DNA of 64,000 nt from Candidatus Latescibacterota bacterium (lineage in GTDB: Bacteria > Latescibacterota > UBA2968 > UBA8231). Shown here one piece after another: positions 1 to 64,000 of this stretch (position 1 is its first letter; each line of letters begins with the position of its first letter). The stretch is taken from positions 1,920,001 through 1,984,000 of the forward strand of contig OZ241889.1 of NCBI GenBank assembly GCA_965203355.1. The letters are read 5' to 3'. The notes under the pieces are model-generated. The model had not been told where the DNA came from and did not search any database. It saw only the letters and a program-made list of their open reading frames with translations. Position numbers and translations under genes: made by a program.

Positions 1-17
1 GCGATGCGCCGCTGGTC

Positions 18-2081
18 GTGGATGGCGATCGCTCCACTGGTTGGTACCCCCATCTGGACGACCCCCCTGAAAGCTGGACCATTGAGATCGATTTGGGGCG
101 GGGCGTCTCCGCTCGTCGCGTCAAGTTGATCTTCGACCCCGCAGGCCCGGCCCCGCCGCTTTTTGACCTGTTGCTTTCCACGGGCGAACACGCGGTTGAC
201 GCGGTCGATACCCCCATCGCCGAAAGCGTCATCTACCGTCTGCGCGAGCGTTTCAAGGCGAACACGCGCCACGAGATCACCTATGAACTCGACCAGTCCT
301 TCCACACGCCGATCCAGTACGTGCGCTTGGATCTGCTCGCCCTCGAAGCGAACACCCGCCTGCTCGAAGTCGAGGTCGAAGCGCTGGGCGACAACATGGC
401 TTTGGGGATGCTCAAACGCGGCGGCAATCTCGAAGTCGTTCTCGATGCGTTCGTCGCGCAAGACCTCATTCCGCTGGGCAACGCCCAAGTGCTCATCGAC
501 GGCGACCTCTCCACCCGTTGGTTTGTCCGGCGCACCATCCAGGCCGAGCGCGATGTATTTTCGCACGTCATCCTCGATTTGGGTGCCACCTACTTTGTCG
601 ATACGTTCAAAATCGTCGGCGGCGTAGTCGCTCGGCCCGGCGGCGGCATCACGGCTGGTAGTGGTCAGGTCATCGACTTCTTCATCTCCCGACGCTCCTT
701 TGGGTTCAATTTCTACGAAGTGCTCGGTTCCGACGGATCCACGGCGCCCGATGGCACCCTGATCTGGCAGAAGCACTATTCCGGCACGGCGAGCGAATAC
801 GTCAGACAAGTAACCGGCGCGGCCACCCACGAGTTCGGGCTGGTGCCCACTCGCTTTATCCGGGTGCTGTGGAAGAGCTGGGACGCGAGCAATCGCTGGG
901 CCTTCCGGGGCTTTGCCGAGGAGCTTCAGGTGTTCGGCGAGGGCTTCCCGCAGAGCTTGGAATTTCGCTCGCATCTGCTTGACTTCCAAGGATCCAAAAG
1001 CCTCAACACCCTATCTTGGCAAGCCGACATCCCGCCGGGAACCCGGCTGGAAATACGCAGCCGCTCGGGCAACGAGATCAAAAACCGCTTCACCTACTAC
1101 GACAAAAACGGCAAGGAAGTCACCGAGAAGCGCTACGGCAAGCTGATTCCGAGCTTCAAGGGGCCTATTGACACGGCCCGGGTCATTGGCGGCGACTGGA
1201 GCGCGTGGAGTAAGCTATACGCCTTCTCTGGCCAAGCGTTTCAATCCCCTTCGCCGCGCCGCTACGCCCAAATTCAGCTGCGGATGGTCGCGGAAGATCC
1301 AGCGCTGGCACTCCAGCTTGACGCGCTCAGCATTGCCTTCAGCGACCCGTTATCCCTCGGTGCGGTCAGCGAAATTTTCCCGACTCAGGTTGCACCGGGC
1401 CAGGAAACCGAGTTTCGCTTTTTCTTGCGCCCGCGTGCGACCCAGGCATCCGGGTTTGACCGCCTCGTCTTGGAGACGCCGACGCCCGCCCGCTTTGTTC
1501 GCGCCTTGGTCAACGACGCGCCCGTAGCGGTTGAGCACCAGCCGGTCAAAGCGGGCTTTGCGGTGACGTTCCCTCAGCCGCTGCGCGACGACGACCTCGT
1601 CGAATTGCGCTTTGCCGCCCCAGTATTTCAGCAGTCCACTCCCTTCGTCCTCTTCATTCAAGACGCGCAGGCTGAGGACGCCGGCCGCCAGCGCGTCGAG
1701 CCCGGGGACGCCACCGACCAAGTCGCCAGCAGCACCAACGTCGTCGGGCTGCCCGTTGCCCGCGACCTCTTGCTCAACGTCGTCTTCGATACCGCCGTGC
1801 TGACGCCCAACGGCGACGGCATAAACGATGTGCTCGCCGTCCACGCCGACGTGATCAACATTCTCGAACCGCGCCCTTGGCACCTGCGGCTCTACGACTT
1901 GGCCGGCCGCGCACTCGTCGAGCGCGGGCAAGCTGTTACCGCAGGTGCTCAGGGCTTCACTTGGAATGGCCGCGACCAAGCCGGCCAACGGGTCCCGCCC
2001 GGTCTCTACGTGCTCGAACTCCACCTCGATGGAGACGCTCAGCAGCAGCGCGTCCGGCGCGTGATTGCCGTGGTGTATTGA
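18..2081 (+). CDS. Secreted protein, discoidin/F5-8-like N-terminal domains plus C-terminal FlgD-Ig / T9SS type-B-like tail (5' end lies outside the window)
   Basis: Frame open to the window edge; W.IEIDLGRGV..RRVKL discoidin-like motif; tail TPNGDGINDVL...LYDLAGR...WNGRDQAGQRVPPGLY...VIAVVY. Confidence 0.75.
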   Translation: MDGDRSTGWYPHLDDPPESWTIEIDLGRGVSARRVKLIFDPAGPAPPLFDLLLSTGEHAVDAVDTPIAESVIYRLRERFKANTRHEITYELDQSFHTPIQYVRLDLLALEANTRLLEVEVEALGDNMALGMLKRGGNLEVVLDAFVAQDLIPLGNAQVLIDGDLSTRWFVRRTIQAERDVFSHVILDLGATYFVDTFKIVGGVVARPGGGITAGSGQVIDFFISRRSFGFNFYEVLGSDGSTAPDGTLIWQKHYSGTASEYVRQVTGAATHEFGLVPTRFIRVLWKSWDASNRWAFRGFAEELQVFGEGFPQSLEFRSHLLDFQGSKSLNTLSWQADIPPGTRLEIRSRSGNEIKNRFTYYDKNGKEVTEKRYGKLIPSFKGPIDTARVIGGDWSAWSKLYAFSGQAFQSPSPRRYAQIQLRMVAEDPALALQLDALSIAFSDPLSLGAVSEIFPTQVAPGQETEFRFFLRPRATQASGFDRLVLETPTPARFVRALVNDAPVAVEHQPVKAGFAVTFPQPLRDDDLVELRFAAPVFQQSTPFVLFIQDAQAEDAGRQRVEPGDATDQVASSTNVVGLPVARDLLLNVVFDTAVLTPNGDGINDVLAVHADVINILEPRPWHLRLYDLAGRALVERGQAVTAGAQGFTWNGRDQAGQRVPPGLYVLELHLDGDAQQQRVRRVIAVVY

Positions 2082-2088
2082 AGCGGCC

Positions 2089-2183
2089 CATTCACCTTTG
2101 GAGCCAAGATGATAAAAGAGTACCGTCCGCCGCCATTTTCCGCGGCCCACAGAAGCGGTCCTGCACGCTGCGCGGCCGCGGCG
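2089..2183 (+). pseudogene. Eroded duplicate of the RBS and 5' end of the RraA-family gene at 3596
   Basis: cattcacctttggagccaagatgataaaaga and taccgtccgccgccattttccgcggcccacagaagcggtcctgc are identical to 3576-3662 apart from an internal deletion; tgcgcggccgcggcg matches 3705-3719. Confidence 0.85.
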
Positions 2184-2325
2184 ACACCGGCGACGCAGCG
2201 AAGATGGCGGGTAGCCGGTTGCTCTCTTTGCGATCGTGCGGGAGGGGTGGTTCCCGTGCTGATGGCTTGCAATTTCGGCGGCGATCACGAGTCGTTGCGG
2301 ATCAACAGAAATAGAATAAGACCAT

Positions 2326-2353
2326 CCCGCATCCTTCAGGCTTAGGATGCGGG
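2326..2353 (-). terminator. Hairpin over the ATPase stop codon, possible terminator
   Basis: cccgcatcct-N8-aggatgcggg, perfect 10-bp stem; no clear U tract. Confidence 0.4.
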
Positions 2354-3511
2354 CAGGCACTTCAGCAACCCTTGGACGGAGACGGCCCGGACGCCTGGAC
2401 AGAGCGCAGACAGGTTTTGCATATCGGGCGATGGCTGATACACGACTAGACGCTCGACTTCATATTCGTCAATGGCCTTATCTAGGCGCAACAGGGACCG
2501 GGCCGATATAGGGGCCACGGTACGTCCGGCCTTGGCTTCGACCAGCAACAGACGGGCGGGGCCAGAGGGTACGAGAAAATCGACCTCTAGTCCCTGCTGA
2601 TCGCGGAAGTAATACAATTCCCGGCGGTGGGCGGTATTGAGTTGATGCTTGGCGATTTCCGCGGCGATGAAGCTTTCAAAGAGCGCACCATAAAAAGGAG
2701 AAGTACGCAGGTCGGCGGCGGTCTCAATACCGAGGAGGTGGCAAGCCAAGCCCGAGTCGGCTAGGTATATTTTGGGCGATTTGATGAGCCGCTTGCCAAA
2801 GTTGCGGTAAAAGGGCGGCACCAAAATGATCTGGGCGGTGATTTCGAGGATGTTCAGCCAAGCGGAAATCGTCGGCACAGATAGCCCGAGCGGCGCGGCT
2901 AAGTCGGTCTTGTTGAGGATTTGGCCGCAGCGGCTGGCCACCAGCGCAATGAAGCGGCGGAAGGTGGCTAAGTCGCCAATGGCACTGACGGCCCGCACAT
3001 CTCGCTCCAGATAGGTCTGGACGTACGAGGCGAACCAAGTGCGGGCCGCCGCGGGCCGGGCCAACACTTCGGGGAAGCCGCCTCTGAGCAGGGAGGTCGC
3101 GGGGGTTTCCTGCACGGACATGGGCATGAGCTGGAAGACCGCCACCCGCCCGGCCATGGATTCGGTCACGCCACGCATGAGAGGTGCTTCTTGCGAGCCA
3201 GTGAGAATCCACTGGCCCATCTGGTCGGCGTGCGCGTCAATGCGGGTGCGAATATAGCCGAGTAGTTCGGGGACGTTCTGGATTTCGTCCAAGATAACGG
3301 GCGGGCGAATCGCGTCGAGAAAGGCCCGGGGGTCCGAGCGCAAGCGGGCGATGATATCGGGATCTTCGACTAGGTAGTACTCAGCCCGGGGAAACAGATG
3401 GCGCAATAGGGTGGTCTTGCCGGCGCGGCGCGGGCCGGTCAGGAGCACCGCGGGAAAGTGCCGAAAGGCTTGGCGGAGTTCGGGTTCAAGGAGGCGCGAG
3501 ATGTATTTCAT
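2342..3511 (-). CDS. AAA+ ATPase (AAA_14 + DUF4143 type)
   Basis: Walker A GPRRAGKTT, Walker B ILDEIQ, LTGS, KRLIKSPKIYLADSGL, YYFRDQQGLEVDF, EAK. Confidence 0.9.
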   Translation of the reverse strand: MKYISRLLEPELRQAFRHFPAVLLTGPRRAGKTTLLRHLFPRAEYYLVEDPDIIARLRSDPRAFLDAIRPPVILDEIQNVPELLGYIRTRIDAHADQMGQWILTGSQEAPLMRGVTESMAGRVAVFQLMPMSVQETPATSLLRGGFPEVLARPAAARTWFASYVQTYLERDVRAVSAIGDLATFRRFIALVASRCGQILNKTDLAAPLGLSVPTISAWLNILEITAQIILVPPFYRNFGKRLIKSPKIYLADSGLACHLLGIETAADLRTSPFYGALFESFIAAEIAKHQLNTAHRRELYYFRDQQGLEVDFLVPSGPARLLLVEAKAGRTVAPISARSLLRLDKAIDEYEVERLVVYQPSPDMQNLSALCPGVRAVSVQGLLKCLPAS

Positions 3512-3595
3512 GTTTGAGAAATATGAAGTAATACCTTAGAAAACTCAATCTAAAATTTGACAACTACCTTTCTCTCATTCACCTTTGGAGCCAAG

Positions 3596-4285
3596 ATGAT
3601 AAAAGACCCGCCGCTACTTACCGTCCGCCGCCATTTTCCGCGGCCCACAGAAGCGGTCCTGCGCGCGCTGCGCCATGTTCCCACTGGCTTTATCGTCGAT
3701 TGCATGCGCGGCCGCGGCGCGCTCGACTACCGCATCAAGCCGCTCGATTCCAATACCTGCCAGTTCGTCGCACCCATCGTCACCTGTCATCCGGGGCCGG
3801 GCGACAACCTCGCGGTCTTTGCCGCGCTCGAGATCGCGCAGCGAGGGGACGCGATCTTCATCGCCACGGATACCTTCACCAAGACAGCGGTGGCCGGGGA
3901 CAACATGATGGCCATGGGGCGCAACCGCGGCATCACCGGCTTTGTCACCGACGGCCTGATGCGCGACATAGATGGGATCTTGCCGGTTGGTTTGCCCGCC
4001 TTTTGCCGGGGCATTACGCCCAACTCCTGTACCCGCAATGGCCCGGGCACGGCCGGGATGCCGGTGGTCATGGGCGGGATCTGCGTGGATGCGGGCGAGA
4101 TCGCGGTTGCCGACCGCGACGGGGTCGTGGTCATTCCCCACGACCAGTTCGATCACGTCTGTGCAACGCTGCCCCAAGTACGCGAGGCCGAGGAAAATCT
4201 CGCTCGCCAGGTCCGCTTAGGTTTGGACAATATGGCGGAGATGCGCGCGTTGCTCGACTCGGACCGCACCGAGCACGTCGACTAA
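3596..4285 (+). CDS. RraA family / HMG-aldolase-like protein
   Basis: PGDNLA, AVAGDNM, VTDGLMRDIDG, ADRDGVVVIP; ATG at 3596 after GGAG. Confidence 0.85.
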   Translation: MIKDPPLLTVRRHFPRPTEAVLRALRHVPTGFIVDCMRGRGALDYRIKPLDSNTCQFVAPIVTCHPGPGDNLAVFAALEIAQRGDAIFIATDTFTKTAVAGDNMMAMGRNRGITGFVTDGLMRDIDGILPVGLPAFCRGITPNSCTRNGPGTAGMPVVMGGICVDAGEIAVADRDGVVVIPHDQFDHVCATLPQVREAEENLARQVRLGLDNMAEMRALLDSDRTEHVD

Positions 4286-6282
4286 TTTTCGCTGATCACC
4301 AAGCTCGGCTGGTCGAGTGCTACCGCAGGCAACCGCTCGGCCTGTAGCTCTTCTGCGGTCCCGTCGGCTAGGCGGTAAAGCCGCGCCGGTCCCGCCAGCT
4401 CAGTAGCAGGAGCCACCGCTCCGGCGTCCGCTGGTAATAGCAGGGCCAACGTGCGGGTCGGTCCGCGGAGCAGCCGCGCTGTTGCGCGGTCGCCCGCTGC
4501 GCTAGCCGCCTCGGGAAAGGACACGCGGAAGCGTTGCAGCAGGGCGTTGAGGCACCGCAAGACGCCAAAGACGGGGCGGGGATTGCACCGGGGATCCAAA
4601 AGCCCCCGGCCGACCTCCATGGTGCGATCCAGATCGATAAAAGGCTCGACAAAAAGCCGCGCCCTCGGCAGCAACGCCGTGGCAAAAAGCGCCTCGGCGG
4701 CCCGGACGGCATCGTCTTGGTCGCTTTGCCCCGGCAACTCAAAGAGCAAATCCAGCCGCCCCATCGTGGCCAAGGCACGTACCTCGCGCCAAGCCAAGGC
4801 ATCTTCCCAAGGGGCCGTTGCGTCCAGTCGGCACAGGGCTGCTTCTATCCATGTATCCGCGTCCTGCAATCGCCGGTCGAGTTGGACTATTTCGTCGGGT
4901 CGGTAGCCGATTCGGGTGCGGGGGTGCTGCTTGCCGGCTAGCTGTTGGCCGGGGAGCACCGGGGCCAAAGACAGCCGCAAGTTGCGGTGGTAGCTCTTGA
5001 ACAAATACAGACACGCCGACGAGGGCCAAGGTGCCCCCGGCGTCTGGATTTCCCAAGTATCCACTTGGTCGCGGCGACTTTCCAAGATGGACTCGTACGG
5101 CGTGGCTTCGTCGTCGAGAATGGTCGCCTGCACTTGGACGCCTTGGCGGCGCAAAAAGCGCAGGCGGTCGCCGGACGAAGCCAAATCGGTCCAAGGGCAG
5201 CGCAGGGCTTGTGCGCCCAACTCCAGACAAGCCAACAGGGGATAGTCGTTGCGCACGGGCTGACGCACTACCGAGGGAAAGGTTATGGGGACTTCCGTTT
5301 CCCAGCCTAGTGGGTGGGTTGCGGTCAGCCCTAATGGAGCCCCGCCCAAATCGGCGGTCGCTGGGGTGAGCAATCGCCGCGGACCCGATGGCCCGTTTTG
5401 TGCCCCGGCCGTGCGGATTAGGTGGATGTCGAGTCGGTTGTGGCGCAGACGACAGAGGAAAAAACCCAACTTGGGCTGGTCGTCGCGGCCCTGCTCGGGC
5501 GGTGGTGCGCTGCTGAACAAATGGCTAAAACCGGGCCGCGTAAAAGAAGTGGAAGGGACGGTGCGATAGTGCAAGGCGCTGGCCGGTTCGCAAAAGGCAA
5601 AATGCACGTGGGCCGCAAAGAGCCAAGCTACCCGGTGGGCGGCCAGCAATTGTAGCAGCCACGTGCGGGCTGGTTCGCCGATGTTGTCGTAGTGGCCTAC
5701 ATGCGGCTCGGTGGGGGTGTGCAAGTAGGGCGGCAAGTGCAAAAATACCGCGATGCGCGTCTGGGCGTGTGCGGCTAAGTCGGCTTCCAACCAAGCCCTT
5801 TGCTCTTCCTCGGCTGGCAGGCTGGTGTTCAGGATCTGGCTGTTGAGCACCACCACGTGCAGGTCGTGATAGTCAAAGCTGTACCAAGACGGACCAAAGC
5901 GCCGGTGGTAGGCGTCCAAGCCTTCGGGCGCGACCGGATGCGTGGGCATGGTGGGATCGGGTTTGTCGCCCACGTCGTGATTGCCAGCGACCCAGCGCGG
6001 CTGCACACCGCAGGCGGCTATCTGCGCGAGGGCTTGGTCTAAGGCCGGGCCAAAGCCCGCGCTTTGCGGGTACTCCTGCACCACGTCGCCCATGTGGACG
6101 ACAAAATCCGGCTCCAAGGCGGCTACCAAGCGCAAAGCCGCGTCCGCCCGTCGGCTCTGTTGGGCGCGGGAGCGGAATTCGTCCATTCCGACGCCCCCGG
6201 CTAGCGCATAGTGGGTATCGGCGATGACGACAAATTCGCCTAGGGCCTCGGGCAACAGCGTGCGGTCGAATAGGATGGACAT
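4282..6282 (-). CDS. Calcineurin-like metallophosphoesterase with a ~370-aa C-terminal extension
   Basis: ADTH, HMGDVV, GNHDVG, FLHLP, AHVH metal-binding motifs. Confidence 0.8.
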   Translation of the reverse strand: MSILFDRTLLPEALGEFVVIADTHYALAGGVGMDEFRSRAQQSRRADAALRLVAALEPDFVVHMGDVVQEYPQSAGFGPALDQALAQIAACGVQPRWVAGNHDVGDKPDPTMPTHPVAPEGLDAYHRRFGPSWYSFDYHDLHVVVLNSQILNTSLPAEEEQRAWLEADLAAHAQTRIAVFLHLPPYLHTPTEPHVGHYDNIGEPARTWLLQLLAAHRVAWLFAAHVHFAFCEPASALHYRTVPSTSFTRPGFSHLFSSAPPPEQGRDDQPKLGFFLCRLRHNRLDIHLIRTAGAQNGPSGPRRLLTPATADLGGAPLGLTATHPLGWETEVPITFPSVVRQPVRNDYPLLACLELGAQALRCPWTDLASSGDRLRFLRRQGVQVQATILDDEATPYESILESRRDQVDTWEIQTPGAPWPSSACLYLFKSYHRNLRLSLAPVLPGQQLAGKQHPRTRIGYRPDEIVQLDRRLQDADTWIEAALCRLDATAPWEDALAWREVRALATMGRLDLLFELPGQSDQDDAVRAAEALFATALLPRARLFVEPFIDLDRTMEVGRGLLDPRCNPRPVFGVLRCLNALLQRFRVSFPEAASAAGDRATARLLRGPTRTLALLLPADAGAVAPATELAGPARLYRLADGTAEELQAERLPAVALDQPSLVISEN

Positions 6283-6286
6283 AGCG

Positions 6287-8017
6287 TTATCTAACGGGGC
6301 GCAAATTGAGCAATACCAACAGCCAAGACCGCGCCCAATACGAAGTGTTCATGTAGGGGTTCTCGGCCGAAGGCCAGCCCGTCCAGTACGTCTCGTTGAC
6401 TGGAATCCGGTGCGGCCACTGCACGAGCGGAATCGCCGGTAGCTCGGCCAGCCAAATGGCCATGGCCTGCCGGTAAATCGCCATCATCTCGGGCGCGTCG
6501 TTGGGCGTCTGCGCCATGCGATCGACTAGCGCGTCGAAATCGGCGTTTTGCCAGCGCCAGTAGTGCTCGGCCGGCTCGCCGGTCGGTCTGGCGAAGCGGC
6601 TGTGGTAGTGGCTCAGCACTTGGTAGGGATCGCGCATGGAGCTTAGGTTGCCAAACATAAAAGCGCGTGCCTCGCCTTGGGCCACCCGCGAAGTGTAATC
6701 CGCCGTCATGCGGAATGAGGCGTCGAAACCCGCCGCTTGGAGCTGGGCGACCAAAACCGGCGTCAGGTCTTGGAAGTGCGCGAAGATGTCGATGACGAGC
6801 GACAACGCCGCGCCGTCCTTCGTCCAGAAGCCATCCGCCCCCCGCATCCATCCCTTGCGCGACAGAATCGCCGCGGTGCGCGCGGTGTCGTGGACGCCGA
6901 TCTCGTAGCGGTCGATTAGATCCGCGGCCGCGGCAAAGTAGGGCTGCATTTGCGGCACGTCTGGCAGCGGCAACAGCGCGTAGTCGCCCGAGTTCTGCCA
7001 GCCGATTTCGACTAGCTGTTGGCGGTTGATGGCGAAGTGGATCGCCCGGCGGATTTCGGGATCGTCGAAAGGGGCCTCCATATTGTTAAACCCGAGCGCA
7101 ACGGCCCACGGCGTCATGTAGCTATAGGGCGGCTCGCGCCCGGTCCAGGTGCTCATTTTGTCGTGTTGTTCGAGCAGGGTAATGATGTTGGACGGGCGGA
7201 GTTCCAAACAGGTGTCGAGCTTGTTGGCCAGCAGGCTCTGCACTCGCTGGTGTTCTTCCATATAGGGCAGAAAGATCAACCGCTCGACTTGTGGCAGCGC
7301 GTGGAAGCCGACCTGGGCCGCCCACCAGTCTGGCCGCCGATCCCAGATCCGCTGCGCTGGCTCCGACAGTGCAATGCGATACGGCCCGGTGACCACCGGC
7401 TCGTAATTGGCAAAGCGCAAGGGATCTTGTCCCTCCCAGATATGTTTGGGGACGATAGGCACTCCGTTGCCGTGGTTGTGGGTGAAATAACTGAACAGAA
7501 AGCGCGGGTTCGGCGACTTGAGGACGATCTTGGCCGTCAAGCTGTCGAGCGCCACGGCCTTTTGGACCGCGGTCTCCATGTCCGTTGAGAACACCAGATT
7601 CGGCGCGTGTTCTTTGAGCATATTGACCGTAAAGACAAAGTCGTGCGCGGTCCACGGCTGCCCGTCGCTCCACGCCACGCCCGGACGTATATTGACCACG
7701 ACTTCGGTGTAGTCGGCGTTAAATCGGTGTCCGGTGGCGATCCACGGCAGCGGTTCGGCGTCGGCCTGGTAGCCGTTGAAGAAGTAGAGTGGCTCGTAGA
7801 GAAACTGATAGCCGATCCGCGAGATTCCGCCCGGCACGAAGGGGTTGAAGGTGTTGTAGTCTTGGATCTGGCCGCCGCAGGTGTTGCTCTCGGCGCAATC
7901 GACGATCAGGGTGCGGTGGCGCGGCACTTGCCGCAAACCGTCCGGCGTTTGTTCGTTGCCACAGGCTACCAAAACGAGGCCGCAGCCGAGGGCCCAATGC
8001 CTAGCGCGTTTTCTCAT
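6287..8017 (-). CDS. ABC transporter family-5 substrate-binding lipoprotein
   Basis: Lipobox LVAC; LYEPL, IRPGVAWSDGQPWTAHDFVFT, PVVTGPY, PFDDPEIRRAIHFAINR; start at 8017 or 8065. Confidence 0.9.
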   Translation of the reverse strand: MRKRARHWALGCGLVLVACGNEQTPDGLRQVPRHRTLIVDCAESNTCGGQIQDYNTFNPFVPGGISRIGYQFLYEPLYFFNGYQADAEPLPWIATGHRFNADYTEVVVNIRPGVAWSDGQPWTAHDFVFTVNMLKEHAPNLVFSTDMETAVQKAVALDSLTAKIVLKSPNPRFLFSYFTHNHGNGVPIVPKHIWEGQDPLRFANYEPVVTGPYRIALSEPAQRIWDRRPDWWAAQVGFHALPQVERLIFLPYMEEHQRVQSLLANKLDTCLELRPSNIITLLEQHDKMSTWTGREPPYSYMTPWAVALGFNNMEAPFDDPEIRRAIHFAINRQQLVEIGWQNSGDYALLPLPDVPQMQPYFAAAADLIDRYEIGVHDTARTAAILSRKGWMRGADGFWTKDGAALSLVIDIFAHFQDLTPVLVAQLQAAGFDASFRMTADYTSRVAQGEARAFMFGNLSSMRDPYQVLSHYHSRFARPTGEPAEHYWRWQNADFDALVDRMAQTPNDAPEMMAIYRQAMAIWLAELPAIPLVQWPHRIPVNETYWTGWPSAENPYMNTSYWARSWLLVLLNLRPVR

Positions 8018-8111
8018 ATTCGCCTTTTTGTGCGAGACTTTAGTTGTACTGCGTTTAGGTAACATAACGCGCCGCGTTGTCGGCTGTCCATATCTGCTTT
8101 TGCGCCGTCCC

Positions 8112-8140
8112 TTGAGCGCGTGGACCGCGTGCTTTAATAT
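8112..8140 (+). promoter_or_regulatory. Possible sigma70 promoter for the aldo/keto reductase
   Basis: TTGAGC-17-TAATAT. Confidence 0.35.
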
Positions 8141-8195
8141 GGAGTCCGCCTTTCTTTTGCCATCGAGTTATAGTAGATAAAAGGGAGTTAAATCC

Positions 8196-9059
8196 ATGAG
8201 TAAGCTACCGCGTCGCAAGATGGGGCGCACGGGCATGCAGCCCCGAGCACTCGGCATGGGCGCCGCTTTTGTCGGTGCATCTGGCGAGGCCGAGACCATC
8301 GCCACGATCGAACGTGCGCTCGATTTGGGTATCGACTATTTCGACAGCTATGCTGGCCGCAACGAGGAGCACTGGGGGAAGGCGTTAGCTGGCGTTGAGC
8401 GGTCGAGCTATTACATGCAGGCCAAGGTCGGCCCGCACCCGGAGCGTCCCAAGGATTTTTCCGCCGAGGCCACGCGCTGGAGCGTCGAACAAAGCCTGCA
8501 ATCGCTTCGCGTCAATTACCTCGACGCCGTGCTCGTCCACGACCCACCCGATGTGGCCGATCCGTTAGGCCCCGGTCGCGCCTTTGATGAGCTGCAGAAG
8601 ATGAAGGAAGAGGGTTTGGTGCGCCACATTGGTTTGGGGGTCCGCGACCACGACTTCCACCGCGCCGCCATTGAGGCTGGCCACGCCGAGATTGTCCTCG
8701 CGTTTCTCGACTACACGCTGCTCGACCAGTCCGTCGCCCGCACCACCATGCGCTTGGCCAAAAAGCACGGCACGGGTCTGATCTTGGCCAGCGTCTTCGG
8801 CATGGGTCGCTTGACCGGCATTGAGCCGGACCGGGCGGCTGAGCCGCGTGCGCACGCGATGTGGGCGTGGTGCCAAGCGCAGGATGTGGACATCAAGCAC
8901 TTGGCCATGCAGTTCTGTCTTGACGCGCCCATCAACGGCATCGTCATGAGCGGCCCAGCCGACCGCTATCAGCTTCAGGACGCGTACGACGCAGCGACGC
9001 AGGAAGTGCCCACCGAAATTTGGGAGGCGTTTGAGGAACGGTTTGGTTTTGGGATTTAG
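8196..9059 (+). CDS. Aldo/keto reductase
   Basis: RRKMGRTG, ALDLGIDYFDS, SVEQSLQSLRVNYLDAVLVHDP, KEEGLVRHIGLG. Confidence 0.9.
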   Translation: MSKLPRRKMGRTGMQPRALGMGAAFVGASGEAETIATIERALDLGIDYFDSYAGRNEEHWGKALAGVERSSYYMQAKVGPHPERPKDFSAEATRWSVEQSLQSLRVNYLDAVLVHDPPDVADPLGPGRAFDELQKMKEEGLVRHIGLGVRDHDFHRAAIEAGHAEIVLAFLDYTLLDQSVARTTMRLAKKHGTGLILASVFGMGRLTGIEPDRAAEPRAHAMWAWCQAQDVDIKHLAMQFCLDAPINGIVMSGPADRYQLQDAYDAATQEVPTEIWEAFEERFGFGI

Positions 9060-9148
9060 TGGTCAGTGACCAGTGATCGGTGACCAGTGACCAGTGACCA
9101 CTGATCAGTCCTTACACTGACCACTGACCACTGACCACTGACCACTAA
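9056..9148. repeat. Tandem heptamer array (ACCAGTG/ACCACTG) with inverted ends
   Basis: About 12 units of ACCA(G/C)TG-like 7-mers; ttagtggtcagtg (9056-9068) is the reverse complement of cactgaccactaa (9136-9148). Confidence 0.85.
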
Positions 9149-9163
9149 CCGGAGGTTTTGAGT

Positions 9164-9748
9164 ATGTGGCGTGAATTGACATTTCCGACCAACGCCTTAA
9201 AGGACGCGGTACTTGTTATTGAAGATGATCGTGCGAGCGTACTCGCTGATCCGCTTCGTTGGCGCATCCTCGAAATCCTTGGAGACGGGAAGTCGGTGGC
9301 GGACATTGCGGAGACATTGGACGTTACCAATGCGCGGGTGTTGTACCACTTGCAACGGCTAGCGCAAACAGGGGTCGTACATTTGGCGGAAGATGGAGCC
9401 GCTCCCCAAGAATGGCGTTGTTTGCCAGCGGTAGGCAAAATTCGCGTTCGGGAGATTCTTTCGGCGGAGGCCATGCCAGCGGATGTAGTCGGCCAGTTCA
9501 ATCAAGCGTTGCGCGAAGCGGCCGAAGGCTTATACGGCTCGACATTCCAGTTGTCAATCAACCACAACCGCGCCCGGCTCTCTGAAGAACAGGCCGCCGA
9601 ATTTGGTCGCCGATTATTGGCGCTTGTAGAAGAGTACTTTCCGCCGGGAAAAGGGGATCGACAGGGCCTTAAATACGGGTTTTATGGAATTCTCACGCCG
9701 ATTGATCTGCATCCGCTCGAGGATTCGGAGACTGAGGAGCCTTTTTAA
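9164..9748 (+). CDS. ArsR-like winged-helix transcriptional regulator
   Basis: LADPLRWRILEILG..KSVADIAETL.....VLYHLQRLAQTGVV; GGAGG at 9151. Confidence 0.8.
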   Translation: MWRELTFPTNALKDAVLVIEDDRASVLADPLRWRILEILGDGKSVADIAETLDVTNARVLYHLQRLAQTGVVHLAEDGAAPQEWRCLPAVGKIRVREILSAEAMPADVVGQFNQALREAAEGLYGSTFQLSINHNRARLSEEQAAEFGRRLLALVEEYFPPGKGDRQGLKYGFYGILTPIDLHPLEDSETEEPF

Positions 9749-9815
9749 GATTGTTCTTAGTAATACGACCAGTGCGTGCCATTTCGCGTTTGGTTTAGGC
9801 GGTGCGGTTCGCTGC

Positions 9816-10979
9816 CTAATCAATTCCCAACGCCTGATCGATCTCGGCTTGGTAGCCCTCCAGGTCGCCGCGCTCGATCTCGGCCAAGCTAACCGGCCGA
9901 TTAAACCAATCCGATTCAAAAATCGCCATGCAGATCGCCTGTGAGCGATAGCCGTCCAAGCCATCGACTTCGGGTGTGCCTTGCCCGCGCACGGCGTCGG
10001 CGAAATCCTTCAGTTCGGTTGCGATGGGATTTTCCACTCCACCGGGGAAGAGCCGTTTGCGTTCGTCCTCGGTGAGGCTGTTCTGATACGCTTCGATCAA
10101 GACCTCGTTAGACGTGTTTTCGCCGGTGCGCGTCCAAAGCCCGCTCGCCCAGTCAATGCAGCCCTCGCTGCCGTATAGGACGCGCTTGCTGAAGTCTTGG
10201 CCGGGCGCAGAGCCTTGCCAAGTCCACTGCACCACTGCGCCGCCGTCGAAATCGATCAGTGCCATGGCGCAGTCTTCCACATCCACCGGCCAGGCCCCCT
10301 CGCGCTCGGCCGGCTCGTCGTAGCGATAGGGTTCAAAGTGGTTCACCCGCGCCATTACCTGCCGCGCCTCCGTGCCCAAGTGATAGCGGAACAGGTCGGC
10401 AAAATGCACACCCCCGTCGAGGATCCAGCCGGCGCCGGCGTCGCGCTTGAAGTTGCGCCAGCCCCACTTACTCAACCGCAGGCCCGCTTCCTGCCAGTAG
10501 AAAGTGCGCGGTTGGCCGATTCGCCCGCTGGCCACGGCCCAAGATCGGGCCCGCTCCGGCGGTGAGCGGCGGTAGTTTTCCGCTACGGCGAGCTGACAGC
10601 GGTTATCTACGGCCGCGTTGAGTATTTGGCGGCCAGCGCGCAGCGTGATCGCCAGCGGCTTTTCGATGATTACGTGCTTGCCAGCCGCTAGGCAGGCGAC
10701 GGCGAGGATGTGGTGCTGCGAGTGCAGGGCGCAGATGTCCACGGCGTCTAGGGCCTCTACGTGCGCGAGCATCCGCTCCGCGTCGGTATAGATCGCCGGC
10801 GTGTGCGCTTGGAACTCGGCGATCTCATCGGCACGCTGTCGCGCCTGTTCCTCCACCAAATCGCAACAAGCCACCACCTGTATATCGTCGAGCTTGGCTT
10901 GTGCCAATTCGCGCAAGCCGCGCACATGTGCTCCGGCCATGCCTCCACAGCCCAAGAGGGCCAACTGCAATGGTTCCAT
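9816..10979 (-). CDS. Gfo/Idh/MocA oxidoreductase
   Basis: LGCGGMAGAH, GKHVIIEKPLA, AENYRR, LDGGVHFADL. Confidence 0.9.
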   Translation of the reverse strand: MEPLQLALLGCGGMAGAHVRGLRELAQAKLDDIQVVACCDLVEEQARQRADEIAEFQAHTPAIYTDAERMLAHVEALDAVDICALHSQHHILAVACLAAGKHVIIEKPLAITLRAGRQILNAAVDNRCQLAVAENYRRSPPERARSWAVASGRIGQPRTFYWQEAGLRLSKWGWRNFKRDAGAGWILDGGVHFADLFRYHLGTEARQVMARVNHFEPYRYDEPAEREGAWPVDVEDCAMALIDFDGGAVVQWTWQGSAPGQDFSKRVLYGSEGCIDWASGLWTRTGENTSNEVLIEAYQNSLTEDERKRLFPGGVENPIATELKDFADAVRGQGTPEVDGLDGYRSQAICMAIFESDWFNRPVSLAEIERGDLEGYQAEIDQALGID

Positions 10980-11044
10980 TTGCGTTTCTCCTAAGTTTGG
11001 AATAATTGGCCATACCCCGTGCGACGCTTGCGCCGCGTTGTGAT

Positions 11045-13213
11045 TTATCGCCTTGATCCGAATTCTAAGTAATTGGCCAGGTCCTCAAAAAGGGCCAGTT
11101 GTCCAGCGGGGCCTTGGGTGTATAGAACCTCTCCTTGGACTTTGCTCACGTCAGCTACGTAGTCGTCAATATGTTTTTCAATATCGGCCAGGAATGTCTC
11201 TTCCTTGTCGAGGTTGCACAGGCGGTGAGCTTCGCATAGGAAGCGTCCCATGAGAATCACCTTCGCATCGCCGAGTGAGACGGATATGTTAGCCGATTTG
11301 AGGGCGCGAATTTGGTCCTCTGCACTGCGGAGAACACGAGTAAAATCGACGTTAGTGACGTGGTGAACAGCCCCGTTATCTTCCTTACCACAGACGAATA
11401 TCAAGTCCAAATGTATCGGGGTCTTGGCCTGTTTCAGCGGCGTGGAAACGGACATTTCAGCCTTAATCGGATAAGCCTGTTTGCACGCGAATCCGGCATG
11501 TCGAATAGCTCTGTGGACACACGTCCATCCTTCGTGTCGAGCATGGTGATAGGAAAACACGAGAAGCCCGGTATGCTTGAGAACGCGATGGCATTCGGCG
11601 AACACGGATGTCAGTTTGTCGGTGAAGAGAACAGAACTCGTATCTTGGACTTCGTCTTTCCGCCGCGTCGTTTCGGTTTTGGAATAATCCAAAAGCTGAT
11701 TCAGCCAATAAAAGAAAAAATCGGCGAGTTGGGAGTAGTGAACATTGTCGAAGAATGGAGGATCGGTTACAACGATGTCCACACTGCGGTCTGGAATACT
11801 GGTGCGACTGGAGTCGCCTTGAGTGAGGTAAACCGCGTCGTTCCCATTCTTGAATAAGGCAAACTCGTTAGACACCGGAATGGCGAGCGGATGATTGATG
11901 CCGCCAACTTTAGTACTCTTACCCGATGTCATATAGAGCTCGGTTGGATCAGCCTTGTAGGCAAGCGCATTTAGGATGCGAGAGCGAAACAAGGTGGAAA
12001 ACGATCCAGACGACTTACTCGTACCCCAGACATTTGCTTCAATTGGCATCACTTCGGGTTTGAGGACATGGTGTGAAAACATATGTCGCACGGCCCCTGT
12101 TCCTTCTCCCTTGAAAGATGCAAATAGGTTATTGAACTCAAGCACACCAGAGAATAGGCAGGCAAAGAGGAGTCTGTGATTCGCGTGGTCGATCTGACGA
12201 ATCGCTTCCCGCAGATGGTGGATGCAAAGGAGCTGCCTAGCGGAAAATAGCTCGTGCCAGAAGCGGTAGTTGTGCTTCAAGATCTGGTTTGTATTGTAAC
12301 CCGGTGTGATTGCAATCTGCGGAAAGGAAGAGGTGATGGAAGTAAGCTCTCGTGCGATGTCTGCTAAAAGGGCGTCGTCGAAAGCATTCATAGAAGCGTA
12401 TTGTTTTTGCCCATCTGTGGTGAGAATCATCTTGGCGTACCGGCGATAACCAAGAGGGCCATGTATTGATTTCATCTGCTCAACAAGGCGGAATGTATAG
12501 CTGCATTTATCACATTCGACTTTCGCCCCTTTGATGTTGCCTTGTTGTGGGTTGTACGTCGTACCACAATCCAGGCACTTCACGCAATCGGCGTTGTAGA
12601 GTGTCGCGTTAATAGCACCACAACTAGGGCAGAGTGCGCGGGCACTAGCATCTTTGTGCGGGACGGCGTTCTTTGAGAAAATGCGCGCCTTGAAGAGATC
12701 GATCTGTTCATCGCATTGTGGACATGGCACAACCTTGACGAGAAAGTAGTACAGTACGGTTGCTCTACTGCCTGCTTCTGTGCGCGTCTCAAAGTAGCTC
12801 AGTAGTTTGGGACCGACCGTGCGCTCGAGGAGTTGATATGTAGCGACGACTTCAGCCGGATCGTACTTAGTGAAGGCAGCGCGACAGGCGAGATATGCGA
12901 CTGGATTAATGTCTTGACCCAAAGCGGTACAACCAAGCTTAACTGCTTCTCCTATGGTAACTCCGCTCCCCATGAAAGGGTCAAAAATTACGGTTTTAGC
13001 AAAATCGTTCTTCCCGTAAAAGGACTTCCAGAAGTCCGCTCCTTCGTCGAGACATGCGCCTAACAAAATACCCCGAAAAACAGATCCCAATCTACGCGCC
13101 CACCACTTGTGGATGTAATAGACCGGACGGTGGACTTCTTTTCTCCACGATTCGGCCTCGGCGATCGCGGAAAGACGAGCATACGGAAAATCGTTCTCTA
13201 TGAGTCGGGGCAT
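11045..13213 (-). CDS. DNA amino-methyltransferase (DUF1156-like N-terminus, Zn ribbons), lower GC than flanks
   Basis: HKWWARRLGSVFR, motif I DPFMGSG, four CxxC pairs, motif IV TDPPFFDNVHYSQL; line 12361-12420 has 28/60 G+C. Confidence 0.85.
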   Translation of the reverse strand: MPRLIENDFPYARLSAIAEAESWRKEVHRPVYYIHKWWARRLGSVFRGILLGACLDEGADFWKSFYGKNDFAKTVIFDPFMGSGVTIGEAVKLGCTALGQDINPVAYLACRAAFTKYDPAEVVATYQLLERTVGPKLLSYFETRTEAGSRATVLYYFLVKVVPCPQCDEQIDLFKARIFSKNAVPHKDASARALCPSCGAINATLYNADCVKCLDCGTTYNPQQGNIKGAKVECDKCSYTFRLVEQMKSIHGPLGYRRYAKMILTTDGQKQYASMNAFDDALLADIARELTSITSSFPQIAITPGYNTNQILKHNYRFWHELFSARQLLCIHHLREAIRQIDHANHRLLFACLFSGVLEFNNLFASFKGEGTGAVRHMFSHHVLKPEVMPIEANVWGTSKSSGSFSTLFRSRILNALAYKADPTELYMTSGKSTKVGGINHPLAIPVSNEFALFKNGNDAVYLTQGDSSRTSIPDRSVDIVVTDPPFFDNVHYSQLADFFFYWLNQLLDYSKTETTRRKDEVQDTSSVLFTDKLTSVFAECHRVLKHTGLLVFSYHHARHEGWTCVHRAIRHAGFACKQAYPIKAEMSVSTPLKQAKTPIHLDLIFVCGKEDNGAVHHVTNVDFTRVLRSAEDQIRALKSANISVSLGDAKVILMGRFLCEAHRLCNLDKEETFLADIEKHIDDYVADVSKVQGEVLYTQGPAGQLALFEDLANYLEFGSRR

Positions 13214-13216
13214 CCT

Positions 13217-13369
13217 CTACTCCGGGAGCTGAGGCATGGAGGCGGTGCGATCCTTTGGCTTACGTGCTTTATACGCTTTGAAAATGTCTTGGTGTACGGG
13301 GAGCTTTTCTATTTCTAGTGGAAAAGAGAGTGCCCTGCCGCTCACACCGTCTATACAGCTAAGGAACAT
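13217..13369 (-). other. 50-codon ORF or gene remnant directly upstream of the methyltransferase
   Basis: MFLSCIDGVSGRALSFPLEIEKLPVHQDIFKAYKARKPKDRTASMPQLPE*; stop 3 nt before the MTase ATG; same low-GC character. Confidence 0.35.
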
Positions 13370-13391
13370 AAATACACCACTTCACCGGCTA

Positions 13392-14519
13392 TTACTCCAT
13401 CGGCACCAGCCGCAAGATCCGCCCTGGATTTTCCACCGCGAGATAGACGGCCCCGTCCGGTCCGGTCTGCACGTCGCGCATTCGCGATTCGCCTTGATAG
13501 GCGATCTCGTCGTGTACCACGGCTGCGCCCGACAAGCGCAGGCGGTGCAGGCGGTTGAAGCGCAGCGAGGTCACCAGTAGGTCGTTTTGCCAGTTGCTGA
13601 AGCGCGTGCCGGTGTAAAAGTCAATGCCGCAGACCGCTATGGACGGCACCCAATAGGTCTGCGGTTGCTCCATGCCGTCGGCGTGGGTTTGGTCGGTAAT
13701 GGGGGTGCCATCGTAGTTGATGCCATAGGTGATGGCTGGCCAGCCGTAGTTTAGGCCGCGCTGTACGAGGTTGAGCTCGTCGCCGCCTTTGGGGCCGTGC
13801 TCGGCGGCCCACAGTTGGTCGGTCTCTGGGTGCATGGCCATTCCTTGGGGGTTGCGATGCCCGTAGGACCAGATTGACGCAATGGCTCCGTCGCGCCCGA
13901 CAAAAGGGTTGTCGCCGGGAACGCGGCCGTTGTCGTGCAAGCGGTGGATCTTGCCATTGGGCAGCTTCACGTTCTGGGCGAGGGGGCGCTGGCCGCGGTC
14001 GCCGATCGCAAGGTACAGATAACCTTCGCGGTCAAAAACGATGCGCGAGCCGTAGTGGTGAGCGTGCCGAGTGTAAAACTGATCCGGGACGCGATGTATC
14101 AATTCCACATCGGTCAACTGTCTCTCTTGCAGCCGCCCGCGGCTGATGGCCGTATAGCTCAACATGCCCCCCAACGGCCCGGGCAGCGGATCCGAGTAAC
14201 TGAGGTAAATCCAGCCGGTCTCCGCGTACTGGGGGTGCAAGGCCACGTCCATCAGGCCGCCCTGTCCCTTGGCGAGCACCTTGGGTACGCCGTCGATGGG
14301 AGGCGAGACCGCGCCGTCGGTGCTGACGATGCGTAGCTGTCCTTCGCGCTCGGTGACCAACAAGCGTCCATCGGGCAGAAAAGCAAGGCCCCACGGGATG
14401 CCCAAGCCGGTGGCGAAGGGCTCGACGCGAAAAGTGTGTTCCTCGGATTGGACGACCTGTTGGGCCGCAGCGTTTGCTGCAAAAGCGAGCGTGCAAATTA
14501 GATAGATGCTGTATCGCAT
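13392..14519 (-). CDS. PQQ-dependent sugar dehydrogenase (glucose/sorbosone dehydrogenase family)
   Basis: Signal peptide; PWGLAFLPDG, GQGGLMDVALHP, HYGSRIVFD, IWSYGHRNPQG, EHGPKGGDELN, NYGWP. Confidence 0.92.
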   Translation of the reverse strand: MRYSIYLICTLAFAANAAAQQVVQSEEHTFRVEPFATGLGIPWGLAFLPDGRLLVTEREGQLRIVSTDGAVSPPIDGVPKVLAKGQGGLMDVALHPQYAETGWIYLSYSDPLPGPLGGMLSYTAISRGRLQERQLTDVELIHRVPDQFYTRHAHHYGSRIVFDREGYLYLAIGDRGQRPLAQNVKLPNGKIHRLHDNGRVPGDNPFVGRDGAIASIWSYGHRNPQGMAMHPETDQLWAAEHGPKGGDELNLVQRGLNYGWPAITYGINYDGTPITDQTHADGMEQPQTYWVPSIAVCGIDFYTGTRFSNWQNDLLVTSLRFNRLHRLRLSGAAVVHDEIAYQGESRMRDVQTGPDGAVYLAVENPGRILRLVPME

Positions 14520-14590
14520 ATTTTTTAAGCCTTTAGTTGGATAGTTATCCCCACCAGTGACAAGGCGTAGAGGCGTTGGCAGTCGGCGGG

Positions 14591-14947
14591 TTAATGGGAT
14601 GGTGTGCGCTCGGCTTCCCGCATCAGGCGAACCAACGCATTGATTTGGTTTGCGTCCAGTACCGCGCCAAACCGAGGCATGCCGTCCTCGGGAATCCCCA
14701 GGGCAATGCTTGCGAAGATCGCCGCGTCGCTTGCGCCGTAATCCCAGCGACCGTCGATTAAGCTGCTAGCCATACCCCCGTTCATGGCGGGGCCGTGGCA
14801 GTCGGCGCAGTAGTAGGCATAGTGCGCTGTCGCCGTAGCCGCGGTTGGCGGTTCCGCTGGCCGGGGCTTTCGGCCCGAACTGCCGCAGCAAACCACGCTC
14901 AGCGACAAGCTCCACAGGAGTAGGCACCGCCATGCGCTAACGGTCAT
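14591..14947 (-). CDS. Small c-type cytochrome, probable lipoprotein
   Basis: CADCHG heme motif, distal GMPRFG, N-terminal hydrophobic segment ending in Cys. Confidence 0.85.
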   Translation of the reverse strand: MTVSAWRCLLLWSLSLSVVCCGSSGRKPRPAEPPTAATATAHYAYYCADCHGPAMNGGMASSLIDGRWDYGASDAAIFASIALGIPEDGMPRFGAVLDANQINALVRLMREAERTPSH

Positions 14948-15198
14948 GCACCCGTACCTTGGGCGATTTGTTTCTGTAGGGCCGCGACGATGTTGTTGTT
15001 AGCAAAGTCGATCAGGCGATGGCCGTCGATGTCGTAGAGAGAAGCTCCTGCTCCGTGGTCGGCGTATCGGGGAAGAGGGGCCATGTGGACGCCCGGCAGC
15101 GATGGCTTGGCCCGCGCAAACATGGCTTGCAAACGAGGATTTTGCGTGGCGTACGCCGCGATTTCTTCGTCGAGCAAAGCCTTGATTTCGAGTGCCAT
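14944..15198 (-). pseudogene. Truncated, internally deleted class-III aminotransferase (GSA-aminomutase-like) fragment
   Basis: ARAKPSLPG..HMAPLPRYADHGAGASLYDIDGHRLIDFANN-NIVAALQKQIAQGT; lacks the usual LGH.HP segment and everything downstream. Confidence 0.7.
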
Positions 15199-15262
15199 GA
15201 TTCCTTGCCGCGCAGGAGTGCGAATTTCGCTGTGTGTAGGGAAGGGGCTGGTGGGAAAGGGG

Positions 15263-15340
15263 TGGTCGGGGTGGTCGGATTTGAACCGACGACATCCTGC
15301 TCCCAAAGCAGGTGCGCTGACCGGACTGCGCCACACCCCG
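15263..15340 (-). tRNA. tRNA-Pro (anticodon TGG)
   Basis: cggggtg acceptor stem, anticodon arm cctgc-tttggga-gcagg, GGTTCAAATCC T-loop, encoded CCA. Confidence 0.97.
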
Positions 15341-15351
15341 CCTCGTTGCAA

Positions 15352-15380
15352 AAAATAGAGATAGCTAGGCGCGATGGCAA
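15352..15380 (-). promoter_or_regulatory. Probable sigma70 promoter of tRNA-Pro
   Basis: TTGCCA-17-TATTTT, 11 nt upstream of the tRNA. Confidence 0.5.
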
Positions 15381-15646
15381 TAATGGGTGTTGAATTTTTG
15401 GGGGACGTTTTGTCTTTTTATTAAAGGTAAAGGGCTAGAATTACGTGCCCACTGCCGGTAATTTTGAACCCGTCAGCCCCACTGACTGGCGGAATAAGGG
15501 TCGCCTGATTGCATTGACCTACTCACCGACGCTGGGGGCGTTTGACCAGTGGTCGGTGGCCGGTGCGTGGACTGCCCGCTGCCCACCGCATCGGCGGACG
15601 AATAGCCCTCGGCATCTGTCGCTTCTCGCGACGAGCCGCGGCCAAA

Positions 15647-15774
15647 AAAGAAAATGGGACCTCAAACCGAAAATTGAGGTCCCATTTCCGTAACTCGCTG
15701 TATGCGGTGCCGCGTATGCTACTTGAGCAGCAGCATCTGGACGGCGAGGAAATCACCGCCGGCCTGCAAGCGGT
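15647..15774 (-). repeat. Second copy of the last ~18 codons plus terminator of the giant surface-protein gene (paralog remnant)
   Basis: Aligns with 15801-15926; encodes RLQAGGDFLAVQMLLLK* versus RLQAGGDFLDIKKMLLLK*. Confidence 0.85.
15652..15687 (-). terminator. Intrinsic terminator, copy 2
   Basis: aaatgggacctcaa-N8-ttgaggtcccattt, followed by a T-rich tract on the minus strand. Confidence 0.8.
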
Positions 15775-15805
15775 CCGTAGGCGGGCGATCTGACGTTCAT
15801 AAAGA

Positions 15806-15841
15806 AAATGGGACCTCAAACCGAAAATTGAGGTCCCATTT
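15806..15841 (-). terminator. Intrinsic terminator of the giant surface-protein gene, copy 1
   Basis: Identical 14-bp stem, 26 nt after the stop codon. Confidence 0.85.
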
Positions 15842-15867
15842 CCGTAACTCTCGCGGTATCGCGTATG

Positions 15868-18800
15868 CTACTTGAGCAGCAGCATCTTCTTGATGTCGAG
15901 GAAGTCACCGCCCGCTTGCAAGCGGTAGAAGTACATCCCCGACGACACGCTCTGGCCGCTATCGTTGGTCGCGTCCCATTCCACCGCGTAGCGACCCGCC
16001 GCCTGATGCTCGGCGACCAGCGTCCGAATCGGCTGACCCAACACGTTATACACCGTCAGCCCCACGTCCGCCGCCTGCGGCAACGCATACTGAATCGTCG
16101 TCTGCGGATTGAACGGGTTCGGATAGTTGGCTGCCAGCGAGAACACGGCCGGGCGCGTCTGTAACGCCACTGGCGCGGGCAAGGCCAGCCGGTTGAAGCC
16201 CAACGCCCGGTCATACGTCTGGCTGTCGGTGATTTCGAGGGTCGTGTGCGCGATCTCGGTCGTCGGACGGAACACCAAGCGCAGCATCAGTTCACCGTCC
16301 GAAACGACATCGCCGTGGGCGGCTACCGTCAACACGCCCGCTTGGTCGGCCAGCACCTGCGGCGTAGCGAATGCGCTGCCGCCCAGCGGCTGATCGGTCC
16401 GAGCCTCAACGAAGGTTAGCTGGTCAGCGTCATACGCTATCTGCAAGCCGTAACCCTTGACCGCCACGAAGTCGGCCAATCGCACATTGACGACGAACTC
16501 TTCTCCCACGCTCGGCAGGGCTGTCGGCGCATCCAGATACAGCCGCGCATCCGCATTCAGCCCGGTCCGCAGCGGCACTGGCTTGCCCGCCGCGGCCACG
16601 CTGCGACCGAAATGGTCGGCCAACACGAAGAAATCGTCGAAGTCAATCGTCCCATTCGGCGCCAGGTCAAACGCCGGATCAAACCCGGCGTCGCCCGCCG
16701 TCAAACCGAAGCGGTCCGCCAACACGAAGAAATCGTCGAACCCAATGCGCGCGTCCGCACCGAACAGCCCCAACAGAGCCTGCCCTTGGCTATCGGCCAC
16801 CCGGTTGCGGACGGCCAATGCGGTCTGCTCGACCGAACCGGTCTCGTTGTCCCAATCAAAGGGCCGCACCTGATAGTTGTAATGCACCCCATGCTGCGCC
16901 GTCTCATCAACGAAGGACGCCACCCCGGCCTCCACCTCGGCGACCACGGAAAACGCTTCGTCTCCCACGGCGCGGCGATAGATGCGGTAGCCATGTACGC
17001 CCACGATCGGCTCGACCGGCGCCGGGCCTAGCGCACCGGCCACGACCCCTTGCAGCACCTGATCCGACGGCGACAGCGTCCACGTCAGCGCGATGCGACC
17101 GCCTTGATCGTCGGGCGCATCCAACACCTGTAGTGCCGACACGGCCAATGGCGCAATGTCGTCGGTCGCCCGCACGGCTTCAGCCGTCCAAGTAATCGAC
17201 GAACTCAGTACGCTACCGACGACATTCAACTTCGGTGCCACGCCGCGAGCGTAGGCTAATTCTTCCGGCAGCAACGACGCCAGCACCGGACCGCCCTGCG
17301 CGGCATTCCGGCTGGCTTGCAACGTCGCCGCCATCTGCGTGTAAGGCTGCGTCACATCGTCGGCCTCGACGAACACGGCTTTGGCCGCATGATGCGTGGT
17401 GCGCCCCCCGCGCTCGGCGGCAATGCCCCAGCGCGTCGAGACATTGTCCAGCGTCGCCACGATAGCGCGGCCCATCGCCACCCCGGGCACGGCATCCACC
17501 CGCGCCCACGGCACCATCTCATTTTCCAGCACCGGCAAGGCGCGGAAGATGCGATAGCCGTCCAGCGACTTATGATCCGCCGATAGCTCCCAAGACAGCA
17601 TCACGAAACCGCCTTGGTCGCCCTGGCCGTCCGCGCCTTTGTAGTCCTCGGCAATCAGATTGGTCGGCGCCGACAGCGGCGGCTCCACCACCGCCATGCC
17701 CACCGGCAGCGACTGACTCGCGCCACTGGCATCTACGACCGTGTAGGTCGCTACGGTCTCGCCCATCGTCGTCGGCGTCCCGGAAATCGTCCGGGTGGCC
17801 GGGTCAAACGACAGCCCGGCTGGCAAACCCGACACGCTATACGTCAGCGGCGGGGTGCCCCCGGAGACCGCCGGCAGCGTCAAGTTTGCTGGCACACCGA
17901 CGGTGAATTGAATCCTGTTGTCGGTATGCGAGTCGGCCGGATTGGCTTTGCCAGCACCGCTGTTGAGACCGAACAACGAACTCAGGTCGCCCCAGTCCAG
18001 CATCGCGTTGACTGTAATTGTGAACATCAACGAGACGCTTTCGTCGCCAGCCATCGCCGTGTAGGTGACTTCAACGGCCCCATCGGTCGCCGCTTCCGGT
18101 GTCCCGGAAATCGTCCGGGTGGTCGCGTCAAACGACAGTCCGGCTGGTAGATCCGACACGCTATACGTGATGGAGCCTTCGCCGCCCAGCGCCATCGGCA
18201 ATTCCAACGAGTGAATCGCCGTGCCCGCCGTATAGTTCTGGTTGGGAATCGAAGCACCCTCGACGAAAGCCAAGGCGATCATCATCTCCCTATCGCCGTC
18301 ATTATCGTCCATCATCCCGCTGTCTGTGTCGGTCAGCACCAGCGTCGCCGAACCCGCCGTCAAGCCCGGCAGCATCGCATTGAGCACCACCGTCTCGTCG
18401 CCTTCAGCCATACCATCGGAAACCGGATCAATCAACAGGCGCGTCGAACCCATAATCGAACCGGCGGCAATGGTAATCGTCGGATTGAATAGGGCCGAGT
18501 AGTCCGTGTCGCGGGTGGCACTACTCGAAGCCGCGTCAATCGAAACGGAGACCGTCGCGTTCTCGGCCAGCGGCTTGCCGTCCAGCGCGGCCATGACCAT
18601 CACCTCGGTCAATTCCGCCGACTCGCTGAGTGCGCTCGGCGTCACCGACAGCACCAAAGACGTGCTCGGCGTCTCGTCGTCGGAAATGCGGATGTCCACC
18701 TGCGCCCAACCGCCCGAAGCCGCCGCCCGAACCCCCAAGTGCTTATGACCGGCCGCCGAAGCGTTGTCAATCGGCGACAGGAACAGCGTCGTCCAACCCG

Positions 18801-21572
18801 CCTTTTCCCCGGCCGCGATGGTGACGGTCCCCGCTAAAGTCGCGGTATAATCCACGTCGCGGGTGGCCATCGCGCCGCTGGCCGGCGGCACAATCGTGAA
18901 GTGGACCGTCTCAGCCGCCGGAGCCGCGCCCGACAGAGTCGCCGTAACTCGGATTTCAGCCGTCTCGCCGTTTTCGCGCACGGCCGATTGCGAAGCCATC
19001 ACGCTGGCAACGCCAATCGTAACCGGCGCGGCGTCCGCGACCGTGATGGTGAAAGTCCGCACCCCGCCATCGCCGTCGGCATCAATCGCCGTATAGACGA
19101 CCGAGGCCATGCCCGCCAGCGTCGGCGTCCCGGAAAGCGTCCGCGTGGCCGCGTCAAACGACAGCCCCAGCGGCAGGTTCGACGAAACGCTGTACGAGAG
19201 CGTGCCTTGGCCGCCCGTGGCCGCGGGCAACACCGCGCTAAACGTTTGGCCAACCGTCGCTTCAAAGGCTAACGCGGCCGTGCCGAAACTCGGCCATCCC
19301 GTGTCCGCGGGCGTCTCGGAAGAATCATCCATCATCGCCGCGTCTTTCAGCTTGATCGCCACGGGGTCGACCGTGATCTTGTCGTCGTCTTGGTTCTTGA
19401 GGTCGTCCTTGAGTGGCTTCAGCGTGATCGTCTCGTCGTTGTCGGCGGCTCCGTCGTTGACCGGCGTGATCGTGATCGTCGTTGAGCCGGTGATCTCGCC
19501 CGCCGGAATCGTCAGCGAGCGAAGCACCGCCGTGTAATCCACATCCCGCGTCGCGGCACCGGACGCATCCTCATCCAAGACCAACGAGATCGTCGCATCC
19601 GCGTCGAGCACCTTGCCGTCTAACGTGCCGGTCACCGTGACCGTCGTCTCACCCGCGTCCTCTTTGATTTCACTCGGATTGACCGACAGCGTGATGTTCT
19701 CGCTCAGCGTCTCATCGTCCGTGATCTTGAACTCCACCGTATCCTTCTGAGACGCTTCGGTGCCGACCTTCGCTATCACCTCGAACGTCCGCGCATTATG
19801 CGAAGTGCTGTTGTCCACCGGTGTGACGCGCAGCGTCGCCGTGCCTTTCTTATCGCCCGCCGGGATCGTCAAGCCCTCAATGACTTCCACCTCGTAATGC
19901 ACATCGCGCGTCCCCTCCCCCGCCGTAATCTGAAAGTCCACCGCCTTCGCACCGGTTAAAGCCGTCTCCAACTCAACGGTCATCGTAACGTCCGTCACCC
20001 CAGCGGCCTCGCGGATGGTCGCCGGACTTAGCGTAAAATTCTTGAGCCGCGCCACCGCAACGTCTTCGACCGTGATGGTGCCGGGGTTGACCACAATAGG
20101 AATGACAAAAGAGTCCACATGCTTTAAGACATTATTTGGACCAGTATTGGGGATAGCATCAGGAGAGATTGACCCATCGCCGTTAAGGTCTATACCAATC
20201 GAGAGTTGCCTCACGTTGGTGCCAGCACCAAAATAAATAGGGGTCTGGCCCTGTCGGAACAGGGAGATACCTACTTCCGTTAATGCGCTATCGGCGGGCA
20301 CCACATAGGTATCCAAATAATCGCCATCATTGAAAAAATCGATCCCCAAGTCTTTTTCTACTAAGACGGTGCCCGCAGGGATGGTGTCGGAGTCCCTCAG
20401 ATTCCAAATATTATTATCCGTATCTAACCCAACATTTACATCACCCGCCGTATCACCTTCTCTGGTTCCAACATCCCCATCGCCGTTGAAATCTATGCCG
20501 ATGACTATAAGTTGGTTTCTATTAACTAATTCACGGATTGTACCGCTGGTTTTGACATCACCATCTGACTCGAAGGTCCCATCAACTTGCCTGTCGATCC
20601 GGACCTGCTTACCAGCACTATTCATCCGTTTCTTGAACGTCACATCCAGCGTCGCATCCTTGGTCCCCAGCACGATCTTACCCGCCTTATTATTCGGATC
20701 GACGGTGATCGTCGTCGTCGCGTCGATCCGCCGCTTTGGAATGGTCAACTTCCCCAGCCCCCGAATCGAGTAATCCACATCCCGCGTCAACGTACTAGTA
20801 GAAGAAACAACCAATTGAGTTTCAAGGTCGCGCTCCGTCCACGAGCCGCCCTTCAACAGCGCCGTCACTTCAACCGAGGTCGCATCCGCCTGCTTGCTGA
20901 GCTTGGCCGGCGAAACAGAGAGGTCGATATTGGGGACGAACACATCGTCGTCAATCAGCTCGATATAGAAGACGCCCGTAACACCAGTAAGATTCTCCAT
21001 ATAGGACGCGGCGGTTTTGCCTTTCTCGAAAATGGTTCCAGTAGAACCCCCTACGTCAATCACGATAGGAAGATTAACCCGCATTTTAACCTTACCCGTA
21101 TCGACCGCCGTACCCGCCGTTATGGTCAGGGTATCGACATCCGCCGAAGCGTTGGCCGCGTTAATTCCAATCCGATTATTGTTGATCGGAGTTATGGTGA
21201 TCGTCCCGGTCGCCTTGCGCTCGCCCTTCTTAATCACCAAAGAGGGGAAAGAGATTCTGAACAAATCGTTGAGATAGCGGGACGTGACACCGACAAGACG
21301 CAGCGGAAGCTGAAGATCGGCCTTCGCCTTCGCGTCAGCCGTTCGCAATTCGGCTGTTATCGTAATATCCTGCGCCCCTCCATCCTCGCGGACGGAACGC
21401 CGGTCAACGGATATGTCGATGTTCTCGGTCTGCGCCGCAGCCTCCCCGGCCCAGCCCAACACCAAACTGGCCACCAGCAAACAAAAAACGCTGTAAGTCG
21501 TTGTTTTTGAAAGACTTAACCCCCCCCCCCCCGACTTTCTGAGGACTGCACGAGCAACTTGAAGAGTTTCAT
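15868..21572 (-). CDS. Giant secreted surface protein (Calx-beta-like repeats, He_PIG putative Ig repeats, FN3-like, EF-hand/dockerin-like, cohesin-like, FlgD/T9SS type-A-like tail); frameshifted at a G13 tract
   Basis: GAGGAGG + ATG at 21572; main ORF open from ~21519 to 15868; repeats ATRDVDY..L..LTIPAG and LP.GLSFD..TRT.SGTP; two FDDFFVLAD motifs; NYPNPFNP...GMYFYRLQAG..KKMLLLK. Confidence 0.85.
21520..21532 (-). repeat. G13 homopolymer in the signal-peptide coding region, putative phase-variation switch
   Basis: 13 consecutive C on the + strand between the ATG at 21572 and the long ORF. Confidence 0.85.
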
Positions 21573-21713
21573 TATTTAGCCTCCTCTGGGCTTAGGTAAG
21601 TGATAAAGGGAATTGTGCTTGACGCAAAAATTAAAGAAAGCCACGCTTTTGAGCAACAAGATATGTCGAAGGGATAAAAAGCCGTCAGTCCCTCGGAGAT
21701 TTTTATGGAGCGT

Positions 21714-21983
21714 TTAGCCGGGCAAACGCGACAAAATCAGTGTGCCTAGGGCTAGTAGGGTGGTCAATTGGATACCGATAAGCCAGCGAAAATCGCGGCG
21801 TTGCTCCTGCCGTAATGCGGTCAACTCCTGCCGCATCTCCTGCCGTAGTGCGTCAACGGATCGCTCTATGTTGTCAAAGCGGGCGTTGATCTGGCGACCT
21901 TGCTCGGTCAACTGCTCGGCGATGCCTTCCAGCCGTCCAAGGCGGCGGTCGTGGTCTTGGTCTTGGGTAATCGGTTCGTTCAT
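21714..21983 (-). CDS. Small coiled-coil protein with C-terminal TM helix (DUF1640-like)
   Basis: RLGRLEG...RQEMRQELTALRQEQRRDFRWLIGIQLTTLLALGTLIL; GGAG RBS. Confidence 0.7.
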   Translation of the reverse strand: MNEPITQDQDHDRRLGRLEGIAEQLTEQGRQINARFDNIERSVDALRQEMRQELTALRQEQRRDFRWLIGIQLTTLLALGTLILSRLPG

Positions 21984-22023
21984 GGCTCCAGCCTTTCAGC
22001 GCATCAACCCGGCGCGGCGGTCG

Positions 22024-22857
22024 CTAGAGCGTAGAGGCGCGAGAAAGGCGGTGAGCGTTAATGGCGTCGCGCAGGGTTAGGGTCGCCTGCCGGGCCGCCG
22101 CCGCGAAATCGCTGCCTTGGGAGGCGTAGAGGATGCTGCGCGAGGAATTGATGAGGATGCCCGCGCCGCGCGAGTCGCCGCCGTTTTTGACGGCCAGCGC
22201 TATAGAGCCGCCTTGCGCGCCAACCCCGGGTATCAGCAAGGGCATGTCTGGCGCTAGGCCGCGGAGGCGCGCCAAGGGCTCGGGTTGGGTTGCGCCGACG
22301 ACTAGGCCGATGTTGTTGGCGGCGTTCCACTCGTGGGCTTTGGCGACGACCTGCTCGTATAAGGGCCGATCGCCCAGCGGATTCTTCTGAAAATCGTCGG
22401 CTCCGGGGTTGGACGTCAGGCAGACGAGAAAGGTGGTGCGGTCTCGGTACGCGGTGAAGGGCGAGACGCAGTCGTGGCCCAAATAGGGCGTTACTGTCAG
22501 CGCGTCACAGCCGAGGACTTCGTAGAAGGCGCGGGCGTATTGCTCGGCGGTGTTGCGCATGTCGCCGACCTTGGCATCGATGAGCACCGGGATGTCGGCG
22601 GGAATGTGGTCGAGCGTGCGTTTGAGCGTGGCAAAGCCGCCCGCGCCGAGGGCGTTGTAGAAAGCGAAGTTGGGCTTGTAGCAGCAGACGAGATCGCAGG
22701 TGGCGTCGATGATTTGCTGGTTGAAGTAGAGGACGGGATCGGCTTGGGTGCGGACGCTGGCGGGCAATTGCGCCGGATCGGTATCCAGCCCGACGCAGAC
22801 TAGCGAGTTATTCTTGGCGATCGCTCTCTTCCATTTCTCCGTAAAGCTCAAACTCAT
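22024..22857 (-). CDS. pyrF: Orotidine-5'-phosphate decarboxylase
   Basis: SLVCVGLD, YKPNFAFY, DAKVGDMRNTAEQYA, LTSNPGA, GLVVGAT, LIPGVGAQGG, NSSRSILYAS. Confidence 0.96.
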   Translation of the reverse strand: MSLSFTEKWKRAIAKNNSLVCVGLDTDPAQLPASVRTQADPVLYFNQQIIDATCDLVCCYKPNFAFYNALGAGGFATLKRTLDHIPADIPVLIDAKVGDMRNTAEQYARAFYEVLGCDALTVTPYLGHDCVSPFTAYRDRTTFLVCLTSNPGADDFQKNPLGDRPLYEQVVAKAHEWNAANNIGLVVGATQPEPLARLRGLAPDMPLLIPGVGAQGGSIALAVKNGGDSRGAGILINSSRSILYASQGSDFAAAARQATLTLRDAINAHRLSRASTL

Positions 22858-23875
22858 TTTTCATTCCTTCTAAGATGAAAGGATCCGTATAGATAGAATC
22901 AAAGGCGGCTGGCGCGGGGCCGAGGAGGAAGGTCACCCGGCCTTGGCGCAAGAAGTCGCCGACCTCGTCGGCTTGCAGCACTTGAGCGGCATCGAAGTTG
23001 TCGAGGACGGCGTCGCCCGAGTAGCGGCCAGCCGTGCCGATGGCCCTGACGACAAAGGGATTGGCGTTTTCTCCGCCCAGCCGTTCGCTGGTGTAGGCCC
23101 GGGCCATGTCGTCGTCGTAGCCGACCACTCCGTAGTCTGTGGCGAGGCGGCGGTCCACGGTGGCCGCGCCGTGAATCACGGACCCATCCGCGCTGAGTAC
23201 GCTCGGTGCGATGCTCGGTTGCAGCCCGAGCCCGCGGACGTCGACGAGTAAGCCCGTGTAGGGTGCTTCGGGCACGAAAAACACGAGTTCGTCGGGCGGT
23301 AGCGAGTCGGCGGCAGACGCGGCGAGTGAGTCCGTCATAGCCGATAGCGTTAGGGAATCAGGGGGCGCAGACGCGGCGAATGAGTCGGCGGGAGCGGGCC
23401 TCAGCGAATCGGCGGTCGTTGGGGATGCAGGGGCGTTCAAGCCGTATGATCTGGGGTCGATAGGCTCGACTTGAGGCAGCACCGCCGCCGCGAAATCGCC
23501 CAACAGCCGCAGCCGCACGGCAATGCGATAGTGCCCTTGGTCCTGGCTTTGCGAGCCCAGGGCCACGCGGACGAGGTCTTGAAAATCGCGAGAGCGGCCG
23601 GCGTCTTGTAGTTGGATGTCGGCGTTGAGGCGCACTTGGCCGATTAGTTGGCGCATGTTGCGGAAGGCCGCGTCCCGGGCCTGGCGCAACCCGTGGAGCC
23701 GCTGCTGGATGGGGTCGGTGATTGCCGCGGGCGCGGTGCCGTTGCCATAGGCCAAGAGCGCGTGTTGCGTCCAGTCGATGTAGCCTTTGGCTAGCGGCTC
23801 GATTGCGTAGCGTTCGGGTTGTTGGGCGGGTAGCCGTGCGGCCATCAACACCAGCGCGGCGATCACAGGGAACAT
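22808..23875 (-). CDS. Exported protein, LPP20-like N-terminal domain, DS-repeat linker
   Basis: GYIDWT..AYG.G..ARDAAFRN..IGQVRLN; YTGLLVDVRGLGLQPSIAP; overlaps pyrF by 50 nt. Confidence 0.65.
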   Translation of the reverse strand: MFPVIAALVLMAARLPAQQPERYAIEPLAKGYIDWTQHALLAYGNGTAPAAITDPIQQRLHGLRQARDAAFRNMRQLIGQVRLNADIQLQDAGRSRDFQDLVRVALGSQSQDQGHYRIAVRLRLLGDFAAAVLPQVEPIDPRSYGLNAPASPTTADSLRPAPADSFAASAPPDSLTLSAMTDSLAASAADSLPPDELVFFVPEAPYTGLLVDVRGLGLQPSIAPSVLSADGSVIHGAATVDRRLATDYGVVGYDDDMARAYTSERLGGENANPFVVRAIGTAGRYSGDAVLDNFDAAQVLQADEVGDFLRQGRVTFLLGPAPAAFDSIYTDPFILEGMKNEFELYGEMEESDRQE

Positions 23876-23892
23876 AATAGCGCTCCAGCAAT

Positions 23893-23926
23893 AGAAAAAT
23901 CACCCGGAGCCGCCAAGCCCCGGGTG
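23893..23926 (-). terminator. Terminator after rnpB
   Basis: cacccggggc-ttggcg-gctccgggtg followed by atttttct on the minus strand. Confidence 0.65.
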
Positions 23927-23927
23927 T

Positions 23928-24303
23928 GGGAGAAGTAAGTCTATAAGCCGAGTTCTGTCCACGCACCGGAAGTGCGCTGTGCGGGCATTCATCTGGGGCG
24001 GCGGTTGCCCGACCGCCTCGGTGCAGCTTACCCGGGAATCTAGCGAGGCGGACCGCCTCTTTTCCCCTATTTAGCCTTGCTCCGGATGAGGTTTACCCTG
24101 CCACCGGCGTCGCCGCCGATGCGGTGAGCTCTTACCTCGCCTTTTCAACCTTACCCAGCAAGCTGGGCGGTGTGTTTTCTGTGGCACTGTCTGTGGGGTC
24201 GCCCCCCCTGGGCGTTACCCAGCATCCTGTCCTGTGGAGCTCGGACTTTCCTCACTAGCGGCCACTGAGGGCTGCTAGCGTGCCCGCCCGACTTACTTCT
24301 CCC
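23928..24303 (-). ncRNA. rnpB: RNase P RNA, bacterial type A
   Basis: GAGGAAAGTCCGAGCTC, CAGTGCCACAGAAAA, GGTAAACCTCATCCGGAGCAAGG, CAGAACTCGGCTTATAG; P1 helix gggagaagtaagtc / gacttacttctccc. Confidence 0.97.
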
Positions 24304-24316
24304 AAAATCAAACCAA

Positions 24317-25018
24317 CTACTCGGCCCAGACCATAATGGCACCGCAATTCTCGCAGTAGATGACGCGGTCGCCAACGCGCACTTCGTTGAATATTTGGGC
24401 GGGCATTTGGTGGTAACAAACACCGCAAGCCTCCCGGTGTACGGCGGCGATGCGAATGCCGCGTCGCCCCGTCTTTTGATTGTAGAGCTGCAGCAGTTGA
24501 GGATCGATGTGCTCGGCGACTCCGGCCCGACTCTTTTTAACTGCGTCGATTTGCTCCTGCATGGTGCCGAGCAAGCCTTCGAGCTCGTCAATGCGCTCTT
24601 GCTCGACCTCGCGGACGGCCTCAAACGCCTCGTGCTCGTCGTCGATTTTCGCTTGAATCTTCTCTTGCGCCTCGAGGACTTTGAGCAATTTTGCCTCGTG
24701 CTCGGCCATGGTCTTTTTGCAAATCTCGACTTCGAGCTGGAGCGCGTCGTATTCTTTGTTGGTGGTTACTACGGAAAAACGCTCCTCGCGCTCGCGCAGG
24801 GCGGCTTTGCCGCTTTCGATCTCGCGCTCGCAGTGCCGCTGATCTTTGGCGTACTGCTCGTTCTCGGCTTCTAGCTCGGACAAAGTGGACCGCGCTTTTG
24901 CTATCCTGCTGCGCCGTAGGTCGATTTCAGCGGGATATTCTTCTTTGGCCTCTTCGAGCGAGAAGAGTTTTTTATCCACTTCTTGGAGCTTCAATAGTTG
25001 CAACAAACCCTCTTTCAT
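24317..25018 (-). CDS. Coiled-coil C4 zinc-ribbon protein (DUF164 type)
   Basis: LLKLQEVD, long coiled coil, NKEYDALQLEVE, CGVC...CENCGAI; typical neighbour of rnpB. Confidence 0.9.
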   Translation of the reverse strand: MKEGLLQLLKLQEVDKKLFSLEEAKEEYPAEIDLRRSRIAKARSTLSELEAENEQYAKDQRHCEREIESGKAALREREERFSVVTTNKEYDALQLEVEICKKTMAEHEAKLLKVLEAQEKIQAKIDDEHEAFEAVREVEQERIDELEGLLGTMQEQIDAVKKSRAGVAEHIDPQLLQLYNQKTGRRGIRIAAVHREACGVCYHQMPAQIFNEVRVGDRVIYCENCGAIMVWAE

Positions 25019-25048
25019 GCGGCCTCTCGTCTCCTAAATTACGCGAAA

Positions 25049-25080
25049 CAAAGAAAAAGAGCGCATCAAAGATGCACTCT
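25049..25080 (-). terminator. Terminator-like hairpin just upstream of the zinc-ribbon gene
   Basis: agagtgcatc-ttt-gatgcgctct followed by ttttctttg on the minus strand. Confidence 0.6.
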
Positions 25081-25214
25081 AATGAATCGCATGAGTTGCT
25101 GCTGGTGAGCAAACATTGGGTGGCGGTAAATCTAGGATGTCGCGTCATCAGCAGCTTGTAGTTCTCGGTTGGGATAAATGAACCTTTTTAATTACGGGTA
25201 CTTGAATACGGCGG

Positions 25215-26162
25215 TCAAGAGAGCAGCGACCGCGCCGCCTGCGCGACGTGTCCGGGGGTCAAGCCGTATTTTTGCAGCAGGTCTTCGTTGGGGGCGGATT
25301 CGCCGAATACGTCGCGGATGCCAACGCGCCGCATGGGCGTGGGACGCCGCTCGCCTAGCACTTCAGCGACCGCGCCGCCCAAGCCGCCGACGATGGTGTG
25401 GTCTTCGGCCGTTACTACGCAGCCCGTTTGCGCGGCCGCGGCGACAATGGCGTCTGCGTCGAGTGGCTTGAGGGTCGGTACATGGAGGACGAGCGCCGAG
25501 ATCCCTTCGCGTGCCAACTCGTCGGTCGCGGCGAGGCAGCGCGGGGTTTGGGCGCCCGTGGATATGAGAGTGATGTCCGTGCCTTCGCGCAGGACCAGGG
25601 CGCGGCCCAACTCAAACTCGTAGTCGGCTGGGAAGACGACAGGTTCCGGGTCGCGCGTCATGCGCACGTACACCGGGCCGGGCAAGTCGTTGGCCGCCAG
25701 CATACAGGCGCGGACTTCTACGGCGTCGGCCGGGGCCAAAACGGTCATATTCGGCATGGCGCGCAGGACGGAGATGTCGGCGATCTCTTGATGGGTTTTG
25801 CCGGTTTTGCCAGTCAACAAGCCCGAGTAGGCACCGCAGAGCTTGACCGGTAGATTGGGCTGGGCGACGACGACGCGGAGCTGGTCGAGATCGCGGTTGA
25901 CGATGAAGCAGGCGAAGCTGCTCAGCCACGGCACGAGGCCGCAGGTGGCCATGCCAGCGGCGACGCCCATCATGTTTTGCTCGGCAATGCCCATTTCGAG
26001 GAAGCGGTCGGGCCGTGCGCGGGCGACTTTGTCGGCCTTGGTCGAGTTGGCCAAGTCGCCGTCGAGCACGTACACGCGCGGGTCGCGGTCCATCAGTTCG
26101 ATGAGTGTGTCGCCAAAAGCGTCGCGCTGGGCCAGCATCTCGCCGGTGGTGGAGAGGTTCAC
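25215..26162 (-). CDS. Transketolase C-terminal subunit (pyrimidine-binding + C domain)
   Basis: QRDAFG, DGDLANST, EMGIAEQNMMGVAAG, GKTHQ, TAEDHTIVGGLGGAVAE; GTG at 26162 overlaps the upstream TGA. Confidence 0.92.
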   Translation of the reverse strand: MNLSTTGEMLAQRDAFGDTLIELMDRDPRVYVLDGDLANSTKADKVARARPDRFLEMGIAEQNMMGVAAGMATCGLVPWLSSFACFIVNRDLDQLRVVVAQPNLPVKLCGAYSGLLTGKTGKTHQEIADISVLRAMPNMTVLAPADAVEVRACMLAANDLPGPVYVRMTRDPEPVVFPADYEFELGRALVLREGTDITLISTGAQTPRCLAATDELAREGISALVLHVPTLKPLDADAIVAAAAQTGCVVTAEDHTIVGGLGGAVAEVLGERRPTPMRRVGIRDVFGESAPNEDLLQKYGLTPGHVAQAARSLLS

Positions 26163-27025
26163 AGAGCGGCCTCCTGTGTGGCGAGTTCGTCTTGCGCTTG
26201 TTTGAGATCTTGGTCGGTCACGGGTTTGGAATGCCAGTTGAAGTCGTTTTCCATGTAGGAGATTCCTCGGCCCTTGATCGTGCGGGCGACGATAATGGTG
26301 GGTTGGCCGCGGTGTGATTTGGCTGCGGCAAAGGCCGCGAGAATGGCGGGGAAGTCGTGGCCGTCGGTCTCGATGGCGTTCCAGCCAAAGGCGCGCCAGC
26401 GGTTGAGCGGATTTTCCTGCGCGGCCAAGCGGTCGAGCACGCCGTAGCCCTTTTCGGTAGCCCAGCCGTATTGCTGGAGGCCGTTCCAGTCGAGGATGGC
26501 GGTGAGATTGTCGAGGCCGTAGCGCGCCGCGACAAAGGCCGCCTCCCATATTTGCCCCTCCTGTGAGTCGCCGTCGCCGATCATCACCCAAGTGCGGAAG
26601 CCTCGCCCTTGCAGACGGGCGGCGAGGGCCATGCCGAGGCCGGGCGACAGGCCCTGGCCCAGCGAGCCGGTGGACATGTCGAGGCCGGGGAGGACGCTCA
26701 TGTCTGGATGCCCTTGTAGGCGGGAGTCCACGGCGTCAAAGGTGGCGAGTTCCTCAATGGGCAGGTAGCCGCGCAGGGCCAAGGCCGCGTACAGACCGAT
26801 CGAGGAGTGTCCCTTGGATAGGATAAAGCGATCGCGGTCTGGGTCGTGCGGTCGGTCTGGGTCGATGTTCAACTCGGCGAAGTACAGGGCGATGAGCAAC
26901 TCGGCCGCGGACATGGGGCCACCTAAGTGGCCGGCCCCGGCGCGGTGTACCGACTCGACGACGAGGCGGCGCAACTGGATGGCATGGCGCTTTAGTTCGG
27001 CGTGGCGCGCGTGCGTCAGGCTCAT
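26159..27025 (-). CDS. Transketolase N-terminal subunit (ThDP-binding)
   Basis: GHLGGPMS, DRFILSKGH, LQGHP, STGSLGQG, GDGDSQEGQIWEA. Confidence 0.93.
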   Translation of the reverse strand: MSLTHARHAELKRHAIQLRRLVVESVHRAGAGHLGGPMSAAELLIALYFAELNIDPDRPHDPDRDRFILSKGHSSIGLYAALALRGYLPIEELATFDAVDSRLQGHPDMSVLPGLDMSTGSLGQGLSPGLGMALAARLQGRGFRTWVMIGDGDSQEGQIWEAAFVAARYGLDNLTAILDWNGLQQYGWATEKGYGVLDRLAAQENPLNRWRAFGWNAIETDGHDFPAILAAFAAAKSHRGQPTIIVARTIKGRGISYMENDFNWHSKPVTDQDLKQAQDELATQEAAL

Positions 27026-27072
27026 AGAAGTTCTCCTTTTTGCGGCTCGTTAAGGTAGAAATCGACGCGGCG

Positions 27073-28074
27073 TTAGTCCAGCCACGGCGGTGCAACGCCA
27101 AAGGCCCGGCCACATTCGTCTAAGCGCTCGATGTCTTCTAAGCCGATGGGAATACCGTCGCGTGCGTACGCTTCCTCGTTGCGGTGTTCGGGCGTGCCGG
27201 GCAGCGTGACTTCGTCGTACCCACGCAGCGGAATTAGCTGCTCGCTCGCTAGACGCACCAACTCATCAACGCCGTGGCGCACTTGTGGAGCAGGCGCGAA
27301 GAGGCCCAAGTCGAGGACGAGGATTAAGCTGCCCATGCGCGCGGCGGGCCATTGCGCGGCGATCGCGCGGGCGCGGTCGCTGCCTTGGCCGACAAAAGCT
27401 CCGCCGAGTAAGGTGGCAATGGCGGTGTAGCCCATGGATTTGAAGAAGGCCGCCGGGATCAGTTCTTCTATGGCTTCGATCGGCTCGCCGCGCTGGTAGT
27501 CGGCGAGGATGCAGGTGGCCACGTCGAGCACCGCTGGTGGCCCTTCTTGTCCGGGCAGGCCAAAGCACAAGGGCGGATTGCCGTAGTGGGCGGCGCGCTT
27601 GCCGTCGTTGCTGGGGTAGTACTGGGGATGGGCCGCTTGTACCGAGAAGCCCACGCAGTTTTCCGCCATGGCGCGGCGCACGTAGTGTCCGGCTGACCCG
27701 TAGTGTCCTATGTGGCAGGCCGCGCCGATGGCGAGCCCTTTTTCCTTGGCCTTGGCGATGGCGCGTTCGGTGGCGAGCATGGTCGGCGCGTACCCGAGGC
27801 TGCCATCGCCATCGACAAAGACGTGGGTGTCGCTTTCGCGCAGGACGCGGATGGCTGGAGCGGGGTTGGCCTTTTTGTCGCGGAGGGTGCAGCAATACCC
27901 GTACAGGGCGCGGGTGCCGTGCGAGCGCACACCGCGCAAATCCGAATTGGTCAGCAGGTCGGCCAACTGCGCGGCGTGTGCGGCGGACAGGCCCGCGATG
28001 CGGAGGCAGGCCGTGCCAAAGGTTCTGAGGTCGGCCGCGGCAATGCGTTTGAATTCTGTGGGGGGGCGGTTCAT
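27073..28074 (-). CDS. Ldh_2 (malate/L-lactate/sulfolactate-like) oxidoreductase
   Basis: SDLRGVRSHG, VDGDGSLG, AIAKAKEKG, HYGSAGHY, GNPPLCFGLP, LDVAT, LPGTPE. Confidence 0.85.
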   Translation of the reverse strand: MNRPPTEFKRIAAADLRTFGTACLRIAGLSAAHAAQLADLLTNSDLRGVRSHGTRALYGYCCTLRDKKANPAPAIRVLRESDTHVFVDGDGSLGYAPTMLATERAIAKAKEKGLAIGAACHIGHYGSAGHYVRRAMAENCVGFSVQAAHPQYYPSNDGKRAAHYGNPPLCFGLPGQEGPPAVLDVATCILADYQRGEPIEAIEELIPAAFFKSMGYTAIATLLGGAFVGQGSDRARAIAAQWPAARMGSLILVLDLGLFAPAPQVRHGVDELVRLASEQLIPLRGYDEVTLPGTPEHRNEEAYARDGIPIGLEDIERLDECGRAFGVAPPWLD

Positions 28075-28094
28075 GGGAGAAGCTCCTGTGGGCG

Positions 28095-28940
28095 TTAAGG
28101 ATGATTGGCTTGGCGGGCCAGTAGGTCGGCGAGTGCCGCGCCGACTTGGTCGGGGTCGCTGGCGGGCGCTGCGGCTAGCGCGCGTCGGTAGAAGTGCTCG
28201 GCCTGCCGATAGCGATCCTGCGCGTCGTACAGACGGCCTAGGTAATAACAGGTGCGAGCCAGGTCGGGATGGTCGCCCGTTTGCCGGGCTAATGCGCTGT
28301 GGTACAGGGGGGCGGCCCGTTGGTAGTGGCCTTGGAGGAACAGGGCATGGGCGCGGGCGCGGAGGTTGAGGGCATGGGCGCGCTGGGCGAGAGAATCGCT
28401 CGCGGCGCGGTCGCCCTCGGCGCGGTAGAGGTCGGCTAACTTCTGCATAGTCGCGGCCACTTCTTCGTCGCCTTGGTGCGTCTGTTGGAAGGCGAGGACG
28501 CGGTCGTAGAGTGGGGTGGCCTCGGCTAGCCGCCGCTGTAGCCGATAGGTGTCGCCCAACTTGTCGAGCGTCAGCATCTTGTCGGGATGGTCGTCTGGGA
28601 GCGGGGTTTGCCGCGCGCGCAAGTGCTGGTAGAGGCTTTCGGCTCGGGCGAGTTCGCCGCGCACCACGTGGAGTTGAGCCAGTTGGTGGGCGGTGCGGCC
28701 GTAGCGGGGGTCGTCGGGAGCGAAGGTCTCGGCTAGGACCAGGGCGTGGGCTAGGGATTGTTCGGCCTCGTCAAAGCGGCTCTGGCCGAGTGCTGAGCGT
28801 CCGGCTTGATAGTGTTGGGACCAATCCTCGGCGTTGGGGTCTGGCTGGCTACAGGCAAGGGCGAGGGAGGAAAAGAAGATACGCAGCGTGGTCTGCGGTC
28901 TGTGGGCAGTGGGCCGTCGTTTAAGCAAATAGCTTTTCAT
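28095..28940 (-). CDS. TPR lipoprotein (kinesin-light-chain-like repeats)
   Basis: LALAC; repeats DHPD...L..LG..Y..Q.R..EA..LY.RAL. Confidence 0.8.
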   Translation of the reverse strand: MKSYLLKRRPTAHRPQTTLRIFFSSLALACSQPDPNAEDWSQHYQAGRSALGQSRFDEAEQSLAHALVLAETFAPDDPRYGRTAHQLAQLHVVRGELARAESLYQHLRARQTPLPDDHPDKMLTLDKLGDTYRLQRRLAEATPLYDRVLAFQQTHQGDEEVAATMQKLADLYRAEGDRAASDSLAQRAHALNLRARAHALFLQGHYQRAAPLYHSALARQTGDHPDLARTCYYLGRLYDAQDRYRQAEHFYRRALAAAPASDPDQVGAALADLLARQANHP

Positions 28941-30148
28941 GGTATTTCCGCGGGTGGCTGTTGCAGGGCGTCGAGCAGTTGCTGGGTCTTAGTGTGCAGC
29001 CTCGCATCGTCCGCACTCAGCGCTAGACTGCGTCGCAACGCCTGTTCGGCCGCCGTGCGTTCTCCCTTGCTGAACAAGCCCAAGCCGAGGAGGTGCCAGC
29101 CTTCGGCGTCGTCTGGGTGTGCTGCAACGGCTCGGCGGCCGTAGGCAACGGCCTCGCGGTAGCGTCCGAGTTGGCCGGCCATGTGGCCGGCGTTGAGCAA
29201 GGCGGGGAAATACGCTGGGTCTTGGTCGAGGGCGACCTGTACGTAGCGCAACGCGGCTTCGGGTTGTTGCAGCTTTAGGAGGTCGCCGGCGAGGCGGTTG
29301 AGCAGATCGAGATCGCCCGGGCGCAGGGCGATGGCCCGGTCAAATTTGTTCTCGGCTTGGGCAAAGTACCCGTGCCGGACAAAGAACAGGCCGAGGTTGT
29401 AGTGATGGGCGGCTTCTTCGGGCGCGTTGAGGATGGCCGCGCGCAGTCGCTTGACCTCTTGGCCGCTGAGGGCTTGTAAGTGGGTAAAACTCGCTAGGGC
29501 CTGCTGCGCCAAGGTGTCGCGGCCGGCCTGGCGGGCGAGGGTCGCGAGGCGATAGAAGGCGTCAGCAAAGCCGATGTCGAGCAAGGTGGCGCGCTGAAAG
29601 GCCGCCAAGGCATCGTCCTGCTGGCTCTCGGCTGCGAGGCTTTGGCCGAGGTAGTAGTAGAGCGTGGCGTCGTTGGGAAAAAGGCGCAGGGCTTCGCGCA
29701 GTTCGCGGGTGGCTTCGGCGTAGCGGCCCGTGGCCAAGTACAACTCGCCCAAGCGTCGGCGCACCGGCGAGTTGTCGGGATTGAGCAAAACGGCGCGCTG
29801 GAGATAGGTGTCGGCGCGGTCGTACTGGCCCAGCTTGGTGTAGATTCCGCCGAGATTGACAAAACCCTTGGCGAAGTCGGGTTGGAGGCGGAGGGTTGTT
29901 TCGAGGGATTCGATGGCCAGTGCGTAGCGGCCCTGCGCTGCATGGGACGAAGCCAGCACATTGTGGAGATCGGCGTTGGTCGAGTCGAGGGCTAGCCCCG
30001 CGCGGGCGGTGGCCGCTGCTTCGGCAAAACGGGTCGCCGCAAAGTGAGCGCGGGCGCGGGCGAGGTGGTCGCTTGGGTCCGGTGCTGGCACTGGCTCAGA
30101 AGCGCAAGAGGCGAGCGCGAAGGCCGCGCCGAGCAGTCGCCACGGCAT
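28937..30148 (-). CDS. TPR lipoprotein
   Basis: MPWRLLGAAFALASC; multiple TPRs (NLGGIY, RLGELY, YNLGLFF). Confidence 0.85.
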   Translation of the reverse strand: MPWRLLGAAFALASCASEPVPAPDPSDHLARARAHFAATRFAEAAATARAGLALDSTNADLHNVLASSHAAQGRYALAIESLETTLRLQPDFAKGFVNLGGIYTKLGQYDRADTYLQRAVLLNPDNSPVRRRLGELYLATGRYAEATRELREALRLFPNDATLYYYLGQSLAAESQQDDALAAFQRATLLDIGFADAFYRLATLARQAGRDTLAQQALASFTHLQALSGQEVKRLRAAILNAPEEAAHHYNLGLFFVRHGYFAQAENKFDRAIALRPGDLDLLNRLAGDLLKLQQPEAALRYVQVALDQDPAYFPALLNAGHMAGQLGRYREAVAYGRRAVAAHPDDAEGWHLLGLGLFSKGERTAAEQALRRSLALSADDARLHTKTQQLLDALQQPPAEIP

Positions 30149-30149
30149 C

Positions 30150-32393
30150 TCAGGGCTGCTCATCAAAGCGGTGGAAGCGGTCGATTTCCAGCTCGGCGTA
30201 CCCTTGCCGTGCGCCGCTGGGCCAGCGGATTTCGAGGGTATCGACGCGGGTGCGCGCCCCCAAGCCGAGGGCCGGGGACAAGCTGTTGGACGACCCAAAG
30301 CCCGGACCGCTGCTGATTTCCACGACCCCGAGCAGGTCTTGGGCGCGCCAACGCACTTGAGCGCCGATGGCGCCAGGCCCTAAGTCCACGCCGAGAAAGT
30401 GATTGGGGTGGCCTTCGTTGCGGTACAGGCTGTTGGCCCACAGGTCGCCTGGGTAGTGGCCGCCGACCGCGGTATAGAGGTCGAGATCGCCGTCGAGGTC
30501 GTAGTCGGCAAAACCCACGCCGTGCCCCTTGCCCGGGTTGCCGACGCCGGCCGCGGCCGTGATGTCGGCGAAGCGGTCGCCGCGATTGTGAAACAGGGTG
30601 TTGGGTTCAAAGCGCGCCATTATCGGTCCGCCGTTGGCCAGATAGAGGTCGATTAGGCCGTCGTAGTCAATGTCGCCATAGCCCGCGCCCATCGAGCCAA
30701 AGGAGCGGGCCAATCCCTGCTGAGGGGCGATGTCGCGGAAGGTCGTTCCGTCGTTGCGATACAGGTAAGCACGGGTCGGGCGCAAGGCCAACCCGGTGAC
30801 TTGCGACTGCACGATGTCTTCGTAGAAGTTCATGGCTGATACGAAGAGGTCGAGATCGCCGTCGCCGTCGCCATCAATGAAAAACCCCACATAGCTGCCC
30901 TCGCCCGGTTTGGCCACGCCCGCCTCGGCGGTGACGTCGCTGAAGTGCGGCCCGTCGTTGCGGTAGAGGTGGTTGGCGGCGGCTACGTCCATGGCGTAGA
31001 GGTCGCTGTCGCCGTCGCCATCGTAATCGCCGCAGGCCACGCCGAGGGTTTTGCCGCCATAGGCCACGCCGGCTGGTGCGCCGCGGTCGGCAAAAGTGCC
31101 GTCCCCTTGGTTGTGGTACAGGCGGTTGGGTCGCCCGCTGCCGGTGATGCCCGAGGCCACGTACAGATCGGGTAGGCCGTCGTTGTCGTAGTCGGTCCAG
31201 ACGGCCACGAAGCTGTCGTCGGCACCGGCGACTCCAGCTTGAGGCGCGACATCGCGAAAGGTTCCATCGCCTTGATTGCGGTAGAGCGAGTTGGGCGCGC
31301 GCCCTTCCCAAGCGTCGCGGGTGGCAAAGAGGTCTGGGTGGCCGTCGCCATCGTAGTCCGCGGCAATGGCTGCCCAGCCGCCGCGCGGGTCGGCGAGGTC
31401 GGCGGCGGTAGATACGTCGGCAAAACGGCCGTCGCCGTCGTTGCGGTAGAGCGCGTGTGGGGCTTGGATACCGGCGGCGAAGAGATCCGGGTCGCCGTCG
31501 GTGTCGTAGTCGAGCCACGCCACGCCACGTCCCCGATCGAGCTTGCCGACGCCGGCGGCTGCGGCCACATCGGCGAAGCGCACGGGCGACGCCTCGGCCA
31601 GCGGTGCTAGGCCGATCTGATGGGCCGGTTCGAGGTCGCCCGGGTACGTGCCGTATGCTTCGATATAGGCCAGCCGCAGGTTCCACTGGCGCACAGTGCG
31701 CTGAGGCGATGCTGGAGGCAGCGCGTCAATGGCGCGCTTGTACGCGGCGACGGCCTCGGGATATTGGCGCAAGTGATGGTAGGCCGCGCCCAACAGGAAG
31801 GATAGGTACACGTCGTCCGGCCGCTCGGCCAGCAAGCTAGCGAAGCGGGCGGCCGCCTCGGCAAAATCGCCCAAGCGCAAAAGCGAGGCGGCTTGGCCCG
31901 AACGCGCTCGGTAGTGCTTGGGATCGACCGCGAGGATGGCTTCGTACTGGGCCAGGGCCCCAGCGGCGTCGGGTTGGTCTTGCGTCATTAGGAGATCGGC
32001 GTATGCCATGCAGGCGACCGCGTTGCCGGGAAAGGCCGTCACTATGGAGTCAAAAAGGGCGCGGGCCTCGGCTTGGCGTCCGAGTTTGCTCAGCGTTTGG
32101 GCCAACTGCAATCGGGGTTCGATGCGGTCGGGCGCGCGCCGCTGCGCGAGGCCGAGCGGCGATAAGGCTTGTTGGTAGCGCTTTTGCCGCAAGTAGATTT
32201 GCCCGAGCGCGAGCGCGGCCTCGGGGTGCAGGGTGTCGCGCCGGACGAGTGCTTCGAGCACGTGGGCGGCCGAGTCCAAACGGCCGGCCGCTAGGTGTTG
32301 GCGGGCCTGTTCGTAGCGCTGGGCGCTCTGTGCGGGTAGGGGCGGCTCGGAGGCGCAGCCCAACAAGGCGGCAAACGCGATCCCTAGGCGCAT
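30150..32393 (-). CDS. TPR + FG-GAP/CRTAC1 (ASPIC/UnbV) lipoprotein
   Basis: LLGC lipobox; N-terminal TPRs; repeated DYD.DGD.DL...LYRN.GDG.F.DV; C-terminal GLG...VDTLEIRWPSG; start at 32393 or 32417. Confidence 0.88.
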   Translation of the reverse strand: MRLGIAFAALLGCASEPPLPAQSAQRYEQARQHLAAGRLDSAAHVLEALVRRDTLHPEAALALGQIYLRQKRYQQALSPLGLAQRRAPDRIEPRLQLAQTLSKLGRQAEARALFDSIVTAFPGNAVACMAYADLLMTQDQPDAAGALAQYEAILAVDPKHYRARSGQAASLLRLGDFAEAAARFASLLAERPDDVYLSFLLGAAYHHLRQYPEAVAAYKRAIDALPPASPQRTVRQWNLRLAYIEAYGTYPGDLEPAHQIGLAPLAEASPVRFADVAAAAGVGKLDRGRGVAWLDYDTDGDPDLFAAGIQAPHALYRNDGDGRFADVSTAADLADPRGGWAAIAADYDGDGHPDLFATRDAWEGRAPNSLYRNQGDGTFRDVAPQAGVAGADDSFVAVWTDYDNDGLPDLYVASGITGSGRPNRLYHNQGDGTFADRGAPAGVAYGGKTLGVACGDYDGDGDSDLYAMDVAAANHLYRNDGPHFSDVTAEAGVAKPGEGSYVGFFIDGDGDGDLDLFVSAMNFYEDIVQSQVTGLALRPTRAYLYRNDGTTFRDIAPQQGLARSFGSMGAGYGDIDYDGLIDLYLANGGPIMARFEPNTLFHNRGDRFADITAAAGVGNPGKGHGVGFADYDLDGDLDLYTAVGGHYPGDLWANSLYRNEGHPNHFLGVDLGPGAIGAQVRWRAQDLLGVVEISSGPGFGSSNSLSPALGLGARTRVDTLEIRWPSGARQGYAELEIDRFHRFDEQP

Positions 32394-32541
32394 TGGCGTC
32401 TTTGGCAGTTCGTACATTTTGCGCTGCATAGTGTACGAACTGAGGGGCAAATTGGCGAATGGCATCGGCGCAAAGCGGTTGATTCGCGGTGCGTTGTGCC
32501 CTATACTTTTGCCGAATGAAAACTCTGTGGAGGTAGTCGCA

Positions 32542-32994
32542 ATGAAACAATGGACATGGTTGGCCCTCGCGGGTCTGTTGACCACCCTGAGTTGCGGTTC
32601 TGAAGAAGCCGTTCAACCGACGCCCGATTACGCCGATGATTGGGTCGGCGAATACGAGGGCAGCGGGAATTTTGCTCTATCCAATGGCGTCAGCGGAGAA
32701 GACCGCCCCGTTACCATGAGTATTGTGCGGGTTTCTCCTAAGCAAGTTACCGTGTCTGCCACGTTGGTTTATGGCGAGGGCCGCAACGATTTCATTCAGG
32801 CGATCGACATCCTGCAACCCGACGATCCCGAGCGGCTCACCTTGGAAGTGCGCTACCTCAGTGCTAGGACGGTTTATGCCTTTGCACAAAAAGAAGGCAC
32901 GATCACCGGATCCATCGCGACGAGTTCGCTGCGGCTTGGAGGAACTTGGGGCCAGGATCAGATTATGACCGAGATAGAGGTCGTCCGGCAGTAG
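32542..32994 (+). CDS. Hypothetical lipoprotein
   Basis: GGAGG RBS; MKQWTWLALAGLLTTLSC; beta-rich mature part. Confidence 0.7.
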   Translation: MKQWTWLALAGLLTTLSCGSEEAVQPTPDYADDWVGEYEGSGNFALSNGVSGEDRPVTMSIVRVSPKQVTVSATLVYGEGRNDFIQAIDILQPDDPERLTLEVRYLSARTVYAFAQKEGTITGSIATSSLRLGGTWGQDQIMTEIEVVRQ

Positions 32995-33010
32995 GATTTT
33001 GCTGTATGAA

Positions 33011-34270
33011 ATGGCCCGTACTAAAAGGAACCGCGAGCGAGTGCCGCGCCGTCGCTTCTTTTATCTAGGAGCCGCCGCGCTGACGATTGCCCTCGGCGTG
33101 GTCGGCTCGTATTGGTATTTGCAGGACCGCGCAATCACCGCGCAAAAAGCCGTCGAGCGCGGCGACCGCTTGCTCGGCAAGGGCCAAATGGACGAAGCGA
33201 TCCGCTATTACCAGCAGGCCATTGAACTGGATCCAGACCTCGCCCAAGCCCATAGCAACTTAGGCGCGACGCACGCGGCACTGGAGCACTTTGCCGAGGC
33301 GATCCCCCACTTCAAACAGGCACTAACGCTAGCCCCCGATCACTTTGAGGCGCGGATTGGCCTCGCTGTTTCGCTCGATGGATTGGGCCGTTTTTTAGCC
33401 GCCGAGGATAGCTATAAGAAGGCGCTGGCCCTCCGGCCCGACTTTGGGGCGGTGTACTACAATCTCGGCTATCTCTACCAGCAACAGGGCCTGTACGCCG
33501 AGGCCGCCACCCAGTACGAGGAAGCCGTGCGCTTGCTGCCGGGCTTTCTACAAGCTCGGGCCAACTTGGGGAGGGTCTATCACTTGCAGCACCGCTTGGG
33601 CGAAGCTATTGCCGAATACCAGCGCACCCTCGCAGACCACCCGGAGGAAGGGCGGGTACACGCCCTTCTAGGCGAGAGTTACATGGCCTTGAGCCAATAT
33701 GAAGAAGCTAGGGGGGCCTATCGGCGGGCTATGGAACTCGGCGTCGAGACCGCGAGTGCGTTTTACGACCTCGGCGTTATCAGTGAGCAGGAAGGCAAGC
33801 TCGAAGCGGCGCGGAGTTACTTTCACCAGGCCCTGCTCAACAATGCGGCCCACGCCGCCGCCTATCACCGCTTGGGCGCGGTGACGGCTAAGTTGGGGCA
33901 CGAGGAACAGGCGGCTACATACTATTTGGAAGCCATTAAGCGCGACCCCGGCCACGCGGGTGCTCACTACAGCTTGGCCCAGCTTTACCTCAAGCAGGGG
34001 CGCGGCGACGAGGGGCGCGAGCTAATGCAGGTCTTTGCCAAGCTCAAGGAATACGAGGGCCGGCTGGCCAGCCTCAAGCGGGCTGCGAGCCGGTCGCCAC
34101 GCTCACCGGAGGCCAGCTACAACGTGGGGCTGCTCCACCTAGAGTTCGGGTATGTCAGCAAGGCCGCCGCGGCCTTTGAGCAACTCCTCAAACTCCATCC
34201 CGAATTTTCCGCCGCGCAGGATCGGCTCGCCGAAATTGAGCGAGTGCGGGCCGCGCACAGCGCGGGTTGA
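33011..34270 (+). CDS. Membrane-anchored TPR protein
   Basis: Basic N-terminus, one TM helix, about 10 TPRs (AHSNLG, YYNLG, YNVG). Confidence 0.88.
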   Translation: MARTKRNRERVPRRRFFYLGAAALTIALGVVGSYWYLQDRAITAQKAVERGDRLLGKGQMDEAIRYYQQAIELDPDLAQAHSNLGATHAALEHFAEAIPHFKQALTLAPDHFEARIGLAVSLDGLGRFLAAEDSYKKALALRPDFGAVYYNLGYLYQQQGLYAEAATQYEEAVRLLPGFLQARANLGRVYHLQHRLGEAIAEYQRTLADHPEEGRVHALLGESYMALSQYEEARGAYRRAMELGVETASAFYDLGVISEQEGKLEAARSYFHQALLNNAAHAAAYHRLGAVTAKLGHEEQAATYYLEAIKRDPGHAGAHYSLAQLYLKQGRGDEGRELMQVFAKLKEYEGRLASLKRAASRSPRSPEASYNVGLLHLEFGYVSKAAAAFEQLLKLHPEFSAAQDRLAEIERVRAAHSAG

Positions 34271-34279
34271 GCTCCATAA

Positions 34280-35959
34280 CTAAAAAGGATTCGCGCCGAG
34301 TTCGAGCAGGGTGTGTCCCTGCCCTTGGCGGACGACTAAGAGCTTGTTGGCGGGCACGTTGTCGACCGCGTAGGTGCTGCTGTTGGGATAGGTGATTTCG
34401 ACGCGGGCGACCGTTTGCGCCGCGCCCAAGCCGAAGTAGGAGCGCAAGTCGCTGTGCGAAAGATAGCTGGCCGCGCCATGGACCGTGCGCCACTGGTGCT
34501 GGCCGGCTGCTCGTAGGCTGATGCGCGTACCGACCCCATCGCGATTGTCCTCGCGGCCAAAGACCTGTACCACGAGATAGTTCCCGGCGTTTCCGCCTTC
34601 GTTGCGCAGTAAAGTTGGCGCGTCGTTGAGCTCAACGACGAAGAGGTCGATATCGCCGTCGTCGTCGTAGTCGCCAAAGCTGGTGCCGCGGCTGACTTTG
34701 GCCGGTGCCAGCCCAAGGCCGGCTGACACCGGGGCGAAGCGGCCACCGCCCTCGTTGCGGAAGAGTTGGTTGGGCTGGCGGTACGTGGTGCCGGTGGCGG
34801 CTTGGTCGACTTGCGGATATACGTGGCCGTTGGCGACGAAAAGGTCGAGACGCCCATCGTTGTCGTAGTCGAAAAAGCGCGTTCCCCAACCGAGCAACTC
34901 TACCGTGGCCGCCGCGAGACCCGCGGTGGTCGTGACGTCGGTGAAGCGGCCGCCGCCCTCGTTGCGGTAGAGCGTATTGGTCTCGGTAAAAAAGTGCGTC
35001 ACGTACAGGTCTGGGTCGCCGTCTTGATCGTAGTCGCCAAAGTCCGCGCCCATACCGGCTTCGACGTCGCCGTCGCCGTTGTACGCCACCCCGGCGATGA
35101 GAGCGATGTCTTGAAAGGTGCCGTCGCCTTGGTTTTGGAAGAGCACGTTGGGGGTTTCGTCGTTGGCGACAAAGAGGTCGCTATCGCCATCGGAATCGAA
35201 ATCGGTCGGTACCACGCCCAAGCCGTAGTAGCGGTTGGCGGTGGCCACGCCGGACGCTTGGGTGACGTCGGTAAACGCGCCGTCGCCGTCGTTGCGATAG
35301 AGCACATCCGGTGCGCCGACTAGGCCCTTGGGACCGCAATAGACGCGGAGGCCGCTAAAAAAGGTGCAGAGCGGCGGCTCAGCCGGCCGGTGCTCGGCAT
35401 CAAAGACGACGTAGTTGACCACGTACAAGTCGAGGTCGCCGTCGTGGTCGTAGTCGAAGAAGGCGGCGCTAGCACTGTATTGATCGCCGCCAATGCCTGC
35501 TTCTTGAGTCGCATCGACAAAGCGGTCGCTGCCGCGATTGCGGTAGAGCACGTTGGCCCCGTAGTTGGTCGCGTAGAGGTCGGGGCGGCCATCGTTGTCC
35601 ATGTCGCCCACGGCCACGCCACCGCCCCAACCGGCGTCGCCGACCCCGGCTTTTCGCGTGATTTCCACAAAAGTGCCGTCGCCGCGATTGCGGTAGAGCG
35701 CGTTGCCCGGCCCCGAGCGGTCGCGGTAGGTGGCAAAGGTAGCCCCGTTGACTATGTAGAGGTCGAGGTCGCCATCGGAGTCGTGGTCGAAGAAGGCCGC
35801 GCCGCTGCCGTGGGACTCTAGAATGTAGTGCTTTTCTGGGCCGCCAAATACATTGCGGTACGCGATGCCAGCCGCCGCGGTTTGGTCGCTAAATTGGGGC
35901 TGGGCGTGCAGGGGGAGGGCGCCCAGCAGTGCCGCGCAAAACAGCGGAAAGACGCGCAA
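34280..35959 (-). CDS. CRTAC1 family protein (FG-GAP repeats + ASPIC/UnbV)
   Basis: GSGAAFFDHDSDGDLDLY, YCGP, DVEAGMGADFGDYD, SRGTSFGDYDDDGDIDL, SYLSHSD...FGLG. Confidence 0.92.
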   Translation of the reverse strand: MRVFPLFCAALLGALPLHAQPQFSDQTAAAGIAYRNVFGGPEKHYILESHGSGAAFFDHDSDGDLDLYIVNGATFATYRDRSGPGNALYRNRGDGTFVEITRKAGVGDAGWGGGVAVGDMDNDGRPDLYATNYGANVLYRNRGSDRFVDATQEAGIGGDQYSASAAFFDYDHDGDLDLYVVNYVVFDAEHRPAEPPLCTFFSGLRVYCGPKGLVGAPDVLYRNDGDGAFTDVTQASGVATANRYYGLGVVPTDFDSDGDSDLFVANDETPNVLFQNQGDGTFQDIALIAGVAYNGDGDVEAGMGADFGDYDQDGDPDLYVTHFFTETNTLYRNEGGGRFTDVTTTAGLAAATVELLGWGTRFFDYDNDGRLDLFVANGHVYPQVDQAATGTTYRQPNQLFRNEGGGRFAPVSAGLGLAPAKVSRGTSFGDYDDDGDIDLFVVELNDAPTLLRNEGGNAGNYLVVQVFGREDNRDGVGTRISLRAAGQHQWRTVHGAASYLSHSDLRSYFGLGAAQTVARVEITYPNSSTYAVDNVPANKLLVVRQGQGHTLLELGANPF

Positions 35960-35960
35960 G

Positions 35961-36779
35961 TTAAGGGGCGACCGCGTAGTTTAGGCCCGTGAGCAGGTGC
36001 AATGCTTCTTTTGCGGCCTCGTGGTCGGGACCGGTGCGCTCGGCGAACATGCGCTCTAACGGCCCCACAGCCGTGGTGTCGCCGATGCGGCCGAGGGTGC
36101 GGGCACTCTCCACGCGGACCCAGAGGTTGTCGTCGGTCAAGGCGAGGCACAGCGCGTCGAGGGCGCGGTGCGTCCGGTGGTGTCCCAATAGCTGCGCGGC
36201 GACATAGCGCACGTTGGCGTCGCGGTCGCGCAGCGCGGCGAGGGCGGCGGCGGCGGCGTCTGAAGTCCACAGAAACTGAAGCGCGGCCAGGGCCTGCCGA
36301 CGCACCGCCGGGATGGTATCGGCCAAGGCGCGCACCAGTGCGGGCACGGCGGTGGTGTCGCGGAGATTGCCCAAGCTCCAAGCGGCCGCGCCGCGCACCT
36401 CGGGGGCCGAGTCGCGGGAGAGGACGCTGGCCAAGGTGGCGTGGAGGCGGGAATCGTCGAGCTGGCCGAGGGCGCGGACGGCCTGTTCGCGGACATGGCG
36501 ATTGTCGTTGCCGAGGAGCGATTTGAGGAAGGGGATGGCGCGTCGGTCGCCGATTTGGCCGAGGATTTGCGCGGCAATGTAGCGCAAGCTATCGCTGCCA
36601 GCGGCCGCGCGGTTCAGCAAAGGATCGACCGCCGCGCCGCCTATCTGCACCAAAGCGTGGCTGGCGTCGAGGCGAACTTGACGCCGGGCATCGGCGAGTT
36701 GGTCAATGTGGTATTCGGCTCGTTGGGCGGCGCAACTCAAAAGGCTGGCACAGAGGGTTGCTAGGGCGAGCTTGGGCAT
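35961..36779 (-). CDS. HEAT-repeat lipoprotein
   Basis: LLSC; repeats VR..AA..LG.IGD..A...L. Confidence 0.88.
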   Translation of the reverse strand: MPKLALATLCASLLSCAAQRAEYHIDQLADARRQVRLDASHALVQIGGAAVDPLLNRAAAGSDSLRYIAAQILGQIGDRRAIPFLKSLLGNDNRHVREQAVRALGQLDDSRLHATLASVLSRDSAPEVRGAAAWSLGNLRDTTAVPALVRALADTIPAVRRQALAALQFLWTSDAAAAALAALRDRDANVRYVAAQLLGHHRTHRALDALCLALTDDNLWVRVESARTLGRIGDTTAVGPLERMFAERTGPDHEAAKEALHLLTGLNYAVAP

Positions 36780-36798
36780 GGCGGCGGTTTAAGTGAAA

Positions 36799-36829
36799 GC
36801 AGGGGTCAAGCGTTAGACCGGACCCCTGC
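36799..36829 (-). terminator. Hairpin after the DUF4159 gene
   Basis: gcaggggtc-N13-gacccctgc with a short T tract on the minus strand. Confidence 0.5.
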
Positions 36830-36856
36830 CTTGGCGTTGGCTGTGCAACAAAAAGC

Positions 36857-38074
36857 CTAGTTGACCATCTGCATGAGGCGTTGGGTAATCGACCCTTCTT
36901 GGGTCAGGGCGTAGATGATGATGTTGACCGCTAGTTGGAGCTGACGGGTCGAGTCGCCGCCGCGTTGGTCGTTTTCCCAGCCCCAGCCCCCGGTGTCGCC
37001 GGGCGTGACGCTCGCCAGCCTACCTTTGATGTAATGGCCGCGCAGATAGTTCCAGGTCCTAACGCCTGATTTGCCCTGCCCTAGCGAGGGAGGATAGCCA
37101 AAAGGTACGCCGCCACTTAGATCGAAGAAGGAGGTGTAAACGGGGTGATTTTCCGGCAGGCGCTCGGACCAGAAGTCCTTGCCGCGGACTAGGCCACCGT
37201 ATTTTTCGAGGGCTTCCTCGTAGATCCCGTTGAACGTAAAACCGCCCGCCATTAAGTACTCGGCCAAGTTGGCCATTTCGGTGTCGTTGGGGGTGCCTTG
37301 GGGCTCGACGAGGACGGGTACTTCGAGCAGGCGCGGATCGTCAAACGTGATAAAGCCGAGGAATTCGGCCTTGAGGCCGGTGTACTCGTTGAGTACGTCG
37401 CGTAGCCGGTCGATGGTTTTGACGCGGAGCGTGACCGTGCCGTAGCCAGAGGTACCACCGGCCAGCGCGCGCGAGGACATGACTTGGGCCAGTTTGACAA
37501 ACCCCTTGATGGCCTGCTTGTCGGTGGCGTCTTGGACGATAATGGCGCGGTAGCGACCGGTGTCCATGTTGTCGACGTCGAGCATCTCCAAGCCCATGTC
37601 GATCTTGTGCTCGGAGGTGCGGGTGCTGGTCACGGCCGCGGCTGTCAACTTCGGCTCGATCGTCATACCGCTCGTCGCGCTGAAGGCGGATTGCCCGGAC
37701 AGGCGGATCCCGGATCCGCTGACGCCGGCGATTAGGCTGCGGGTGTTGAACGAGGCGGTGGCCTGCACTTGGTCCATGCGTGCTTGCGCTAGCTGGACTT
37801 CGCGGCGTGCGAGCTGGCGTTTGGGCTGGGGGATTTTGCGCAGCTCCAGTGGCTTGGTCAGCCGCGGCTCGCGCTTGATGAACTTGGTCGTCAGCGGTCG
37901 CGGCGTCTTTTTCTCGCCCTCTTGAAAGGGGTTGATCGCCACGACGATGAGCAGGAGGGCTGCCGCCGAGGCTAGGGCGATAACAAAGCCTCGGCGCAGG
38001 CGGCGAACTAGACTGTCGAGCTCAAAATCTTGCGTGGGCGAAGCAAAGCGCGTGGAGCCCCATTTCTCATTCAT
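36857..38074 (-). CDS. Single-TM protein with extended linker and C-terminal DUF4159-like domain
   Basis: TM FVIALASAAALLLIVVAI; Lys/Pro/Arg-rich linker; NLAEYLMAGGF, LPENHPVYTSFFDL, AVNIIIYALTQ. Confidence 0.7.
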   Translation of the reverse strand: MNEKWGSTRFASPTQDFELDSLVRRLRRGFVIALASAAALLLIVVAINPFQEGEKKTPRPLTTKFIKREPRLTKPLELRKIPQPKRQLARREVQLAQARMDQVQATASFNTRSLIAGVSGSGIRLSGQSAFSATSGMTIEPKLTAAAVTSTRTSEHKIDMGLEMLDVDNMDTGRYRAIIVQDATDKQAIKGFVKLAQVMSSRALAGGTSGYGTVTLRVKTIDRLRDVLNEYTGLKAEFLGFITFDDPRLLEVPVLVEPQGTPNDTEMANLAEYLMAGGFTFNGIYEEALEKYGGLVRGKDFWSERLPENHPVYTSFFDLSGGVPFGYPPSLGQGKSGVRTWNYLRGHYIKGRLASVTPGDTGGWGWENDQRGGDSTRQLQLAVNIIIYALTQEGSITQRLMQMVN

Positions 38075-38197
38075 CGCGGATTTCTCCTCGGTGGTAATGC
38101 CCTACTCGTGCGACGAGCGACTGGTAGGGCGCGGGGATTCGAGGCGGCGGAGCAAGGGCGACCATTTTCTGCCGAATAGCCGCTCGTGGAAACTCGG

Positions 38198-39208
38198 TCA
38201 CAATGACTTCCTCGAAGGACGTTTGAGGGAAATAACTCGGTCTTGGATCTGTAGGCCCTCTCGGCGTTTTTTGAGCTTCTTATCGAGTTGGCGCAGCCGG
38301 GCGATGGCCGTGGTAGAATCCACGTCAACCACCTCTATTTGCCCGACTTTTTGCTGCGATGGCCTAGGGCGCCACACATCGAACCGCATGCGCTTTGTCA
38401 GCCCGTGCCAGGCCCCGATGTTTAGCTGGACGTGGGGTTTGCCTTTCCGTTTGGGTAAGACGGCTGCTATGCGGCCCTCTAGCGGCAAATTCGCGTCTAG
38501 GTCGGGTGCGAGATCGTCGGCCAACCCCTTTAACACGCCGCGGATAACGGTGAGATCGCTACTGGGATTCGAGATGAACCAACGCTCGGCGACGTTGAGT
38601 GCGCGTTCTGTGGCGGGATCGGCCATTTGCAAGCGGAGAAGATCGGCTAAAAAAACGCGCGTCAAACCAGGATGCGACGCGCCCGGATACTTCCAAGTAT
38701 TATAAATGAATAGGTGTTGGTCATAAGGTATCACGGCTGATGAGTCGCGCAAGTCCGACCAGAAGATTTTGTCTCGGTGCCGATCCTCCAGCTTGACTTC
38801 AAGTTGACAGACGATGGAAGGCAGGGAAATCACTTCATAGGAACGGTCTGCGCTCGGCCCGCTGTCGTCGAATAGGCCCGGATCCGCATGGTAGTGAATG
38901 ACTTGGTTGTGGTATGTTTTGTGGGCTTTGTTGAACGCGAAGTGAGCGATGTAGTCAATGGATTCTTGCCCCGTGCGGATGCTCGGCAAGCGCACGACGC
39001 GAAAGCGGCCTAAGTCGGCAAAAGCGTCTCCGATCGCGCGCTCGATTTCCAACATCAGGCGGGGATGCTGCTCGGCGAGGTGGACGGGCAGGATCGCTGG
39101 ATCGACGAGATTGGTAAAGACCAAGCCGATGGTGTAGATGTGCGGTTGGGCGTTGGTCGGCTGGCCGCCGAGTGCGAGGGCCACTCCAATGAGAAAGAGA
39201 GACTTCAC
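38198..39208 (-). CDS. Exported hypothetical protein, C-terminal FlgT_C-like beta domain
   Basis: Signal peptide; PLEGRIAAV...VQLNIGAWHGLTKRMRFDVWR...VGQIEVVDVDSTTAIARL. Confidence 0.6.
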   Translation of the reverse strand: MKSLFLIGVALALGGQPTNAQPHIYTIGLVFTNLVDPAILPVHLAEQHPRLMLEIERAIGDAFADLGRFRVVRLPSIRTGQESIDYIAHFAFNKAHKTYHNQVIHYHADPGLFDDSGPSADRSYEVISLPSIVCQLEVKLEDRHRDKIFWSDLRDSSAVIPYDQHLFIYNTWKYPGASHPGLTRVFLADLLRLQMADPATERALNVAERWFISNPSSDLTVIRGVLKGLADDLAPDLDANLPLEGRIAAVLPKRKGKPHVQLNIGAWHGLTKRMRFDVWRPRPSQQKVGQIEVVDVDSTTAIARLRQLDKKLKKRREGLQIQDRVISLKRPSRKSL

Positions 39209-39300
39209 GGGATTAAGTCATGTGCGATTGTTGCGAGAAATCGGTGTATTGTGTCTGCTTAATGATATAACTGGGGCGATCTCGCCGAGCAACTTTTTTC

Positions 39301-39330
39301 TTGACAGCCCTTTGACAGGGGTTTTATTAT
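39301..39330 (+). promoter_or_regulatory. Sigma70 promoter for the rightward envelope cluster
   Basis: TTGACA-18-TATTAT; a second TTGACA at 39312; AAGGAG RBS before 39384. Confidence 0.6.
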
Positions 39331-39383
39331 CAGCCGTTCAGAGCAAATTGCTCGTCCACTTCTCAAGCTAAGGAGATGCAGTA

Positions 39384-40337
39384 ATGAAGAAGCTGACCCT
39401 TTTGGCTGCGATCGCAGCCTTTTGCGTTACGACGCTGGCCCACGCCCAGCCCCCCGTGCGCTACTTCGACCTGCCCAAGTTCACCCAAGCCCCCACGCTC
39501 GATGGCGACCGCATGACAGTCCCGGATGAGTGGGCTGGTGCGCTGGAATTTAACTGCTCGCCGAGCCAGATTCAGCAAGACGGCCAAGAGTTTGGCTGGC
39601 GCAATATCGAGCAGCAATCTAGCGAGGTAAGCACCAACCAGCTCAACGAAAACGGCGAGACCGAAGTCGCGGGTGAAGGCCGCACGGATGCCGATGTTTC
39701 TTCGATGATCTGGCAGGCATGGGACGATGACGCGCTGTACTACATCACCGAGGTTAGCGATAACGTCCGCGACACCGAGGGAGGTGGTGAGGCACATGCT
39801 TGGTGGGAGCGCGATAGCATGTCCCTGTATCTCGATATGAACAACGAGGATCACCCGGGTGGCGACCCCACCGGCGAGTACGTCAATCTGAATGTGGTCA
39901 ACTTCATGGCCGTGCCTTTTGGTGCAAACGATCTGTCCGTCTGCTACATCACCACCGTGCAGAATCAGCGCGTGAATGTCCACGATCCCGAAGCAATTGA
40001 GGGTTTTGAGTACGGTTTCCGCGATGCCGGCGACGAGTTTGGCGACGAAGGGGATGCCGACTACGTGATCGAGGGGCGGATGGAGTGGGACACCTTCTTG
40101 CGCAATGGCAATCTCTTTGAAGCCCCCACGGCTGGTTCTGAGATGGGCTTTACTTGGCTGTTGGTTGACCCGGATGGCGAAGACGCCTATGGCGGTCAGA
40201 TCCAGTGCGTGGCTTGGGCCGGCGGCAATCAGTCCGAATTTGCCAACTATGTCTTTGTGGACACACCGGCTGGTCCATCAGGCACCGCGGTCGAAGAAGA
40301 TTCTTGGGGCCGCGTAAAGGCGACCTTCGTTCAGTAG
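39384..40337 (+). CDS. Secreted acidic CBM9-like (sugar-binding/DOMON-like) protein with TAVE..SWG.VK tail
   Basis: Signal peptide; APTLDGD...EW, WQAWDDDALYYITEVSD, DSMSLYLD, YVIEGRMEW, MGFTWLLVDPD. Confidence 0.75.
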   Translation: MKKLTLLAAIAAFCVTTLAHAQPPVRYFDLPKFTQAPTLDGDRMTVPDEWAGALEFNCSPSQIQQDGQEFGWRNIEQQSSEVSTNQLNENGETEVAGEGRTDADVSSMIWQAWDDDALYYITEVSDNVRDTEGGGEAHAWWERDSMSLYLDMNNEDHPGGDPTGEYVNLNVVNFMAVPFGANDLSVCYITTVQNQRVNVHDPEAIEGFEYGFRDAGDEFGDEGDADYVIEGRMEWDTFLRNGNLFEAPTAGSEMGFTWLLVDPDGEDAYGGQIQCVAWAGGNQSEFANYVFVDTPAGPSGTAVEEDSWGRVKATFVQ

Positions 40338-40368
40338 TCAATAACTTCTGGCTAGACTTGAATAGAAA

Positions 40369-40407
40369 GCGGGAAGTGGGCTTGACGCCTGCTTCCCGTT
40401 TTTTTTT
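40369..40407 (+). terminator. Intrinsic terminator
   Basis: gcgggaagtgggc-ttgac-gcctgcttcccgt followed by a T run. Confidence 0.85.
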
Positions 40408-40491
40408 CTTGACGCGCGCGTTCTGGCAAATATATGTTTTCGCCCGTCAATTTTTAGGTCGCTCAATCAACATGACCCGCAAGGGGTTGTC

Positions 40492-43461
40492 ATGCTGTGT
40501 GTTATAAAGTGCCGTGTTGTCAAGCACTGGGTGGTCTTGTCCGCGCTGATTGGCGCTGGCTTGTTCGCGCCGACGGAGGCGCAGCGTCACCCCGAATCGG
40601 CCGGCCCGCTGCCCTATTACGACCCTTCGCCCGGTACGCCAAAGGATCCCCCGTGGAAAAAGCGTCCTCCCTTCCTGCGCGGTCCACAAGATCGCTACGA
40701 CCGAGGGTTGGGGAGGGCGTTCCTCAACACCGCAGTTAGCGTCCCTTATCTCAACTACGCCGACGAAAAGTACATTGCGTACTACCGCGAGACCGTTGCT
40801 TGGGCTACCCCGTCGGGTCGTCCTCTGAAAACCCGCAATGTGGGTTGGGACCGGATGGGCAACTACATGGGTGGCGGCTATCAGCGTCTGCTGACGATAG
40901 AAGAGTCGCGCAGCGGCAACGACTTTAGTGGATATAGCTACATTGACCACAAGAATCGGTCGTTTCGGATCGGCCACTACACGCACAAGGATTTGCACTG
41001 GACCGCCACGCTGGGCAACGTAGGCACCCAAGGCGGTGCGACGGATATCCGCACCATCTTCACACCGCTCACGCTAGTCAACAGCAAGATGAGTGCGTTG
41101 CGCATGGACATCAACTACAAGGAGCGCGACCGCGCGACGCTGCTCTACTCGCGGGGCGGCGATCACTCCGGTGCCCAGCTATTCTCCAAATGGGCAATTG
41201 GCCAAGAAGGCGACGACGCTTGGGACAACGCGCCAGTGTTGCTTTTTGGCGGCCACTATCAGCGCGAAGTCGGCCGTTTTGCCAGCGTTGGTGGAACGCT
41301 AGTCAACCAAATTATGGCTTCGCCGGATCTGTCGCGCTCCAGTGCTTGGCGCGGCGATTTGCCCTATCAGATGCTCGCTCCTAAGACCATCCGCGTCTTT
41401 GTGGCCGATGACTCGCCCGACGACGCGCGGGCCAATGCCATTGTCTATGGGGTGGACATCGTCCTCGAGGGCACACGCGGTACAGAGCCGATGCGCCTGA
41501 CCAGCCTCGACGACGATCCAGACTACGACCCAATGCTAGAAGCCGGGCCGCCGGAGGGCGGGGCTGTCCACGCGGGCGGCGGGCGCGAAGCCGAGGGCAA
41601 GGTGCCGGTGGTGTACACTTTCGTCCTTCCGGCCGACGTGACGGTGCGCTCGGCGCGCTTTGTCGCAGATGTAGCGGGCGATTATCGGGTCGGCGTCAGC
41701 CAGGTCCACGACTTCTTCAATGTTGATCGCCGAGGCAACGCGGCTATCACCGAGGTGGCTTGGCCCGCTCCCATCGCCAGCGCAGGTGAGCGGGCCATAC
41801 GGCGTCCGTTCAAATGGTACACAGCCGAAGATGAGCAACTCTACTACACCATCATCCGCGCCGATGGTAGCGATGGCAGCGGTGCAAACCGGCGGATGGT
41901 CTCCTTTGACTACGGCATTCCCACCGGGCAGAGCTTGGCCTCCATCAACTATCAGGTCGAGTTAGTGGGGCTGGAAGTCAGTGGCGAGGTGGCGCATAAC
42001 CTGCAAAACTTCATGTTCCCAATCGGCAACAACGAGGGCGTGCGCAGCCGTGAACGCGCCTTGGCGTGGTGGATCAAGGGCGTCAAGGATCTAGCCGGTG
42101 GCCTAGCGCTGGGCGGCGAACTGTACCGCATGGAGCCGAACTACGGCGGCGGCTACGATAGCTATCGCGGCGGCATGGCCTTCCACTACGATGGGCAGCC
42201 GGCCCCCGGCGGCAGAATCTCTACGGTCACCGAGGAGTATCCCCTCCACGAGGACAACGACGATCACGATCGCTTCCCCGACGAACACGTTAGCGATACG
42301 GCTATTGCCGAGCCGCGGACGCTGTATCCGGGTTTCCCCAACGCCCAGGTGTACCCCGGTCTCGACGAGAACGTCGATAACACCCCCGACGTGGACCGCA
42401 ACGAAAACTTCATCGTCGATTGGGAAGAAGCGTTTCTAACCTACGATTCAGAGCCACCCGAATTTGTCTATGGCATTGACTTCAACAACAACAATGTGCC
42501 CGACTTCCGCGAAAACGACGACAAGCCAGACTACCCCTATCCGCGCGACCAAAAGGGCCAGCACATCTTCCTCCGCTACGACCGCTTGGGACGCTGGGGT
42601 GAGTTCGTCAGCATAGGCCGCTACGACAACCGCCAGATCGCTGGCCCGGGCAAGTCCGAGGGAATTTACTTCCGCTACGCCTATGAGGTGGAAAAGCGCG
42701 GAGTTGGTGCGCTGCAAATCAACTTTGACGCCAAGCAGGTCAAAGACGACATCCCGGATCACACCTATGTGTACCGAGTGCCCATTGACGATGTTGAGGC
42801 CATAAACTGGTTTAACGAGCCGGACGGCCCGCCCGAGCGTGCAGGTTTTTGGCGACCGGCAACGCCAGACGAGTTGTCAATGCGCGACAGCTTTGTGCAT
42901 CTCCTCTTTTTCGACAGCACCTATCAAGGCTTTCGCGGCTTCAACCTTGAAAACGGCTTCCTGTGGCAGCGCAACAGCCAAGCCGAAATTGAGTTCAAAG
43001 ACGGCAGCGGACTGTTGCAGCCCCAAGACGTGCGCTCGCGTTTTTCCATGGTCAATAAGATCGACTACACCCATAGCTGGGGTGCCTTCAGCGTTACGCC
43101 TAAGTTGAAGCATCGGACGATCGTTGAGCAGGTCGATAGCGAGGATGCGCCGCGGCAATCGTACAGCGATTTTATCCCCATCGTAATGGGAGAGTACAAG
43201 CTCACGCCCAAGACCAGTTTTCAACTAGGCATACAAGGGCTGCCCTTGCTGCCGTTTAAGCACTGGGATCGCGCCTTTGAGGACGAGACGTACAGCCAGA
43301 CCGATTATATGGTTATGCTGAGCATCACCGCAGACTACTTTGGCATCCGCGACAATTCGCTATTTTTCGGCTACCAGCGTACGCGGCGGGATTTTAGCCA
43401 TGCCGGGCGGTCCGACGCCAAGCAAGGCATCCTCTTCGTAGAGCTGATATCACCCTTCTAA
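40492..43461 (+). CDS. Large exported protein, putative outer-membrane barrel with Asp/Asn-rich Ca-binding-like insert (paralog of 47450)
   Basis: Signal peptide; alternating beta pattern in the C-terminal third; terminal Phe (LFVELISPF); exact start uncertain. Confidence 0.7.
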   Translation: MLCVIKCRVVKHWVVLSALIGAGLFAPTEAQRHPESAGPLPYYDPSPGTPKDPPWKKRPPFLRGPQDRYDRGLGRAFLNTAVSVPYLNYADEKYIAYYRETVAWATPSGRPLKTRNVGWDRMGNYMGGGYQRLLTIEESRSGNDFSGYSYIDHKNRSFRIGHYTHKDLHWTATLGNVGTQGGATDIRTIFTPLTLVNSKMSALRMDINYKERDRATLLYSRGGDHSGAQLFSKWAIGQEGDDAWDNAPVLLFGGHYQREVGRFASVGGTLVNQIMASPDLSRSSAWRGDLPYQMLAPKTIRVFVADDSPDDARANAIVYGVDIVLEGTRGTEPMRLTSLDDDPDYDPMLEAGPPEGGAVHAGGGREAEGKVPVVYTFVLPADVTVRSARFVADVAGDYRVGVSQVHDFFNVDRRGNAAITEVAWPAPIASAGERAIRRPFKWYTAEDEQLYYTIIRADGSDGSGANRRMVSFDYGIPTGQSLASINYQVELVGLEVSGEVAHNLQNFMFPIGNNEGVRSRERALAWWIKGVKDLAGGLALGGELYRMEPNYGGGYDSYRGGMAFHYDGQPAPGGRISTVTEEYPLHEDNDDHDRFPDEHVSDTAIAEPRTLYPGFPNAQVYPGLDENVDNTPDVDRNENFIVDWEEAFLTYDSEPPEFVYGIDFNNNNVPDFRENDDKPDYPYPRDQKGQHIFLRYDRLGRWGEFVSIGRYDNRQIAGPGKSEGIYFRYAYEVEKRGVGALQINFDAKQVKDDIPDHTYVYRVPIDDVEAINWFNEPDGPPERAGFWRPATPDELSMRDSFVHLLFFDSTYQGFRGFNLENGFLWQRNSQAEIEFKDGSGLLQPQDVRSRFSMVNKIDYTHSWGAFSVTPKLKHRTIVEQVDSEDAPRQSYSDFIPIVMGEYKLTPKTSFQLGIQGLPLLPFKHWDRAFEDETYSQTDYMVMLSITADYFGIRDNSLFFGYQRTRRDFSHAGRSDAKQGILFVELISPF

Positions 43462-43468
43462 ACTACAC

Positions 43469-44236
43469 ATGCGACTTATAGCAAAACACATTCGCGTCTT
43501 CCTGTGCTTCGCCTTGGCCGTCGGGGGGTGCGCTACCCTTAGGTCGCTCGAATCCCAGGCAAAGCGGGAGTACTTCATTGACCTGGAGTCGGTCCTGCCC
43601 GATGGCGATACCTATTACATCGATCCGATCGACAGTTCGGTCGTGTGGAGCGAGCAAGGGGTGCAAGTCAAGGTCAAGTTCTACGACGATGCCATGCTCG
43701 ACGCCGAATACGGCACTCAATTCACGCCCTATACGCTCACGGGCGTCGAGATTCCCGGCTTAGACTATACGCCGCCGCTGTGGACCGTTTTTGAAGTAAC
43801 CGTGATCAACCGCACTCGCGAGCGGGTGGAGCTAGATCCCACGCAGACTATTCTGCGCTTGGACGACGGTAGCCGTCTGCTCTGTCGCCAAGGAGTGGGA
43901 GGGTGGTACGACAAGGACGAATTCTTCGACTATTCCTATTTAAAGTGGGGAGGACGAGAAGGTAATGTGCGCTATCACGCCAGCTTGGACCGCGATCCTA
44001 TTTGGGAGAAGAGCGAGTACCACCGGGAAAAGCCCGTGCGCAAAGGGTCCAGATACGTTGGCAAGTTGACCTTTCCACCGCTGCCGGCCGAGACGAAGTC
44101 GTTCACCCTTGAAGTACACGACTTCATTCTGGCCTTTGATCGGTTTGAAGTGGGGTACGGCAATCCGGTGGAATTTACCGACCTGAACTTCCACTTCAAC
44201 GTCGATCACGGAGTGCGTTGGGTGGAGAACAAATAG
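43469..44236 (+). CDS. Hypothetical lipoprotein (paralog of 55278)
   Basis: LAVGGC lipobox; IDP.DSS, PP..TVFEV.VIN.T, GNP.E..D..F.F.VD.G. Confidence 0.75.
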   Translation: MRLIAKHIRVFLCFALAVGGCATLRSLESQAKREYFIDLESVLPDGDTYYIDPIDSSVVWSEQGVQVKVKFYDDAMLDAEYGTQFTPYTLTGVEIPGLDYTPPLWTVFEVTVINRTRERVELDPTQTILRLDDGSRLLCRQGVGGWYDKDEFFDYSYLKWGGREGNVRYHASLDRDPIWEKSEYHREKPVRKGSRYVGKLTFPPLPAETKSFTLEVHDFILAFDRFEVGYGNPVEFTDLNFHFNVDHGVRWVENK

Positions 44237-44237
44237 A

Positions 44238-44894
44238 ATGAAAAAGATGGTAAAATATCTCGGCGTGGTGCTGCTTGTCGGCGCGGCGGCCTGCACGTTG
44301 AAATACGAGGCCCTCAAGGATACTAGTTTGCCCAACCCGCCGTCGCTGCCGGTCAAAATATACATCAAGGAATTTCCGGTCGACAGCAAGGCCAACGTGG
44401 TCGATCCGCGGAGCGCCACTTCGGTCGTTGCTCAAGGAAACCAGTACAGTACTAACGCCCTCGCCAGTGAGGGAAATAAACTGGTGCAAATTACTCGGCC
44501 TTCGCGCATTGAAGATTTGTCTGGGGCCTTGTTGCGCGAACTGCGCCAGGATAAGGTGCGGATCTTCACCCAGACGGATCGGGTCGAGGTGTTAGACGAA
44601 AACAGCGTACGACAAGTACATAATCCCTTCGCGCTCGTCTCCGAGGACTCGGACGAAGCCGACTTAGAAGTGAGCGGCACGGCGCTGATTACCAGTCAGC
44701 GGGTTCGCAAAGTGTTCTCTTCGCAAACGCACCGAGTGCAGATTGAGGTTTCCGTCAAGGATCTCAAAACCGGCAAAGAAAGCAAGAAAAGCCCGGTGGA
44801 TGCCGGCATTGTCATGACCTTCAACTCCAAGGAGTTGGAGGAGGCCCTCGCCATTGCCGTGGTGACCAGTCTGACGCAGAGACTGCTATTCTGA
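44238..44894 (+). CDS. Hypothetical lipoprotein, possibly CsgG/TolB-N-like fold
   Basis: GAAAC lipobox; IYIKEF...ADLEVSGT...IEVSVKDLKTGKE. Confidence 0.6.
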   Translation: MKKMVKYLGVVLLVGAAACTLKYEALKDTSLPNPPSLPVKIYIKEFPVDSKANVVDPRSATSVVAQGNQYSTNALASEGNKLVQITRPSRIEDLSGALLRELRQDKVRIFTQTDRVEVLDENSVRQVHNPFALVSEDSDEADLEVSGTALITSQRVRKVFSSQTHRVQIEVSVKDLKTGKESKKSPVDAGIVMTFNSKELEEALAIAVVTSLTQRLLF

Positions 44895-44895
44895 A

Positions 44896-46554
44896 GTGCT
44901 GAGGCTGGGCGCACTTTTGCTGTTATTTGGCTTCAGTCCGTGTCGCGCTGAATTAAAGACTTGGGTGGTAGATGCGGTCGAAACATTTGCTTTGGGAACG
45001 ACCCAAGGCGTTGAGATACATCCAGATAGTCTCGTCATTCTGGCGCAGTTGGAAGAGGATGTAAACGTGGCCTTAGGACGATTGGTGCTAGACGATTTTG
45101 ACAAGCCTGTGCCCCTAACGGATGGCGCGATTGACCTCGTGCGGAGCGAGTGGATTTCGGGCACCAATCGCGTGTTCGACAAGCGGTTTACCGTCGATCT
45201 CGGGCTGGATCGGGCGATCAAGCGGGTGCGAGTGCTGGCTGGCGAGACAGCGCTGAATCAGCCCGAATATTTCATGCGCGGCTACCGGCTCGAAACCGCC
45301 GCCCAAGCGGCACCGCAAGTCTGGCATCTGTTAGCCGAGCAGCCGGACAATTTCGTCCTCAATGTGGATACGAGCGCGGATTCTACTTGGGCTGCGACTG
45401 ACGAGCGCGGTGCGGTGATCCCGCGCCAGGGTCGCTTCGTGCGGCTGACCCTGATCCGCCAAGACCGCAGCAACTGGGTCGCCCTTGGAGAAATTGAGGT
45501 GTTCGGCGTGGGCTACGTTAGCGAAGGCTTCATAGAGGGTCGCTTCGCTCCGCCTGCTCCAGTCAACGTAGGGCGGATCCGCTGGCAAGCCGAGCGTCCA
45601 GAGCGCACGGGCATTGAATTGCAAGTGCGCGGAGTGGCCGTAGGGGGTGTAGCCGAGCCTTGGGGAAGCGTGGCCGCGTACGCGGACGAGGAATTTTTCT
45701 ACAGTGGAGCCGAGCCGGTCGCGCGGTTGGCGTACCGGGCCAATTTGACGAACTCGGCCCCCTTTGTCAGCCCGGTGCTCAAGCGCATTGCCATTGACTA
45801 CGATCCGGTCTTGGTCGCCCGGCAACTTGAGGCCGAGATCGCGGTATCCGATTCGCTGCGCAAGGGCGAAGAGGCGACGCTGATCTACCGGGTGGAGATC
45901 GCGGCTGGCGTTGGTGATTACGGGGTCGATCTCTTGCGCGTCCAAGGCCCTTTGCTTCGCGTAACCGCCGTGCGCGTCGATGGTCGAGAACTCGTACCGA
46001 CACAAGGCCACACTTGGGGCCCGACGCCCGATCGCGAGGGCATGTTAGTAGAGCTGGCACCTAGCGAGCGGATTAGCGCGATGGCGACCGTTGAAATTGA
46101 GGGGCCAGCGCTCTTTGTGCGCGACAAGACTGCCATGCGCTTTGAGGCTGGCAACAAGGCCCAAGGCGACAGGGACGGCTACGTGAACTGGCAGCAGGGA
46201 CGAGCAAAGCCGGGGGCCACTTGGACGGTACTGGCTGCGGGGGTGCCGCTGCCGCTTTTGGGCGAAGTAAAGGTGCAGCCGCGCCCGTTCTCTCCGTTTG
46301 CCGACGAATATGCGTGCTTTGCCTTTGTGGTCGGCAATATCGAAGCCGGCCGGGAAGTCGTGCTAAAAATTTACAACCTGACGGGTCGGCCAATTCGCCA
46401 GTTGGCGCAGATCGGAAGCGCCCGAACCTATCAGTTCGAGTGGGACGGTCGCGATGCGAGCGGGCGCGTTGTCGAGCCGGGGCTCTATCTGTACGAAGCA
46501 GGGATAGCAGGAAGCGATAAGGCGCGCCGAGGTACTTTTGTGGTGGCGTACTAG
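44896..46554 (+). CDS. Secreted discoidin-like + FlgD-Ig tail protein (related to 18-2081)
   Basis: NVALGR, FTVDLG...IKRVRV, GRFVRL, LGEIEVFG.GY; tail PFSP...IYNLTGRPIRQL...WDGRDASGRVVEPGLYLY...FVVAY. Confidence 0.75.
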   Translation: MLRLGALLLLFGFSPCRAELKTWVVDAVETFALGTTQGVEIHPDSLVILAQLEEDVNVALGRLVLDDFDKPVPLTDGAIDLVRSEWISGTNRVFDKRFTVDLGLDRAIKRVRVLAGETALNQPEYFMRGYRLETAAQAAPQVWHLLAEQPDNFVLNVDTSADSTWAATDERGAVIPRQGRFVRLTLIRQDRSNWVALGEIEVFGVGYVSEGFIEGRFAPPAPVNVGRIRWQAERPERTGIELQVRGVAVGGVAEPWGSVAAYADEEFFYSGAEPVARLAYRANLTNSAPFVSPVLKRIAIDYDPVLVARQLEAEIAVSDSLRKGEEATLIYRVEIAAGVGDYGVDLLRVQGPLLRVTAVRVDGRELVPTQGHTWGPTPDREGMLVELAPSERISAMATVEIEGPALFVRDKTAMRFEAGNKAQGDRDGYVNWQQGRAKPGATWTVLAAGVPLPLLGEVKVQPRPFSPFADEYACFAFVVGNIEAGREVVLKIYNLTGRPIRQLAQIGSARTYQFEWDGRDASGRVVEPGLYLYEAGIAGSDKARRGTFVVAY

Positions 46555-47398
46555 CGTCCTGTTGCTGGCTTTCGTCCCCCCGGTCGGCGCTGCTTTTGAA
46601 TTTTCGGGACGGGGTGCCCAGAGCGCGGCACTCGGTGGCGCTTTCGCCGCGCGCATTCAGACGGCTGAGGCCGTTTGGTACAATCCGGCTGGCAACGCCC
46701 AGCAACAAAAGTGGCAGGCTGGCACGACACACGCGTTGCTTTACCCCGGGTTGGCGCAAAGCCCGGCCCTAAACGGCCTGTCGGTCGCCGGTCCTTTACG
46801 GGGTGGGGGCTTTCAACTCGGCCTTTCGTTTCTCGGGGCCGATGGCTGGGGCGAAGAAGTGATTGCCTTGGGCTACGGACGGCCATTGCACGAGCGATTC
46901 GCCTTGGGCGGCGGCTTGCGTACCAGTACTTGGAAAGCGGGCGATTTATCGCAGCGGGCTTGGCACCTCGATGTGGGAGCGACTTGGGAAGTAGGTTTCA
47001 TTCATCCGCGGGCGTATTTGCGCTTGGCGTTGGTCGCCAAAGGCTTAAACAGGGCCAACATCGCCGCGGGTGGCCAAGCCGCAGGTGAAGGAAAGCCGGC
47101 TGTGGTTGCCGGGGCCTTGCTCAACTGGGCCGGGCGAGAGGTCCTGCTCGACATTGAACACCGCGATGGGCGGACCGAGTTCAGCGTGGGGTACGAGACG
47201 CGGACGGTAAGCCTCAATGGCGCTCGGTTCCGCATGGGTGGGGCCGCAGTGGGTGCGAGTTTTGACGAAAGAGAGCTCAACGTGGGTCTCGGACACAACT
47301 TAAAGCAATGGCATTTTGATTATGCGTATTCCTACCCCTTGCACCTCTCCGGCTATGGAGGCGTACATCGGTTCAGCGTTGGTTATCGCCAGCCCTGA
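46538..47398 (+). CDS. PorV/PorQ-like (FadL-related) outer-membrane beta-barrel
   Basis: GAQSAALGGAFAA...EAVWYNPAG hatch motif; FDYAYSYP..GGVHRFSVGY. Confidence 0.7.
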   Translation: MWWRTSVLLLAFVPPVGAAFEFSGRGAQSAALGGAFAARIQTAEAVWYNPAGNAQQQKWQAGTTHALLYPGLAQSPALNGLSVAGPLRGGGFQLGLSFLGADGWGEEVIALGYGRPLHERFALGGGLRTSTWKAGDLSQRAWHLDVGATWEVGFIHPRAYLRLALVAKGLNRANIAAGGQAAGEGKPAVVAGALLNWAGREVLLDIEHRDGRTEFSVGYETRTVSLNGARFRMGGAAVGASFDERELNVGLGHNLKQWHFDYAYSYPLHLSGYGGVHRFSVGYRQP

Positions 47399-47449
47399 GT
47401 TGGAAGGCAACTGAAGACCGAATCTCTACACTGCATGAGGATAGCTGCC

Positions 47450-50371
47450 ATGAGTAGTACTGCGAGAAAAAGCCTGGTGAGGACCGCGCTACTAGCGCTT
47501 GTGGGATTGGGAATGCTGGGCACCGAAGCCGAAGCGCAGACCTTTCTGCGCAACCGGGATTTCCTCAACCTCGGCCATCCCGAACCGTATTTGAACTACG
47601 GGCGCAAGGAGTACGATCCCTATCCCTCGGTGATCAACGCACGCAATCGCTACGACCGCTTAGGCAATTACCTGTCGCGCGGTTTCAATGTCTTCACGTG
47701 GGAGTTTTCCCGCCCCGGGGAAAGCAATATCAACACCCGTACCGCCCAGTACTTAGGATGGTTCGCCAATCTAGTGATGCTCAACGACTCGTACAAGGGC
47801 TGGAATTACCGAGTGACCTTAGGCGAGGACATCCGCGCCAAGTTTTCCGATCTGACTTTTAGCGATCCGCGCTTCTTTGGCATCCTACTCGACGGTGCTT
47901 CCTCAGATAACAGGTTCACCCTGATGCTGAGCCAAGGCGGCGACCTGTTGAACTACGCCAAGTTTTCGACCTTCAAAGCGACGCGGGAGACCTCGCCCGT
48001 GTTGATTTTTGGCGGTCATTGGGAGACCAAGCTGGGCAATGTGCTGCGCCTGGGGGCCACGTACTTCAACCAGCATATGGCCAATACCGCCGATGAGAAC
48101 GGCTCTTTTCTCAAGGGCGATACCCCCTACAGCATGCTGCCACCCTCTTTCATCGAAGTCATCATCGAGGACGATTCGCCCGACGATATAGGTCGGGTGG
48201 CCACCGTCTATGACGTAGATGTGGTGGTCATCGGCGAGTCGCAGGGGCAGCGGGTGCGTCTGACCAGCATTGAAGGCGATCCCGAATACGACTCGAGTTT
48301 GAAGATGATCGATCCGGTCGGTGGAATCGATGGGGGGTTGTCGGTCGCGGGCGGCGAGCAAGCGATCTTCCGCTTCCAGATGCCGCAATTCAACTTGCCG
48401 GATGCCGAGGTGTACTCGGCCGATCCCGACGGATTTGCTCCGGGGCTGACGATGAAGGCCGTGCGCTTCTTGGCCGATGTCGAGGGCGATTATCGCATTT
48501 TGGTGCGCCAACAGCACTTGTTCTTCGACCAGAGTGCCCACCAGAAAAACGTGGACAAAGTGGCCGAAGGGGACGACAGATACGCTCCGGGCGGCAGGAG
48601 TTACGTCAATCCCTTTACTGGGCTGAAAGGCGATGACGCGATCAAGCCGATCGAAGATGTGCTAGTAGAAAATCCCGACGCCTTCAAGCAGTGGCCGGTG
48701 GCACCGGACCCGAGCACGACTCAGGCTTCGCCGTTTTTGCAATACAAGTGGGATTTGCTCGATCCGACCCGGGTGGGCTATACGGTGCTGCGCTCCGACG
48801 GCAGCGACTCAGGCCGCAAGGTGGTCGAGTTCGACTACGGCATCCCCACCGGCCAGGCACTCTACGGATTGGACTGGGACTTAAATTTCAAAGGGCTAAA
48901 AGTAAAGGGCGAGTTGGTCGCCAATCCCCAGTATTTCCTCTTCCCAGTGGGCAGCAATGCCGGCCAGCGTTTTGACAAGCAAGCCCTCGGCTATTTTCTC
49001 ACGGCCCAAAAGGAAATAGGCCCAATCGAGATCGGGGGCGAAGTTTTCAACCTAGACCCGGACTACAGCGGCAACTACGACAGCGACCGCGGCGGGGTAG
49101 CCTTCTTCAGCGACGATTGCTTCGTGTGTCCGCAGATGCAGGAAATGTCCGTCATGACCGATAATGACGACAACGACCAGTGGCCAGACGAGATGCTCAA
49201 CGAGTTGCCTAGCGCCGAGAAAACGGATTCGGGCATTTTTCCAGGGCTAGACGAAAACAACGACCTAATCCCGGACAGCGACCAGAATTTCAACGGGATC
49301 CCGGACTGGACGGAGCCCATCCTCTTTTACGACGCCGATCCGCCGGATTTCATCTACGGCATTGACTTCAACAACAACGGCGTGGTTGATTACCGCGAAA
49401 ACGACGCTTTGCCCGACTATCCCTACCCCCGCGACCGCCGAGGCGCCCACTTAGTGGCCACCAAGAAAGGCTTGGGGCGTTGGGGCCAATGGGCCTCAGT
49501 CGGCTATTACACCATGGAGGAACCGGCTGGCGGCGGTAAGGCCAAAGCCATGTACGCCCGCTATGAGCACAACTTCACCTCGCCCTATCTGGGTAAAATC
49601 CGCATTAACGAGGACATCAAGCAGGTCCAAGACGACATTCGCGACGATGTGTACATCTGGGAAGATGTGGGTTTTACCCAGCGGATACCCAGCCCTTTTC
49701 CGCACTTGAAAGGTCCGATGATTGAGGCGCGGGATCTCAATTCGCAGATTTTTCCGCCGGATGTCGATCCGCTGAACATGCGCAATAGCTTGGTCAATAC
49801 CTTGTTCATCAGTTCGACGTTTAGGCAGCTTTCCAATCTCAACGTCGTCAACAGCGTCCAATGGATTCGCAACAGCCAAGCCGAAGACGAGTTCGACGAC
49901 AACACCCGACAGGATGCCGGGGTGCTCTCGACCTTTGCGATGGTCAACCGGCTCGACTATACGATCAACGCCGGCAACATTAACATCCGCCCGATGTTCA
50001 AGCACCTGTTGTTGCGCGAGCATTCGAGCATACTCGAAGACGCCACGGGCGACGGCAGTGTTCGTTCGTTCTCGATTTACGCACCCATCGTCAGGACCCG
50101 CTTTGACCTAACGGCCAAGTCCAATCTGCAACTCGGATTTCAGGGTTTTCCCTTCTGGCGGCACACGAGCTTGGACCGGGTGGACGAGCGCAACGATTTT
50201 AAGGAGTGGACGCTGGTGCTGATGATGAGCAACCGCTCGGATCACTACGGCTACAATCTCGCTTCTCAATTCGGCTTTATCCGAACCAGCCGGGAGTACG
50301 ACGATGCCACACGCGCTTCCGATAGCTTCGACAACTCGCGCCTGTTCTTTGATATTGTGGCCGGGTTCTAG
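47450..50371 (+). CDS. Large exported protein, putative outer-membrane barrel with Asp/Asn-rich insert (paralog of 40492)
   Basis: Signal peptide ending AEA-Q; terminal RLFFDIVAGF; motif blocks shared with 40492. Confidence 0.75.
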   Translation: MSSTARKSLVRTALLALVGLGMLGTEAEAQTFLRNRDFLNLGHPEPYLNYGRKEYDPYPSVINARNRYDRLGNYLSRGFNVFTWEFSRPGESNINTRTAQYLGWFANLVMLNDSYKGWNYRVTLGEDIRAKFSDLTFSDPRFFGILLDGASSDNRFTLMLSQGGDLLNYAKFSTFKATRETSPVLIFGGHWETKLGNVLRLGATYFNQHMANTADENGSFLKGDTPYSMLPPSFIEVIIEDDSPDDIGRVATVYDVDVVVIGESQGQRVRLTSIEGDPEYDSSLKMIDPVGGIDGGLSVAGGEQAIFRFQMPQFNLPDAEVYSADPDGFAPGLTMKAVRFLADVEGDYRILVRQQHLFFDQSAHQKNVDKVAEGDDRYAPGGRSYVNPFTGLKGDDAIKPIEDVLVENPDAFKQWPVAPDPSTTQASPFLQYKWDLLDPTRVGYTVLRSDGSDSGRKVVEFDYGIPTGQALYGLDWDLNFKGLKVKGELVANPQYFLFPVGSNAGQRFDKQALGYFLTAQKEIGPIEIGGEVFNLDPDYSGNYDSDRGGVAFFSDDCFVCPQMQEMSVMTDNDDNDQWPDEMLNELPSAEKTDSGIFPGLDENNDLIPDSDQNFNGIPDWTEPILFYDADPPDFIYGIDFNNNGVVDYRENDALPDYPYPRDRRGAHLVATKKGLGRWGQWASVGYYTMEEPAGGGKAKAMYARYEHNFTSPYLGKIRINEDIKQVQDDIRDDVYIWEDVGFTQRIPSPFPHLKGPMIEARDLNSQIFPPDVDPLNMRNSLVNTLFISSTFRQLSNLNVVNSVQWIRNSQAEDEFDDNTRQDAGVLSTFAMVNRLDYTINAGNINIRPMFKHLLLREHSSILEDATGDGSVRSFSIYAPIVRTRFDLTAKSNLQLGFQGFPFWRHTSLDRVDERNDFKEWTLVLMMSNRSDHYGYNLASQFGFIRTSREYDDATRASDSFDNSRLFFDIVAGF

Positions 50372-50388
50372 GCTAGGAGGTTGACGCC

Positions 50389-53300
50389 ATGATTCTGGTA
50401 AATCTGCTGCTAATCGCAGCCGTTGGCGCGGTCGCCAGCCTGAGTACGCGCTTTTTCTCGCCAGTGGAATTGCAAGACCGTTTCGAGGAGGGACAGAAGC
50501 TCTATGCGCTCGGGGACTACGACAAAGCCATTGAGCGCTATGAGGTCATTCTCTCCACCGAAAGCAATGCCATGATCAACGTGGAGGATGTAACCGTAGC
50601 GGTGGACGAGTTCATTCTGCCGGTGCGCGTGGGGGCCACCTACCAGCTAGGCAATACCTATAACAAGCTGGGTCTCGAAAAGTTGCAGCGCTCGCAGTTT
50701 TTGCGCTCAGAGCAAAAGGAAGCCGAGGCCGATGCTCGCTACGAGGAGGCCCTACAAGATCTCAACAAAAGCCGAGACCTCTTCCGCAGCCTAGCCGCGG
50801 ACGAGCGCGTTGATGATCGCACTCGGGTGATGGCGCAGTACCAGATGATTCAGACCAGTTATCAACTTAAGGAGTACGAGCAGGTCATCGAGGAAGGGAA
50901 CCAACTGCTGCACAACTTCTCCCACAGCCTGTACGAGGCATCGGTTCACTACGACCGAGCGTGGTCCTATTTTGAGTTGGAGCGCTATGACGAGGCCATC
51001 GCCAGTTTCAAGCAGGTGTTGATCTTGGCTCCCAGAGGCTCTAACGCCGACCGCTCGCTCTTCCAGATCGCCGAGAGCTACGACAAGCTAGGGCAATATG
51101 AAGATGCGCTGGAGTACCTCGACCGCCTCATCGCCCGCTACGATTTCGCGCAGATGACCGAGGAAGAAATCATCGAAATGACCACCCTCAAGCTCAAGGG
51201 GTTGGTCAAGGAGACCGCGCGCGAGCTAGTCGCCAAAGCTCACCTGAAAAAGGGCGATATTTACGCGCGCAACAGCGAGGTCGCCAAGGCGCTCGCCGCC
51301 TATGCCGTAATCCCGGCCGAATACGCGGTTGAGCCGATCTTGGTGCAAAATAGCTATATCCGCACCGCCGAATTGGTGCAGAAGGAACGGGGCACGACAG
51401 CGGCCATCGCCGCGTACAAGGATGCCATCGAAAAGGTCGAAGACAAGCTGTTTCAGGCGCGTACGCAGCTAACGGTCGCCCTGATGCTTTTCGACCAACA
51501 GCAGTACCGCAAGTCGGCCCAAGAGTACGAGATATACCTCAATGCCTACGGCGATGTGGCCCAGCGCATCGGCTTCGACCGCTACAAGGTTCTCTTTCGC
51601 ATCGCCCAGTGCCACCAAGAATACGGGCGGCAGATTCGCGGCGCAGATCCGGCTAGCGCAGACGAGGAGATCGCCAAGGCACTCGAAGGCTACGACCAGC
51701 TTTTGAGCCAGCGCGAGGACCATGTCCTGATACCGGACGTGCTTTTTAACGCGGGCTTTGCCAACCAAATCCTCGAGAAAAACGAAGTAGCGCGGCCGCT
51801 GTACCAGCGGTTAGTCGATGAATATGCAGACCATCCGGCGGCGCCCAACGGCCTTTTGCAGTTGGCCCGCATCGCCTATGCTGCCTCCGATCTCAAGCGG
51901 GCCGAGGATCTCTATAAATCCTTCCTCAACCGCTTCCCGGATTCGCAACTGCGCCATACGACGCGGATGGAGTTGGGGCTCACCTACAAGCGCCTTGAGG
52001 ACTCAGATAACGCCATCGCCGCCTATGAGACGGTGGAAGAGGGTTGGGACAAGTGGCCCACCGTGCAGGTCGAGTTGGCCGAGCTATACCTGGGCAAACG
52101 AGAATACGAAAAGGCGCGCCAGGCCCTAGTGCGCGCCTTGGATCGAGCCGGTGACGACACCCTAAAGAGCCAGATGTACTACACCTTGGCCCGAGTGCAT
52201 TTTGCCGAGGATAATTTCGCCGGTGCGATCCGCGCTTGGGGACAGGCCATTGCGCTGAATCCGCCTGAGCACCTCTTGCAAAATTCGCTGCTGGCCCGCG
52301 GCGGTGCGTACTACGAGGTCGCCAAACAGCAAGACGCGGTCGGCGACACGGCCCAAGCGCGCGTAAGTTATGAGGCATCGCTGGCGGACATGAAGGCCCT
52401 GCTCGAAAGCGCGCCCGCACCCCAGATAAAGGACAGCGCCTTCCGCACCCTCGGCGCGGGCATGATCCGCTTGGGGCGGCAAGAAGAGGCGGCTAGCTAC
52501 TATCGAGAACTCATTGCCGCGTCGGGCGACCCGCAAGAGCAGGCGACCTTTAGCATGCTCCTGACGGAGCTGTACTACGATCAGCAGGACTTTGTCCAAG
52601 CCGAAAAGTTCGCTCGTCAGCTCCTCGACATGCCGTTTGAAGACGACAATCAGGCGGGTTACTACCGCAAAGAACGCGCCTATTCCATCATCGGCAATGC
52701 GCTGCTACAGCAAAAGGAGTACGAGGAAGCGGCCCGCGTCTTTGCCCAAGGGCTCAAGCGCTATCCGAATTCGGGCGAGAGCGGCAACTTGGCCTTCTCC
52801 AAGGGTTTTGCCGAAATCAGCTACGGCAACTACGATACAGCAGCCAAGAGCTTCAAATCCTTTGTCGACACCTATCCGCGCAACGCCAACCGCATTCACG
52901 GCCAGTACTATCTGGCCCACAGCCTCCAAGCCCTGACGCGGTTTAAGGAGGCCGCGGCCGCTTTTAGCGAACTGGTCGAGCGCGATCGCCAGTCCCAATA
53001 CGAAGAAGAAGCGCTTTTTCTCATCGGCGAAAACCACTACAACGATCAAGCCTTTGCCGCGGCCGCGACCGCATACCAAGCACTCTTGGCCAAATATCCC
53101 CAAGGGCCATACGGCGGGTCGGCGCAGTACGCGTTGGCTTGGTCTTTTGTCGAACAAGAGGAGATGGAGCAAGCAGTAGGCGCGATGCAAGGCCTAGTTG
53201 CCAATTACCCCGAGAGCGAATTTGCCCCCAAAGCGCAGTTTACCATTGGCGACTACTACTACAATATCCAGTCTTATGACGAGGCCATGACGGCCTACGA

Positions 53301-53661
53301 GAAAGTACTCAAGCTATATCCCAACTCCGAAGAGGCGTCGCGGGCCACGGCGTTGGTAGCAGAGCTACGCGAGATCCAAGCCAGCTTTAGCTACAACGAG
53401 GCCATGAAGCTCTTTGAAGCCAAAGACTACGAGCGGGCCGTGCCCGCGCTACAGAAAATCATCCGCGATTATCCCGGCACCCATACCGAATTGGCGGCCT
53501 ACTGCAACTTGGGGCTGGTCTATGAAATCACGCGCCAGTGGTCGCAGGCCGTGGAAAAGTATCAGGTCGTGGAAGAAAAGGGTGGGGACGATCCGGAAAA
53601 CGCCGACGTGGTCGGTTTTGCCAAGCTACACCGAGAATGGATTGTGGAAAATCGGCTCTAG
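50389..53661 (+). CDS. 1090-aa TPR protein (BamD/CpoB-like repeats)
   Basis: AGGAGG RBS; N-terminal hydrophobic segment; many A.F.IG..Y...Y..A...Y..L...YP.S repeats. Confidence 0.88.
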   Translation: MILVNLLLIAAVGAVASLSTRFFSPVELQDRFEEGQKLYALGDYDKAIERYEVILSTESNAMINVEDVTVAVDEFILPVRVGATYQLGNTYNKLGLEKLQRSQFLRSEQKEAEADARYEEALQDLNKSRDLFRSLAADERVDDRTRVMAQYQMIQTSYQLKEYEQVIEEGNQLLHNFSHSLYEASVHYDRAWSYFELERYDEAIASFKQVLILAPRGSNADRSLFQIAESYDKLGQYEDALEYLDRLIARYDFAQMTEEEIIEMTTLKLKGLVKETARELVAKAHLKKGDIYARNSEVAKALAAYAVIPAEYAVEPILVQNSYIRTAELVQKERGTTAAIAAYKDAIEKVEDKLFQARTQLTVALMLFDQQQYRKSAQEYEIYLNAYGDVAQRIGFDRYKVLFRIAQCHQEYGRQIRGADPASADEEIAKALEGYDQLLSQREDHVLIPDVLFNAGFANQILEKNEVARPLYQRLVDEYADHPAAPNGLLQLARIAYAASDLKRAEDLYKSFLNRFPDSQLRHTTRMELGLTYKRLEDSDNAIAAYETVEEGWDKWPTVQVELAELYLGKREYEKARQALVRALDRAGDDTLKSQMYYTLARVHFAEDNFAGAIRAWGQAIALNPPEHLLQNSLLARGGAYYEVAKQQDAVGDTAQARVSYEASLADMKALLESAPAPQIKDSAFRTLGAGMIRLGRQEEAASYYRELIAASGDPQEQATFSMLLTELYYDQQDFVQAEKFARQLLDMPFEDDNQAGYYRKERAYSIIGNALLQQKEYEEAARVFAQGLKRYPNSGESGNLAFSKGFAEISYGNYDTAAKSFKSFVDTYPRNANRIHGQYYLAHSLQALTRFKEAAAAFSELVERDRQSQYEEEALFLIGENHYNDQAFAAAATAYQALLAKYPQGPYGGSAQYALAWSFVEQEEMEQAVGAMQGLVANYPESEFAPKAQFTIGDYYYNIQSYDEAMTAYEKVLKLYPNSEEASRATALVAELREIQASFSYNEAMKLFEAKDYERAVPALQKIIRDYPGTHTELAAYCNLGLVYEITRQWSQAVEKYQVVEEKGGDDPENADVVGFAKLHREWIVENRL

Positions 53662-53709
53662 TGAGGTTTTAACGCAACGCACAGTAGGACACAATACCGG
53701 GAGGTTGTA

Positions 53710-54384
53710 ATGGAGCAGAATTTTTTAGTCGACCAGTTTTTCAAGGGCGGGCCTATCATGTGGCCCCTGTTGCTCTGCTTGCTGATCGCCCTAGCCATCA
53801 TCATCGAACGGCTGTGGCGGCTGCTGACGGTCCCGGGCGAAGAGGAAGCCGAACAGCAGCTCAACCAGGCCGAGGACGTGCTCAGAAGCCAAGGCGAAGG
53901 CGGGGCCGTTGAGCTGTTTCGCGACGGCCGTGGCGTGCTCAACTTCATCTTTGCCGCGTTGGTGAAGCGCTACGATACCTTGGTGCTCGAAAATCGCACG
54001 GATCTAGAGGACATGCGCCAAGAGTTGATTTTGGCCACTGAGGAAGCCGGCGAGATGTATCTCGGCCGGCTGCTCAACGCGCTCGGAACCATTGGCGTCC
54101 TTTCTCCGCTGATGGGGTTGTTGGGCACGATCATGGGTATGATTAATGCCTTTGACGCGATTGCCCGCGCTGGGGCTGGCGATCCGGCGGCGGTGGCCAG
54201 TGGTATTTCCGAAGCCCTGATCACGACGGCCAGCGGCCTCATCGTCGCCATTCCGACCATCGTCTTCCACCGCTACCTCTCCGGCCGGGCGGAAAAGGTT
54301 TTCAAGAGCGTGGAGCTGTACTGCCACGCCTTCGCCAATACCCTGCTGGTGCGCTTCCAAGCTAGTCAGCGGGAGGCCAGTTAG
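53710..54384 (+). CDS. exbB: MotA/TolQ/ExbB proton-channel protein
   Basis: GGPIMWPL, SPLMGLLGTIMGMINAF, ASGISEALITTASGLIVAIP. Confidence 0.92.
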   Translation: MEQNFLVDQFFKGGPIMWPLLLCLLIALAIIIERLWRLLTVPGEEEAEQQLNQAEDVLRSQGEGGAVELFRDGRGVLNFIFAALVKRYDTLVLENRTDLEDMRQELILATEEAGEMYLGRLLNALGTIGVLSPLMGLLGTIMGMINAFDAIARAGAGDPAAVASGISEALITTASGLIVAIPTIVFHRYLSGRAEKVFKSVELYCHAFANTLLVRFQASQREAS

Positions 54385-54402
54385 GCAGAAAGAGACGCGG
54401 CC

Positions 54403-54822
54403 ATGCGGCAGAGACGAAAGAGCGGATTTGGCAAAAGGGCCTTTAAGACCTCGGAAAACCCGGATCTGACTCCGCTGATCAACTGCATGTTCTTGCTGTT
54501 GGTTTTCTTTATGGTGGCGACCACCTTCGTCAATCCCAAGGGGTTGAGCGTAGATCTGCCAGGGGGCGAAGGCGAGTCGAGAGCGACCAAGGACATGAAC
54601 ATCGTGATCGACCCGGATCAGACGATCCAAGTCAACGGCGAGGTCACGGATAAGGCGCGGTTGGCGGAAAAGATCCGGCAAGTCATTGAGACGGACAACA
54701 CCAAGAACGTGATTTTGGAGTCCGCGCGCTCAATACCGCACGCCTACGTGGTGCAGGTGATGGACATCGCCCGCGGCGAGGGCATTGAGGCCATTGCTTT
54801 CGCCAAGAGCGGAGAAGGATAG
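54403..54822 (+). CDS. exbD: ExbD/TolR family protein (TM Asp replaced by Asn)
   Basis: DLTPLINCMFLLLVFFMV, VDLP, VVQVMDIARGEGI. Confidence 0.88.
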   Translation: MRQRRKSGFGKRAFKTSENPDLTPLINCMFLLLVFFMVATTFVNPKGLSVDLPGGEGESRATKDMNIVIDPDQTIQVNGEVTDKARLAEKIRQVIETDNTKNVILESARSIPHAYVVQVMDIARGEGIEAIAFAKSGEG

Positions 54823-54826
54823 CGCC

Positions 54827-55246
54827 ATGGCTAAACGGAGACAATCGCTGGCCGAAAAAGCGGGCGAGTTTGAGCTGAACCTGACGCCGATGATCGACGC
54901 CGTGTTCCTGCTGCTGATCTTCTTTATGACCACCACGGTCTTTGTCAAGGCCACCCAGCTCAAGATCGAGCTGCCCGACTCGGTTCACTACGACCAACTC
55001 AAAGCCGAAAAGAAGCTGAATCTGCGCATCTCAAGCGAGGGCCAGCTTGAGATCAACGGCCAGTTCGTGGCGATGGGGCAGCTCGCGCGCTGGTTAGAGC
55101 GAGAAAAGGTCCGCACCGGTTCAGCGACGCTGATTATCACCGCGGACGCGGACGCGGCGCACGGCCATATCATCGACGCCATGGAAATGGCCACCATGGC
55201 GGGCGTAGAAAAAATCGACATTGAAACCGAGGAACCAACCAATTGA
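54827..55246 (+). CDS. exbD: ExbD/TolR family protein (canonical Asp)
   Basis: NLTPMIDAVFLLLIFFM, IELP, IITADADAAHG. Confidence 0.9.
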   Translation: MAKRRQSLAEKAGEFELNLTPMIDAVFLLLIFFMTTTVFVKATQLKIELPDSVHYDQLKAEKKLNLRISSEGQLEINGQFVAMGQLARWLEREKVRTGSATLIITADADAAHGHIIDAMEMATMAGVEKIDIETEEPTN

Positions 55247-55277
55247 CGACTGGTAGCAAAACGGGAGTTGCAATTTT

Positions 55278-56045
55278 ATGAGAGCAAAGTACATGGGGCT
55301 CGTCGGCTTAGTGGCGCTCGGGTTGGTCTGGAGCTGCGGGGGGCTGGTGCCGCCCGAAATGGTGTACGATCTGCATGTGATGCCCGTCCCGCCCGCAGGC
55401 CGCGGCGACTACACCATCGATCCAGACGACAGCTCGATGGTCTTTAGCAAAGAGGGGCTTTTAATCCGGGTGCGACACCTGAGCGACGCCGAGCTCAACG
55501 GGCGCTTCCCGCCCCTGTACGACGGTCGCCACGTCAACCCCTACACCCGCGACGACCTTGATCCCGAAAAGGGCTACATCCCTCCGAGATTCACCGTTTT
55601 TGAAGTCGAGGTCATAAACAAGACCTATGCCAAGATCGAGTTCGATCCGGCCAAGGCGATCATGGAATCGGGCGGCGAGACCTATCGCTACTACGATCCC
55701 GGGCGCGAAGGGGCTGTCGTGGAGGGAGGCAACAGCTTCACCAAGTACTACAAAATGGAGCTGGGCACTTCGGGCAATGAGCGCGAAATCAACTTGGAGC
55801 GCATGGGCATTATCTACAAGACGGTCTTTCATCGCGATCGACCGATCTTCCGCGATAGCCGCCAAAAAGGCATGTTGGTCTTTGATCCATTGCTGCCGGA
55901 AAACGACGAGTTGCTGCTCACATTCCGCGAATTCGTGCTTTCGTTTGACGCCAGTGGCAATCCCGAAGAGACCATTGACGTCGAGTTCCGTTTTGCCGTG
56001 GACCAAGGAACGAGGGAAAAGGCTGGCGCGAGCGGAGCGGGTTGA
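55278..56045 (+). CDS. Hypothetical lipoprotein (paralog of 43469)
   Basis: LVWSC lipobox; YTIDPDDSS, YIPPRFTVFEVEVINKT, GNPEETIDVEFRFAVDQG. Confidence 0.75.
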   Translation: MRAKYMGLVGLVALGLVWSCGGLVPPEMVYDLHVMPVPPAGRGDYTIDPDDSSMVFSKEGLLIRVRHLSDAELNGRFPPLYDGRHVNPYTRDDLDPEKGYIPPRFTVFEVEVINKTYAKIEFDPAKAIMESGGETYRYYDPGREGAVVEGGNSFTKYYKMELGTSGNEREINLERMGIIYKTVFHRDRPIFRDSRQKGMLVFDPLLPENDELLLTFREFVLSFDASGNPEETIDVEFRFAVDQGTREKAGASGAG

Positions 56046-56107
56046 ATATCACTATGGCAGGACATCTCATTGCGAGGGGCTGGACCTTCCGTCTAGCTCC
56101 TCTTTTT

Positions 56108-57760
56108 ATGCACAAAACGCGGTTGGTCGGCCTGCTAGTCGGGGCCTGCATTAGCTGTGGCCAAGAGCGGCCGGACAACGCCCATCTGTTGGCCAAAGTC
56201 GGCGCGGTCGAGATTACCGCGTCCGATCTCCACGCCTTTGAAGCCAACCTCAAAACAGCCGCCTTGCGCGCCGAGCACCGGAACAATTTGCAGACGCTCA
56301 TTGACCGCGAGGTGTTGCTCTTGGCGGCCAATGCACGCGCGTTGCAGCGCGACCAAGCGGTCTTAGCCGAACTTGCCAAGCGCGAGACCAAAGCCCTCGC
56401 CGATGCGATGTTGCAGCGCAATGTCGAGGCTAAGATCGCGGTGACTAAAGACGACATCGAAAAAGCCTATGCGCGGCCGGGATGGTCAGAAAAGGTCACC
56501 ACTATGGAGATTTTTGTGCCCGACCGAAAACAGGCGCGGCAGGTAACAAGTGCTTTGGCACAGGGCGAGGATTTTGCGGAAGTGGGCCGTCAATTCGCCG
56601 CGGATCCCTATTATGGCGTGCATACTGGTGAAGTCCGGCAGGTGGCCTATTCACCTTTTGATAGTCCCCGCGCCCTAGCCCAAGCCGTCTTTGCCCTACC
56701 CGTGGGCGGCGCGACCGAGCCGATACCTTTTCACGGTGGATTCGTCATCGCCAAAGTGGCGGAGCGTCGTCGCGCCGAATTGATCGAGGTCGAGGACGGC
56801 ATCCGCGAGGCGCTCGGCGACGAGCAGCAAAAGCAACGGCGCGAATCGTACCTGCGGCATCTCAAGTGGGACTTGGAGACGGTTTTTGACGCCGAAGGCA
56901 TGGATATTGTAGTAAGCGTCTTACAGGGCGCGGCTAAACTGGTGGACTTGGGCGAGGCCGAGCGCCAGCACCCGGTCTATGCTTTCGAGGGCTTGCAGAT
57001 GGATGTGGCCGAGGTCTTAGAAGCCGTGCGGCCATCGGGCCGATTGTGGCCGGAAGCCACGGCCGACGCCGTCAACGAGAAACTATCCGCGGACCACTTT
57101 CCCAACCGCCTTATGGCCCACGACGCCCGGCGCAAGGGCCTTGATAAAACCGAGGCTTTTGCGCGTGCGCACGAACTAGCGTTGGGCAATCTGATGCTGA
57201 TAGCGCTGCGCGAGCAGATCTTGGCCGAGGCTCCCGCGCCGACCGAGGACGAGCTACGGGCCTTCTACGAGGAGCACAAGCACCGCTTTCGCACGCCCGC
57301 GCACGCCCGTTTAGAGGAAATCTTGCTCGAAACCCCGAGCGAGGCGCGTCAGATTGCAGCGCAGATTGCGGCCGGTGCCGAGTGGGCGGAATTGGCCCGC
57401 GTCCACAGCGTGCGCCGCAACGCCGAAGACGGCCTCCTGTACGTGTCCGAATCACAGGCTCCCTTTTTGGGGGAGGCTTGGATGAATGCGGTGATGAACG
57501 CCGAACTGAATCAACTCCAAGGGCCGATCCAAACGAGGGGAGGCTATTCGATCTTTCGGGTTATCGAACGCTCCCCAGCGGTTTATCACGACCTAGCGCT
57601 AGCGCGGGTGCGGAATTCGGTGGAGCGGGACGTGCGAGAGCGCGTGGAGCGGGCGTTCTTCAATAGCTATCTGCGCGATTTGCGCCAAAAATACGCCGAG
57701 CAGATTGACGTGTACGAAGAACACCTGCGGCATTTAGACGACGAGTCGGTGCAGAACTGA
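56108..57760 (+). CDS. Parvulin-type peptidyl-prolyl isomerase (SurA/PrsA-like, two rotamase domains)
   Basis: LAKVGAVEIT, LIDREVLL, GEDFAEVGRQF, GAEWAELARVHS, GPIQTRGGYSIFRV. Confidence 0.85.
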   Translation: MHKTRLVGLLVGACISCGQERPDNAHLLAKVGAVEITASDLHAFEANLKTAALRAEHRNNLQTLIDREVLLLAANARALQRDQAVLAELAKRETKALADAMLQRNVEAKIAVTKDDIEKAYARPGWSEKVTTMEIFVPDRKQARQVTSALAQGEDFAEVGRQFAADPYYGVHTGEVRQVAYSPFDSPRALAQAVFALPVGGATEPIPFHGGFVIAKVAERRRAELIEVEDGIREALGDEQQKQRRESYLRHLKWDLETVFDAEGMDIVVSVLQGAAKLVDLGEAERQHPVYAFEGLQMDVAEVLEAVRPSGRLWPEATADAVNEKLSADHFPNRLMAHDARRKGLDKTEAFARAHELALGNLMLIALREQILAEAPAPTEDELRAFYEEHKHRFRTPAHARLEEILLETPSEARQIAAQIAAGAEWAELARVHSVRRNAEDGLLYVSESQAPFLGEAWMNAVMNAELNQLQGPIQTRGGYSIFRVIERSPAVYHDLALARVRNSVERDVRERVERAFFNSYLRDLRQKYAEQIDVYEEHLRHLDDESVQN

Positions 57761-57773
57761 GCAAACGAGGGGA

Positions 57774-59759
57774 GTGATTTTGTCGTCGGCCAACGTCCAA
57801 GAGCGCTTCGCGATCATGCCCGCCGATGCCTCTTTTGAACCGGGCTTTAATGCAAAGACCCTGTGGGCGGCGCTCTTCGTCGGCTTTGTCATGCTGCCCG
57901 GCGCGATTTACCTCGGGTTGGTGACCGGGATGAGCATGGCCGGAGGGGCCGAATGGGTGACGCTCATTCTCTTCATCGAAATGGCCAAGCGCACCTTCGT
58001 ATCCCTGCGGACTCAGGAGATCATCATCCTCTACTGGGTGGCCGGCGGCTTGGTAATGATGGGCGGCAAGCTGGGCACCGGGGCCGATCTCTTCGGCGGC
58101 CCATTCGGCGTGTTGATCTGGGATCAGTATTTGATCCAATCGCCGCAAGCCGACGGACTGGCCGAGCACATTCCAACTTGGGTCGTGCCTCCGCGTGGCT
58201 CGGCCGCTCTCTTAGAGCGCAGCTTCCTAGACAGCGCGTGGCTCAAGCCCATCGTCATCCTCCTCTGCGCCGTTGCCTTGCAGCGCGTCAACGCCCTGTC
58301 GCTGGGCTACGTGCTCTTCCGCATCACCCACGACATTGAGCGCCTGCCCTTTCCCATGGCCTATGTGCAGGCCGGAGGGGCGACCGCCCTCGCTGAAACC
58401 TCAGCCAAGCAGGAGGGGTGGCGCTGGCACGTGTTCAGCACCGGGGCTTTTATCGGGGCTGTGTGGGGCGTATTCTACGTGGTGGTGCCGACGCTGTCGT
58501 CGGTTTTTTTGACCGAAACCGTGTCGATCTTGCCGATTCCCTTCATCGACTTCACCGTGCTGCTAAAGGCCGTTTTACCCGCTGCCGTCATCGGCTTGGC
58601 TACGGATTTGATCCACGTGCTATTCGGCCTCGTACTGCCGTTCTGGGTGGTCGTAGGGGTGTTTGCCTCGTCGATCTTGGTCAACTTGGTCGCCAATCCC
58701 ATCCTCTATGCCTACGGCATCTTGCACACTTGGGAGCCGGGCATGTCGTCGATCCCCACCCAGATTGCCAATACCTTTGACTTCTGGCTGAGCTTTTCGC
58801 TAGGGGGGGCCATCGTGGTCGCGGCTATGGGTTTCTATACCGCAGGTAAAGTCTTGCTCGCCGCTGGCAAGGTTCGGGAAACGGTTCGAGAGCCTGGCCC
58901 CGAGCGCGGCGACATCCGCATGGTCGTGGCCTTGGGAATCTGGGCGGTGAGCACGCTGTGCTTCGTGCTGATGGTGTACTATTTGGTGCCCGATTTCCCT
59001 TGGTGGATCACCGCGCTCTTTGGCTTTGTGTGGACGCCGATTTACTCGTACATCGGCACGCGGATGATCGGCCTGACCGGGTCGCCGCAGGGGGTAACTT
59101 TTCCCTATCTGCGCGAGGCCAGCTTCTATTTGTCCGGCTACCAAGGGGCCGGGATCTGGTTCGCGCCGGTGCCGATCTTCCAGTGGGGCTACGAGGCGCA
59201 AGTGTTCAAGCAGCTGGAGCTGACGCGCACTCGCTTTGGCAGCATCGTCAAGATGACGGCCCTGACTTTGGCTGTCATGTTCGCGTGTAGCTTTCTGTTC
59301 TGGTCGCTGATATGGAAGCTGGGGCCGATTCCTTCCTCGGCGTACCCATTCGTGCAAAAGATGTGGCCTTTCCACGCCACCATGCAGGCGTTCTGGGCCA
59401 AGTCAACTCTGCCGGGCGCGGGCCAGAGCTTGGTAACGCAAATTATTCGCTGGGATTACATCGGGATTGGGCTGGTCTTTAGCGGCGCGTTGTACGCACT
59501 GCTGAGCGCACTCAGCGCACCGCTGGGGATTTTCTATGGTTTTGTCGCGGGCCTCGGCGGCTGGCCGCACTTTGCCATCCTCAACTTCCTTGGTGCTCTG
59601 CTGGGCCGCTTCTACTTGCAAAAGCGCTTTGGCCCGGAGCGGTGGTACGCGTACGCGCCCATCGTGCTGGCCGGGTACTCGTGCGGTGTGGGGCTGATCG
59701 GCATGACGGCCATTGCCATTGCGCTGATTTCCAAGGCCGTATCGCAGGTCGTGTTCTGA
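57774..59759 (+). CDS. Polytopic membrane protein, OPT-like putative peptide transporter
   Basis: Many hydrophobic helices; AEWVTLILFIE, DIERLPFPMA.V.A.GATALAE, IP...YP. Confidence 0.65.
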   Translation: MILSSANVQERFAIMPADASFEPGFNAKTLWAALFVGFVMLPGAIYLGLVTGMSMAGGAEWVTLILFIEMAKRTFVSLRTQEIIILYWVAGGLVMMGGKLGTGADLFGGPFGVLIWDQYLIQSPQADGLAEHIPTWVVPPRGSAALLERSFLDSAWLKPIVILLCAVALQRVNALSLGYVLFRITHDIERLPFPMAYVQAGGATALAETSAKQEGWRWHVFSTGAFIGAVWGVFYVVVPTLSSVFLTETVSILPIPFIDFTVLLKAVLPAAVIGLATDLIHVLFGLVLPFWVVVGVFASSILVNLVANPILYAYGILHTWEPGMSSIPTQIANTFDFWLSFSLGGAIVVAAMGFYTAGKVLLAAGKVRETVREPGPERGDIRMVVALGIWAVSTLCFVLMVYYLVPDFPWWITALFGFVWTPIYSYIGTRMIGLTGSPQGVTFPYLREASFYLSGYQGAGIWFAPVPIFQWGYEAQVFKQLELTRTRFGSIVKMTALTLAVMFACSFLFWSLIWKLGPIPSSAYPFVQKMWPFHATMQAFWAKSTLPGAGQSLVTQIIRWDYIGIGLVFSGALYALLSALSAPLGIFYGFVAGLGGWPHFAILNFLGALLGRFYLQKRFGPERWYAYAPIVLAGYSCGVGLIGMTAIAIALISKAVSQVVF

Positions 59760-59770
59760 GGGTTCGCCCG

Positions 59771-60592
59771 GTGAGTCGCGCACTAATGTGCATGGCCTTG
59801 TTGGCGCTGGGTTGCGGTCAACAGGCCTCAGGGCCGCCGAGCGCGCGCGGCGAGCGCGTTGTTGCGCCCACTGCGCCCGGCGAGGCTCCTACGCCCGTCG
59901 CTGAAACCGACCAAGCCGATCACGCCATGGTCCTCGTACCCGAAGGGCTCTTCGTGATGGGTTGGGACGCGGGCGACCCGGACGAGCGGCCGCCGCACCC
60001 GGTCTTTCTCTCCGCGTACTACATCGATCAGTTCGAGGTCACCATAGGCCGATACCGGCAGTGCGTGGAGGCCGGGGCCTGCGAAGAGCCAGCCTACGCG
60101 CCTAACTGCAACTGGGACAAAGAGATAGAAGACACGCATCCCATCAACTGCACGAACCGTCAACACGCGATCGACTATTGCGCGTGGGCGGGTCTGCGAC
60201 TGCCGACCGAGGCCGAGTGGGAGAAGGCCGCGCGCGGAACCGATGGGCGCGTGTATCCTTGGGGATACGAGTTGGCAGGAGACGAGGCCAACTTTCGCTT
60301 TATCGCCGGAGCGACCGAGCCGGTGGGCAGCCGTCCGGCTGGTGCGTCGCCATACGGGGCACACGACATGGCGGGCAACGTGTGGGAGTGGGTGTCCGAT
60401 TGGTACGGAGACCTGTACTATGCCGAGAGTCCACGCGATAATCCGCCGGGGCCGCTGCGCGGGGAGTTTGGAGTGCTGCGGGGCGGGTCGTGGTGGTTTG
60501 AAAAGGAGTCCCTGCCAGCGGCGAATCGGGAAGCCTATCATCCCCTGTTGACTGATATAGATATTGGGATCCGGTGTGCGCGGGATTTTTGA
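59771..60592 (+). CDS. Formylglycine-generating enzyme (SUMF1/FGE-sulfatase) family lipoprotein
   Basis: MVLVPEGLFVMG, DERPPH.V, IDQFEVT, RLPTEAEWEKAARG, DMAGNVWEW, RGGSW, GIRCA. Confidence 0.92.
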   Translation: MSRALMCMALLALGCGQQASGPPSARGERVVAPTAPGEAPTPVAETDQADHAMVLVPEGLFVMGWDAGDPDERPPHPVFLSAYYIDQFEVTIGRYRQCVEAGACEEPAYAPNCNWDKEIEDTHPINCTNRQHAIDYCAWAGLRLPTEAEWEKAARGTDGRVYPWGYELAGDEANFRFIAGATEPVGSRPAGASPYGAHDMAGNVWEWVSDWYGDLYYAESPRDNPPGPLRGEFGVLRGGSWWFEKESLPAANREAYHPLLTDIDIGIRCARDF

Positions 60593-61361
60593 GCGCGCGA
60601 TCTTGCCGTTGCTGGTCGCGCTGGCAGGCTGTGGCAAGGCCCCGGTCGCGCCGGTCGTCTTGGCCGAGGGCGTTGTCATTGCGTCGTCAGCCGACATTGC
60701 GGCCCTGCGCGAAAAAGGCGGTGCTGCGTACATCATCGACGGCGACCTACAGATCGTCGGGAGCAGCTTAGTCGCGCTGACCGGTTTGGAAGGGCTGAGG
60801 CGCGTTGAGGGCAGCGTCGAAATTTGGTTTAACGACCGCTTGGCAAGCCTCGCGGGATTGGAGGGGCTTGAAAGCGTGGGCGCAGGGTTAGGCCCGGCAG
60901 ACGCATCGCCGCCCTTACCCACGCCGGTGGCTGGCAAAGCCGCGCACGTGGTGGAAGGGCTGTTGATCTTTGAAAATAGAGCACTGCGCTCGCTCAAAGG
61001 GCTGGAGAATTTGGCCTCTGTCAACGGGGGATTGGCACTCGTCCGCAATGAGTCGCTTACGTCCCTGACGGACATGCCGCATCTCGTGGCGATCGAAGGC
61101 AGCGTGGACATCTGGTTCAACGACGCGCTGCAAAGCCTAGCGGGCCTGCACTTGGCGCGGGTGCGGGACTTTTTGGAAGTCAGCGGCAACAGCGCACTGC
61201 AAAGCCTAGACGGGCTGGGCGGTGTCCGCCACGTGGGGGCGGATTTGATCATCAGCAACAACGCGCTACTGCCTCAATCCGAGGTGTGGGCCTTTGCCGA
61301 GCGAATGGTAGATGAGGGATTTGCCGGGGCGGTGGTGGTCGAGGGCAATCGGGGGGATTAA
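60576..61361 (+). CDS. Receptor-L-domain / leucine-rich-repeat lipoprotein
   Basis: LAGC lipobox; repeats L.I..N..L.SL.GL..L..V.G. Confidence 0.8.
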   Translation: MRGIFERAILPLLVALAGCGKAPVAPVVLAEGVVIASSADIAALREKGGAAYIIDGDLQIVGSSLVALTGLEGLRRVEGSVEIWFNDRLASLAGLEGLESVGAGLGPADASPPLPTPVAGKAAHVVEGLLIFENRALRSLKGLENLASVNGGLALVRNESLTSLTDMPHLVAIEGSVDIWFNDALQSLAGLHLARVRDFLEVSGNSALQSLDGLGGVRHVGADLIISNNALLPQSEVWAFAERMVDEGFAGAVVVEGNRGD

Positions 61362-62542
61362 TGGCCACTGGCTACTATGCGGATGCGGTGGTTGCGGGTG
61401 TCGGCGATGTAGAGATTGTCGTCCGCGTCCAATTCAATTCCATACGGGCGGTTCAGCCGCGCAGCCTGCGGGGGGCCGCCGTCGCCGCTGTCGCCGGATT
61501 GGCCGCATTGGCCCGCTACGGTGTGCATGGTACCGTCGAGGTCAATGCGGCGGATGCAGTGGTTGAAGGTGTCGGCGACAAAGACGCGCCCTTCCGAGTC
61601 AATGGCCACGTCGCAGGGCCAGTACAGAGAAACCGCGCGCGCGTCAGTCCCCCCTTCAGCATTCTCGGGTGCGGGGGAGAAGGTGGTGTAGTCGGCAATA
61701 GTGATGGGGTCGTTGCGCTGGCGGCATCTGGCGGCGGGATTCAAATCGTTACCGGCAATGGTCGTGATAATGCCCGTGGTCGCTTCCACCTTGCGGATGC
61801 GGTTGTTGCAGGTGTCGGCAAGGTAGAGGTTGCCGAATTCGTCGGTGGCGATGCGGCTCGTAGGCGGGGCGGCTTGGCTTACAGGTGCCCAGATTTGGGC
61901 TTGGTCCGCGGCCCCCCCATCGCCGGAAAAACCCGGTTCGCCCGTGCCGACGACCGTGCGTATGGTGCCGTCGAGGTCGACCATGCGGATGCGTTGGTTT
62001 TCCTGGTCGGAGATGTACATGCGTCCGAGCGGGTCGAAGGCGGTAGCGCTTGGCAGATTGATGGTCGCCTGTGCGGCGGGACCGTCGTCGCCGCTATAGG
62101 TCCGCTCGCCCGTGCCGCAGATCGGCTCGACATAGTCGGTGGCAAAGTCGTAGCGCAGGATCATGGAATTGTGCCAAGCCGAGAGTATCAGGCGTCCGAG
62201 TGGGTCAAAAGAGATGTGAGTGGGATGGTTGAGGCCGATCGCCCGCGCCCGGCCGGCCGGGGCATCGCCGAGTTCGCCGGTGCCGATCAGGGTGCTGATG
62301 CGGCCGTCGGCGACCACGCGGACGCGGTGGTTGTTCCAGTCGAGGATGTAGAGCCGCCCGTCGGGGCCGTAGGTCAGGTCTTGCGGCAGGTAGAAGAGCG
62401 CTTGACGCAACTCCGCTTCTTCCGGGCCTTTGCCGGCTTCGCCGGTGCCGGCAAAGGTTTCGATGCGTCCGTAGGGACCGCTAGGGCCAGTAGGCGGTTC
62501 TCCGCAGGCGGATAGGATGAGTAAGAGGGCTAGGTAGATCAT
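61358..62542 (-). CDS. NHL-repeat (teneurin-like) lipoprotein
   Basis: LSAC; repeats GTGE.G..GDGG.A..A.L..P....D..G.LYIAD..NHRIR. Confidence 0.9.
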   Translation of the reverse strand: MIYLALLLILSACGEPPTGPSGPYGRIETFAGTGEAGKGPEEAELRQALFYLPQDLTYGPDGRLYILDWNNHRVRVVADGRISTLIGTGELGDAPAGRARAIGLNHPTHISFDPLGRLILSAWHNSMILRYDFATDYVEPICGTGERTYSGDDGPAAQATINLPSATAFDPLGRMYISDQENQRIRMVDLDGTIRTVVGTGEPGFSGDGGAADQAQIWAPVSQAAPPTSRIATDEFGNLYLADTCNNRIRKVEATTGIITTIAGNDLNPAARCRQRNDPITIADYTTFSPAPENAEGGTDARAVSLYWPCDVAIDSEGRVFVADTFNHCIRRIDLDGTMHTVAGQCGQSGDSGDGGPPQAARLNRPYGIELDADDNLYIADTRNHRIRIVASGH

Positions 62543-63708
62543 GGCAAGACGACGCGGCGGATGCGGTGGTTGTACGCGTCGGCAATGTAAAGCCGCCCCT
62601 GCGGGTCAAAGTCGAGTCCGGTCGGTCGGTTGAGGGCGGCGCGGCGGGCCGGGCCGCCATCGCCGGAAAACCCCGCCTCGCCGCTGCCGACAACGGTCTC
62701 AATAATGCCGGTCGCGAGGTCGAGGGCGCGGATGCGGTGGTTGAGTTCGTCGGCAATGTAAAGCCGCCCGTCGGGGCCAAAAACCAAGTCGCGCGGGTTG
62801 TTGAGGGCGGCGCGGCGGGCCGGCCCCCCGTCGCCGCTGCCATCGGGTGCGCCCGTCCCGGCCACGGTTTCGATCCGGTCCCGGTCGAAGTCAACGCGGC
62901 GGATGCGGTGGTTGAGGGCGTCGGCAATGTAGAGCCGCCCCTGCGGCCCAAAGACTAAGCTGCCCGCTGGCGGCGGATTGGCACCGGCTGGCAGATTCAG
63001 TTGCGCGTCGCGCGGCCGGCCGCCATCGCCAGCAAATCCGGCTTCACCGGTGCCGACGACCGTAGTGATAATGCCGTCCGGGGCTATTTTGCGCACCCGT
63101 TGGTTGCGCTGGTCGAGGATGTACAGCCCGCCGTCGGGGCCTAAGACCGTTTGCGGTGGCTGGCTCAGGAGCGCGTCGCGGGCGGGTCCGCCGTCGCCGG
63201 CAAACCCCGGACCGGCGCCGCAGATGACTTGGACAAGCCCGGTCTGCGGGTCGTAGAGGCGCAGCTTGTGATTGTGCCAAGCCGTCAGGAGCAGGGTGCC
63301 GTCGGCCAGCGGTAGGATGTGGGTCGGGTGGTTGAGGTGGACTTCAGTGCCGGGCGCGCCGGGCGGCCCTTGATCGGATTCGTCGTACGGACCATCGCCG
63401 ACGAAGTCCGTGCCGATGACGGTGACGAGCGTGCCTGCTGGGGTTGCGCGGCGCACGCGGTGGTTGTTCCAGTCGAGGAGGTAGGCGCCCGAGGGAGTGA
63501 AGGTGAGATCGACCGGCCAGTACAGCGACGAGGCCAGCAGCGGTTGGCCGTCGCCATTGAAGCCAGCTTCGCCCGTACCGGCCCAAGTGCAGATGGTGCC
63601 GGGTGCTTCTGTGCAGCGGGCTTGCGGGCTGCCATTCGGCCCGGTGCTGTTGGAACAAGCCGTCAGCAGCAGGGCGAGGAGAAAGGGTATGAAGCGGTCT
63701 ATTGACAT
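62539..63708 (-). CDS. NHL-repeat (teneurin-like) lipoprotein, tandem paralog
   Basis: LTAC; same repeats; shares LDWNNHRVR, LNHPTHI and AWHN with its neighbour. Confidence 0.9.
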   Translation of the reverse strand: MSIDRFIPFLLALLLTACSNSTGPNGSPQARCTEAPGTICTWAGTGEAGFNGDGQPLLASSLYWPVDLTFTPSGAYLLDWNNHRVRRATPAGTLVTVIGTDFVGDGPYDESDQGPPGAPGTEVHLNHPTHILPLADGTLLLTAWHNHKLRLYDPQTGLVQVICGAGPGFAGDGGPARDALLSQPPQTVLGPDGGLYILDQRNQRVRKIAPDGIITTVVGTGEAGFAGDGGRPRDAQLNLPAGANPPPAGSLVFGPQGRLYIADALNHRIRRVDFDRDRIETVAGTGAPDGSGDGGPARRAALNNPRDLVFGPDGRLYIADELNHRIRALDLATGIIETVVGSGEAGFSGDGGPARRAALNRPTGLDFDPQGRLYIADAYNHRIRRVVLP

Positions 63709-63773
63709 ACTAAGCAGTAAATATACAAAAAAATGAACGCTGTAAATCATCGCTTGGACAGCGGCGGTACAAC

Positions 63774-64000
63774 ATGACGCTGCGCTCGGCCTTGTTGGGC
63801 CTGGGGGTCGTAGTGGCCATTGTCGTGGGAGCGCCCTATTCGATTTGGATGGTGCGCTCTTCGGAGATTACGTGGTCGTATTTTCCAACGAGCGCTGGCT
63901 TTTGCTTTGTGGTAATTCTGCTGGCGAATGCGCTGGTGCGGTGGCTGCGGCCGGCCTGGGCGTTGCGGCCGGCCGAGTTGGCTATCATTGCGATCATGGG
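63774..64000 (+). CDS. Membrane protein, 5' part only (DUF6785-like / OPT-related)
   Basis: MTLRSALLGLGVVVAIVVGAPYSIWMVRSSEITWSYFP...LRPAELAIIAIMG, open to the window end. Confidence 0.6.
   Translation, partial: MTLRSALLGLGVVVAIVVGAPYSIWMVRSSEITWSYFPTSAGFCFVVILLANALVRWLRPAWALRPAELAIIAIM

What the first reader, a model, noticed from the sequence alone, without database searches (positions are those of the whole stretch)
21480..21590. G13 tract frameshifts the signal peptide of a ~1900-aa surface protein: apparent ON/OFF phase variation
Seen: on the minus strand, GAGGAGG-N7-ATG (21572) reads MKLFKLLVQSSES, then C+G13, then TAA. The long ORF resumes right after the tract (LSLSKTTTYSVFCLLVASLVLGWAGEAAA-Q), which looks like the h/c region of a signal peptide. 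The distance from the ATG to the tracked TTG start is 92 nt, so G11 or G14 would restore the frame. It is the longest homopolymer I saw in the window. Known: poly-G slipped-strand switches near the 5' end of surface-protein genes are classical contingency loci. Inference: phase-variable display of a giant adhesin or coat protein in an uncultured lineage, OFF in this assembly.
Basis: partly seen in the sequence, partly recalled or inferred. Interest (0 to 1): 0.8.

Follow-up and report, generated by a model that had tools for sequence, protein, structure and literature searches.

The report
Poly-G frame switch in surface-protein gene
A run of 13 G's separates a well-placed start codon from the export signal of one of fifteen related giant surface-protein genes in an uncultured, probably sponge-associated bacterium, so the gene reads as switched off but is one slipped base from being on; this kind of switch is well known in pathogens and has not been shown to flip here.

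Summary
On the minus strand, GAGGAGG-N7-ATG (21572) opens an 18-codon frame that runs through G13 (21532-21520) into TAA. The 1870-codon frame continues behind the tract. Only G11, G14 or G17 join the two frames.

The tract is not an assembly error. Contigs from three public runs (two studies, one possibly the window's own source) carry exactly G13.

The gene is one of 15 paralogs on a 4.17-Mb contig. They encode T9SS-type surface proteins with a variable N-terminal head and a conserved stalk. The upstream ATG and its first nine codons align with the family's normal N-terminus. The tract sits in a 15-residue insertion that none of 45 compared relatives has. The downstream TTG and GTG starts would leave a signal peptide too short to work. 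The ORF shows no decay.

The most likely reading is a slipped-strand ON/OFF switch, now OFF. This is a new member of a known kind, closest to Neisseria pilC and the Bifidobacterium breve pilus G-tracts. Switching is unproven: no other tract length was seen, and only contigs could be examined.

A diverged copy in a sponge metagenome run keeps a 13-G tract but is in frame through flanking indels.

This scan has noted similar G/C runs before, on two other paralogs of this genome and in other sponge symbionts. I did not check those notes.

The parts
21580..21586 (-). Shine-Dalgarno sequence GAGGAGG, 7 nt before the ATG
   Evidence: SD-like motifs precede 18 of 39 listed ORF starts in the window (starts not curated), so this organism uses SD-led initiation.
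21570..21572 (-). ATG, the ancestral start codon of the gene. An in-frame TAA lies 6 nt upstream.
   Evidence: In one search its first nine codons (MKLFKLLVQ) align with the family N-terminus (e.g. MIHAKLLMQ of P0037).
21517..21572 (-). The 18-codon frame translated at G13 (MKLFKLLVQSSESRGGGG, then TAA at 21519-21517): the OFF product
21520..21532 (-). G13 homopolymer (C13 on the + strand), the proposed slippage site
   Evidence: Exactly this length in contigs of runs X3, X5 and X6.
21433..21519 (-). Rest of the signal-peptide coding region in the long frame (LSLSKTTTYSVFCLLVASLVLGWAGEAAA; predicted cleavage before Q at 21432). It contains the only downstream start candidates, TTG 21480 and GTG 21474.
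   Evidence: family-wide LLxASLVLGWAGEAxAQ; the TTG and GTG starts leave 16- and 14-residue peptides with no charged n-region.
20074..21432 (-). Variable N-terminal head of the mature protein (about 450 aa): tandem Calx-beta/Ig-like beta-sandwiches and Asp-rich loops
   Evidence: 44-72% mean identity to the 14 same-contig paralogs, against 82-96% for the rest; model pLDDT 81.8; best fold matches are NCX1/CALX CBD12, intimin D0-D1 and FdeC.
16126..20073 (-). Conserved stalk: Calx-beta-like and three He_PIG (cadherin-like) modules, a dockerin-like module (residues 1601-1661 of P0001) and a further conserved domain
15868..16125 (-). C-terminal sorting domain of T9SS type, and the stop codon
   Evidence: FlgD_ig 40.8 bits (cut-off 27); Por_Secre_tail 24.2 bits (below its cut-off of 27); the CTD motifs NYPNPFNP and YFYRLQAG are shared with hundreds of loci in FCB-group genomes.
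21573..21713 (-). 141-nt intergenic leader and presumed promoter region between the upstream 89-aa gene and the ATG
   Evidence: No sigma-70-type promoter match, no Rfam family and no fold beyond shuffles (z = +2.1).
15647..15850 (-). Tandem duplicate of the gene's last ~60 nt plus its terminator hairpin. It is a remnant of a paralog's 3' end and gives context only; it is not part of the switch.
   Evidence: families D3, D5, D9

Best explanation
A real, slippage-prone G13 run lies inside the signal-peptide coding region of one member of a 15-gene family of giant T9SS-type surface proteins. It sits between the ancestral start codon with its charged n-region and the hydrophobic core.

At G13, ribosomes that start at the strong SD+ATG stop after 18 codons. 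The 1870-codon body has no usable start or export signal of its own, so the gene is OFF. Gain of one G (G14) or loss of two (G11) during replication joins the two frames. The result is a pre-protein with a 46-47-residue signal peptide, and the protein could then be exported and displayed.

Shown: the anatomy, that the tract is real, the homology of the ATG to the family start, and the intactness of the body. Inferred: that the tract length actually fluctuates in the population, and that this is used as a stochastic ON/OFF (contingency) switch for one variant of a variable surface coat.
For: - The anatomy is exact, and only G11/G14/G17 fuse the frames.
- G13 is found without any difference in contigs of 491, 491 and 543 nt from runs X3, X5 and X6 (two studies), so it is not a homopolymer miscall of one assembly.
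- G13 is far above the G/C run length taken as phase-variable in Campylobacter: cut-off 7 or more, with switching shown for 8 or more (PMC6321876, passages read).
- MAFFT places MKLFKL-LVQ on the family's MIHAKL-LMQ. The tract falls in a 15-residue insertion present in 0 of 45 other family N-termini.
- The ATG has a strong SD at the usual spacing.
- The long frame has no ATG/GTG/TTG between 21591 and 21480. Starts at TTG 21480 or GTG 21474 have no SD, and leave 16 or 14 residues before the cleavage site with no charged n-region.
- The body is intact over 1870 codons. It differs at only 2 of 450 columns that are invariant in the other 32 family members (range in the family 0-10), and at 4 of 688 among the 15 same-contig copies (range 0-24). 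There is thus no sign of decay.
- The family has a variable N-terminal head and a conserved stalk and anchor, the usual architecture of variable surface-protein families.
- A diverged copy in run X1 (175-nt contig, 20 substitutions, 3 gap letters) keeps a 13-G run at the same place, so the tract has persisted through divergence.
- Precedents exist with the same anatomy: a poly-G in the signal-peptide region of Neisseria pilC (PMC13017665, passage read); and B. breve pilus genes split by a G-tract in the reference genotype, with only a fraction of cells in frame (PMC9187656, abstract and passages).
Against: - No length other than 13 was seen. X3, X5 and X6 all show the same OFF length, and one of the two studies may be the window's own source. 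Contigs drop rare variants, so this does not exclude minority lengths, but it gives no positive sign of switching.
- The diverged X1 copy also has 13 G. It is in frame through a 1-nt deletion and a 2-nt insertion in the flanks, not through a tract change.
- No protein with the fused N-terminus is on record: 81 hits, near length; 246 shorter candidates, 1 hit, an unrelated truncated paralog.
- In the X1 copy an ATG lies 4 nt behind the tract and would open a signal peptide of normal family length. The ancestral position of the tract may therefore be just 5' of the start codon, and the window copy may have lost that ATG.
- The stretch behind the tract is read in a different frame in the window than in X1.
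- Broken family members exist (P0087).
- A single run of 13 or more is expected about 0.3 times in a 4.17-Mb genome by a first-order model.
Confidence: 0.5

Rival explanations
1. Fixed frameshift. The copy is a recently inactivated or decaying family member. The tract is a mutational scar, and no adaptive switching takes place.
For: The same OFF length appears in 3 runs of 2 studies. No in-frame protein is on record. Relative to the X1 copy, the window copy has further frame-changing indels and lacks the ATG behind the tract. Relative to paralog P0006, the codon aligned with its ATG is ACG. Another family member is truncated by a frameshift (P0087).
Against: The body has 1870 codons without a stop and no excess of private changes at conserved columns (2 of 450). 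The SD and ATG are intact. One slippage step restores the frame. A 13-G run is kept in a diverged copy. Gene conversion among paralogs could also explain the intactness.
Confidence: 0.2
2. The gene is expressed despite G13. Either RNA polymerase slips on the 13-base run, or ribosomes shift by -1 on the G run just before the TAA. A constant fraction of product would then be full length, and the DNA need not change.
For: The run is all G, so Gly-tRNAs can re-pair in the -1 frame. The stop codon directly behind the run (GGT TAA) is the kind of slow site that favours shifting. A -1 shift there gives the same product as G14. A stable G13 in all runs would fit this reading. That such recoding exists on long homopolymers is general knowledge (review cited in PMC9187656, reference list seen), not tested here.
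Against: There is no stimulatory structure: the leader folds no better than shuffles (z = +2.1). No RNA data could be examined. In the described G-tract cases, the DNA tract length varies (PMC9187656 abstract).
Confidence: 0.12
3. The ATG frame is a short leader ORF and the tract is a leader or RBS-region element. Translation of the body starts behind the tract. Tract length would then tune initiation or coupling rather than the frame.
For: In the X1 copy, as rebuilt from the listed differences, an ATG lies 4 nt behind the tract and opens a 29-residue signal peptide, one residue longer than the 28 computed for P0003. A G run can mimic an SD (inference). Earlier unchecked notes of this scan place C14 and C18 runs in the leaders, not the coding regions, of two other paralogs.
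Against: In the window copy there is no ATG/GTG/TTG behind the tract before TTG 21480, and no SD there. The resulting signal peptide would have 14-16 residues and no n-region. The ATG's first nine codons align with the family's own N-terminus.
Confidence: 0.1
4. Sequencing or assembly artefact: the true length is in frame.
For: Long G runs are error-prone on all platforms. The library types of the runs are not on record.
Against: Three contig sets from two studies agree on 13, with 0 differences over 491-543 nt. The diverged X1 contig also has 13.
Confidence: 0.04

Closest known systems
Neisseria pilC1/pilC2 (poly-G tract in the signal-peptide coding region)
   Same: A G homopolymer lies inside the signal-peptide coding part of a surface or adhesin gene, and frameshifts there turn translation on or off (PMC13017665, passage read).
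   Different: pilC is a type IV pilus-associated protein of a human pathogen. Here the product is a giant T9SS-type beta-sandwich protein of an uncultured, probably sponge-associated FCB-group bacterium. Switching is demonstrated for pilC and not here.
Bifidobacterium breve UCC2003 sortase-dependent pilus genes bbr_0113 and bbr_1889 (intragenic G-tracts)
   Same: This is a host-associated non-pathogen whose reference genotype is out of frame at a G-tract in a surface-structure gene. Only a fraction of the population carries the productive length (PMC9187656, abstract and passages). It shows that a uniformly OFF consensus is compatible with a working switch.
   Different: The host is Gram-positive and the structure is a sortase pilus. 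Those tracts were changed to 10 or 9 to put the genes in frame, against 13 here. Tract-length heterogeneity was measured there by Maximum Depth Sequencing; it could not be measured here.
Poly-G/C contingency loci of Campylobacter (the 'phasome')
   Same: G/C runs of 7 or more at the 5' ends of surface-related genes are treated as translational phase-variation switches (PMC6321876, passages).
   Different: There, many loci per genome were catalogued and several verified. Here one locus was examined, and the rest of the genome could not be read.
Homopolymeric tracts at 5' ends as a general inactivation device (Listeria inlA poly-A)
   Same: A 5' homopolymer gives a very short truncated product and reverts at high frequency (PMC2831843, abstract).
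   Different: That tract is poly-A and short. Here it is poly-G and long.

Membership tests
SSR-mediated translational phase-variable gene (contingency locus) | Uninterrupted homopolymer of a length known to slip (G/C of 7-8 or more) | tested here: met
   G13 at 21532-21520. Threshold taken from PMC6321876.
SSR-mediated translational phase-variable gene (contingency locus) | The tract lies between the start codon and the body, so that length changes not divisible by 3 toggle the full-length frame | tested here: met
   Only G11, G14 and G17 fuse ATG 21572 to the 1870-codon frame. The ATG is homologous to the family start.
SSR-mediated translational phase-variable gene (contingency locus) | Tract length differs within populations or between close strains | tested here: inconclusive
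   3 of 3 near-identical contig sets have G13, and the diverged X1 contig also has 13. Only contigs were available, and these drop minority variants.
SSR-mediated translational phase-variable gene (contingency locus) | Expression of the product switches with tract length | not testable with these tools
   No RNA, protein or reporter data.
SSR-mediated translational phase-variable gene (contingency locus) | The gene is otherwise intact (not a decayed pseudogene) | tested here: met
   1870 codons are open. Private changes occur at 2 of 450 otherwise-invariant columns, which is mid-range for the family.
T9SS cargo protein with C-terminal sorting domain | C-terminal domain of the Por_Secre_tail / FlgD_ig type at the very C-terminus | tested here: met
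   FlgD_ig 40.8 bits (cut-off 27) at residues 1825-1887 of 1901. Por_Secre_tail 24.2 bits, below its cut-off of 27. The precomputed Pfam list for the called protein P0002 includes PF18962.
T9SS cargo protein with C-terminal sorting domain | N-terminal Sec signal peptide | tested here: inconclusive
   A full signal peptide exists only in the G14/G11 reading. Paralogs have a normal one. This was a heuristic check; no SignalP was run.
T9SS cargo protein with C-terminal sorting domain | T9SS machinery in the same genome | tested here: inconclusive
   The window holds weak matches, all below the curated cut-offs: PorV/PorQ family 42.4 bits (cut-off 90), PorW/SprE 117.8 (250), PorK/GldK 73.8 (350). 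The rest of the genome is not held.

The most novel reading that the evidence does not exclude
This locus is one element of a 'phasome' in which each member of a 15-gene family of T9SS-displayed giant proteins, with a variable distal head on a conserved stalk, carries its own G/C-run switch. A clonal symbiont population would then present a shifting mosaic of surface coats to sponge phagocytes and phages. The same device may recur across unrelated sponge-symbiont phyla as a convergent trait of that habitat. The basis is thin: my own results for this locus, plus unchecked earlier notes of this scan (C14 and C18 runs at two other paralogs of this genome, and similar runs in seven other sponge-associated genomes).
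Probability: 0.3. Interest if true: 0.75.

Novelty: new member of a known kind. Interest (0 to 1): 0.5.

Why it matters
Homopolymer switches are textbook devices of host-adapted pathogens. They have been shown in one gut commensal (PMC9187656), but I found no report of them for sponge symbionts or for T9SS cargo. Three full-text searches returned nothing relevant in the rows listed: 15 of 54, 12 of 105 and 10 of 120 papers. I saw listings only.

If the tract does switch, an uncultured symbiont would be varying a large, costly surface protein stochastically. That bears on how sponge symbionts avoid being eaten by their filter-feeding host and how they escape phages.

The finding also has a practical side. 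Gene callers truncate such genes: here the called protein starts at GTG 21474 and lacks a signal peptide. Surface-protein repertoires of symbiont MAGs are therefore under-read.

Tried and rejected
- **Whole genome.** None is held for this window. A genome-wide census of G/C runs and the 5' regions of the 14 paralogs could therefore not be read.
- **Genome-contig scan with the full-length family alignment.** All match only the last ~100 residues, and none is a family member.
- **The genome search with the N-terminal 300 aa.** 0 of 5 handles and 0 of 2 genomes ('phylum of G001') had a match. This says nothing.
- **Metagenome-contig scan with an alignment of ten N-termini.** 1 of 371 matched stretches passed. 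On reading, L081 is a chance match with no family signal peptide.
- **Protein search among shorter proteins with residues 1-80.** 1 hit of 246 candidates, a frameshift-truncated paralog of another genome. No fused N-terminus was found.
- **The listing of cluster members.** No names or accessions.
- **Leader.** No sigma-70-type promoter (0 found; shuffles give 0.3). The RNA fold is weaker than that of shuffles (z = +2.11). No Rfam family; the only matches are two chance hairpin hits at the terminators.
- **Earlier-findings look-ups by sequence, relatives and near.** Nothing.
- **Protein atlas for the head.** Best score 0.86, under the 0.9 level; a Calx-beta lead only.
- **Run X2 and run X4.** Neither was laid. 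X2's small share is no evidence of anything.
- **Contig depths at the tract.** I considered using them to bound minority tract lengths and rejected this. Depth is one figure per contig, and variants are dropped.
Full report
**1.
On the minus strand, GAGGAGG (21586-21580) lies 7 nt before ATG 21572. That frame reads MKLFKLLVQSSES, then CGG and the rest of a 13-G run (21532-21520), then GGT and TAA (21519-21517). The long frame is open from 21591. It passes through the run as GGGG and continues LSLSKTTTYSVFCLLVASLVLGWAGEAAAQ and so on. Its first ATG/GTG/TTG is TTG 21480, giving 1870 aa. Varying the run in a script from 9 to 17 shows that only 11, 14 and 17 join the ATG to the long frame; 13 stops after 18 codons, and 12 or 15 give a 55-56-residue dead end. 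The run is the only homopolymer over 9 in the window, and no other G/C run exceeds 7. A first-order model expects 0.0045 such runs per window and about 0.3 per 4.17 Mb.

**2. The tract is real.**
No whole genome is held for this window. Six public runs hold the stretch or part of it, and I laid four on 20900-22200. In X3 and X5 (one study) and X6 (another study), contigs of 491, 491 and 543 nt cover 21443-21933 or 21391-21933 with 0 differences and 0 gaps. That gives exactly 13 G three times. One of the two studies may be the window's own source, so independent support is one or two studies. All four runs were available only as contigs, which drop rare variants. They show that G13 is the main form but cannot show whether other lengths are present.

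**3. The gene.**
- Pfam finds three He_PIG modules, a weak Calx-beta match, FlgD_ig (40.8 bits) and a sub-threshold Por_Secre_tail at the very C-terminus.
- PDB sequence matches are the cadherin-like modules of the SraP adhesin and a dockerin.
- An AlphaFold model of the first ~490 mature residues (pLDDT 81.8) is a string of beta-sandwiches. Its best fold matches are the tandem Calx-beta domains of NCX1/CALX, intimin D0-D1 and FdeC.
- The window also holds weak, sub-threshold matches to PorV/PorQ, PorW/SprE and PorK/GldK.
- A neighbouring transketolase-family gene is closest (78%) to proteins labelled Latescibacterota or Gemmatimonadetes MAG. Run X1, which holds a diverged copy, is labelled a sponge metagenome.
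- I read the protein as a giant T9SS-type surface protein of an uncultured FCB-group bacterium, probably sponge-associated.

**4. The family.**
- A protein search with residues 1-450 returned 81 proteins. Fourteen lie on the same 4,171,184-bp contig as the window's own protein, so the genome has at least 15 copies. Others lie on contigs of 4.52, 2.80 and 1.59 Mb.
- Their N-termini share one signal peptide, for example MIHAKLLMQRLAYVPWLL... followed by LGWAGEAAAQ.
- The window copy is 44-72% identical to its 14 same-contig paralogs over residues 1-500 and 82-96% over the rest. That is a variable head on a conserved stalk. T9SS cargo is held by its C-terminus (established knowledge, not tested here), so the variable head would be the distal tip.

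**5. Where translation should start.**
- In a MAFFT alignment of the conceptual G14 N-terminus with the first 55 residues of 45 family members, MKLFKL-LVQ falls on MIHAKL-LMQ. The tract lies in a 15-residue insertion that 0 of the 45 have.
- The ATG therefore looks like the family's own start codon, and the insertion with the run has split the n-region from the h-region.
- SD-like motifs precede 18 of 39 listed ORF starts in the window, so the GAGGAGG is meaningful.
- Behind the tract there is no SD. The TTG or GTG starts would leave 16 or 14 residues before the AAA|Q site, with no charged n-region. The fused form has net charge +3 and a strong 10-residue hydrophobic core; paralog P0003 has a 28-residue peptide (heuristic only).
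- The gene caller chose GTG 21474 (P0002), which cannot give an exported protein.

**6. Is it a dead gene?**
The body differs from the other 32 aligned family members at only 2 of 450 columns that are invariant in all the others. The family range is 0-10. Among the 15 same-contig copies the figure is 4 of 688, with a range of 0-24. There is no internal stop in 1870 codons. This argues against long-standing decay, although gene conversion between paralogs could also keep a silent copy intact. A truncated family member does exist in another genome (P0087).

**7. A diverged copy.**
- Run X1 holds a 175-nt contig over 21424-21597 with 20 substitutions and 3 gap letters: two bases put in behind 21484 and one left out at 21518.
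- I rebuilt it in a script from the 15 listed substitutions (5 are not listed) and the gaps. The result is 175 nt long, keeps a 13-G run, loses the TAA, and is open from the ATG into the body.
- It also has an ATG 4 nt behind the run that would open a signal peptide of 29 residues, one more than the 28 computed for paralog P0003 in the same call, with the family's R-L...P-C-L-L motif.
- This cuts two ways. The ATG-run-signal-peptide arrangement is older than the split between the two copies, and the run has been kept. But the run has the same length in both, the frame differs through flanking indels, and the ancestral place of the run may be just in front of the normal start codon. In the window copy that ATG is absent, and the 12 codons behind the run are read in another frame than in X1.

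**8. Reading.**
- **Slipped-strand ON/OFF switch, now OFF (0.5).** This is the best-supported explanation. It has the anatomy of Neisseria pilC (PMC13017665, passage). It also has the population picture of the B. breve pilus genes, where the reference genotype is out of frame and only a fraction of cells carry the productive length (PMC9187656, abstract and passages). The run is far longer than the lengths shown to switch in Campylobacter (PMC6321876).
- **Fixed frameshift in a silent copy (0.2).**
- **Expression at G13 by transcriptional slippage or a -1 ribosomal shift at GGT-TAA (0.12).**
- **A leader-ORF or RBS role with a downstream start (0.1).**
- **Artefact (0.04).**
- What is missing is any direct sign that the length changes.

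**9. Novelty.**
The mechanism is a known kind; the lineage, the habitat and the protein family are new for it. Three full-text searches listed no paper on such switches in sponge symbionts or in T9SS cargo among the rows shown: sponge/symbiont/phase variation/homopolymeric (15 of 54 papers); sponge/metagenome/contingency loci and related terms (12 of 105); type IX secretion/phase variation and related terms (10 of 120). I saw only the listings.

This scan has noted the same kind of thing before. There are C14 and C18 runs in the leaders of two other paralogs of this genome, and G/C runs at the 5' ends of surface-protein genes in seven other sponge-associated genomes of different phyla. These are unchecked AI notes; I could not read those loci and do not count them as evidence. 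If they hold, the interest lies in the pattern rather than in this single locus.

Noticed in passing
window 15647-15926: The last ~60 nt of the surface-protein gene (encoding ...RLQAGGDF...MLLLK*), a spacer and a perfect 50-nt hairpin-containing block are present twice in tandem, about 152-154 nt apart. The block is 100% identical between 15647-15696 and 15801-15850. The coding remnant is 84-94% identical. It looks like the 3' end of another paralog left behind by recombination between family members.
   Followed up: partly
window 21714-21983 (minus strand): An 89-aa ORF directly upstream of the leader encodes a small coiled-coil protein with a C-terminal hydrophobic segment and has no real Pfam match. 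In all four laid runs, the summed contig depth over 21873-21983 (its first 37 codons) is many times that of the flanks, and loose ends occur at both borders. Many similar contigs therefore exist in these communities. No copy number can be given.
   Followed up: no
window 21200-21470: The start of the mature head region attracts many 85-95% identical contigs in all four runs. Loose ends at 21451 and 21484 read as the signal peptides of other paralogs. This fits the multi-copy family.
   Followed up: partly
protein P0006 (same 4.17-Mb contig, not in the window): This is the only other family member of the 14 on this contig whose called N-terminus lacks the n-region (MTYGVCCLLVAS...). Its ATG aligns with ACG 21501-21499 of the window copy. 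It may have the same leader and tract arrangement. Its DNA could not be read.
   Followed up: no
window 25215-26591 (minus strand): The listed 458-aa ORF over the transketolase-family gene is too long. All 120 listed relatives have 311-322 aa and cover only 65-69% of it, so the true start lies further in.
   Followed up: no
window 40492-53661 and 28095-34270: This region holds a cluster of large TPR-rich proteins, a weak PorV/PorQ-like protein, a weak PorW/SprE-like 1090-aa protein, TolQ and a weak GldK/PorK-like FGE-domain protein. It may be an envelope or T9SS-related region. All matches are below the curated cut-offs.
   Followed up: no

Follow-up and report, generated by a model that had tools for sequence, protein, structure and literature searches.

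Gene content and organization of the locus

The window analysed here is a stretch of 64,000 nucleotides from a Candidatus Latescibacterota bacterium (contig OZ241889.1, positions 1,920,001 to 1,984,000), and it carries thirteen co-directional genes on the + strand, with intergenic gaps of -38 to +48 nt, downstream of a gene for a CBM9-like secreted protein (39384..40337, +; PF06452, E 9.8e-10). It is the CBM9-like gene that begins at position 39384, not bigA, the first gene of the run; between the two lie a terminator-like hairpin (40364..40404, +; 18 pairs and a T run) and, between hairpin and bigA, a promoter-like site (40409-40438). An earlier note on this DNA had described the thirteen genes, with their short gaps or overlaps, after the CBM9-like gene and its terminator, and all were found at the positions given beforehand.

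The run begins with bigA (40492..43461; 989 aa), for a predicted outer-membrane barrel, followed by genes for a lipoprotein of the lipoA/B family (lipoA, 43469..44236), a second lipoprotein (lipo2, 44238..44894; 218 aa), a FlgD-tail surface protein (44896..46554; FlgD_ig, E 2.4e-5), a PorV-like small barrel (46538..47398; NF033709, E 6.5e-11) and a second predicted outer-membrane barrel (bigB, 47435..50371; 978 aa). Further downstream are genes for a giant TPR protein (50389..53661; 1090 aa; TPR families, top E 1.9e-49), an ExbB/TolQ-type motor subunit (53710..54384; PF01618, MotA_ExbB, E 6.9e-29), two ExbD/TolR paralogs (paralog 1, 54403..54822, PF02472, E 5.5e-26; paralog 2, 54785..55246, likely start 54827, PF02472, E 1.2e-28), a lipoprotein modelled as a beta-sandwich (lipoB, 55278..56045; pLDDT 88.6), a lipoprotein PPIase (56042..57760; the likely start, 56108, follows a hairpin at 56074-56102) and a polytopic inner-membrane protein, called OPT-like on language-model likeness only (57774..59759). 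Lipobox-type N-termini are found in lipoA, lipo2, lipoB and the PPIase.

A divergently transcribed gene for a bitopic DUF4159 protein lies upstream (36857..38074, - strand; 405 aa; PF13709, E 8.9e-10). Two further neighbors are of uncertain membership: a secreted protein of 336 aa between the DUF4159 gene and the cluster (38198..39208, -), for which no Pfam or NCBIfam match was obtained and whose homologue adjoins a DUF4159 gene in genome G001 (77% identity), and, directly downstream, an FGE-sulfatase-domain lipoprotein (about 59786-60592, +; PF03781, E 1.4e-50), whose gene stays beside the membrane-protein gene in G001 (80% identity). The latter belongs to the fold family of PorK/GldK, but its GldK score of 73.8 bits lies below the cut-off of 350.

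The complete order from the CBM9-like gene to the membrane-protein gene was found again in eight loci (L001, L003-L006, L011, L014 and L015), partial ortholog loci show the same order over whatever stretch each covers, and gene order is retained in relatives down to about 50-60% identity, as the earlier note had proposed to check. Of the 18 ortholog loci that continue beyond the TPR gene, 17 have the genes for ExbB-ExbD-ExbD 3' of it; only locus L008 differs, with ExbB/ExbD missing between the TPR gene and lipoB. The same gene families are also found together in Ignavibacteria and Bacteroidota MAGs. The arrangement of the thirteen genes is far from chance; the cluster is a genuine, strongly conserved gene set of uncultured Latescibacterota, and the CBM9-like gene is itself a recurrent member of the module. 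Among the scanned ORFs of the window (14 + 29 + 6) none matched the plug, TonB_C, TolB, Pal, SprA or PorK-N families, and no TolA was seen in the family scans of the window. Family scans and synteny agree with the earlier description of a single motor-linked envelope gene set; it lacks a TonB, TolB or Pal of its own.

Giant barrels

BigA and bigB are paralogs (35% identity, E 1e-166), and neither has a match in Pfam or NCBIfam; none of the 77 homologues of bigA carries a name. BigA has Phe as its C-terminal residue and carries an additional conserved N-terminal extension. An AlphaFold2 model of bigB, of moderate confidence (pLDDT 69.5, pTM 0.66), predicts a barrel of about 24 strands with neither a plug nor an N-terminal globular plug, the number of strands and the side on which the inserts lie being read from the DSSP string of the model. 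The model places a beta-sandwich plus a helical insert at about 216-461; an Asp-rich, calcium-type loop lies at about 541-667, the alignment contains invariant Asp/Asn columns, and the N-terminal segment is conserved and disordered. Comparison of the model with known structures gave only generic large-barrel matches, and no solved structure related to bigB by sequence was found. The two proteins are paralogous outer-membrane barrels of a new, unnamed family, as predicted from the model for bigB and from homology for bigA, which bears out the earlier call of two barrels. That they might be TonB-dependent receptors was considered and rejected, since Pfam gave no Plug or TonB_dep_Rec match for either protein and the bigB model is plug-less.

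Between 51 and 92 candidate copies of the barrel family were counted in each of four Latescibacterota chromosomes, and a single copy in the Ignavibacteria and Bacteroidota carriers. Unlike polysaccharide-utilisation loci, the barrel cassettes contain no hydrolases or regulators in the 13 loci covered by Pfam scan (seven cassettes of G001 and six other loci), and none of 16 G001 cassettes has a motor or giant TPR gene of its own. Among 61 genomes of the phylum, 30 have both the barrel family and the giant TPR protein, six the barrel family only, one the TPR protein only and 24 neither (Fisher p 2e-10, without correction for kinship); 24 of the 25 barrel-negative genomes are hence also without the giant TPR protein.

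Motor, scaffold and accessory proteins

The ExbB protein scores higher with the TolQ model (89 bits) than with the ExbB model (64 bits), both below the equivalog cut-offs, and the ExbD proteins score 57-60 bits with the TolR model. In ExbD paralog 1 the usual transmembrane Asp is replaced by Asn, as in all 8 of the readable Latescibacterota-type orthologs aligned; paralog 2 retains the Asp. Additional ExbB copies are located near barrel or TPR clusters (in G001 at 245 kb, and several in G002), and a canonical exbB-exbD-exbD-tonB set sits elsewhere in the genomes. Matches to the MotA/ExbB family number 5-11 per genome in G001-G003 and four in G004, against the dozens of candidate barrels per chromosome.

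The giant TPR protein, a candidate periplasmic scaffold, has an uncharged hydrophobic N-terminal helix and YbgF-, BamD- and PorW-like repeats (NCBIfam; TIGR02795, 216.8 bits over 7 stretches). LipoB occupies the 'TonB position' 3' of the ExbD genes, and its model has YcdA (Z 9.1) and YjhA (Z 8.4) as best fold matches; lipoA is 36% identical to it (E 6e-34) and, by this homology, is probably a beta-sandwich as well. Lipo2, without a match in Pfam or NCBIfam, is conserved at 49-86% identity in the ortholog loci and was seen only in orthologous clusters. The PPIase is SurA/PrsA/PpiD-like with two parvulin domains, and its paralogs adjoin barrel paralogs in 11 of 16 G001 loci. The polytopic membrane protein is among the best-conserved members of the set (77-97% identity across ortholog loci), and its gene is missing from the Ignavibacteria and Bacteroidota versions of the cluster. 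No match was obtained in Pfam (E <= 0.01), NCBIfam or the PDB; the protein-atlas score is 0.96, and 15-33% of the members of the nearest clusters carry OPT. The earlier 'OPT-like' call is in this way echoed by the atlas and not by Pfam, and assignment as an OPT-like peptide transporter is a language-model lead only.

DUF4159 protein

The DUF4159 protein has a short N-terminus and one transmembrane helix, from which a basic, Pro-rich linker leads to the DUF4159 domain at the C-terminus; 4i66 is a solved relative of this domain. The gene for the protein holds the same upstream position in loci L003-L006, L011, L014-L016, L024, L035 and L087, and DUF4159 genes adjoin giant TPR or ExbD genes in L022, L042, L046, L057, L060 and L085; in L060 and L085 the gene lies directly 3' of ExbD. 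Of the 51 TPR matches listed, at least 29 are no more than 8 kb away from a DUF4159 match that is also listed, four of 28 members of the lipoA/B family are fused to DUF4159 (the fusions occur in Ignavibacteria and Bacteroidota), and the median DUF4159 copy number is five in barrel-positive versus two in barrel-negative genomes. A transmembrane histidine is found in 11 of 16 aligned members and is missing from the window's own copy, whose gene is on the opposite strand, 15.6 kb from the motor genes; a VWA family match was found in none of 16 DUF4159 proteins. This TonB-shaped protein belongs to the module, and is a candidate for a TonB/TolA-like force transducer. The upstream DUF4159 protein, the CBM9-like gene as a member and the dozens of barrel copies per genome had all been overlooked in the earlier note.

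Surface proteins and type IX secretion

The CBM9-like protein has a conserved C-terminal tail, (S/T)WGx(I/V)K. Such ORFs (305-456 aa) number 37 in the window plus 87 loci, and 35 of these are at most 8.4 kb from a barrel gene, the locus of the other two having no barrel match; CBM9-like paralogs are present in G001 cassettes as well. The FlgD-tail protein (FlgD_ig, 24.6 bits, below the cut-off of 27) also matches the tail region of PorU (E 2.1e-5). In its N-terminal part it shares homology with the discoidin (F5/8 type C) proteins found in paralogous modules, and F5_F8_type_C is present in its paralogs at 24-34% identity. The gene for the FlgD-tail protein is overlapped by 17 nt by that for the PorV-like barrel (PorV/PorQ family, 42.4 bits, below the 90-bit cut-off); for the counterparts of this barrel in L060 and L085 the match spans the full model, at 75-78 bits. 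CTD-bearing genes adjoin barrel genes in the main cluster, in eight of 16 paralog loci of G001 (tblastn) and in seven of seven G001 cassettes scanned with Pfam, and the tails match T9SS C-terminal-domain models (CHU_C, Por_Secre_tail, PorU tail).

Elsewhere in their genomes, close relatives (with proteins 94% identical) encode SprA, a PorU that exceeds its cut-off, an adjacent PorV, TonB and TonB-dependent receptors; 20-32 canonical plug-bearing receptors are present in the same genomes as the barrels. GldL over cut-off was found in none of 61 phylum genomes, by a search that recovered GldL in 19 of 81 Bacteroidota-phylum genomes, and GldM and GldK over cut-off in none of five. SprA is present in 24 of the 25 phylum genomes without the barrel family, and therefore the cluster is not the T9SS of the lineage; since none of these barrel-negative genomes has GldL, neither is the module the general missing motor of the T9SS in the phylum. 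The earlier suggestion that the cluster exports the many FlgD-tail proteins of the lineage is unsupported, because SprA, PorU and PorV are encoded elsewhere, the tails fit T9SS CTD models, and SprA occurs without the barrels. Its author had named divergent TonB-dependent receptors combined with a canonical T9SS elsewhere as the finding that would count against the proposal; the T9SS half of this holds and can explain the tails, and the barrels gave no receptor match.

Comparison with known systems

The inner-membrane half of the cluster, together with the TonB/TolA-shaped protein, resembles TPR-tolQ-tolR-tolR loci with non-TonB ('vWA-fold') force transducers (Williams-Jones et al., Mol Biol Evol 2025, PMC12204202), described there as of unknown function and reported from Bacteroidetes and Rhodothermaeota among others. 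In the transducer of those loci, the transmembrane helix contains a conserved His, the linker is Pro-rich and disordered, and the globular head bears no relation to TonB_C. By Pfam, the head of the protein in the cluster is DUF4159; the window's transducer gene differs in not being 3' of the tolR genes and in having lost the His. The main text of PMC12204202 is silent on DUF4159, on Latescibacterota and Ignavibacteria, and on outer-membrane barrels, PorV-like proteins and T9SS cargo, and no published description of the outer-membrane half of the machine was found in a literature search.

With the Ton system of TonB-dependent and SusC-like receptors, the cluster shares an ExbB/ExbD-family motor, few motors for many large barrels, lipoproteins and surface binding proteins as neighbors of the barrels, and a conserved periplasmic N-terminal segment that, by analogy, may correspond in position to the TonB box. 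It differs in having no TonB_C, a giant TPR protein and a PPIase, and barrels with no plug or TonB_dep_Rec match and a predicted 24 or so strands instead of 22; moreover, the same genomes have their own plug-bearing receptors and exbB-exbD-exbD-tonB. The T9SS translocon consists of SprA with PorV, a PPIase and the TPR lipoprotein SprE/PorW, and is driven by GldLM. A large barrel, a PorV-family barrel, a PPIase, TPR repeats, a 5:2-type ion motor and cargo with Ig-like CTDs are common to both; however, the barrels here have no SprA_N match, the motor is ExbB/ExbD and not GldLM, the PPIase is parvulin-type, and the module is missing from genomes that keep SprA (for the translocon complex, see PMC10994853). 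The BAM complex of Bacteroidota (BamA-BamD-BamG-BamH; PMC12611786) is likewise reported as restricted to the FCB superphylum; its main barrel works with a small adaptor of FadL/PorV type and a TPR partner, and its lipoproteins form an extracellular structure. The cluster differs in having motor genes and no BamA/POTRA features, and in a barrel family that is massively expanded and not universal in the phylum.

For the Agl-Glt/Nfs machinery of Myxococcus, a core complex of aglR, aglQ, aglS, gltD, gltE, gltG and gltC is reported (Luciano et al. 2011, PMC3169522). The parallel drawn earlier stands for the layout of one TolQ-like and two TolR-like proteins with a very large TPR protein. Further features in common are outer-membrane barrels that are paralogous, a TonB-like transducer that is bitopic and Pro-rich, and duplicated clusters with different jobs. 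The parallel does not extend to Glt sequence (no NCBIfam Glt match at E <= 0.01), to barrels of about 980 aa from a new family in dozens of cassettes per genome, or to T9SS-type cargo and a PorV-like barrel.

Proposed function and alternatives

The cluster would encode one trans-envelope system of three layers. Going by family and context, the inner membrane holds a pentamer-type ExbB/TolQ motor with a heterologous ExbD pair, the proton-binding Asp being exchanged for Asn in one ExbD. In the periplasm, the bitopic DUF4159 protein may transmit the motor's work, with the giant TPR protein beside it as scaffold. The outer membrane would contain the two plug-less barrels, predicted to expose large extracellular inserts with the acidic calcium-type loop and to extend their disordered N-terminal segment into the periplasm, accompanied by the beta-sandwich lipoproteins. 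The discoidin-type surface protein would reach the cell surface through the canonical T9SS and probably be retained there by the PorV/PorQ-like small barrel, the CBM9-like protein with its conserved C-terminal strand would round off the set, and the PPIase may be a dedicated folding factor for the giant barrels.

We tentatively favor, at somewhat less than an even chance, a TonB-independent, motor-coupled outer-membrane uptake complex. Surface binding proteins would capture a ligand, motor and transducer would open the barrels via their N-terminal segments or the lipoproteins, and the OPT-like permease would import the product, possibly peptides; the ratio of dozens of barrel cassettes to few motors would mirror that of TonB-dependent receptors to TonB. 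Consistent with this are the conserved gene set and order, the barrel/TPR co-occurrence, the extra ExbB copies near barrel or TPR clusters beside a canonical set elsewhere, the association of DUF4159 with TPR genes, ExbD and the lipoA/B family, the plug-less bigB model with its conserved N-terminal segment, the binding-type domains (discoidin, CBM9-like) next to barrels, the permease kept in synteny and the independence from the T9SS. Nevertheless, none of this evidence indicates a direction of transport. The absence of hydrolases and regulators from the scanned cassettes, the language-model basis of the OPT call and the lack of that gene in the Ignavibacteria and Bacteroidota versions, the histidine-less and distant DUF4159 copy of the window, locus L008 and the moderate confidence of the bigB model also weigh against uptake, and the PrsA/SurA-like lipoprotein PPIase suits export or assembly at least equally.

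Assembly or export is possible, though doubtful: barrels, PorV-like adaptor, PPIase and TPR protein would insert, fold or anchor the neighboring tail-bearing proteins (T9SS-CTD discoidin proteins and WG-tail CBM9-like proteins) with energy from ExbB/ExbD, by analogy to SprA-PorV-PPI-SprE with GldLM. FadL/PorV-type barrels serve as adaptors beside SprA in Bacteroidota. An adaptor of this type is also reported beside BamA (PMC12611786). PorV/PorQ-type barrels are part of the core here, tail-bearing genes of both kinds cluster with barrels, GldL, GldM and GldK were not recovered in the phylum genomes searched, and Oar/PopC is a reported precedent for protein secretion through an ExbBD/TonB-dependent barrel. 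Yet the CTD proteins can already be exported and attached by SprA, PorU and PorV, and barrel-negative genomes keep SprA without GldL. To our knowledge, no secretion channel family has 50-90 copies per genome. That the motor moves barrel-adhesin complexes for gliding, polymer surface transport or tensioned adhesion, as in Agl-Glt/Nfs, is unlikely: the core layout, the paralogous barrels and the surface proteins with binding domains agree with it, and a motility-related role is proposed for the TPR-tolQ-tolR-tolR-transducer loci (PMC12204202), but Glt family matches are lacking, no MglA- or GltI-like cytoplasmic partners were noticed in the window, and Agl-Glt systems do not have dozens of barrel cassettes per genome. 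The motor's closeness to TolQ/TolR, the YbgF/CpoB- and BamD-like TPR repeats, the SurA-like PPIase, the absence of TolA, TolB and Pal from the window and the single copies in Ignavibacteria and Bacteroidota carriers would suit housekeeping, be it in place of Tol-Pal or as an assembly platform of BAM or Lpt type to which accessory barrels and lipoproteins belong; we consider this quite unlikely, as the lack of barrels in 25 of 61 genomes, 24 of which also lack the giant TPR protein, ill suits an essential role, and the massive expansion and substrate-binding-type neighbors argue for a diversified function. Least probable is a TolQR-type motor operon that adjoins unrelated outer-membrane and lipoprotein genes by accident of position; L008 and the motor-less G001 cassettes are compatible with it, and the retained order, the joint occurrence of the families in Ignavibacteria and Bacteroidota MAGs and across genomes, the extra motors beside further barrel and TPR clusters and the lipoprotein-DUF4159 fusions speak against it.

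In this cluster a proton-driven ExbB/ExbD motor is combined with very large barrels of a new family, with lipoproteins and with surface proteins, and the whole has the look of an energised outer-membrane machine of a kind not studied so far. New are the expansion of the barrel family (51-92 candidate copies per chromosome), its co-occurrence with the giant TPR protein, the DUF4159 protein as a member of the module, the presence of SprA, PorU, PorV, TonB and TonB-dependent receptors at other sites in close relatives, and that of SprA in 24 of 25 barrel-negative genomes.

Gene organization and family assignments

An earlier note on this DNA described a gene set at 39384-59759, which was seen as claimed, i.e. 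a CBM9-like gene and 13 tightly packed genes on the + strand; the cluster is present, but 39384 is the start of the CBM9-like gene and not, as had been stated, a position after it. The 13 genes encode, in order, a large outer-membrane protein (bigA, 40492-43461), two lipoproteins (lipoA and lipo2), a protein with a FlgD-type tail, a PorV-like protein, a second large outer-membrane protein (bigB, 47435-50371), a TPR protein, ExbB, two ExbD proteins, a further lipoprotein (lipoB), a PPIase and a membrane protein. A terminator-like hairpin (40364-40404; 18 pairs and a T run) is located, together with a promoter-like site, between the CBM9-like gene and bigA.

Pfam and NCBIfam matches cover only part of the cluster and comprise one MotA/ExbB/TolQ, two ExbD/TolR, the TPR and the PPIase assignments, and two weak matches. 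The 552-aa protein (44896-46554) matches FlgD-Ig (24.6 bits; cut-off 27) and the PorU-tail region (E 2.1e-5) weakly at its C-terminal domain, and its paralogs pass FlgD_ig or CHU_C; the 286-aa protein (46538-47398) matches the PorV/PorQ model NF033709 of NCBIfam with 42.4 bits against a cut-off of 90, and over residues 25-156 only. PorV-like counterparts in two relatives' loci (L060 and L085) match this model over its full length with 74.8 and 77.8 bits, under the 90-bit cut-off. The two proteins of about 980 aa, the three small lipoproteins and the 661-aa membrane protein gave zero matches to Pfam and NCBIfam families. bigA and bigB are paralogs (35% identity), as are lipoA and lipoB (36%).

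The model of lipoB is a confident beta-sandwich (pLDDT 88.6) like that of YcdA and YjhA of B. subtilis; no LptE was among the fold matches listed, only generic beta-sandwich lipoproteins, and a role as an LptE-like plug is conceivable. The PPIase contains two parvulin domains, carries a lipobox downstream of 56108, its likely true start, and resembles PrsA, SurA and PpiD. A 12-pair terminator-like hairpin between lipoB and this start (56074-56102) may represent an internal attenuator. The membrane protein that closes the cluster (57774-59759) is among its best-conserved products (77-97% identity); no Pfam match to the OPT family (PF03169) was obtained at E <= 0.01, and a protein atlas, which places it at 0.96 likeness to peptide-transporter clusters with OPT on 15-33% of their members, gives a lead to an OPT-type peptide transporter.

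The cluster is followed by a gene for an FGE-sulfatase-domain lipoprotein (about 59786-60592, +), kept in the closest complete relative and far under the GldK cut-off; FGE-sulfatase is the fold family of PorK/GldK/GldJ. Next is a small LRR-like ORF (60564-61361, +), and a long ORF with no family match on the opposite strand (59828-61261, -) is probably a shadow. Proteins with T9SS-type C-terminal domains (CHU_C, FlgD_ig, Por_Secre_tail) are encoded at 18-2081 (+) and 15868-21480 (-), one of them being a 1870-aa He_PIG/Calx-beta protein.

Conservation and expansion of the barrel family

For bigA, 77 homologs were found, and those with a source name are from Latescibacterota MAGs; at least 556 barrel relatives were confirmed in species-representative genomes, and library-wide the family has 952 representatives at E <= 1e-3 among 1.84 billion. 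From the species-representative scan 64 loci were kept, and 14 window proteins were compared with them by tblastn. The complete order from the CBM9-like gene to the membrane protein was found in L001, L003-L006 and L014 (83-97% identity) as well as in L011 and L015 (35-84%), and shorter loci match it as far as each extends. Of the 18 ortholog loci that reach beyond the TPR gene, 17 continue with ExbB-ExbD-ExbD; in a Handelsmanbacteria MAG (L008), the TPR gene is followed directly by lipoB with no ExbB or ExbD gene between them. About 1.2 kb are inserted between ExbB and ExbD in L034. A simpler cluster is found in MAGs of Ignavibacteria and Bacteroidota (L053, L054, L056, L058-L063), with a CTD protein, a PorV-like protein and one barrel, then TPR-ExbB-ExbD or a lipoprotein.

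Genome-wide counts were obtained from relatives of the window's organism, i.e. four complete Latescibacterota chromosomes (G001-G004) and one Ignavibacteria genome (G005); the cluster proteins of the closest complete relative, G001, are 88-96% identical to those of the window. Profile search gave 51, 92, 66 and 54 barrel candidates per Latescibacterota chromosome, and one in the Ignavibacteria genome. Sixteen further barrel loci of G001 were examined: they encode one to three proteins with T9SS-type C-terminal domains, several of these with discoidin (F5/8 type C) domains, and include a CBM9-like protein with an (S/T)WGx(I/V)K tail, as in the window, and a shorter TPR protein. A lipoA/B-type lipoprotein was detected by tblastn in six, and a lipoprotein PPIase in 11, of the 16 loci; giant TPR and motor genes are absent from all 16. 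Closer paralog modules at other sites encode the giant TPR, and several (L040, L042, L050, L057) also ExbB-ExbD-ExbD.

Neither hydrolases, among them glycoside hydrolases, nor regulators were found in the seven G001 cassettes scanned, which weakens a reading as polysaccharide-utilisation loci; one GHL10-CTD gene is present in L060 and one GDSL lipase gene in L041.

The large barrel proteins

The AlphaFold2 model of bigB, based on a 31-sequence alignment, is a large beta-barrel (mean pLDDT 69.5, pTM 0.66). Strands were counted on the DSSP string read back from the C-terminal Phe, with short turns taken as periplasmic and long loops as external. On this moderate-confidence model the barrel would have about 24 strands, a beta-sandwich with a helical insert (about 216-461) and an Asp-rich loop (about 541-667) would be extracellular, and the first approximately 70 residues would form a disordered periplasmic segment. 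Most Asp/Asn columns that are invariant in the family lie in the acidic loop, and the N-terminal segment is conserved in the alignment, with an additional conserved extension in bigA-type proteins. From homology and its C-terminal Phe, bigA is predicted to be a barrel as well.

Neither of the two hallmarks of TonB-dependent receptors, the plug and the 22-strand TonB_dep_Rec barrel, was found in bigA and bigB: there is no Pfam match to the plug (PF07715) at E <= 0.01, no globular N-terminal domain in the bigB model, and no Pfam or NCBIfam match to the receptor barrel (PF00593). Fold searches with bigB (Foldseek and VIA) returned no specific relative, only generic large barrels, and receptors matched no better than ushers, porins, MtrB, LptD or SlpA; the best match was SlpA (7zgx; Z 14.3, rmsd 7.9, 384 residues aligned), followed by SusC, usher, porins, BtuB, SprA (Z 10.9), MtrB and LptD. 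No sequence relatives of the large proteins were found in the PDB. The named protein-atlas cluster nearest to bigB is DUF6029 (0.89, under the trust line), on which a literature search gave no paper.

In the N-terminal alignment, the mature part of nearly all family barrels starts with Gln after Ala at the predicted signal-peptidase site, which recalls the 'Q-rule' reportedly described for Bacteroidetes.

Motor subunits, TPR protein and a candidate transducer

The ExbB (PF01618, E 6.9e-29) and ExbD proteins (PF02472, E 5.5e-26 and 1.2e-28) are assigned by sequence to the ExbB/ExbD family subunits of the Ton system, and score under the NCBIfam equivalog cut-offs for ExbB, ExbD, TolQ and TolR. 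ExbD1 (54403-54822, +) has Asn at the position of the transmembrane Asp in all eight readable Latescibacterota-type orthologs, and ExbD2 (54785-55246, +) retains the Asp; because of this difference, the motor would have one protonatable stator helix. The main text of Williams-Jones 2025 (PMC12204202) describes the transmembrane Asp as essential in ExbD and TolR. The 1090-aa TPR protein contains TPR units of the YbgF/CpoB, BamD and PorW kinds, and begins with an uncharged hydrophobic helix, conserved in paralogs, that may serve as a signal anchor or represent a signal peptide of atypical form.

A gene for a DUF4159 protein (36857-38074, -) is located two genes upstream of the cluster. This position is kept in orthologous loci, including the distant L011, L015 and L035, and DUF4159 genes recur in barrel modules (L022, L042, L046, L057, L060). 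All 16 aligned DUF4159 proteins are TonB-shaped and consist of one transmembrane helix, a conserved basic, Pro-rich stretch and the DUF4159 domain; the helix contains a histidine in 11 of the 16, in several as S-x-x-x-H, but not in the window's copy or its close kin. In L060 and L085 the DUF4159 gene is the next one after ExbD; L085 is a second unit of G001 (238-258 kb), with lipoprotein, PorV-like barrel, giant TPR, ExbB, one ExbD and DUF4159 genes and no large barrel. Of the 51 giant-TPR matches listed, at least 29 lie no more than 8 kb from a DUF4159 match, counted against the 150 listed of 316 DUF4159 matches.

Four of 28 members of the lipoA/B family, from Ignavibacteria and Bacteroidota, are fused to DUF4159; by Rosetta-stone logic, these fusions hint at joint action of the lipoprotein and the DUF4159 head. 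Complex prediction for the DUF4159 head and lipoB scored 0.00, which is uninformative for or against binding. For the DUF4159 domain there is one solved, uncharacterised relative (4i66), and literature searches found a mention only in the Pfam database article.

Several further features were observed at these genes. The DUF4159 protein of L085 has the S-x-x-x-H helix, and a WG-tailed CBM9-like gene adjoins that unit. The fusions in L058-L061 are of a lipoA/B-type lipoprotein with a DUF4159 domain at the C-terminus (about 490 aa); the one of L060 comes after a membrane-anchored DUF4159 protein. Beside the DUF4159 gene of the window (30150-32585, 34280-35959 and 35961-36779, all -), FG-GAP/ASPIC (CRTAC1-like) proteins, one of them fused to TPR units, and a HEAT-repeat protein are encoded; the HEAT gene is also beside DUF4159 in G001 (86% identity).

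The TPR-tolQ-tolR-tolR loci in the main text of Williams-Jones 2025 have a gene layout that is matched by the genes at 50389-55246, where the two ExbD paralogs differ at the transmembrane Asp. In the transducers described there, a transmembrane helix bearing a His of SHLS type is joined through a disordered linker to a globular head other than that of TonB. Helix, linker and head are present in all the aligned DUF4159 proteins, the His in most of them and not in the window's copy. The head described there has a vWA fold; the one here is DUF4159 by Pfam, with no VWA family match in any of the 16 proteins, and the two could belong to one class. The article's main text covers the logic of the inner-membrane half of the cluster and is silent on DUF4159, on these phyla and on outer-membrane partners; its supplementary locus lists may overlap the barrel family. 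Literature searches turned up nothing on the barrel and lipoprotein families or on the cluster in its entirety.

Relation to type IX secretion and the Ton system

The cluster had been proposed earlier as a T9SS-analogous export apparatus for proteins with FlgD tails. The absence of SprA was confirmed, with no PF14349 match in the cluster ORFs; each of the five relative genomes encodes a SprA-type ORF (about 2100-2260 aa) away from the cluster and a PorU that passes its cut-off; in the four Latescibacterota chromosomes, PorU has a strong PorV match at a distance of 200-250 bp. In each of the five genomes, 9-20 matches to the PorV family, 20-32 plug domains and 2-4 matches to TonB_C were counted, and many ORFs match the PorU model in the tail part only (in G001, 40 of 165 candidates scored). 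Since SprA, PorU and PorV are encoded elsewhere and ORFs match only the PorU tail, the FlgD tails are best regarded as T9SS sorting domains of the usual type whose translocon is encoded outside the cluster, and the export proposal is not upheld.

In a sample of 61 genomes of the phylum, 36 carry the barrel family and 31 the giant TPR, the two occurring together in 30; SprA was found in 55 of the 61, and of the 25 genomes without barrels 24 have it. This co-occurrence of barrel and TPR, and the retention of SprA where the barrel is missing, indicate a separate unit that is not needed for the T9SS. GldL was over the cut-off in none of the 61 genomes and none of G001-G005, and was found in 19 of 81 Bacteroidota-phylum genomes as positive control; of GldM and GldK, searched for in G001-G005 (a positive control existed for GldL only), GldM was found in none and GldK was over the cut-off in none. 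Three of the 81 genomes carry the barrel family, all GldL-negative, too few for a test of anticorrelation. A role of the cluster as substitute for a missing GldLM motor was set aside, as SprA is kept by 24 of the 25 barrel-negative genomes and GldL was found in none of these 25.

No TonB_C match was found in the 14 cluster ORFs with Pfam and NCBIfam, and a canonical exbB-exbD-exbD-tonB set of G001 is located at 3.17 Mb, apart from the cluster.

Proposed function

The analysis establishes the protein families, the gene order, their co-occurrence, the barrel model and the fold of the lipoprotein. The motor would act on the barrels via the DUF4159 protein and the TPR scaffold, and the surface proteins would be T9SS-delivered partners held at the barrels. 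We tentatively favour energised uptake, at somewhat less than an even chance, because barrels outnumber motors much as in TonB systems, binding-type domains are encoded nearby, a putative permease closes the operon, and the periplasmic N-terminal segment of the barrel is conserved. Assembly or anchoring of the neighbouring tail-bearing proteins, the main rival, is possible if rather unlikely; it agrees no less well than uptake with the ubiquitous PPIase of PrsA type and with the PorV-type adaptor.

A surface machine like Agl-Glt is improbable. The cluster has the same architecture as the core complex reported by Luciano 2011 (PMC3169522), whose aglRQS and gltD, E, G and C genes form a monophyletic group in that study and with which it was compared by architecture alone, and no Glt family match was obtained in NCBIfam at E <= 0.01. 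Quite improbable, too, is a housekeeping envelope system. TolA, TolB and Pal were not found among the window ORFs scanned, in agreement with the earlier note for TolB and Pal, and the only Tol-Pal-like trace there is the CpoB/YbgF-like repeats inside the 1090-aa protein. Mere juxtaposition of genes would be very improbable for an order kept in distant loci.

It is conceivable, though on balance somewhat unlikely, that the FCB group has a second, TonB-independent class of energised outer-membrane transporters. In these, barrels with about 24 strands and no plug, encoded in substrate-specific cassettes that number dozens per genome, would be gated by ExbB/ExbD via a DUF4159 transducer and a giant TPR scaffold, with T9SS-delivered binding subunits on PorV-like anchors. 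If true, such a class would parallel the TonB/SusCD paradigm in full while being made of unrelated components.

The cluster is a real, conserved and largely undescribed motor-driven envelope system of the Tol/Ton/Agl kind, and its outer-membrane part is entirely new. To our knowledge, PMF-driven 5:2 motors are known only for a handful of processes, i.e. TonB uptake, Tol-Pal, flagella, T9SS and gliding, and Agl-Glt; the module would be one more, with outer-membrane partners that are without names (a barrel family of roughly 1000 members, a beta-sandwich lipoprotein family and a WG-tailed CBM9-like family). A version with a single copy is carried by an Ignavibacterium album MAG and by further Ignavibacteria (L053, L054, L060, L062), and such carriers make the question testable if a cultured strain has the cluster. 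The barrels are among the largest paralog families of the Latescibacterota chromosomes (51-92 candidates per genome), and their role would therefore be of prime importance for the way in which these uncultured bacteria interact with their environment.
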